A model generated the notes under the pieces. The model did no database searches. It was not told the DNA's origin and saw only the letters and a program-made list of their open reading frames with translations. A stretch of DNA of 63,078 nucleotides, the filler included, from Collodictyon triciliatum (Eukaryota), in NCBI GenBank assembly GCA_043381765.1. It is 7 parts of 7 records of this genome, joined end to end, with 100 filler letters (N's around TTAATTAATTAA, not from the genome) between each part and the next. Parts side by side here need not be neighbours in the genome. Positions count along the whole stretch, not along the records: positions 21,617 to 32,323 come from JBHJMP010002588.1; positions 32,424 to 43,123 come from JBHJMP010002589.1; positions 43,224 to 53,921 come from JBHJMP010002592.1; positions 54,022 to 60,682 come from JBHJMP010002644.1; positions 60,783 to 63,078 come from JBHJMP010002676.1; 2 more parts are not named here. One strand, written 5' to 3'. A program made the position numbers and the translations under genes. Numbering within the stretch: the first letter of the stretch is position 1; the number at the start of each line of letters is the position of its first letter. Below, piece by piece: positions 1 to 63,078 of this stretch.

Positions 1-21883: not shown

Positions 21884-23534
21884 ATGTCCAAATCAGAAGT
21901 CTACTCTGTCGAGGCGATTCTTGATCGGAAGAAGGAGAAGGTATCCTGAGACGTCCTGGTTTCTCTCCTTCGCAATTCGACTTAAGACTTAAATACATAA
22001 ATCCACATATCAACATAAACAGTTTTTGAGAGCTACAAATAGAGATGATAAAAATAATAATGAAAAAACATTACAATAAGAAACCCCTTATACCAATCTA
22101 CCTTTCGTTTCTTTTCTTTCTCTTCTTTCTCTTCTTTCTCTTCTTTCTTTTCTTTCTCTTCTTTCTTTTCTTTCTCTTCTTTCTTTTCTTTCTCTTCTTT
22201 CTTTTCTTTCTCTTCTTTCTTTTCTTTCTCTTCTTTCTCTTCTTTCTTTTCTTTCTTTTCTTTCTCTTCTTTCTCTTCTTTCTCTTCTTTCTTTTCTTTC
22301 TTTTCTTTCTCTTCTTTCTCTTCTTTCTCTTCTTTCTCTTCTTTCTCTTCTTTCTCTTCTTTCTCTTCTTTCTCTTCTTTCTCTTCTTTCTCTTCTTTCT
22401 CTCTCTTCTTTCTCTTCTTTCTCTTCTTTCTCTTCTTTCTCTTCTTTCTCTTCTTTCTCTTCTTTCTCTTCTTTCTCTTCTTTCTCTTCTTTCTCTTCTT
22501 TCTCTTCTTTCTTTATAATTACGCGACACATTTTTCTTCATCTTGCTTTTTTTTCAAAATAATAATAATAATGCCATAGAATCGCTGGATGTATCTCCTC
22601 AAGTGGGTTGGATACGACGAGCCAACATGGGAAAGTGAAAAGAACCTAATTGGGTGCGAAAGTCTAGTTGAGGATTTTCTCCAGGGACAAAAGGGAGAAG
22701 GAGCTGGCGAACCTGACTTCTCACCAAAGCAACCTCCAAACAAACGAACTCCTCGAACAAAGAGACGAAGCACTGATTCTTCAAGTCAACCATCTTCCTC
22801 ATCACGCCGCAGAACCATGCCAGAAGACGTACCGTCTCCTTCCCAGCCCAAACTCAAGCAAGACGAAGCCAAACGACAATTGGATTTTAGTTCAGAGCCC
22901 ACATCAGGTTTTCTTTCTGCTCAATTTAAGGTCAAATCAATTCACTTTGAATCGAATAAAGGAAGAAAAAAAAAGGCCAAATCAATTCACCACAATAAGC
23001 AAGCGCATGTGATGCTTAACACATAGTATACATTTGTTTACATTTAAGACTCTCTTTTTCTGAATCAGCTGACCAGATGGAGAGCAGCAAAGAGCCAACA
23101 GGCGACTCAAACACGAATTCCGCACCTGGTCCGAGTTTTACTTTGCGCTGCTTCGTCCCCTCTAACGATTTTGCATTTTCGGGTGAGCCTGAAAAGGTCG
23201 TTGCTGCCTACGTTATTGATGAAGAGCTGTATCTTGGTGTCAAGTGGTATTTATTCCTTCATATTATGATCTATCCTTCTCCTCCGACTCCTCCTCCAAC
23301 TCCTCCTCTATCTCACTGCATTGTCTATATCCAGTCATCCAAAACCCTTGTTATGGGCGTATGTCACAATTAATTAATGAAATTTTTGGTGTTAGTCATG
23401 AAGAATCATCTGAAGTTCTCTTCTACAAGTCTAGCGCTCTCCGTCACAAGATTCCACTCCTCCTCATCGATTACTATGAATCACGCCTTAAGTTCAGCAG
23501 TATCCCTGCTGCAAGTTTTACAAAGACACAATAG
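21884..23534 (+). CDS. HP1: HP1-like protein (chromodomain + hinge + chromoshadow domain); 4 exons
   Basis: MSKSEVYSVEAILDRKKEK|NRWMYLLKWVGYDEPTWESEKNLIGCESLVEDF (aromatic cage present); basic hinge; EPEKVVAA..ELYLGVKW|...LRHKIPLLLIDYYESRLKF; TAG at 23532-23534. Confidence 0.9.
22110..22513. repeat. (TTCTTTCTC)n 9-bp polypyrimidine array in HP1 intron 1
   Basis: About 400 bp, about 45 copies. Confidence 0.95.
22928..22990 (+). mobile_element. Ultra-short retroposed insert, family A, with 18-bp TSD
   Basis: AAGGTCAAATCAATTCAC [TTTGAATCGAATAAAGGAAGAAAAAAA] AAGGCCAAATCAATTCAC. Confidence 0.8.
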
Positions 23535-23759
23535 CCACAACACCAACCTCTTTATCAGAGGTTTAACATTCATGACAAAGTTTCTACGCCTATCAGTCCT
23601 TAACAAACCACACTGATGCATTCTCGTTTATGCCAAATAAGACCCTAAATCTTACGCAAATAGCAGTGCTCGAATTGTATTCATATGCCTGGTTTTACAC
23701 AGTTCAAGTTTTTTTTCCTTTATACGATCCAAGTGTAGGAAGGGATTTATACAGTTGAA

Positions 23760-26700
23760 GTTATTTATTGAGTCTACTTCTTATCCAGTGCCATATTTTG
23801 TTTGTGAGTGTGTTCCTTGTTTTGATACGAATCATGCAGGGTACCACAAGGTATTTATAATAAGTTGCTGAGAGAAGTCGATGTGATACTTTGTTCTCTT
23901 CGTCGTTATTGAAACTGCGAGCTCTTGGGTATTACAGCACTCAGTGGTATTATATGTACAATAAGCGAAATAATAATCTTGCAAAGGCAAAAGTTATTGT
24001 CTTCTAGACAGACAATTTGCTCAATCTCGTTGCGCAGGTTGACAGTATCTGTATAAATCCTAATGAGGCGAACAACATTTCTTTTCAGTCTCTCATTCAA
24101 TCCTTGTTTTTAAAAATAGAGTGAATGAGAATAAAGTGAGGGGAAAAAAGTGGTGAATGAAGAAAAAAAAAAAGAAGGAAAAGCTTATCAATATAAGTGT
24201 CTGACTTATGAGATGATTGTATTCCATGTAAATCTTCTCTTCAACACAGGTTGCACAAAACACCAAGGCAAATCAGTCATCCATGTTTGTAGATGTACTG
24301 AATAAGTCTCGCACGGAAATCGAGTGTATGAATGGAATGATTGTTTGTGTTCGCTTATTCCATTGCTCCTCTAGTTTTGATTTAAGGACAAGGACAATGG
24401 CTCAATTCCATGCGCAGAAAATGTCTGATAACACACATTAAAAAAATAATAATCTTCATCTCCTGTAAACCTGTGCAGGTACGAGAGTCTAAGGCGTTGG
24501 GCCTCCTCTGCCCAGAAAATACCTCTGTCTACGAAGAAATTAGGCAGAACGAACGCACTTACGAGGCATGATGCTGGCTTCATCAATATGCATTAAAGAT
24601 ATCATACGTTGCAGGTTAAGCGCTCTTTCACTCATGATTTTTAAGGTCATATGTGTGTATAGGTATATTTGATACGAACCTTACAAAAAAAAATTGATAT
24701 AATATCGAAATGTGCTTAACCTATTACGTTTATCAGTTTATTGATAGCAATACCAAAACACTGTATTGGATGGGGAGTAGTTCATTTTGAAGAATTGGTA
24801 GACGTCAATAAATACACATAAAAGAGAACATGTTTGCTTTGCTTGGTTTCCGAGTGGCGTATGCTGGTTATGTATTTTTTTGGGTCAAGAGCATGAAATA
24901 TGTCGTGATTTTTTAGAGCCGTGTTTGACTCATCACATCCACAAGTCAGTTCCCATGTAGAGAAACTTTGCAGGCTTCATCGTGCTCATGAATTTGTCGA
25001 TTTCATACTCTGTCTCCAAAACAATATCCTCAACCTTTTCCAGTTCTTCATCTTCCTCATCAACTGCGCCAAATCGTGAGATTATAAATTGGTTCATATG
25101 AGATGGGGTGAGAAATGAGGAAAATGTGATTAAAAACATAGCGATATATTTTTAAGAATTTGTTCATGTATGTTCACCTTTATGTTGAAATCCTTTGTGG
25201 ACACACTTTCCAGTTGCATTGGGAAGAATAGGAGACCTTCGAGAGATGTGGGATATGTCGGGCCTAACGAGATACAATAGAATTATGCGAGAATGGCAGC
25301 AGTACTAGAAAGTTTCACAAGATATGATTGCATGAAACAACCAACCTGCTAACATCCAGTGAAATATCTTTTGATGCATCCAGGTGGTGCTGGTATGGAC
25401 TGCCGCTTCTTCTTTCCAACTTTTGTCGCAAAATAAAGAATAAAAAGGGGAAGGTTGAGAAAAGTATCGCTCCTGCGCCTTCCATATGCTATAATTTTGC
25501 GTCATAAATTGTAGCAGGAAGAAAAACGAGAGAAAAAGAAAGGAAGAGTGGAGTATTTTTAGATTACAAATATATAATAATGGTAAAACCTGCTCTCTGG
25601 ATAGTTTTTTTCGGGAAATATTCTCAGAGTATATCCTGTGTCTTTCCAACACTTTAATTCGCTCCAACTCTTTTTCTTTTTTCTGGTCTCTCTCCACTTT
25701 CTTTCTAGTTCTTTCCATGTCTGATATATCATGAAGTGTCAGATGGTTGTATTTTGCTAGGCTTTCTTAAATAGGCATGATTTAATATGTTTGCATGATT
25801 TTTTTTAACGATAAGAAGAAAGAAATCCAAAAATACATACCTCTTGTAAGGAAGTTCGGAATAGCTAAATCTTTTGTTCTGCTGACAGAATATGCAGATA
25901 CGCTGTCGTCACCAGATCGCTGAGACTGCGTAGATTTCGGTGCCGATGAAGCCCGCTGATTAACATGGCAGTTCAATCGGTACCCACCAACATCGGCAAG
26001 TTTCTAAATGAAGCATTTTATGTGATGGTCTATTCAAGGAAAGTAAGTCTGACAAAAAGATAAAATCAAAAATTGGCATTCATCGAACAAAAATGACACA
26101 ATATTTTTTTTATTCAGTAAGAAACGTCATGATTGAATTCGCATACGTTCGTTGTATATGCTCCATCTACCCGGTTTGATGGCCTGTTGCATGGTTTTAG
26201 TGTTATATATTGGTATGTAAGGCCAATCCTTACTATTTGATTGCCTATCATTTTTATTCTGCCTTTCAATTTGTGTGAGATGTGATTTTTTAAGGTGTAT
26301 TTTCTTGATGATATTTTCGAATCTAACTGAAATTAAGAGCACTTTCCACACACACTTACAACAAGGCAGCTTATTGGATGGAAGTAAATCCTCTTATTAT
26401 AAAAGTTTAGACTTACCAGAACCATTTACGTGCCACTATGTCTTCAGGACTTCCTCCAAACTTGTATTTTTGATATTGAGTGGCTTCCTAACCATCCGAA
26501 TTGAAATATGACCAATATTGATAAAGAAATATTGAGTAGGAAATAAGAAAATACACAAAACCCATTCGACTTTCCAGCTGGACAAGAGAGAGACAAAAGC
26601 AACACAATATATTAATGGCGAATGTATACTTTGGGTTTTTTTTTAAAAAAAAAAATATAATAATACACCCTATCAATTAATATATAGGATGATTTTTGAG

Positions 26701-26928
26701 AATATCGGATCGAAAAGAAAGAATGCATAAAAAAAAAAAAAGAACTCGTTGCGAGCGATCGGAAACTCTGATATTTAAGAATAAGCGAGTGGAGTGCGTA
26801 GATAGATCGAGAGATGGGTATTTAAATCACTTACCTTGCCATCGGGAGACATGTGCCGAACAGGCAACTCTGAAAATCTGGACACTCTCAAAGTCATCTC
26901 TCGAACCTGCGTCGTGAGATGGAGCCAT
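23760..26928 (-). CDS. Multi-exon gene of unknown function with a charged coiled-coil-like segment
   Basis: Series of GT-AG-bounded coding blocks (MERTRKKVERDQKKEKELERIK; VDEEDEELEKVEDIVLETEYEIDKF; LNERLKRNVVRLIRIYTD); ends approximate. Confidence 0.55.
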
Positions 26929-27882
26929 TGAGTACGCCCAAAATCAACTTGGAATTCATTCAACACAGCACAACAGGATGAAACAAAGGATCGCAACTTT
27001 CGCTCAAGGCGAGAGTGGGCAACAGTATGAGCCGAAAACAAAAAAAAAACATGAATTAAATGAGAAGAAGGAAAAAAAAAGACTGGGGCTGGGATATCGT
27101 CATCAATGAATAAACATGGGAGTACTTCTTGCGCGCCCCGGCTCGTCTCTTCACAGACTTCCGGATCACACTTGATCAAAAAGGCTGCGATCACAGACAT
27201 GATAACAAAAAAGGAAAGGCGCACACTAACGTTTTTCAAATTTGGAATTTATATTATAATTTGTTAAGAATTACTAATAAGGTGTTTTTATAATTTTGTA
27301 TCTTACATTATATTGATTTATAATAATAATAATAATAATAGTAATAATTAATTGATAGCTTGTTCAATACAACTTCAATGAATATAGTCTTAAAGAGACA
27401 CTTTTGTTCAATCACATGATGTTCTCATAACCTAAAATTGGAATTTAACAAAGCCCGTTTCGCAAACAAAAAACAGGAAAATTAAATCACCTCGACTCGC
27501 GTCGAAAATCCGGCGGCTGTTTTTCCAACTAATCGGCCTTAAAAGAAGGAGACGATCGCAGGGACACCAAAGAGAAATCCCGGAATAACTCTTCGAAAGA
27601 CGACTTTGACTGGAGAATCACATGAATGAAAATAGCATTTGAATGGCCATTTTTGCTCCACACCTTATTTTTTTCTTCTAATGAATGTCTTTATCCTTCG
27701 CACTTTTTTTTTATGTCGCTACCCAGCAATTCTGGTGGACTAAGAAAAAAAACAACAACAAAAAAAAAAAGCTTTACAGGATTATTTTCGAATCTCTTAA
27801 TGAAAGATGTTCTCATCGTAGGATTTTCAACACATCCTTTCTCTTGGATAAGGCGACATTCGATAGCAGTCACAAACAAGGA

Positions 27883-30527
27883 ATGTGTATGTAAAACAGT
27901 TTACCTATCTGGATATCACTCCGCCACCGGTTTACACAGACTTTTATTTATTTGCTTGACAGATTATACTCCATATCATAGAAACCATAACACAGTCATT
28001 TTGTTTCAATGTATCGATAATTGTGCAAGAGGATTCTGAAAAACAAAAAGAAAAACAAAAAAACAAAATAAGCAATCATAGAGTCAGGTTTTTTTAAATA
28101 ACCAAAAGCAACCTTTGCAGCGGAATCTCTCTACTCCATCGCCGTTCTAATCGACGAGTTGAAAAACGAGGACTCTGCTGTGCGACTAAACTCTGTCCGC
28201 AAATTACCTGACATTGCGCGTGTTCTTGGCCCCGACCGTACACGAAATGAGTTGATGCCATACATCCAAGGTTAAATACATACCTTGTCCTTGTATGCTG
28301 TGAAAATATTTTGCTCATAGTGTTCATGTAATATCGCTTTATTATGCCTACATGGAAATATATCAACCAGCATATGGCAATATTCAGCCAACCTACTTTT
28401 CTTCGAATCATATATCCTTTCGGTAGCGTGAAAGCCTTGTTATCTGCATATGTAATAATCCATGAAAATCAACGCACGACAGATTCCACGGATGACGAGG
28501 ACATTGGAGCGGCACTTGCAGAGGAACTTGGAAATCTGATTGATGGCGTGGGCGGGCCAAATCACTCTGGTTTTCTGGTTGCCCCCTTAGAGACTCTCGG
28601 CGGTGTTGAAGAAATCGCTATTCGCGACAAGGTTTGGTAGATTATAATAGAATAATGTATCCAATGATTTGTTAATATTTCGTTCTATCCGTATATATTC
28701 ATGCATATGCCCATTTTGCTGCCATTTAACTTCGTTATATAGATGTAAAAATCAAAAAGTTAGAACACTAAAAATATACATTAGGCCATGGAATCTCTCT
28801 GTAAAATCATCGACCGGATGCCCAATGAGGTTGTAGCAGAGCATATTATTCCTGCTATAAAGCGCATGAGCAATAATGAGTGGTTCTCTTCGAAGGCAGC
28901 TGTCTGCTCCATATTTGCAGCCACTTACCCTAAGGCTGGTGGATTCAAATCTGATTTGCGCAGGTATAAATACCATACGGGATTTTCGAGAAGAAATAAA
29001 AAGGACCCCCCTTCATTCATACCAATGTATTAGCCTTTCATGAACAATCCATGCATCAAAAAATCCCACGAATGTTATAGTCTCTTCGGCGAGTTGTGCT
29101 CCGATGAAACACCTATAGTTCGAAGAGCAGCAGCTTCGAATATTGTGGTAAAATTTGTCATGGAATTTTTTTCCTTTATGTGATTCATAGATTTGCCATG
29201 GAAACTTGATTCCTATTTCTCATGAAGCCATCTTTCGATTAAATTCCATTTTCACACGATTAATATTTATCCCACGATATACCATGTTATTCCCAGAAAC
29301 TTGTTAAGCAACTAGAAAGAGAGTTTGTAAAGGGTGAGTTTGTGCAACACCTGAACAAGTTGGCGCATGACGAGCAGGACTCTGTTCGTTTGTTAAGTAT
29401 TGAGGGATGTATTGCTATTGGCACCCTGTTGACACCAGAAGAGAACGCGTCATCTCTTCTTCCTATTATTCGTTTATGCTCGGGGGATAAATCCTGGAGG
29501 GTTCGGTATATGGTTGCCAACCACTATCACGAGGTTTACCTTCGGAACTTATTTGATTGATATACGCTTGGTGTAGACATGAATGACTTGCTTAATTTTT
29601 TAGTCTATTTAATCTTTTTATTACATGATACCAGCTTAATTCTCGACTCGGTCAATATTTTGGATAGATAATCATGATATTCTTGTTTACCATGCCATCA
29701 CTCTAAATGAAACACAGGTATGCAAAATTATCCCACCTGAAAACATCAAGACCGAGCTTGTACCGGCTTTCGTCAAGTTATTGAAAGATGGAGAGCCCGA
29801 GGTCAAGGCAGCAGCTTCTTCAAAAGGTAATCATGATATGAAGTGAACAGAAAAGCAAATAGATAAATAGATACTCTGCTCTGCAGAATATCCAATATTT
29901 TATTTCCGAAAGACTTTCATGCTCAATTAAATACGGGTCCATACAGTTGCTAGTTTCTGCTCCAACCTGGCACCTGAAGTGATAGTCAAGCAAATTATAT
30001 CATGCGTTCGCGAGCTAACAGGAGACCCCTCCCAACATGTTCGAGGTTTAAATATATTCTATTTTCATCGTTTCTGGCTATTTCTTTTTCCATTCGGGAC
30101 GTTCTTTAATATGTTGATTTACTTGCTTCCTCGCTACACTTTGAACCGAATAAAGGGAAAAAAAATGTTGATTTACTTGGTTTGAAAGGCAAAAATTGTT
30201 TTTTCGAATAACCGCACTACAGACGATTTCTTGTCATTTTAATATCCACTTTATTAATTTTCCTGTTTTAATTTACATGTTCTAATATATAATATAGCAT
30301 CGCTAGCATCTGTTATTGTGGCTCTTGGGGCTCCACTGAGCCGAAACGTTGTAATTGATAACCTATTGCCTTTGATTTTGCAACTCCTCAAAGACGAGTC
30401 GTCTGAAGTTCGGCTCAATGTCATCTCGAAGCTGGATTTGATGAATCAATCCGTTGGCTTAGACCTCTTGTCCCAGGTCTTTTAATTTCCTTTTTTTTTT
30501 TTTTTTTTTTATTATCAATAATTTTTA

Positions 30528-30572
<45 letters not shown>

Positions 30573-31881
30573 CAATAACTTTGAAGCGATTGTCATTTAT
30601 TATTTAGCGTATGAATACTAGTCCATCATCGATTATTTGTAGTGTACCTTATGTTATCCGTCTCAGAAAGAACAATATTCTATGACAATAAACTCATCTT
30701 AAAATCCTCTTGAAAATTATCTAGTCCTTGCTACCAGCGATTATTGAGCTCGCTGACGATAAGCAATGGAGAATCAGACTCGCTATCATCGAGCAGATGC
30801 CACTTTTGGCGAACTTGCTTGGCTCCCGTTTCTTTGACGAAAAATTCAACAACCTTTGCACTTCTTGGCTTGGTGACCCGGTGCACGCTGTTCGTGAAGC
30901 AGCCACCCTGAACCTCAAGAAGCTCTCTGAATCATTTGGTTTGCGTTCGTTTATTAACAAATCCAAAAAAAAAAATCATTTGTTTAGTTCATCGCTCTCG
31001 AACATAATATATAGTCATGTATTACCTCTTTCTCTAGTAACGTTTCAGAGTTCTGACGTTTAAGTATGCCTTTCAACGACACAGGTGCTGATTGGACAAG
31101 GGCGAACGTAATTCCAAAGATTCTTATCATATCACAGCACCCAAATTATCTTTATAGAATGACAACACTTCTGGCAATCCAAACTCTGTACCAAACAGCT
31201 ACGCTAGACGTCATCTCTGCTGTTTTTATCCCGGTCCTAACAAAGTATGGCAGATATACATCACCTTCCTCAATTTATTTGTCTATATATAATAGTAAGG
31301 AAAACAAAACAGAAAAAAAGGACGAATTACACTTTACTCTCCAATGAAGTAGATATTCTTTTTTTTTTTCTTCTTCTTCCCTTTATTCGATTCAAAGGAG
31401 TAGATATTCTTTTTTATTACTTTTATAAGGCTGCTTTTTTTTCTCTCGAAATTAACAACCTCGCCTTTTTGATATGTTATCTAATATAAGGCGGTAATTT
31501 CTAACGGAGTGAATACCCCTTTCATAGATTGACGAACGACCCTGTCCCAAATATTCGTCTTAACGTTTCGAAAACAATACAGACTCTTGTTCCATCGATG
31601 GACTCAGCCACATGTGCGTCATTCACTTGTTCATCATATGTGTTGGGATGCTGGATATACCCGCTACATTTTTTGAATGATGATGAAATTAATCACACAA
31701 CCACGAATACGCATCTATTTGATAGTTGTTTTCTACTTTTAGGTAAGAATATATATTACAACTTATTCTCACGAAATATTAAACTGTAGCGCAACAAGTC
31801 AAATCACTAGTCTCACGCTTGGTGAATGACCCGGATAAGGATGTGGCATTCTTCGCATCGCAAGCATTACAACGATTCTGA
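27883..31881 (+). CDS. PPP2R1: Protein phosphatase 2A scaffold subunit A (PR65, HEAT repeats); 13 exons
   Basis: ATG T|gtatgt..ag|CG gives [94 protein letters not shown] at 31879-31881. Confidence 0.96.
30111..30179 (+). mobile_element. Ultra-short retroposed insert, family A (longest copy), with 15-bp TSD
   Basis: ATGTTGATTTACTTG [CTTCCTCGCTACACTTTGAACCGAATAAAGGGAAAAAAA] ATGTTGATTTACTTG. Confidence 0.82.
31348..31415 (-). mobile_element. Ultra-short retroposed insert, family A, with up to 17-bp TSD
   Basis: AGTAGATATTCTTTTTT occurs on both sides; the minus-strand insert reads CCTTTGAATCGAATAAAGGGAAGAAGAAGAAAAA. Confidence 0.82.
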
Positions 31882-31924
31882 TAAAACATTTTCACTTGTT
31901 TCTTTTCTTTTCCTTTTCCCTTTC

Positions 31925-31971
31925 TTTTCCTTTTTTTTTTTTTCCTTTATTCGATTCAAAGTTTTCCTTTT
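31925..31971 (-). mobile_element. Family A insert just 3' of the PP2A-A stop
   Basis: Minus strand CTTTGAATCGAATAAAGG + A tail; low-complexity TTTTCCTTTT on both sides (possible TSD). Confidence 0.7.
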
Positions 31972-32195
31972 CTTTTTAGTTATGATTACTATTGCATGAG
32001 CGACGATGCCAAGCTATGGAGTCAGAGATATTGTTTCTCAGATATTTAGCCTATTTCCCCCCGCGTTCATTCGCGCGATATTATCTTTCCTTCCCCTCAT
32101 AAACTGACAATATGCCGTTAGCGACTTATATCATGCACCCGAAAGGTGGGCTGAGGAGCACATTTTACCTTGTTCATCATTTTTTTGAAAAGTTT

Positions 32196-32323
32196 TACAA
32201 AAGCAATGGTGCGCCAGATACCAAAGAAAGAGGATGCAACTGACCTCAGAGACTGGCGCCCGATATCGCTGCTCAACAACGACTACAAGATATTTGCCAC
32301 AATCCTAAGAAACCGAATCTCTG
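32196..32323 (+). mobile_element. Non-LTR retrotransposon reverse transcriptase fragment (L1/Tx1-like), 5'-truncated and cut by contig end
   Basis: IPKKEDATDLRDWRPISLLNNDYKIFATILRNRI is the canonical LINE RT motif. Confidence 0.92.
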
Positions 32324-32423
32324 NNNNNNNNNNNNNNNNNNNNNNNNNNNNNNNNNNNNNNNNNNNNTTAATTAATTAANNNNNNNNNNNNNNNNNNNNN
32401 NNNNNNNNNNNNNNNNNNNNNNN
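32324..32423. other. Artificial contig spacer
   Basis: N44-TTAATTAATTAA-N44. Confidence 0.98.
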
Positions 32424-32739
32424 CACAGAGGGATAGCTTTGCATAGGGAGCTTGGAGGCTGCGCTGCGGTGAGTGTGAAGAGCATAAACAGGGAGAGCAA
32501 ACAGAGCCCCTTTTGTTTTTTTAACCAGGTAGTACTATCTTCTTCTTCTATACAATAAATTTGGACTTTCCGTTACAAGATGTAAAACGTGAAACGTGAG
32601 TTGTGAGTTGTGTTAATAATGTGCCAAAAAATTTTACGCTTGGGTGGTACAAAAAGATGTCCACTTGCTTTTTTAAGCTTCAGAATACCATACATAAGAT
32701 TCAGTGAGCATACTAAGCACACAAAGCGTACAAAGCATC

Positions 32740-32912
32740 TCGCCCGAAAAAATGAGAATGCGCGTTGTGAGAAAAGTCGATCTTCGCCCAAAAAAATGAG
32801 AAAGCGGGGTGTGAGAAAAGTCGATCTTCGCCCAAAAAAATGAGAAAGCGGGGTGTGAGAAAAGTCGATCTTCGCCCGAAAAAAAAGAGAATGCGCGTCG
32901 TGAGAAAAGTTG
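32740..32912. repeat. About 44-bp minisatellite, 4 copies
   Basis: Unit approx AAAAAATGAGAA(T/A)GCG(C/G)G(T/G)TGTGAGAAAAGTCGATCTTCGCCC. Confidence 0.9.
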
Positions 32913-33380
32913 TCTTTCGGTGGTTTATAGGTTGAGCCATGATGATAATTTCCCTTTTACACATTTCATTTCGTCAAAGAGGATTAGTTTAAGGTAAGAA
33001 GAGCATTTTTTTTTTATTTGTTTTTGTTTCTTCAACATTCATTCCATCAAAACATAAGCAAGAGTATTTTGATCGTCTGAAGTATAATAGGTGACGACGA
33101 TGCTGATTCCCAAAATTGAATTAAATAAAAAAAACTATGAAGAAAAAAGAGGCCGTTAAATGAGGAGCACGATAAACGGGGAAAGAAGCGAGGGAGAGAA
33201 AAAGGGCTCTTGCAAAACTCAAAAGGCAAAATGAGTTGCGTGAAGAAAGGGAAATCAAAAAGAGAAAATAACGAAATAGAAAAGTGGAAGGTGAAATAAT
33301 CAAAAAAAAAAGTAAATGGAGTTTAAGATGTACTGAACTTTTTTTTTATAAATGTATTCATGTAACAGCTCCTGATGAGA

Positions 33381-33598
33381 TATGACACGGGATTATGGCA
33401 CGGGATTATGTCGCGGGATTTTGAATCGGGATTATGACACGAGGTTATGCTACGGGATTATGCCACGGGATTATGACACGGGATTACGATACTGGATTAT
33501 GACACGGGATTATGCTACGGGGTTATGATACTGGATTATTACACGGGATTGTGACACGGGATTTGTCACGGGATTATGATACGTGATAATGACGTCAT
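33381..33598. repeat. 13-bp minisatellite, about 16 diverged copies
   Basis: Consensus GGGATTATGACAC. Confidence 0.9.
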
Positions 33599-34324
33599 AA
33601 ATCAAGGGTTTACTATATCACTGGGCGGGATGGTTTGTGTTTGTATCATATATGATTTTCTCTTTTTCTTTTTTCATTTTTTCATTTTTTCATTTTTTTT
33701 CTTTTCTCTTTTTTTCTTTTTTCTTTTTTCTTTTTTCTTTCCCCTGTGCGAAGCACGGGTACCACAGCTAGTAAATAAATAAATTCTTTTTGAGCATGAA
33801 CCTCTTTAAAAAAAAAGTAGATTTACTAATTGCGACGCACAAAAAACCTACCAGAACCATGAACAAAAACAAAACAGATAGCTATTACCTGCCAAGAGAA
33901 GCCAGAAGATGAGTAGCTTGACTTCCAAAACACATTCAGCAACATCCTTCTCCATGACCAAAAAAATGCAACCTCGACAAAGTTTGGACGCCGTTGATCA
34001 TATGATCGATAGTTTAATAAGGTCAGTCAGCAAAGGATTTTTTTTTTTATGTAGTTGAATGAAGCAGGTCTGATTCACTCGGCCCTATCGAAGTGTTTTT
34101 TTTTTTTTTGGAGGGGGGGGCATAGGGGAAGGAGATGAGCTGGGATATTTTGTAGTGATCGTTCGGATATGTCATTAAAGTGGTCGCATCAGACGACAAA
34201 CGCGATCTGCCCAAGAGTGTTGTGTCGCACCCGATATGAAACTTTGTTTGATCATGGAGGGAGTAGGTCATATTCTAGGTCACTTCTTTCATGTTTGCGA
34301 AGTTGGCTGCCCAACCTCGAATGT

Positions 34325-35542
34325 TTACTTAGCTTTAATGAATGAGTACTCTATATAACGGCCACCCTTTCCCTTAAAGTTGCGCGGGGCTAATGATCTT
34401 ATGTTGTTTCTATGGAACCATCTGAATCCGACACTGTTGAGTCTCTCGATGAAATGTGTTATCTAGGGATTTAGTGAGTTTAGTTACGAATGTTCAAAAG
34501 CCTCCCAATTACGTTCAAATACCTTCTCGGAGTAACCATCCTCAGGGTCAAAGTCAAAACCGTGAAACTCAAAGAATATCTGGTCTATCTGGAGTTTGTT
34601 GTGAATGATATCGTCGAGTAAACCCCATTCGCTGCCTTCAATGTCAACTTTACAGACATCCAGTCGTTTATGCCCAAGTGTCTTCATTATCGTTGATAGG
34701 CGAAATCTACAAATGATGAAGGTTAGCTCCTGACAGGATTATGTGCTTCAATCTGCAGGGTTGCTTACACAGGAAGCTCAATGACGTTTTGGTCAACAGG
34801 AGCGTTGTCTTTGACAGCAGAAAACTGCTTTCCTCTAGAGGGAACGCGAAATGTAATATTTCCATCCAGGTGGTATAACCCCCATCGATGAAACTTCCAA
34901 TTGATTGGCTTATCTCTGGCATGAATAATTTGTTAAAGCTTGAATGGTGTATTGCGGTATCAGAACTCTTACTTTGCATTCTCAAAGCAGCGTACTCCAG
35001 TAGGAGTGGGATCAAAAGCATGCACAGTGCAGCCAATTTCGTTAATCGCGGCCAGGTCAAATGCTGGATCATCACCAAGTCCAAAGCTATAGATCACACT
35101 CTCTTTCGTCAGACTTGGTATGATGCATGTTTCCCAGCCCCCTTCTCCCACTCCTTTATGCAGACGATGAGTTGAGACCCAAAATGATAAATACTCACAA
35201 AAATTATATGGAAAATAAAGAACGAACTGACCTAACCTATGGTGATTTGGGCACGTGTATTGAGGTCTGTACATGGTGGCATTTCGTCCGTACGGAGGAG
35301 TATATTCCTTTGAAGAGGTATTAGTCAATTACTTCCTAGGACGATGAACCCTTTTCATTTTAAAGTTAGAGTATTTAAAGTAAATGAAACCACGTGATAG
35401 GCATGAATTCAAGAGATACCTTCACTGCGTTTGCATCAGCGAAGGGGGGTTGTGTTCTTGTTTTTATATATATCAGGAGCGCACACAGTAGGACTAGTGT
35501 GCCTCCTATCTTGGCGACTGTAGCGCTGCTATGTCTTGGCAT
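34325..35542 (-). CDS. METTL24/Methyltransf_22 (FkbM-related) methyltransferase with N-terminal TM anchor; 6 exons
   Basis: MPRHSSATVAKIGGTLVLLCALLIYI; CPNHHRLGVGEGGWETC; VIYSFGLGDDPAFD; CTVHAFDPT; LGHKRLDVCKVDIEGSEW; QIFFEFH; IEYSF; TAA at 34325-34327. Confidence 0.9.
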
Positions 35543-36149
35543 ATTTCCTCGATTACCTACAAGCTTCTACTGCGAGGGTGAATAATTTTGACTGTATTAT
35601 TATTGGAGGAGTTGCTCGGTATGTGCTATTCTCTCAGTTCACGCCCAGGAATGTCTAAATACCCCTAGTATATTGGATAGATGGCTATGCACAGCACCCC
35701 CAGATTTTCGAGCTAATTTAGGCTCGAATTAATTTTGTTTGTGGTCATTTCGTGCTCCTCCTATCACTTCTCGCAATATATATTTTGTTTGCTTCAAGAA
35801 GTCTTGCTCACTACCACATCCCATGCCACTCCAAGAGCCGATACGAGGCGAGTGGGGCATACATGACAGGCGCTAATGAATTATTAAGGATCGCAAAATT
35901 AGAAGTAAGTATCACAGTTGCTGCTGCTGAGAACATCGATAGTCACAACACATTATCTACGTAGGAATTTGTTCCTACAGCTCCCTTATATCGACCAACT
36001 GAATATAAACGCTGCATGCTCTAAAATATCAGCTGTATGGTCTTGGCTGCAATTTAAGCTAATTGTGTGTCTAACTCTCAAAGGCTCTCAACAAAGGAAA
36101 ATTGAAAATATGCATTTTAATGGCTTCTATCTTTGCAGTTAAATGTGTA

Positions 36150-36720
36150 TTACTGGGAGACTTTGGCAGCTTTTGCCGCGCGTGTGACTATCCATAACTC
36201 CCTGTTGTTGATATTAAGCATTAGAGAGCGGTGATTTGGAAGGACTTGCGGAGTTCGTGCTTGTCTCCAGCTCGCGGTGAGCGGGGTGTGGGTGATGCCC
36301 AGTGTTTCTCCCCATCGTTGATGCTTTGACTTTTTATAGGGTGTCGGCGGCGATATTATGTATCGAAAGAATTTGGAGTAGGTCATAGTCATCGAGAACT
36401 GCATAGACTGCGCACCGTTAGACGAGCGTTCGTTCTTGAGGCGGAAAAAGAATGGCGACGGGATGTCGTATGGGATTGGTCTGCGTGAGCGCCATTTTCC
36501 TTTGTTATTCAGGACGGCTGTGGTTGGCTGTGCATCTTGTGTGCGGAATGCGGTGGAGCCTGGCGTTGTGATGTACGAGCCGTCTTCTTTGAATGAGATT
36601 TCTCTGATGGTGGCCGCGTTGCCTTCGTGAACCTGTTTGATGATGCAGAAGCCTTTCTGGTTGTCCCAGTGCAGCTAGCTTACGTTGTACGGCAGTTATT
36701 TTTGCTGACAGGTCTGTCAT
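36150..36720 (-). mobile_element. Decayed LINE ORF2 C-terminal fragment
   Basis: RWGETLGI..SWRQARTPQVLPNHRSLMLNINNRELW is paralogous to the zf-RVT region at 38969-39331. Confidence 0.75.
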
Positions 36721-37444
36721 TAAAGACCCCCTCGGCTAGTACCCCGGATAAACAAGCCATCTCACCTTAAGCCTCTGAGAAATTGTCATACTGATTGCTA
36801 GAGAAAAAATTTCTGGTCAACAGAGAGCTAAACTTGACTATACCCCAACGTTGTTAAAAGACATGAGTCGATTCCGCCTCACATATAGGTAGTCGAGGCG
36901 AGTGCCGCGAACAGAGGAGCTATCTTCAACATCTTCAAACAAAAGAGCTGCTTGGCGGAGTTCGGTCGACATGAATTTGGAGTGGGGTGACTAGTTATCA
37001 CAGGGGATTTGACTCTTCTAGTCCGATAAGCCAACCCTGTTTCGCCCCGCAGTCAATCTAAGCACAAGGGTCAGCGCAAGCGCGCAACTTCAGTCTCAAC
37101 ATCCCGAGCGGCAACTCCTGCTGCTTTTGTACATTTGGCCAAATTCAAAATATAAAAGCGCATCATTCCCACGCACAACCAAATAAAGTAAAAAGGCAGA
37201 AATCACTAAACGCTATTAATAAAAAGCACTGCTCTTATAGCTTTGAAGGATGAAGATTTCGAAAACAAGTAAACTTTAACTGACAACCGTCGGTCATGGG
37301 CTTTGATAAAAAAAAAAACCTTACTTTAGAAGGCATAGGTCATACCACAAGGACTCTAAACAAACCTAAACTACAAACTGCACTAGGATTCGTGTTTTGT
37401 TTTTTTTTCACCAAAAGTCGTTGAAAACAGAGTTCGTGAACGGA

Positions 37445-38564
37445 ATGCAATCTGTAACAGACTATGGCTACTTTTTTAGGGCTTGTTTGAACAGTCGGTC
37501 ATGGTTCATCCTGACTGTGGTACTGTTTGCCCTGTCCCTAACTTTCATGCTTGCAAGTCAAAAATTTGAGCTGCAACAAATAAACGAAAATGTACCGAAA
37601 ATCGACTTTAATATAACCCACACATGGAGGGAATGCCCTGCCAATGAGCCTAGAGGCAGTTGGGAGTTGAGAGATAATAAACCGAGGCTTGTGAGAGACG
37701 TTTCGAAGCGTAATGTATATATGGACTCCTTTAAAAAGACCGAAAAAGTCACAATTTCAAGGGGCAAGTGGATCTACTTCTACGGCGACTCTACCATACG
37801 GCAATTGGTAATCTAATTAATAAGACTCACTGGCTGTTAACCCGTATTAACTGAAGAAAAATCTCAAGGCATTCAAATTCCTCTCGCAATCTTCCGAATT
37901 CGTGAGTGAGGATTTTAATTCAATACGAGGTAAGTTTTAAAAATATGGTCGGTCGATATTCTACCTCCACATTTCTAACAGCAGCCTGATCTTAGACCAT
38001 GTACGCAAGAATTGTACTCGGCAAGACAGACCTATCAGCCATTCACAGACATCCTGCGCCAGAAATGAGGCTACTTGTAACTTTTCGGATAACGATTCTC
38101 AAAAGTTTAAAGTCACTCTCGATTGGAAACACTTGGCTTTTGAGGATTACGACGAAGCTCTGCTGACACAAAAGTTCAAATATGAGCAGCCTGATATTTT
38201 TGCATTCTCATTTGGACTTCATGACGAGTATCACGGTATACCATTCAGAGAAATAGAATTGAGGTCAAAAAAATTTTTCAAAATGGTCAATGATTCAATT
38301 CGCGGCGCAGTGCTCTGGATTGACACGCAGGCGTGGGAAAAGGGGAAAGAAACTACAAACATTAACAAAATTCACAGCAAACTTGCAAAACAGTACCACT
38401 GGCCTGAGTTCTATCGTTACTATGTTACAAAAGCTTATCTTGAGGGGAAATATACAGTTGGTATACACTTGCATGAATCTAGTGTGAAGGACATCTATGA
38501 GTATCTTTTACCACAAATTCTTTGTTTATTGGACCCGGAGCGTTACTTCCCAGGAGAAATTTAG
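37445..38564 (+). CDS. Type II membrane SGNH/PC-esterase-like (TBL/Cas1p/NXPE-like) protein; 3 exons
   Basis: TM helix WFILTVVLFALSLTFML; KWIYFYGDSTIRQL; PDIFAFSFGLHD; terminal VGIH; introns 37808-37868 and about 37930-37996. Confidence 0.8.
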
Positions 38565-38924
38565 GACGCGGCTCTCGGCTTTCAAAGCGAGAATTGCCCA
38601 TACAGAATCACTTTCATAACAAAATGGTTAGGACAGGATGACATCGCTATGTGTTTCGGAAGACAAACCATGGCTCCATTTTTTTTACTTTTATTTTCTA
38701 CAGATGCTCATAATTAAGAGCATCCTCTCGAATCAATAAATATCATATGGATGCAACTCTATTGACACGAAACCCATTAATAAAAACTCTTTAGTAATAG
38801 AAAAAAAATCCAATAGTATATCTGGGCAAATTTATGAGTAAATTGTAAGTGAGGTACACTATTTCCTTTCGTGGGATAATAGACAGGTTATTAAGGTACT
38901 TTTGCGTTACTCGTCTAGCGTCGA

Positions 38925-39798
38925 ATTAAACAAAAATCATCAGCCCGAATCCCTACAAACCGGAGAAAATGAGTCGTTGGGTCGAAACCACGGGCATTAT
39001 AGACCCGCCGATAGTCAAAAGCTGGAAGCAAGCCCGTATACCTCAGTTACTCCCGAAATACCGCGCCCTAATGCTCAATATCTTCAACAGAGAGCTGTGG
39101 ATAGGTGCGCGTGTAGTCCATGCAGCAAAGACCTCTCCAGAATGCACCATGTGCCACAGTGGAGATGACTCTATCGAGCACACATTTGTGAAGTGCTCTC
39201 TTGCTCAAAAAGTGACAGAGCACACCCACAAGATGCTCTCTGAGATTGATTATGCTCCCAGCCGACTCAGCGCGTCTGATATCTTGTTTCGTCCACAATA
39301 CCAAATGACCCGTGATTCAAGAATACTATAGACAGTCACAAAGGGGACATATGATGTGGTCCTTATGGAGTGTGCGCGCATTCTCTCTCTAATGATTCAC
39401 CCGAACGAGAAATCAATGTATCCAGGCTGGAAAGCCTCGTGCAATACAGCTTCCTGAACAGCCTGCTGAAACATGCCCGCATTATTCACTACTCTGACCG
39501 CAAGCGAAGAGAGATGTGGGAATGTGTCGTGCGAACTCCCACACAATTCATCCACTGCTACCCACACAACCAATCAACCAGTTGGGACGCCCACCTGACC
39601 AACTCGCTATCACTGATTTCTTTCCAGTGCTAGCCTCTCCGCGGTAGTGTCTTCTACTCGCTTTCTTTTCTACCATGCGCATCTATCTGACCCAAGTAAG
39701 GTGCAAATAGTTTTACTTTATCCGGGTTGCGCTCTGACGGGTTAAGCTAATAAACAGGATTTCAATGTGTTGTCCCTTATCTGACGGAAAATAAAAAA
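38925..39798 (+). mobile_element. 3' end of L1/Tx1-like LINE: zf-RVT CCHC finger, ORF2 end (one internal stop), 3' UTR and short A tail
   Basis: CTMCHSGDDSIEHTFVKC; ORF ends at 39633; AAAATAAAAAA at about 39787-39798. Confidence 0.85.
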
Positions 39799-40140
39799 TG
39801 AGACGACGTCGAAGACTTGGAAAGGTGCAGCCAGTTCCTCTAGTTCCAACACTGGTGCGGAAACCTCCGAATTGCAAACAAGTCTAGAAAGACCCGTGCA
39901 ACGAAGCCGCCGGCAAGTATGTCTGAGCGCAGTATTTTTGCGCAGAGTCGAGCAGGTCGTTTAAAACAAAACAAGGCTCGCATATGCGATAGACTCTTTT
40001 TTGAAAGCGAACAAACTTTGGGAAGAGTCTATCCAACTGCGCTTACCGGACAGCGAAGGCCTTTGCTTGATTGCCTTCCACACTACAGAAAATACCCGAA
40101 AGCTTCTAGAGCTGAAGCAAGTAGGTTTGCGGGTTAGTTT
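39799..40140 (+). mobile_element. Degraded copy of the 5' part of the putative LINE ORF1
   Basis: Clear nucleotide similarity to the reverse complement of 41275-41610 (LKANKLWEESIQL.LPDSEGL.LIAF.T.EN.RKLLELKQ). Confidence 0.8.
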
Positions 40141-40274
40141 GGTTGTATTCGAGACTGACAGAAGAGCGGATAAAGTTGTCAGGTTGATGAAAGTACGCAC
40201 ATGGTAGTTACTTCGAAAATCGATTCCGACGAGTCCTTTCAGCTTTCTATCTCAGATAAGGTTTACAACCTATT

Positions 40275-41629
40275 TCATTCCACATGAAGAGTCTTTTGAG
40301 AGGACAAAGAATCAATTTCCTTGCTTTTCTTGCTGGGCGACTCTGACAGAAAGCGATACATCGTTGTTTGTCTGATATTAGTGGAAGTGATGCTTGACCG
40401 TCCCCTGGTTTTGGAACCATGCGTAGCCGGCAGTGGACTTTGCTTAACCGGAGTATGGCTATGCGTTTGTGGTTTTAGAAACATACGCTCCTGCTTGCTC
40501 GGACTGTCTTCGGTGTGTGAAGTTCCAAGCTTGGATTCGACTTGTGCTGTTTGCTCTTGCTACTTGGTTCTCGGTGAGACGGGCTGTGGCAGGGTAAACG
40601 GACTATCTTTGTTGGGTGCTGGTTCTTGTGCTGACTTCGCTTTGGAGTATCCTTTCGGATAAGTAACGAAGACTGCCTTGAGGCCTCCTATGTTAACCAT
40701 ATTCACGTCAGTCTGAATGGGTAGTTTAAGGGGGATTTCTTTCGGGGTTTGGAGATGCACTGCTCTTGGGTCTTGCGATGTGCGGGCTTGTCCGGCGTTG
40801 GCGGTGGTGGGCTTATATGCGAAGATTCTGAAGAGGAACCGAGATTTCCTTCTGTGTCATCGTCGCTGTCGCTGTATGCGCGTATCTGCTGTGAGTCTTT
40901 CGGGCTCAGTTGTTGCCTGGCCTTGGCTTCCTTGACCCCGTTGCTGCTTGTCTGCTTGGCAGGTGTATTCTTTTGCGGGGTTTTTACTTGTCGTTCGTTG
41001 TTCGCATCTGGTGGACGCTCTTTGAGGATGTGCTTTGGACATTTCTTACCCATGACTGTAAACTTTGCAGGGAGCTGGTTCTTGTGGCAAAGAAGCTTCA
41101 CCACGGTCGTGTCTGTGAAAAAGCCTTTGTCCTTTCTGATCTCCACGTGGGTCGGTCTGAACGGCTTCAGCTTCTCACGAATAAGTTGCGGCCACACGTC
41201 CAGCGGTGATTGGTAGAACATCACCGAGGTCTCTGTTGGTTTACTTCTGCTGAAGCTAATTTTATTATCGATCAAACTTATCTGCTTCAGCTCCAGAAGC
41301 TTTCAATTGTTTTCTGCAGTGCGAAAGGCAATCAGGAAAAGGCCTTCGCTGTCTGGTAAGTGCAACTGGATGGACTCTTCCCAAAGTTTGTTCGCTTTCA
41401 AGGAGGAGGTGAGCGCATCTGTTAGCCTGCGGGCCTTGTTCTTGTTGTAAACGACTTGCTCGACCACGTGCAAAAATACTATCCGCTCAGACAGACTTGC
41501 AGGCGGCTTCCTTGCACTGGGTCTTCCTGGACTTACGTGCAACTCGGAGTTTTCCGCACCAGCGTTGGAACCAGAAGAACTGGCTGCAACTTGCAAAGCC
41601 TTCGACGGGTTGCGTCTTGCATTTCCCAT
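40275..41629 (-). mobile_element. Pseudogenised intronless ORF, probably LINE ORF1 (RRM-like region then low-complexity S/P/K tail)
   Basis: ORFs 41629-41303 and 41275-40703 share one frame across a single TGA (CGA in the sister copy); later frameshift and stop; repeated copy adjoins a LINE 3' end. Confidence 0.65.
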
Positions 41630-42831
41630 AATGCACGAGTAGCGTTTTTTTCACATGTGGATTGTAATAGCGAAAATAATGGTCACACTAGATAGATATG
41701 AAAGTATGGATTCACCTCATAAAAGAGGGTTAGGGAAGCGAGATATAGGAGTGGTGTTCTTCGCAGGGCAAAAGAGCACACTGTCTGATGATCTCAAAGA
41801 ATTAGGCGTCACCAACAGAGTGCTTCCCAAGAAAGAAAAAGATATCATATCTATGCCCTGCTTCGAATCCAAAACAAACAAACCCCAACATAATTGCCCA
41901 TACTCTTATCCATTCCTGTCCTCCTTGGAAAATTTCCTATGCCCTAAATCACCTGAAGCCATCATTGGTCTTCCACATCCCCTTCGCAAAGCAACCCCTT
42001 CTTCGGCACGTTGATCTACCTAACCATCACCCATCAAGCTCAGCCCAAATCATGCAATTAGAGTGAAAGGGTAAGAAAGAAAGGGACGGTGAAGTAAAGG
42101 GAACAAAACATTACAGAATACCAACCGCATGGCAATCATATTGAATTATGTGTAACGCGACATTCACTAAATGGTATATTCTTCAACCTAGGGCAAGGAT
42201 GGGTCAGTCTGCGTGCGTTATTATGTACGTAGAATGCAAGTTGTAAAGCAAACACCAGGTTGATCGTTAACATCATTAAAAAATAGACGAATCACCGTAC
42301 ACGCTAGGTAACTGACGAAAGGCTTGGATTGTTAAGAGGTAGCAGTTGATCAATTCGTTCGAAGCATATACCAAATGGCAACACATAGTATTTTGTAAGA
42401 TAAAAAAAAGGAAATGCATGGCCAGCAAGGCTCGACAGTTTTATAACCACTTAGTGAGTACATGCAAAGACCAGGCTGTAAGTCATCAGCAGCCATCGCA
42501 AAATATATTTTTTCCATTTATGACATGTTCCTGACGAAATGGTTGAGACGGTCTTTCGCGATAAGGTAGGGATCGAGGAGAGGACCATTCTTCGGTGCAG
42601 AGTCCTCAAATCTTATCTGGTACACAGGAGTTTGTTTCTCGGACTCAGATACTCATTGAATTCGTCTGATTATCTTTTTGTCGCTTTGTGACTTTGTATC
42701 ATATTGTTTATTTAGTTTCTCTGTCTCTTTGTCCTTGATTCTCTGTCTCTCTTTGTTTCTTTGTTTCTTTGTTTCTATGTCACTTAATTTCTTTGTCTCT
42801 TTGTTTCTTTTCTTTCTCTGTCTCTTTGTCC

Positions 42832-43320
42832 TTGTTTGTTTGTTTGTTTGTTTGTTTGTTTGTTTGTTTGTTTGTCTGATTGTTTGTTTGTTTGTTTGTT
42901 TGTTTGTCTGATTGTTTGTTTGTTTGTCTGATTGTTTGTTTCTTTGTTTGTTTGTTTGTTTGTTTGTTTGTTTGTTTGTTTGTTTGTTTGTTTGTTTCTA
43001 TGCCTTTATGTCTATGTTTGTTTGTTTGTTTGTTTGTTTGTTTGTTTGTTTGTTTGTTTGTTTGTTTGTTTGTTTGTTTGTTTGTTTGTTTGTTTGTTTG
43101 TTTGTATGTTTTTGTTTGGTGCGNNNNNNNNNNNNNNNNNNNNNNNNNNNNNNNNNNNNNNNNNNNNTTAATTAATTAANNNNNNNNNNNNNNNNNNNNN
43201 NNNNNNNNNNNNNNNNNNNNNNNTTTGTTTGTTTGTTTGTTTGTTTGTTTGTTTGTTTGTTTGTTTGTTTGTTTGTTTGTTTGTTTGTTTGTTTGTTTGT
43301 TTGTTTGTTTGTTTGTTTTT
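42832..43320. repeat. (TTTG)n arrays at the ends of two contigs (interrupted by the spacer)
   Basis: Direct observation. Confidence 0.93.
43124..43223. other. Artificial contig spacer
   Basis: N44-TTAATTAATTAA-N44. Confidence 0.98.
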
Positions 43321-43751
43321 GACAAGCGGTTCAAAATACGGCTCCAGTGATTCTACTACATTCAAGTTCGGCTTGTATTTCCTTCAAGACTAACACGTTC
43401 CAATCCCACAAAGTCTTCATAACACCGAAACACTCACGACTGTCGGCACGAATCCCCGCAAAGTTTATACTATACTTTTTCTTTCTTTCTTTCTTGCCAA
43501 TCGTTTCTTGCCTCTCGGCAAATCAGTCCGCCGCTGGTTGGGATGACTCGCTGTGACTGCGAATCGACTCGGCTGATCGAGGAGCAAAGTCACATGTCTA
43601 TGGGTTTCAATGTCATATATACAAGTCTGGATATTATTCGCTGCCATCGAAATTAGGCTGCTCGAGTCCGCCTCAGTGCGCGAAGCTGACGGGAAGGTGA
43701 AGGCGACAGAACAGGACAAGGCAGGCACAGGCGATAAGAACTGTTGGAGGG

Positions 43752-44893
43752 ATGAGGGACTGCTTCACAGTGTGCACTAGAGGGGACTCAGTAAGTCTAT
43801 TGGCCCTACTCCGAAAGGATCCTCGGATTTTGGACCACCGGTCGCGCTTTGATCAAGGATCGCTGCTTCATCGTGCGGCCTCAAACGGTGCATTATCCAG
43901 TAGCCCATACCTTTTTTTTTGCACGTCGCTTAGCTGTCACCAATGGCCAACTGGTCGGTGCATGTCTGTTGACAAGATGTGTTTGCTTCGGATGAAAGGA
44001 ATCCCCACGCGAATAATGGGGCATTTATCCGATAGGTCATGTGCATCTCTTTGATATTCTGCTGCACCCACTAGAGCACATGCCAGAGGACATTCCCGAC
44101 AAGCAGCCTGGTTAGCCAACAAAATGCCCAGCGTTGTTTAATTTTTTTTTTTCTGTTTGAATCTTTCCAAGAATAATAGCATAGTTTTCTACAAGATTTA
44201 ATTGAGATTCTATCCTTTCTATATGATGTGGGTATATCTCAAAAGGTATCCCGCTGCCCGAAGGTTATACAATCAAAGGAATACCCGTCGATGTGCAGAA
44301 CAAAGATGGCGACACTCCACTTCACGTAGCCTCCAGGTTTGCTTCCAAACAGAATTATTTTCTCTTCCCGATTTTTAGGCTTCTGCCTATTGTGTCTCTT
44401 TTATTATTATCAAGAAACCATCAAAATGTCCTAAAATATTACAGTAATAGATTTGGAGGGGATTCTAAGGTTATATTATATATTTGTAAAATGTTAGAAA
44501 CGGTAAAATGGATTCTGTAAGGGCTTTGTTGTCAATGGGCGCATCTGTGAATGTTCTTAACAATGACGGGGAGAATGCCATACACCAGGCTGCGTGGGAG
44601 GGTCATTCGAAGGTAATTCAATACACCTGTGAACTTCACATTACCATTCATTATATCCATGGAGTAAATGACATGAATCTTTTTATTATAGAATTTTTTC
44701 TATAATCACGAACTTCATATGCGTGAGTGAAGGGAAATCAACCTACATTACCCAGATTATCGATCTTCTGATGGCCAGGAGATGCGACCACGATGTTCCG
44801 AACAAGTTTGGAAACACTGCTGTAAAGATTGCTGCTTGGAGAGAGCATCAGGAATGTGTGCGCTCCTTGTCGAAGCTTAGACAAGGTGCTTAG
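43752..44893 (+). CDS. Small ankyrin-repeat protein; 5 exons
   Basis: GSLLHRAASN|GHVHL; QNKDGDTPLHVASR|NGKMDSVRALLSMGASVN; DGENAIHQAAWEGH; NKFGNTAVKIAA. Confidence 0.85.
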
Positions 44894-45223
44894 AAAGATT
44901 TTAAAATCACTCCGCCATCTACGCCGCTGTTGTGACACAATGTATATCCAGAGAATAAACGGAGCCAACACCACAGCACCTGCAAAATACTGAAAGACAA
45001 CACAGGGACTCTTGTCTGTTGTGGAAATTATATTTTTATTCCGTTACAATTTTGAATCTGTTTTTTTTCCGTACAGCTTTCCATCCAGGCAAGCAGGTGA
45101 AGAATGAGCTGACGCCCAAGCAAGACAAAGTCACTTTCCGAATGGCCTGCGATAGAAATAACAAAAATATCACACCTTCACCCATTAAGATCACCCGGCA
45201 CTTTCGAAGCAGTTGAGGAAAGA

Positions 45224-46446
45224 ATGAGCAAACCAACCATCAAAATTGCCGTCATCGGCCCGACCCGCGCAGGAAAGTCGGCTTTGTCCAACTATCTGGG
45301 AAACATATCCGATCAGCCGTCTCCAAACTATGATCCTACAATTGGAGTCAGGTACATCAACCACATTTAAAATTATGCAAAAGCTGCCGAAGAGCCATAT
45401 TTTGCAGAAGAAGAAAACATCACAAGTGAAGAATATAGTGTATTTGCCTTCTACGTTAGTTTTTCTTCCCCTCTCACTCTCTCTTTGTCGTATGTGTTCT
45501 GGGCTCAAATGAGATCGAATGAGTTCGTAATTCGTCATCTTTGGATTATGAATCACTTAGAATCCTAGAGTTTGAAAAAGACCTTGGTCGAGGCGCAAAC
45601 TCCAGCATTTTACACGGAAACGGCCGAATCCGTGTGGAGTTGTGGGATGTTTCTGGAGATAAAAGGTTCCTTTTGTTCCTTTTTTTTTTATGTACTTTAT
45701 CAAATCTTTATTGTAATATGAATCGTTCATCTACCATTCATACTTGAAACAATAGATTTGAGAGCTGCTGGAAAGCAATAATCAAGGATATAAACGGAGT
45801 GTTAATTGTTTTCAATCCCGACAATCCCGATGACGAGCGCCAATTGGATATTTGGTAGGTTCATATTTCAAAGTAAAAATAAACAGCGCATCAATTCATA
45901 ATATCTTCACTCAGAACTTAGAACCTTTGTGGCTATTGAATGATATCTTTCCAATATAATAATCATATTAAAACATGCATCCCGCCAGTTTTTAAGTCTT
46001 CTGTCATAGGTATAATCGCTTTGTTGAACATGGAGGAATCAAAGATTCTCAATGCATCGTTTTCGCTCATCGTCCGAATGCCCAAAGACTTGGCCGTGTT
46101 TCTCTGTGTAATATTGAAGTTTATGATTCTTAAGATGATTTCTTGGTTTTCATACCTGAGCTCTTTTTACATAGCATCCCAAAGATTATCAAGGGTGTCT
46201 GTTGTGAGCACAAGCATGGAGATAGACGCCCCTACAATCAGAGCAGAATTTGACAGGTTTTTGGGGAATGTGGTAAGCCTTTATTTTTTGAAGACAACGC
46301 ATGGAGCTCCTCCATAATTCAATATTCGTTCGCTATCATGAATTACGACAAATTTTGATGCTTTCTTCTTATTCTATTCATTTATAAACTAGGTCGCAGC
46401 TATGTCTGCTCAACAAGGAGCAGAAGAAGACCGAATCATGAGCTAA
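45224..46446 (+). CDS. IFT22: Intraflagellar transport protein 22 (RABL5); 6 exons
   Basis: KIAVIGPTRAGKSALSNYL; YDPTIGVR|ILEFE; VELWDVSGDKR|FESCWKAI; GVLIVFNPD; QCIVFAH; lacks the NKxD motif and a prenylation site, as expected for IFT22; TAA at 46444-46446. Confidence 0.93.
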
Positions 46447-47424
46447 ATCAGAGATATGGAAGCAATAATTACATCTCTATAAGAATAAGACGCGAGAGAT
46501 TCCTTACGCGCTATGAAAATACCGACAAGTCCCTTTATAACCATAAAATCGACCATAGTAAGGAAGAGACAGGAAGACAATAGAATAAGATGATAAGTTC
46601 AGAAATCTGCCTAGTCATATGTGAGACATAAGATACCTGAGACGAATATCCCATGTTATTGTAGACTCTGCCAGACCTTTGTTGTAATCACTCTCCTAGC
46701 TTTGTCGAAACGACTCGGTAATACCCTCCGGACTGCTTCAGTAATTGGTGCAATATTTTCTGTCTGATTGCTTCTACTCCAGCACCATAAGTTTCAAAGC
46801 TGTCTTTTCCACACATTATTGCAGATCTGTTTCAATTATTTCCTTTGCTTATAATATCTACACACCGCCTTACATTACCGTTTTTGTTTTGTGTTATTTT
46901 TTTTTTAATTTATTGCATCTCGCGTTCATCGACTTTTGGAAGATCTGTAATAGACCTTCATATATTGTCAATATAATCATGTAACTTTGCACTATATATC
47001 TGATGCGCCTAGTGCTCGGTTTATAAAGTCTATAGATTAGTCAATGAAATATTTATACAGGTTTTCCCTTCATTTTTAAGCTTGGATTTCTTTGGGACTT
47101 GATATAGAGCTCTTTGAAAAACATATTCAATCGCAGTTTGGGATGTGACATGGCTTTTCTTCGCATTCAAAATATCTGTCGCCTCCTGTATGATTTTGTC
47201 CTCCATTTATGATGTATTGTGCGCGCAATTCTTTTGCAATATGCGCCAGAGCACATGTTCTTCAATTCTCGGCTTGCCTGCCTTGTAATCATTTTCTAAA
47301 AAGCTTATAGCATGTAAGAAAATTGGGTGGGATATGAAAATTCATGTATCTCGGCTTTTTTTTTAAAATAATAATAATAATAATCTATCAATCGACAGCA
47401 TGGCCAGTAAGCCCAGGTTTTGTG

Positions 47425-47462
<38 letters not shown>

Positions 47463-48472
47463 CTGGATTGAACAAACACCTGGATTGCGTACTGTTACAA
47501 AATGAGGGTAGAATAGGCAATTACGCCTCTTGTTCAATCATTATTTGCAAGGATAATAACTATTCAACTCTATTTATATCTATATACCAAAAATATGAGG
47601 TCTAATTGGTTCCATTAGAAAAAAATCAATATTTTCCAGAAATGATACAACCATTTAGAGCAATCCGTTGAATAGTAAAGTTAGTAATTTGGTACTAAAG
47701 CAGCTATATATCAGCTAATTATAGCTGTTGGTGCAGTATTCCTTAATTTGGAGAGACTTCTGCGCGACACAGATTCCATTGATGCATCACTGATCGCAGT
47801 CATCCTTTCTTTCAATCAAACAGAGAAGCCGTCAAGTTGTTCAGTGGGCTGTCCATACGGTGACAACGACGCACAATTGAAGAAGACGGAGGGAATGAAG
47901 GATTTTTCGGTCGCCTCGCATTCTGAGACCAAATAGACTACACGCCTTGTGCGCAGTAGCCGGCTCTGATGCGAGACACGAAGGCTTATTTTGTTGCAAG
48001 GCTTGCAGAGATCCAGAGAGGCAAACATATATTCATTTCTAACTATAAGTGTTCCTTCTCTGGCACTGTCTCTCTGGTTTTGTTGTTTATTTATTCAGCC
48101 TTTTTTTTTTTAATTGTCATTTATATATATGTATGTATCTATGTGATTAAAAAAAGGTTGAGTTTTCGGTTGGACTGTGTAAAACTTCTGCGTCTTAAAT
48201 TATTACGATGTCAATAAAAAGAAAAATAAGAGAAAAAACACAAAAGATAGGGGAAGCAAGGTTGTAGAAGATCTCATTCATTCTTCCTTTATTCAACGTC
48301 GCTTTGTTTTCTGTATCCTGACGGAATATATGGAGACTAAATACTATCCAGATGCCCCACTCACTTGAAGTCAGCTTTGCTATTTAGACTCTGTAATTAT
48401 CTTGATATCATTTCTACTGCGCTAAGCTGAAAGAAAATATGCTTGAAATGATAGTCCTGTGGAATCGAGTGC

Positions 48473-51400
48473 ATGGCTGAGAGTTTCTCTGGAGCTCCCA
48501 AGAGTTCGTCCTTACCAACAGCAGAGCGCATCGTCCGCGAGGTTTTTCTTTTCTTTTTCCTCCAGATCCCTAAAGAAAGGTGCGATTCATGCTACTGGTT
48601 CATCTGGATGTTGTATAGATTGATACTCAGAATAACATGAGCTTTTCTATTTACTCGTTAATACTCTACCGCACATCATTCAATCATGTACAATTTTGTT
48701 TGTAATTTCTCGAGCCAACTGTCGCTTTTATAGGTTCCGTATCCTGAAACGAAGACTTTATCGGGCGACCAAGTCTTCGACCATGAGGGAAAGCCAATAT
48801 TGGAGAATCTAAAAAACCATTTCTTTTCAGAAGGAAAACTACGCCGTGAGGACGTGAAACGAATCATCGATCGTGCTTCGGATATTTTGCGCAAAGAACC
48901 AAACCTCCTGAACATCGATTCACCCATCACAGGTTATTGCCATCGCTATCATCTTGATTTTTGTTACATTCTTCCTTTCAATTTTATGCAGGATGGTGGA
49001 GGTGTTGGCTTTGGTTCGCTAGCCATCGTTTCCAATCGCTATCATCTTGATAATCAGAAGCCAATGTTATTTTTCTTTTCGAACGAACTAATATTCATAT
49101 TATGGATAAGTTGATTTGTGATATTATGGAAAATACTATTTTTTTGATGCACAATCTCTGATTTTTCTTGGCTCTGCGTGATCACAGTCTGTGGAGATAT
49201 ACACGGGCAGTTCTACGATTTACTCAAGTTATTCGAAGTTGGTGGGGCACCCGGTGCTACTCGCTATCTTTTCTTGGGCGACTATGTCGACCGTGGAAAT
49301 TTTTCCTGCGAAGTAAAGAGCGTTTTTTCTCCCTTAACAAATATCACAATTGCCATGTTTAATAGTTTAGCAGTTATGATATAATACATCTAAATAATGG
49401 GCTATTATCAATTTATCTATGAAAAAAAAAGAACTACTTTCTTATTATTCCCTACTCAATTAGCAGAGAGAATACGTACTTTATCTATTATCACCCATTT
49501 CAATACCACCATATGACTGCGACAGGGAATCAATTAAAAATAATTAAATATGAATACGTTACACATCAGGTCGTAATGTACTTGTATTCCATGAAAATAC
49601 TGTATCCAAATTCTTTCTGGATGATTCGTGGCAATCATGAATGCCGGCATTTGACTGATTACTTCAACTTCAAGGAAGAATGTTTGTCATGCACAGCCCT
49701 TTGACATATATTTGTAATTCAGATGATGATTTATCAAGACTACCCTATCTTTTTTTTCAATCTTAAATTGAAAATCTAATTGTTTTGTTTTTTTACATAG
49801 GCAAGCACAAGTATGACTTGGAGATATACGAAGATTTTATGGTATCATTTGATTGTCTTCCTATTGCAGCAATCATGAATGGACAGTTCTTTTGTGTCCA
49901 CGGAGGAATTTCTCCTGATGTGCGCACGGTAATCTTGACTCAACTATACTACTCAATTTGTGGGGATGATTCTGTGGATAATTCAAGAATATGTTAAATC
50001 CTTAGAAAGTGGCAAATAAACTCGATTTACAAGAAAGTAAAACGAAACACTTTTTTTTTTGTTGTCTATCTAGCTAGATGATATTAGAAAAATCAATCGA
50101 TTCAGAGAACCTCCACCAAACGGACCGATGTGGTAATACTTTCTCAGAGTCACACTTTAATCGAATAATCAGATAGCTATAGCACAAATCCTCGCAAATA
50201 TACTCATAATTTAACTTTTCATGTTCTATTTAGCGATCTGATATGGTCAGACCCTTTGGAAGATTATGATACAAGCGAATCTACATTTATGCCCAACGAT
50301 ACTCGTGGATGCTCCTATTTCTACACGTATTTTGATTGATTTTATCATATTGATGTCGAATTTATCTTGTTGCAGAGGAGCTAACGCACTAAATTAATAG
50401 AGAACTTGATAATATACCTTCTAAATGTAGAGTCTGAGGTTTAGCCTAACATTCCATTGTCAATAATACAGATACAACTCCGTTTGTAACTTTTTGGACC
50501 AGAATGGCCTTCTTTCTGTAATAAGGGCACATGAAGCACAAGATGCTGGGTATTTTTTTTTCAATAAAATGCTATATTTTTGAAAAGTAACTACGATTTA
50601 TTGGAGCATGAAAATGATGTCAAAAAAGCATCGCATCGACTTAGCTGGATTAAAATGCGGGCAGTTTGAAAACGGGTTACTCAGTTCCCCTATAAACAAA
50701 TGATTAGTTACCGAATGTATAAAAAGCACAAGACAACAGGATTTCCCACTGTAATTACACTATTTTCTGCACCAAACTACCTCGATGCATACAACAATAA
50801 AGGAGCCATCCTGAAGGTATTTCTTTTTAAAATGATCATGTCTCTAGTATGACGTTCTGACCAAATACTACTCAAATGCTTTGTATGTTTTCAAGGCATT
50901 AAAATTTTAATCCGCCTCAAAAAATTCCGATAAATCGATCATTCTCATGCCCCATTTTTTAATTAATGTATCAAATAACTTGGGCCGGTTCCCTTTTGTC
51001 TTTCCCTTTGAACAGTACGAAAACAATGTCATGAATATACGGCAATTCAACTGTGTTCCACATCCGTATTGGCTTCCCAATTTTATGGATGTCTTCACGT
51101 GGTCAATGCCTTTTGTGGCTGAAAAGAGTTTGAAATTATCTAATTTACAATTACCATACAACATACAAAAGAATAAGATGAAATTAAAATCAAATACCCG
51201 AGCATTATAATATTTTAACATTCCTGGTATATTTGATTGTTCTATTATTTATTACCTATTGCATACTCAAAAAACTCTTTTTTTTTAATCAATAATAGTC
51301 ACAGACCTCCTATTGACTATCTTGAATCTGTGCGATGACAACGAGACAGACGACATTCCCACAGAGGAGGAAGAGAGAGTTCGCCGCGAGGTTATTAAAA

Positions 51401-52166
51401 ACAAAATTCGATCGGTTTCCAAATGGGCCCGTATGTACTCTGTTCTTAGGTGAGCCATTCTTGTTGTGATATTCAAAGCGTATAGTGTCTCTCTGATTCA
51501 CGAGAATTTCGTTCTAATTCTATCTGGTGTCTTTATTCTTCATATCTCTAAAATCCAGCTCACGTGATATCTAAACATGCACTTTTCTGTCTTTTTCTTT
51601 CTTTTTAATATCTATGAGATGAGATCTAATCATCGAAAATAATCTCACCCTACTTGTTTCACATTCACCCAGACAAGAGAATGAAGCGATTGTTCAACTG
51701 AAGAGCTTAACTAGTGGAGGTAAGATTCCACAAGGGCTTCTCTCAGCTGGTCCGCAAGCCATATGGGACGGTGCGTTTCCCTTTCATTTCTTCCGATATC
51801 ACTCCTCATTCACTCTTTTATATATACACCCATGTTAAATGTCTGCACAATCTTGGAGAGTTCTTCTTTCATTCAAGGAACAAAATAGCAGGAGAATGAA
51901 TGTATGAAAAAACAGTATTATCATCGCGAGCAAAATTATATCATTCATCTATTTGTTTTTTTTTCTTTCAACCCTGCATAGCTGTCGCTACCTTCGAAGC
52001 AGCACGCAAGGCAGACATGATGAACGAAAAGCGACCGAATGCCGCAGAACCAAAAAGCTCCTCCAAAGCAGGGTTTGGATATACCTTTATAACCACCACC
52101 ACTAGAATCAAACTCGCTATGCTGAATACAACAACACACACTCACCTTAGTCTTTGCTTCGGCTGA
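48473..52166 (+). CDS. PPP3C: Calcineurin A (PP2B catalytic subunit); about 14 exons
   Basis: [47 protein letters not shown]-binding [16 protein letters not shown]; CaM-binding [12 protein letters not shown]; autoinhibitory [16 protein letters not shown]. Confidence 0.96.
48942..49051 (-). mobile_element. Short retroposed insert, family C, with 17-bp TSD, in calcineurin intron 2
   Basis: ATCGCTATCATCTTGAT at 48942-48958 and 49035-49051; related sequence at 60880-60925. Confidence 0.75.
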
Positions 52167-53036
52167 TTCACTGCTGCCCTTTCCTTTCCTTTTATTTTCT
52201 TTCCCTTCTTTCCCTTCTTTTCCTTCTTCCATCTTTTCCTTCATCCTTTTCATTCTTTCCCTTCATCCTTTTCATTCTTTCCCCCCAACAGAAACTCTCT
52301 GTTCCTGGGCTCCAATCGACGCGGATGAAACCCACCGTGGGTGGTGTGTTTCGCGCAGACTCTGCTGACTCGTCCCCAACGCCACGCGCCAACCCAACCC
52401 AACCCAACCCTGCTTCGTCCAAAAACTCCATTCCTAAAACCCCTTCGCTTTTCCGAGCAAATTGGAAAGCGCCTACCGAAACGTTGCACTCCGGCTCATT
52501 CGACCCTTTATGGTACAAGAAAAAAATGATACTAATAGTCAATTGACACAATGGATAGGACGATGAAAAGAATAATGAGAATGGATAATGAGAATATCAT
52601 AGACAGTGTTAACGAGAATAGCATAAAGTATAATGGCAGGAATAGCGAATGGAACAACGAAAAGAAGATTCCATTCTTTCTCTTTCTCCCGCCTCTTCCA
52701 TCTCCAGGCGTGTGTGAGTGACGTATGCACATCCCCTCAAAATGCGTCTTAGGCCGATCAATGACGAGATCGCAGCCCAAGCGACAACTCGACTTCAAAG
52801 AAGTCACAAGACCGCTGCAAGAATGATAGCAATAGCAATTGCAAAGAAAAAAAAAGGTGAAAGGAGAGAACAGAGTAAGTTTGTAAAGGAGCAAAAGGCG
52901 TGGCCTTTCGAGTGGATTCGACCCGCGAAGCAAAGCCAAAGCCCAGGATTCAGTCGCAAGCAGCCGGCCTGTCTATGCGGCGGCAAAGTCTGCTCTCTTG
53001 GCTCACCCACCACAAACATGCAGGAATCCATCTGCC

Positions 53037-53676
53037 ATGGCCGTCACAACCGCTGCCGTCCAAGAGACCAATCGCCGCCTACGCCATGCTTTTGAGACAG
53101 GCAAAACGCAGTCCATGGACTGGCGTCTGGGACAGCTGAATCGGTCTCTTTTTCTTTTTCTTTTTCATTCTCTCTCTTTCACTCTCTCTTTCACTCTCTC
53201 TCTTTCACTCTCTTTCATTCACTCTCTTTCATTCACTCTCTTTCATTCTCTCTCTTTCATTCTCTCTCTTTCATTCTCTCTCTTTCATTCTCTCTCTTTC
53301 ACTCTCTCTTTCACTCTCTTTTTCATTCTCTCTCTTTCATTCTCTCTCTTTCACTCTCTCTTTCACTCTCTCTTTCACTCTCTCTCTTTCACTCACTCTC
53401 TTTCATTCACTCTCTTTCATTCACTCTCTTTCATTCACTCTCTTTCACTCTCTCTCTTTCATTCTCTCTTTTCTTTCACCCAACTCGAGTAGAGCAGCAC
53501 AGGCACTTCTAACCTTGGCACATTTTTTCCCTTTTCTTCTTCATAATATTGGTATTGAAAGAATTGAGGCACTCCTGACTGAGAACTACGAGGAACTTGC
53601 GCAGGCCCTGAAGCTGGATCTTGGGGTCAACCAGGCATTCTCGTCTTTGATCGAGCTTAAGGCAGCACAGAATGAG
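53037..53676 (+). CDS. Class 3 (fatty) aldehyde dehydrogenase, first two exons; 3'-partial
   Basis: RLRHAFETGKTQSMDWRLGQLNR|IEALLTENYEELAQALKLDLG matches the ALDH3 N-terminus. Confidence 0.85.
53145..53478. repeat. Degenerate (TCTCTCTTTCAY)n intronic array
   Basis: Direct observation. Confidence 0.9.
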
Positions 53677-53803
53677 GTCTGTGAAAGGTGTTTCCAGCAT
53701 CCACTAATAATTTGCATAGCATCATATATATTATATTTTAAACTTTTTTTCGAATGCTTAACACAGAAAAGTCAGAATTCATTTAAACACAATTAAATAT
53801 TCT

Positions 53804-53921
<118 letters not shown>

Positions 53922-54021
53922 NNNNNNNNNNNNNNNNNNNNNNNNNNNNNNNNNNNNNNNNNNNNTTAATTAATTAANNNNNNNNNNNNNNNNNNNNNNN
54001 NNNNNNNNNNNNNNNNNNNNN
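53922..54021. other. Artificial contig spacer
   Basis: N44-TTAATTAATTAA-N44. Confidence 0.98.
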
Positions 54022-54242
54022 AGTGAGATAACTTTATCTTTAATCTCTTTTGTAACCATTCTTGTTTTTTTTTTTTTTTTTTTTTTTATTAATATTATAT
54101 TTTAATTTTTTTTATTTTTTAATTTTTTTTTTTTTTTTTTTTTTTAATAATATGACATATGAAATTATTTCACACTATAAATGTTGTCTCTTTTTCACTT
54201 TAGGACGTTTGATATTTCCCTTAATCCGATATCGGTGGACAG

Positions 54243-56066
54243 AATAAAATTGTCCAATATGTTGAATGAAATAGCTAGCGATGTAAGTATCTCATCATCT
54301 CGGCAGTCCAGAGAAATGCAAGAACAAAATATTTTTTTCTTTTTGTTCTATACAAACATATCACATACATGTAGATTTTCAAGCTTCATGAAGAGATATC
54401 GCTGGTTCCATCATCTTTCAAGATTGAGGTAAATTTACACCATATGTTCCTTAAAAAATCAAATCATTATACACTTACATATGCGGGGCTTTTTTAAATT
54501 TATTTCTTAAATTTTATTTGCTCGTGCCTATTGAAAAGAAACAAAATCAATTCAGGGTTCCTTCATCAGTTGTATCGGCCGTAGGAATTACATGGAAGAT
54601 TTTGTTTGTGTGGTCCCCTCAATGCTGGGAAAATACACATTCTTTGGAATATTTGATGGTAAACAACCCATAGTTTCCTGAGTAAACAAAAAAATGGCAC
54701 TCCCTTATGCTTGATATTTCGTTTAGGTCACGACGGAAAGGAAACTTCACTGTATCTAAAGTCACATTTTCCCCAGGTAAGAATTACATACGTTTAGACC
54801 ATTTAGGGTTGGATAATTGCTATCCGGGGCGATATACTAATTTCGACATGTGAATAGATACTTGAGAGAAACTTGAAAATTCTTTCTCCAAAGGAAGCGC
54901 TAAGAAAGTGAGGAATTTGATATTATCGATAATACCTATATTTGGATTTATAATTTTCCTTTCCACCTTATCTATCAGTTGCTGTTCTTATTATAATTTT
55001 CACTTAATTATGATTAACATGTACCTTTTTTTTTTTTTAGGACATACGATGACACTGAGCGAGCGCTTCGCTTTGCCTCAATCGGCACATCCGGAAGCAC
55101 CTCGTTAACAATACTTGTTAGTTTTGTTTTTATTAACATAAAAATCATACCTTGCCAACAGCTAAGTCTGTCGTGAATAAAAAAAAAAAAAAAAAAAAAA
55201 AAAAAACATAAAAAATCATACCTTACTTGATCACTTCCGTTTATGTAAAAGTTAACATGATGATGATTTTTTTTTTCTTACAGATTCTGAATTTTGGCCT
55301 TTTTTTTTTTTATTCTGAAAAGATGGACCACGACTACATCTACTGCGCTAATGCGGGTGATTCAAGAGCTGTTCTATTCCGACAAGAAGATTTCATCAGG
55401 CTGTCTACTGACCATAAGCCATTTGTAAGGGCAAACTTTACATTGTGGCGAAATCAGATGAATGACTATTTGCTTTTATTAGTCGCGAGAAATTATCATG
55501 GTAATCTAAGCTCCTCAGTCTATTATTTATCGTGCCACTACCCTCATATCCAGGTGACAGAGGAACACAGCAGAATACGTGAGAGTGGAGGATTTGTAAC
55601 CGAAGATGGCCGAGTGTCGGGAATCTTATCCATGTCACGCGCTTTTGGAGACTATCATCTGCATCCTTATGTCACATGGGAACCGTCTATCCGAACAATT
55701 CCAAGGTACACATCAAGATAACTGCAACTATTGCTATTAACTATGTTTCATCCATGACATATTGAAGTAGATAGTGGAACTGGAATACACTTTTCTAGAC
55801 ATTTTTGCTCCTGATTGACAAAAACCTCTCTTGTACAATTAAGATCCGATTCTGATGAATGGTTGGTTCTTGGCAGCGACGGGCTCTGGGACACAGTGCC
55901 TGACAAAATGGCATTCGGCATTTTACAAACATGCAACACAAGCAAAGAGGCTGTTTACAAGCTGCGTGACAGGGCTTTCCTGAATGAAAGCGCAGATAAT
56001 ACATCGGTTGTAGCACTACGCTTTGTGAACGAAAGTTTTCGGACGCGCTCATCCCAATCTCGTTGA
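54243..56066 (+). CDS. Protein phosphatase 2C (PPM) domain protein; 5'-partial
   Basis: GRRNYMED; FFGIFD|GHDG; SGSTS; YCANAGDSRAVL; STDHKP; LSMSRAFGD; LVLGSDGLWD; SADNTSVV. Confidence 0.92.
55135..55224 (+). mobile_element. Ultra-short poly(A)-tailed retroposed insert, family B, with about 19-bp TSD
   Basis: AACATAAAAATCATACCTT [GCCAACAGCTAAGTCTGTCGTGAAT(A)~26] AACATAAAAAATCATACCTT. Confidence 0.85.
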
Positions 56067-56589
56067 TATCTCTGACTTTACCATTTCCATCACATCCCAT
56101 ATTAATCTACATGCCCATCAACAACACTTCCTTTCTACATCGTATCATCTCCATTTTTTTTTAATTTTTGACAATTCTGTTTACATCATTCCATAACAAA
56201 GTACGCCCTGAATATGTTATAGTTTTACATGCTCATTTGTATGCATTTTCCATAAATATTCATGACTAGGATCTCTTACAGCTGATGTTTTGCCGCTACT
56301 GTTTCGGTAAAGCCACAAGGGGAGTGTTATAATTATTGATATATTTCATGATATCGATTATTTTTTTTAGCTGCAGCGAAATGCGTCTTCTGGGAAATAA
56401 TCATAACTTGAAGACAGTTGTCAAGTTTTTTGAATCAGAGTCATGTCCATTTGCTGAGATGTATTTGTGTGTTCCTTCGGTTGTTTATGTCACACAGAGT
56501 ATATACACATATTAAAGAACGGATAATAGAATAAAAGAGTATGCTAGAGAACGTCTTTCTTAAAATGCTGCAACTGGGAGCACACAACC

Positions 56590-59500
56590 TTGACAAGCCC
56601 TTCTGCTGCCTCGTTCTTGCATTGCGCTTCGTTGTTTTCGGGGTCGGAGGCGAATCTCTACATATCTGCAACAAAGATTTTGGGATCTTTTGAGGTTGAT
56701 GTCGGGGGTGTGAAAAGGGATGTTGCAGAGGGCTTTCTTTGCGAGAATGAGCCCCACTTCTCCTTTCGCTCCTTAGCCTGGATATTTTTACATAATCTTT
56801 TTTTTAAGAAAAAAAAATGGGAAATGAAAAGATTTCACTTTTCCTGATATAATAATATGAAACTCTTCATGTTGAATATGACCACCCACACACGGGCGAA
56901 AGAAGGAAGAAAGAAGAAAAAAAAGAACATACGGACAAAGGTGTATCACCAGTTTTGACTTCTTCCTGAGTAATTAAGACGGATGGAAGAGATGACGACT
57001 GATCGAAATAAAGAAGTTATAGAAGTTAGTGTATCCCTGATGACAGGCCAATAAAAAGTGAATTATTCTCACAACACTGGGCGAGTACCTTAGAGAACGG
57101 AGATATACCACTGTCAGAGAACGTAATCTGGAAAAGTTCTGCGTTCGAATATGAACCATTTCCAAGTATATCAGAATATCCATTCTTTTCAGCATCCCGA
57201 ATGATTCGGTTGAAGTCCAGGCTGTATTTCTGAGCGCACGTTAGGCATGGGTTTTGTAATTCATAAAAATATAATTCTTCTTGTTGGTGCCTTTAAGCTG
57301 TGAAAAAAGCAAAGGAATACAAGGTAATCCATAATAAATCTAAAATATCATATTTTTTTGGCAAAGTTTCGGCAGGTGATTAGAATTACCGGTTTCGGGC
57401 CGAACCTCTCAGTTCTGGAGAGGAATGAACTCGTTCCTACAGGACTAGAACTGCGTTTCGGATGTACCGCGGGGATAGTGGGTGGAGCCTCTTGAGTTCC
57501 GGTTGGCTAGTATCGGGGAGGCAATCTAGTTAACACCATAGAGTACTATTGACTTTCATTTAAAATATGTTGGTCTGGTAGATTATGCATACATAAAAGG
57601 CTGCATACATGACCAGAGCCAGGCCGGGAGGGGGCAGTTGGGGATGGGAAACCACGCCCCGCTGATGAGTATTTCCTAGATGGCCTCCTATCACTGAAGT
57701 TTCCATTAGCACTGAGAGGGCTTACACTGGGCCTGTTTGCTGTAATGCTCGTAGGCTGCGATGTCGCACCGAGGAAGTCCGAATGCCGGGGAGCTCTAAA
57801 CCGAGGGGCATATATGGTGATTATTGCTATGAAATCCCAAAGCAACTTTGCAACAAACTGAGACGCGACTGCTTACATATACACACATAAGTAAAATAGC
57901 GATTTGTGCATAGGCTGAAACAAATAAAACTATGGGGTGCATAGTAAATTCATGAACTCACTTGGAGAAACCAAATGAACACGAACGTGGTTTTGTGGAT
58001 GTTTGGGATTTGGTGGGTTCGTAGTACCCTGGACCGATTGCGGAACTGGTTCTATGATGGATAAATGCCTCGACTTAATAGATATTGAATTGATGTATCC
58101 TTCGTGTATGTTATACTGCAGGGAAAGTCATGAGTGAGTAATGATATATACAAGATAATATATCTTCTGTCATGATCTTTTTATGAATTTTGTGATTCAA
58201 ACGATGAACCCATATGTTTCCTCTTTTTTCTTTCTTTCTTTTTTTATTGTTCTCTTCGTCATTTGGACTAATCCATAAATGATATCCACCTATTTGCAAG
58301 TGCAGGGTCACCCGGACCACCTTTTCCAAAACGAGTCGTACTTGACTGAAAGCTGCTGGTAGGTTTCTTCATATTAGGACGGGCTGGTTCAATTTCATAG
58401 GACCCTGGTCCGACAGCGTGCACAGCCTTATATGTTATGGATTAACGAATGGAAACATTGGCAGTTAGAATGACATGCAAATCGGTAGCTGGCTGAAATG
58501 ATGAAAAATATCAATCGAATGATATTTTCCCCCACACATCTATATATACTCTTCAGGTACTTATGATGAAACCTTGTTTTGAAGTGGTTTTCTTGATGTT
58601 GTGAGAAAGCTACTAGATGGCTTCGAAAGGTCTCGGTGCGTTGTATTCGATGAAATCTCGTACTCTCCAGGTCCTAAAAATATGGTGGATATGGTCAGAC
58701 AGACGAAGATAAATATTTTTATGAAACAAATTAAATGATATTGTCGCCTGTTAGCGATTAAGAAAATAGGGATACGTGTAGATATACACTGATTAAAATT
58801 AAATCTTGGTACCGAGAGTTGTGGGAGGTTCAAGGACGAATCTGGGAGTTTTGGATTTGAATATTGAAACCACACCTCCTTTTTCCTAGTTTTTGTCGAA
58901 AGGAGTTTACGTATCAAGAGTACCAATTAAGTATATGCCTAGAAGAATGTCTAATATTCATAAATACAGATATACTACATAAGGTTTTCCTGACTAGAAA
59001 TTAAGAGGAGTTACGAGAGTGTTTTCTGGATGCAAGATAGATTCTTGAATCTTTCTTGATGTCGCATCTCTCTTGAGCTCTGCCGCCGCTGATTAAGATG
59101 AGAACCAGTAATCGGGACTTTGTGAGATATTTAATAACAAAGATTGCATGTCTACTTATTTTGTTTATAGTGCTACCAATAAAATATTCGAAAAGGTAGA
59201 GGTGGTGATAATGTTTCTCTTACAATCGTGTATGGGTGAGAAAATCGACTCCATCAGACAACCAAGCCATACGTGCAATGAAAAATTGTATTCATTATCA
59301 AGATAAACATCAGAACTAATGAGTTCTGGATAATTTTGTTGTATTCTCTTGAGATATAGCACAAGCCGATCTTCATGGACCTGAAATAAATAATAGTAAA
59401 GAAGAAGAAGAAAAAAGTAATATTTAACATGTCATGCCGGCAAAGACCTTGAATTGAAATGCAAAGTTTTCATCTTGTAAATAAATATATCAATAAATAA

Positions 59501-60209
59501 ATCAAGCATGACAAGACTACTTGTGTAAGAACTGATTATATCAATAAATCAACATAGTATACGATATCAGTTCCGAGTTTTGTGAAAGTTTGTAGGGCAT
59601 CATCAAACTCAACAAGATAGTCCTTATCAAAATCAGCCGCCTCAAATATATCTGTGAGTTTCCTCTCCAGTATATTGATAAACATGTAAAAATCTATCTC
59701 ACTAATAAAAAAAGGAGTTATTAACACCACTTAGAGAAAAATAAAGCCCTGTATAACATAACATAACATAACATAACGAAAAAAACAAAACAAAACAAAA
59801 AACAAAACAAAAAACAAAACAAAAAACAAAACAAAAAACAAAACAAAAAACAAAACAAAAAACAAAACAAAGAACAAAACAAAAAAAAAAAACGTAGCAC
59901 AGCATGCCATACTTTCTGATAGTTGGGTCATGAAAATCGTCTCGTAAACCAAGTTTCGAGAGAAGCTCCTGTGAGATTAGGAGAAATGCTTTTATGACCT
60001 AAGACATAACCCATTTCTATAGCCATAGATACATAGAGCAGTGGGGCTCTCTCACTTTTGTATTCCTGATCATGATAAGCCTAAAGAGAATATATATAAA
60101 CGCTTACAATCAACTGTCTCTGATCGATGTAGCCGCGCTGGTCATGATCAGCATCGGAGAAAGTCTGCTGGAGCGATCGCAGCCGATTGCGAGTCAAACA
60201 TGCTCCCAT
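56590..60209 (-). CDS. Predicted N-acylated protein with EF-hands and SHIPPO/STPG (PGPGxY) repeats; 3' end uncertain
   Basis: MGACLTRNRLRSLQQTFSDADHDQRGYIDQRQL; DPTIRNEIDFYMF; DIFEAADFDKDYLVEFDDA; SIFKSKTPRF..LGPGEY; SSSFLTTSR..VGPGSY; SSFQSSTTRF..IGPGYY; SSFLSRTERF; exon phases compatible throughout. Confidence 0.72.
59755..59892. repeat. (AACAT)n followed by (AAAAC/AAAAAAC)n intronic array
   Basis: Direct observation. Confidence 0.9.
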
Positions 60210-60596
60210 TCTCACTTATTATAATCTCGCGGTAAAACTAGTTTTGAACAGTTGAGTGTCGAACGTCCGACTGACTCGTTGGCGAACACAAAGTAGCTCG
60301 CGGATCCTCTGTGCTTATTGAACAGATATATGGTGATTCCTTAGGCGTTGCCTTTCTTTTTTGTTTTTTGTTTTTTTCTGTTGCATTTCATACATACCAA
60401 CTAAAACGCTCACAACGGTCAACCTTCCACTTGCATGATAATCAACAGTATTTTATTTCCACTAGAAGGGGTATCCAATCTTTCGATTGGTAAACCCAGT
60501 GTGCTAGTATCCAAGGTCTCACCACTTTTTTCATAAAGATTGTGTAGTGGTGAAGGCTGCCTGGAAAGACCCAACAGCCTGTTTTTTAGAGGAATG

Positions 60597-60629
<33 letters not shown>

Positions 60630-60682
60630 TTTAATATTTTTTTTTTATTTTTTAATTTTTTTTTTAATAATAACATTTTTTT

Positions 60683-60782
60683 NNNNNNNNNNNNNNNNNN
60701 NNNNNNNNNNNNNNNNNNNNNNNNNNTTAATTAATTAANNNNNNNNNNNNNNNNNNNNNNNNNNNNNNNNNNNNNNNNNNNN
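60683..60782. other. Artificial contig spacer
   Basis: N44-TTAATTAATTAA-N44. Confidence 0.98.
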
Positions 60783-60925
60783 TCATTATTCATTATTCAT
60801 TATTCATTATTCATTATTCATTATTCATTATTCATTATTCATTATTCATTATTCATTATTCATTATTCATTATTCATTATTTCAATTCATGCGAATTGGT
60901 GGAGGCTTTGGCTTTAGTTAGCTAG
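60783..60925 (-). mobile_element. Family C repeat copy whose 3' tail is an (AATAATG)n array
   Basis: 60880-60925 aligns with 48976-49022 (about 37 of 47 positions by eye); heptamer array at 60783-60880 is directly downstream on the minus strand. Confidence 0.65.
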
Positions 60926-61006
60926 ATCCCTCTCACCGTTTATAACGGTGTTGAATATTAATTAAAATATGTTCAATACAATATGTGCTTTATTGTTTAA
61001 TGCCTT

Positions 61007-62980
61007 ACGGCACTGCCTACAGTCCCGAGTTTATACCAACCGGGACTGTTGCATGTGGCAGGACCAGTGCATTCGCTCATTCCATATATCTCAAAGATTG
61101 GAAGACCCTGCAAAATCATATCTTAATAATAATAATAATAATAATAACACTGCAAAAATTCTAATAAGTCAATCAATTTGCACTTTTCATGAAAACGCTG
61201 GGATATTCTTACTATTGAATTGAAGAATCTCAATGCGGAGCGGTTGATAGGAGCAGCGGCTGTATACAGAGAATGTGCTCGGTCGAGGCCCAATTTTTCC
61301 TTTACCTAATTTATTGCTTGTTACTTATTTTTAATTTTTTTTTAAAAAAATTAATAATAATACCCTTACTTATCGAATCTAGTACCTTGGAAAAGAACAA
61401 TTTATCATAAATCCCGTAATTCCAAGGGTGAGAACGGTTGTTTTGCATTCTGTCACAGTCATTTTCTCCGCACTCAATACTCCATCTCATTATTTTCTTT
61501 TTAACTAAAGCGCCGATAATTTTTAATTGTGATACTGTAAATTTGGCACTGTTGTAATAAAAGCATTTTTACTTTATTCGATTTAAAGGTCGCAATCAAA
61601 CCATAAAATTGAGTCATGAAACAAAATGAAATACCTCCAGATGCCTTGGAGAATGCATCTTTGAGGGTAGCCTCAATTTTTTCCCATACTCTAGGAACAC
61701 CAAGAAAAACGGTGGGTCTTACCTCGCGAAGCAACTAACGTGTTTGAATGATTTATTTTTGATAAAAATCAGCGATGAATAAAATCTCATATAATTATTC
61801 TATATTCGATTGAAATACAATCATAAATGTACTATCGAAGCACGTGGTAATCACATTACTTACATCTGAGAGACCAGCCTTCAATGCCTCTGGTGAAGCA
61901 AACCAGACTGTTCCGCCAATCAGTATGGGACCATAAAGGGACATAACCTGCTCGGCGATGTGACTAAAAAAAAAACATGAATAGATCGGAGAATTTTTTT
62001 TTTTGGTTTGAAATAAAAAAATGTTTGATCCATTAAATACAATACTAATGTTGATAAGATTAAATGATTGACTGAATTATTTTGTTTTGTTTGTTTTTTT
62101 TTTTTTTGTTTTTTTCGGAATAATAGACTAGATAATATGAGAATTGACTTTTTCGGAGACACTAAGACTACAAATAAAGAAAAACATATTAAGACTCCCA
62201 ACTTTGAATCGAATAAAGGGGAAATAAGTTTCAACCCCCATATTTATAATGGTTGATAAAAGAGCTACCTTAAAGGTAAATAGCTGATAACATTTTCGTC
62301 ACTTCCCATTCTGTATAAAGAAAGTATTGCCTTCACAGTCCAAGTTATGTTTTTGTGAGAAATCATGACACCTTTCGGATTTCCAGTAGTTCCTGACGTA
62401 TAAATGAGAGAGCAAACATTATCCACCTCAAGAGTCCGAATTCTTTTTTGGAGCTCTTCGTCAGAAACCTTTTTAAAATTCACTGCATTTATGTAGGAAT
62501 TCAAACGATATTGGTCATAGAAAAATGATATATAAAGCTATTGATTGATTCTGTTTCAAAACTAACTCTCTGTCCTTCTTTTATGAAATTGCTCCAGGTA
62601 ATGGCCCAGTTTTCGGGGTCTGGAGTGTCATTCATAATGACTATCCTCGACACATTTGTGAGCTTAGAACGTATCAGTCTAAACTTTGCCAGCTGTTTTA
62701 AATCCTCCACGAACACAAGCTGCAGAATATATAGAAAAAAAATTGGTTTCCTGAGAAAGAAAAGAATAATAGTCAAGAGTTGATTAAAAAAAAGGTGTTA
62801 ACCTGAGAATCAGAATGCGTTACAATATATTCGCACTGTTCAGGACTATTTGTTGTATAGATCCCTGACACTACTCCGCCCACATGAATTGCACCGAGGG
62901 CTGAGAAAAACCACTCTGGTGAGTTGAAGCTAATTATGGATATTCCCTTTCCCGTTTCTAAACCGCACGCAATAATGGCC
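61007..62980 (-). CDS. ACSBG: Long-chain-fatty-acid-CoA ligase, ACSBG (bubblegum)-like; partial at both ends
   Basis: FNSPEWFFS..GIYTTNSPEQC; LIYTSGTTGNPKGVMISHKN; SYLPLS|HIAEQ; EVRPTVFLGVPRVWEK; EIYGMSECTGP. Confidence 0.92.
62201..62224 (+). mobile_element. Family A core in an ACSBG intron (no clear TSD)
   Basis: ACTTTGAATCGAATAAAGGGGAAA; a further diverged copy on the minus strand at 61572-61589. Confidence 0.65.
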
Positions 62981-63078
62981 TGGACAATATATATTTGCGA
63001 TTTAGTGACTGAAAAGCAAACATAATCGTTATTCATTCCCTTTTTATATCGAATCTTTAAAAAAAAAAAAAAAAAAAA

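Follow-up and report, generated by a model that had tools for sequence, protein, structure and literature searches.

Truncated copies of L1 are spread over the whole length of the element, and SINEs and other non-autonomous partners are known to borrow the 3' tail of a LINE. With ca. 100 bp, Platy-1 has been named the shortest SINE in primates (PMC4864456). Truncation at defined positions has been described for tailless retropseudogenes of tRNA, 5S rRNA and U2, which are attributed to L1 and for which the authors weigh pre-cut RNA against a property of priming (PMC5322556). Here, we analyze a window of 63,078 nt from the freshwater eukaryote Collodictyon triciliatum, consisting of seven contigs with N linkers between them, which contains dispersed units of ca. 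20 nt that carry the hallmarks of retroposition.

Core copies and their insertion hallmarks

A search of the window for the core CTTTGAATCGAATAAAGG, allowing up to 3 mismatches, yielded seven matches (22945+, 29173-, 30139+, 31380-, 31944-, 61571- and 62202+). The mean expected from 100 dinucleotide shuffles was 0.18, the largest value in any shuffle was 2 and none of the 100 got to 7. This is in good agreement with the original prediction of a core occurring in both orientations at a set of non-coding sites. The coordinates given there were right for the listed copies, except for the diverged minus-strand copy, which lies at 61571-61588 and not at 61572-61589. Two real copies were absent from that list, namely 29173-29190 (-) and a further diverged copy at 23717-23745 (-) which brings the total to eight, and a supposed relic at 50154-50168 fell below significance (nhmmer, E = 6.1). 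Among the 59 non-simple 13-mers present at least three times, the core is the only dispersed repeat. All counts refer to a sample of n = 8, in which copies shorter than about 15 nt are not recognisable. Six copies are located on contig 3 (21617-32323) and two on contig 7 (60783-63078), while none was found in the remaining ca. 49 kb of the window formed by the other five contigs. The binomial probability of finding six of eight copies on contig 3 is ca. 5e-4, and this strong clustering on two of seven contigs calls for caution in extrapolating to a genome-wide copy number.

The copies occur in both orientations and inside introns. Copy A (22928-22989, +) sits in an HP1-like gene, between the exons encoding its chromo and chromo-shadow domains (Pfam Chromo, Chromo_shadow). 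Its core (22945-22962) is followed by the tail AAGAAAAAAA (22963-22972) and enclosed by the target-site duplications (TSDs) AAGGTCAAATCAATTCA (22928-22944) and AAGGCCAAATCAATTCA (22973-22989), with a TSD score of 14 that none of 200 shuffles equaled. Copy B (23694-23761, -) is old and diverged. Its insert TCCCTTCCTACACTTGGATCGTATAAAGG (23717-23745) comprises 2 extra nt and ca. 27-28 nt of the LINE end, and is followed by an A7 tail (23710-23716) and bordered by ACTTCAACTGTATAAA (23746-23761) and ACTTGAACTGTGTAAA (23694-23709), a TSD of 16 bp with 2 mismatches. It is supported by an nhmmer match (E 0.0054), by an alignment to positions 1024-1054 of L010rc, the parent sequence discussed below, and by its TSD (0 of 200 shuffles). 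Copy C (29153-29203, -) lies within the spliced-out intron 29146->29296 of a PP2A-A-like gene, antisense to the gene, and contains the 18-nt sequence CTATGAATCACATAAAGG (29173-29190), which differs from the core at 3 positions, an A7 tail and a 13-bp TSD (TTCCATGGCAAAT and TTCCATGACAAAT) as good as which none of 200 shuffles was.

Copy D (30108-30179, +) is located between HEAT-repeat exons of the PP2A-A-like gene (Pfam). Its insert, CTT followed by CCTCGCTACACTTTGAACCGAATAAAGG (30126-30156), consists of 3 extra nt and the last 28 nt of the LINE (L010rc 1019-1055, 94.6%). It ends in a GAAAA tail and is flanked by AATATGTTGATTTACTTG and AAAATGTTGATTTACTTG, giving a TSD score of 15 (0/200 shuffles). 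Copy E (31348-31418, -), within the spliced-out intron 31244->31528, has one extra C and the 18-nt core (31380-31398), a (GAA)4 tail and the TSD AATAAAAAAGAATATCTACT and AAAAAAAAAGAATATCTACT, which with 17 also scored above all 200 shuffles. In case of copy F (31925-31977, -), the 18-nt core (31944-31961) is flanked by the A/G-rich repeats AAAAAGAAAAGGAAAA and AAAAAAAAAAGGAAAA, and it is ambiguous where the tail ends and the TSD begins; the TSD score is 13 and 1 of 200 shuffles did as well. Copy G (61566-61588, -) consists of the diverged core CTTTAAATCGAATAAAGT and A5 with an uncertain 5' limit, and copy H (62202-62219, +) is a perfect 18-nt core without an A tail. A TSD search around these two copies detected none, with 120 (G) and 166 (H) of 200 shuffles being as good.

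Direct repeats of 13-20 bp thus flank six of the eight copies and were matched by only 0-1 of 200 shuffles, both copies without a significant TSD being the two on the last contig. A-rich tails are present in seven of eight copies and range from A7-A13 and GAAAA to AAGAAAAAAA and (GAA)4+A. The TSDs and A- or GAA-rich tails described in the original prediction were recovered and extended to further copies, and the combination of an A tail with a variable TSD fits target-primed reverse transcription (TPRT) by LINE machinery, as had been proposed. The TSDs start at T|A(A) in five of six cases and at T|T in copy C, which is a weak test for a nick site of the TT|AAAA type since any A's bordering the tail count, by definition, as part of the TSD. 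None of the 15 joints listed, out of 25 from sequencing-run contigs, represents an empty-site allele of any copy. A 191-nt contig from run X3 spans copy D with only 23 letters at the left, where 31 are required, and is no proof of a shared insertion.

The probable parent LINE

A metagenome scan with the 18-mer returned 44 loci, among which a 1157-nt JGI contig (L010) alone has a tail. The other 43 were treated as chance since none of them has a tail or is preceded by LINE-like sequence, and there are many duplicates among them. In L010, the C-terminus of ORF2 with a zf-RVT domain is followed by a 3' UTR of ca. 93 nt, the last 18 nt of which are the core, and then by A10; this single contig is the basis for linking ORF2 to the core. 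As the core is the end of a LINE 3' UTR and its copies carry A tails and TSDs, the stubs would be extreme 5'-truncated L1-like copies and not a separate gene. An upstream extension of the core had been suggested as a route to its parent, and L010 provides it. The idea of a minimal retroposon, in which a tiny RNA of defined extent would come from a source of its own, found no support, as the 18 nt belong to the LINE 3' UTR and two copies reach 28 nt. We consider it quite probable that the ca. 20-nt units are dead-on-arrival copies of the 3' extreme of an L1-like (APE-type, poly(A)-tailed) LINE, inserted by TPRT. Scans for the core plus tail gave 0 matches in genome contigs and 0 in viral contigs, and Rfam assigned no family to L010.

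The window itself contains a 5'-truncated LINE copy (38933-39680, +), which retains the ORF2 C-terminus including zf-RVT as well as the greater part of the 3' UTR and shows 91.3% identity to L010 over 758 nt. Its zf-RVT ORF (38930-39328) scores 32.5 bits in Pfam (cut-off 27.5), zf-RVT being above the cut-off in relatives too, which confirms the LINE piece noticed originally. Judging from its sequence, this copy belongs to the family whose 3' end is the core. It diverges from L010 56 nt before the LINE 3' end and consequently has no core, and a search for its TSD found only a 7-nt match at chance level. A second, more diverged related fragment (36188-36535, -) is inverted relative to the first and shows 70% identity to L010rc 59-406.

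Using a profile of the ORF2 C-terminus, 29 proteins were detected at E<=1e-3, seven of them with at least 1000 residues. Six of these seven were scanned, and five contained Exo_endo_phos together with RVT_1 while one contained RVT_1 and zf-RVT. The best distant full-length relative matched human LINE-1 ORF2p with an E-value of 3.4e-57; structures of ORF2p are, by their titles, PDB 8uw3 and 8sxt. The parent family itself is known from its ORF2 C-terminus (zf-RVT), with the APE endonuclease and RT being seen in the distant full-length relatives. Searching for a full-length ORF2 of the family left 0 of 403 candidates as longer homologues and 7 of 42 as near homologues, all of them fragments. A PDB profile search with the ORF2 C-terminus had 0 matches, and two related-locus searches with it each returned a single short match that was judged spurious, namely L045 (27 residues, from a bacterial genome) and L046.

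Contigs from two sequencing runs, X1 and X2, neither of which is listed as RNA, show spliced GT..AG joints and are thus RNA-derived. In both runs, a 36-nt string is joined to LINE-like upstream sequence and poly(A), the upstream sequence in X1 contigs being L010-like. Summed contig depth of the string was 619 in X1 and 759 in X2 compared with 15-19 for neighbouring exons, values which are a measure of neither expression nor copy number. Such a very high depth in two small RNA-derived runs could point towards an artefact or another RNA feature (library adaptor, assembly chimera or spliced leader). The string is, however, also found in contigs that other studies obtained from DNA metagenomes (X3 and X7) as well as in the independent JGI contig, and it is embedded in introns with TSDs, leaving an artefact a negligible probability. 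A spliced leader was rejected because the string lies in sense orientation downstream of ORF2 and is followed by poly(A), which is the wrong end and strand.

In one X1 RNA contig (place 22962), 15 other letters separate the core from a poly(A) downstream of it, and a core copy can probably act as a poly(A) signal. This contig and the AATAAA within the core would also be expected of a functional motif for polyadenylation or protein binding, one that was conserved or arose by convergence and was never inserted. Duplications of local sequence bracketing six of the eight copies, intronic copies in both orientations and the identity of the sequence with a LINE 3' end speak against such a motif and render it very improbable.

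One X2 RNA contig has the same terminal ca. 33 nt behind quite different upstream sequence; here, the common terminal block of 28 nt, which begins with CCTCGCTACA, is immediately preceded by an unrelated stretch ending in ...CATAA. The tail may therefore also belong to a second family or a SINE-like element. Further, the parent could be a short non-autonomous element or other abundant RNA that shares the last ca. 30-56 nt of the LINE, making the stubs truncated copies of a SINE-like partner. Besides this contig, the window LINE copy without its last 56 nt and the depth of the 36-nt string, with the reservation given above, are compatible with such a parent, but in L010 the ORF2 C-terminus, the UTR, the core and A10 follow one another without a break, there is no A run where the window copy diverges, and the upstream sequence in X1 is L010-like. 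Moreover, no tRNA-, 7SL- or 5S-like head was found at or near any copy, the only match in a tRNA/Rfam search of the window being a tRNA-Asp at 9511-9582. A SINE-like parent is thus an improbable source and, even if true, would leave the fixed 5' ends unaccounted for.

Fixed 5' ends and the template

Copies A, C, E, F and probably H (four to five copies) start at L010rc 1029, 18 nt from the tail, their common start being the C of CTTTG with one extra C before it in copy E. Copies B and D start at L010rc 1019, 28 nt from the tail and thus 10 nt further upstream, and one of the eight copies is ambiguous. Only two nucleotides thus serve as end points for six to seven of the eight. When the whole of L010 was compared with the window (62 kb) by BLAST, no copy of 32 to ca. 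750 nt was found, and the one copy of ca. 750 nt is the sole longer progeny in these 62 kb. The 5' ends of the stubs are non-random (n = 8), unlike the scattered ends of random truncation, and the common start reported in the original prediction is joined by a second one. The copying mechanism is ordinary; the unusual part is the fixed cut-off points.

A hairpin at an imperfect palindrome had been put forward as the cause of the common start. No stable stem-loop, comparable to the 3' stem-loop of stringent-type LINEs, was found at or just upstream of the stops, where the RNA folds no better than shuffles (109-nt UTR, z=0.03; last 49 nt, z=0.27), and minimum free energies were 0.0 kcal/mol for the 18-mer and -0.3 kcal/mol for the 28-mer. 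As neither of the two short sequences (18 and 28 nt) nor the last 49 nt or the complete 3' UTR folds better than shuffles, this explanation is not supported. Microhomology was rejected as an explanation of the fixed 5' end, as the TSD ends differ and have 2 nt or less in common.

In the insertion process that we infer, carried out by the LINE's own protein, the endonuclease of the element would nick the target at T|A(A), the poly(A) tail of the LINE RNA would pair with the nick, and cDNA synthesis would stop 18 nt (four to five copies) or 28 nt (two copies) upstream of the tail, the finished insert being flanked by TSDs of 13-20 bp. If the stubs are LINE copies, we would give somewhat less than an even chance to a template that itself ended at the fixed points, resulting in run-off on a short RNA, and roughly one third to an intact RNA on which the RT reproducibly stops or jumps to another template early, with other causes making up the rest.

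Run-off on a short template is suggested by extra pyrimidines (C, TC or CTT; 1-3 nt) at three of six 5' junctions, microhomology in a single case (2 nt) and the lack of a stalling fold. In human L1, extra nucleotides together with little microhomology typify run-off ends more than they do internal truncations. The short template would follow from these six junctions read by the human L1 rule. Fixed ends would result if 3'-terminal fragments of the LINE mRNA, with ORF2p on the poly(A), were copied to their own 5' end, such short fragments possibly being what remains, as a protected stub, after 5'->3' decay or a cut. Tentatively, the stubs may thus represent cDNAs made by run-off on poly(A)+ fragments of defined length (18 and 28 nt) that were protected by ORF2p (and poly(A)-binding proteins) and delivered to the genome by the same protein while the remainder of the LINE mRNA was degraded or sliced.

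Alternatively, the RT could reproducibly stop, or jump to the target DNA, 18 or 28 nt past the poly(A) of an intact LINE RNA, due to a bound protein, an RNA modification or the transition from initiation to elongation in the conserved terminal block. Early termination is the textbook cause of LINE 5' truncation, and the two discrete ends 10 nt apart would be in line with a stop, as would the terminal ca. 33 nt common to RNA contigs with differing upstream sequence, which fit a conserved recognition block on which the enzyme might dwell. We nevertheless regard a stop on intact RNA as rather unlikely, given that no structure is predicted at or upstream of either stop, that half of the junctions carry extra nucleotides with almost no microhomology, and that a purely kinetic abort would spread lengths rather than give two.

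If the two ends hold genome-wide, the stubs would offer a natural read-out of the first 30 nt of TPRT, or of LINE RNA cutting beforehand, and would imply an L1-type machine able to insert units of ca. 20 nt plus tail. They would also account for dispersed AATAAA-bearing, A-rich intronic micro-insertions overlooked by repeat annotators, which can seed poly(A) sites and A/GAA microsatellites. Should run-off on protected fragments prove true, no shorter retroposed units would be known, and the stubs would show a natural footprint that an L1-like RT leaves on its own 3' end, besides recording in the genome how the host attacks LINE RNA. If the length distribution turns out to be smooth, the finding would be ordinary LINE truncation.

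Relation to described retroposons

Within the literature library searched, the core motif was not found in print, and queries for truncation hotspots, abortive retrotransposition and the shortest SINE returned no report of fixed-length LINE stubs. Like dead-on-arrival copies of the L1 type, the stubs have an A-rich tail, an AATAAA with which the element all but ends, variable TSDs (here 13-20 bp) and nick sites at T|A(A). Their parent resembles L1 in having an ORF2 with a zf-RVT C-terminus and full-length relatives with APE and RT whose best match is human L1 ORF2p. Unlike in L1, six to seven of eight copies end at two nucleotides and nothing is found between 32 and ca. 750 nt in 62 kb. With SINEs, the stubs share the LINE 3' terminal sequence, the tail and the TSDs, but they have no head and no internal promoter, for which inserts of 18-31 nt leave no room.

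Measured against the benchmark of ca. 100 bp given for Platy-1, the stubs are 4-5 times shorter (PMC4864456). Tailless retropseudogenes, as far as they are described in PMC5322556, are similar in depending on L1-type machinery, in having one or a few defined end positions and in being flanked by TSDs. There, it is the 3' end that is fixed, by internal priming in single-stranded loops, and no A tail is present (PMC5322556), whereas the stubs have a normal 3' end and tail and are fixed at their 5' end.

Distribution and anatomy of the repeated core

The 18-nt core CTTTGAATCGAATAAAGG was matched seven times in the window at up to three mismatches, compared with 0.18 matches expected, and seven matches were reached by none of 100 shuffles. 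A half-motif and small HMM search added one diverged copy, B, at 23717-23745(-). The eight copies, referred to as stubs, thus comprise A (22945, +), B, C (29173, -), D (30139, +), E (31380, -), F (31944, -), G (61571, -) and H (62202, +). The HMM returned eight matches at E<=0.0054 with the next at E=6, and beyond the eight copies nothing in the half-motif/HMM search of the window rose above noise. The repeated core of the original prediction is therefore present in more copies than had been counted, and the proposed relic at 50159-50168 appears only in the noise tier (E=6). Of 59 non-simple 13-mers occurring at least three times in the window, only the words of the core span more than one contig; the others belong to tandem arrays or recur inside contig 2, for example in its WD40 ORFs.

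Six copies lie on contig 3 (P about 5e-4), two on contig 7 and none in the other ~49 kb. Confinement of all eight to two of seven contigs (13 kb out of 62 kb) suggests that insertion is strongly biased or that the contigs are heterogeneous; our sample consists of eight clustered copies from the seven contigs of the window, not from a genome. The 63,078 bases hold contigs at 1-10708, 10809-21516, 21617-32323, 32424-43123, 43224-53921, 54022-60682 and 60783-63078, joined by N44-TTAATTAATTAA-N44 linkers (10709-10808, 21517-21616, 32324-32423, 43124-43223, 53922-54021 and 60683-60782), so that distances spanning linkers carry no meaning. An additional N gap is located at 16824-17265.

The DNA is eukaryotic, with 33-42% G+C and short GT..AG introns, and parts of contig 3 were found in two small runs from a single study, with small shares in freshwater metagenomes. 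Contig 3 encodes an HP1-like gene (Chromo, 22580-23023; Chromo_shadow, 23223-23531) and a PP2A-A-like gene with HEAT repeats (29264-31060). Other gene content includes large WD40 ORFs and DOCK, PP2C and AMP-binding pieces. Two WD40 open frames at 10809-13657(-) (491 and 480 aa), each with 10-11 WD40 repeats and little else, probably represent a single very large WD40 protein. A tRNA-Asp (GTC) at 9511-9582(-) is the sole tRNA or Rfam match in the window. Tandem arrays were also seen: (TTTCTCTTC)x45 at 22108-22512 (94% matches, all six frames open), just upstream of the HP1-like gene, and shorter arrays at 53181-53435, 32766-32865, 42867-42928 and 33381-33500, with 14-nt TCACTCTCTTTCAT-type, 44-nt, 32/20-nt and other units. 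The end of contig 2 (21346-21516; ~16 copies of a 10-nt, GTAAACAAAA-type unit) and the start of contig 3 (21617-21690; (TTTTGTT)x10.6) are satellite-like or telomere-like contig ends.

Target-site duplications (TSDs) were assessed as the best ungapped repeat between 45 nt upstream and 70 nt downstream of each copy, compared with 200 shuffles. Copies A-F (six of eight) are flanked by direct repeats of 13-20 bp, equalled in 0-1 of 200 shuffles, while G and H on contig 7 showed no significant flanking repeat (equalled by 120 and 166 of 200 shuffles, respectively). TSDs start with T|A(A) in five of six cases and with T|T in copy C. The tails found were AAGAAAAAAA, A7, A7, GAAAA, (GAA)4 passing into A's, an A run and A5; copy H has none. 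The coordinates of all copy parts were confirmed on re-reading of the sequence. Copy A is positioned between exons of the HP1-like gene and copy D between exons of the PP2A-A-like gene. C and E sit in introns whose removal by splicing is seen in RNA-derived contigs (29146->29296 and 31244->31528, respectively). Copies run both with and against their host genes. The core is perfect in A, E, F and H and carries one change in D; B, C and G show 2-3 changes together with imperfect or absent TSDs. This spread of core changes and TSD decay indicates that old and young copies both exist. A SINE identity was ruled out, as the stubs lack both a head and a promoter and match no tRNA or Rfam family.

A LINE 3' end as the probable source of the core

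Scanning a metagenome collection for the core yielded 44 loci, 43 of which were set aside as chance matches, being tailless with unrelated flanks and many of them near-duplicates of each other. The exception, the contig L010, is 1157 nt long. Its minus strand contains, in order, an open frame for the zinc-binding C-terminus found in non-LTR reverse transcriptases (RTs), a stop, a 3' UTR of ~93 nt ending in ...CATAACCTCGCTACA-CTTTGAATCGAATAAAGG, A10 and an AT-rich flank. This layout makes the core the final 18 nt of a LINE. L010 also matches the window itself: positions 235-990 are 91.3% identical to 38933-39680(+), where an ORF with a zf-RVT domain (32.5 bits, cut-off 27.5) had been spotted before, and a related fragment (70% identical) lies inverted to it, 2.4 kb away, at 36188-36535(-). 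The copy at 38933-39680 departs from L010 after ...CCATGCGC, 56 nt short of the end, and lacks the core; no A run is found at the break, which might have arisen by deletion or by recombination of the 3' end, or might mark a subfamily that ends in a different tail.

The parent family is rare in databases, with seven protein fragments in 90% clusters. A profile search returned 29 representatives at E<=1e-3, seven of them at least 1000 aa long. In the six that were domain-scanned (a 2957-aa protein was left out), the profile matched the C-terminus; five contained Exo_endo_phos and RVT_1, and one RVT_1 and zf-RVT. The closest long relative matched human LINE-1 ORF2p at E 3.4e-57 across endonuclease and RT, with R2 proteins far behind. 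By homology of its C-terminus to these relatives, the parent is an APE-type, L1-like LINE with a predicted endonuclease and RT. LINE-mediated retroposition, as originally proposed, is thus borne out and given a parent, and the stubs are most probably this LINE's own tail as opposed to the product of a separate tiny RNA gene.

Fixed 5' ends and their possible cause

On alignment to L010, the C of CTTTG, located 18 nt before the tail, is the first base of copies A, C and F. E begins at the same C, preceded by one extra C, and in H non-LINE sequence lies directly upstream of it. The start of B and D lies 10 nt farther upstream, at CCTCGCTACA (28 nt), after the extra non-LINE bases TC and CTT, respectively; G is too decayed for its start to be called. 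Both length classes are present among old and young copies. BLAST of the window with the whole of L010 (word size 7) found no copy from 32 to ~750 nt, and the lower side of the length range is unsampled since copies far below 15 nt are unrecognisable. With four to five copies starting at one nucleotide and two at another, the shared start noted originally cannot be produced by random truncation. Within this sample of eight clustered copies, the two fixed ends at 18 and 28 nt are genuine.

The hairpin initially suggested as their cause finds no support: the 18-mer does not fold (0.0 kcal/mol), the 28-mer reaches -0.3 kcal/mol, and neither the last 49 nt (z=0.27) nor the whole UTR plus tail (z=0.03) folds better than shuffles. 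Of the earlier interpretation, LINE-mediated retroposition stands; the tiny gene and the hairpin are not supported. Target microhomology was rejected, as the ends of the TSDs vary between copies and match the LINE bases upstream of the start over no more than 2 nt (copy A). Three of six junctions carry 1-3 extra pyrimidines, corresponding to purines on the cDNA. In human L1, cDNAs that have run to the template end typically show extra bases and no microhomology, and microhomology tends to be present at internal truncations. By this rule, the extra bases and near-absent microhomology favour, on a thin basis, templates that already ended at the 18/28-nt positions before copying. Such a template might be a stub of LINE mRNA shielded, during decay or slicing, by ORF2p bound to its tail. 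A reproducible RT stop on intact LINE RNA follows close behind the pre-shortened template; the public runs were seen as contigs, in which RNA 5' ends are not visible.

Public sequencing runs and known systems

Contigs of runs X1 and X2 show GT..AG and CT..AC joints over contig 3 genes and therefore derive from spliced RNA. Summed contig depth over copy D was 619 (X1) and 759 (X2) compared with 15-19 on adjacent PP2A-A exons, and 33 and 51 in the DNA metagenomes X3 and X7 compared with about 4-10; these sums represent neither copy number nor expression and mean no more than that a 36-nt string occurs in several contigs, or in deep ones, of these runs. In a loose end from X1, this string is extended upstream by L010-like sequence (...CCCATCCCACACATTTGTATGACATAA), and downstream of it loose ends continue into poly(A). 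One X2 contig (place 30129) joins the terminal ~33 nt, from ...CATAA, to upstream sequence unlike L010, which could belong to another LINE subfamily or to a short, non-autonomous element with the tail in common. In a further RNA-derived contig, from X1 (place 22962), 15 other letters separate the 18-nt core from the poly(A) downstream; AAUAAA within a copy can thus probably direct polyadenylation, and stubs without an adjoining A tail may offer their AATAAA as a polyadenylation signal. No joint indicating an empty site was present among the 15 listed out of 25 joints.

Neither the core motif nor, by topic, a description of fixed-length LINE stubs was found in the literature searched. The stubs resemble products of ordinary L1-type retrotransposition and are, by the tested features, 5'-truncated LINE copies, the one expected feature that they lack being a scatter of 5' ends. 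The nearest analogue found, likewise with defined truncation positions, comes from tailless tRNA, 5S and U2 retropseudogenes (PMC5322556). There, internal priming is given as the reason for a fixed 3' end, whereas in the stubs it is the 5' end that is fixed.
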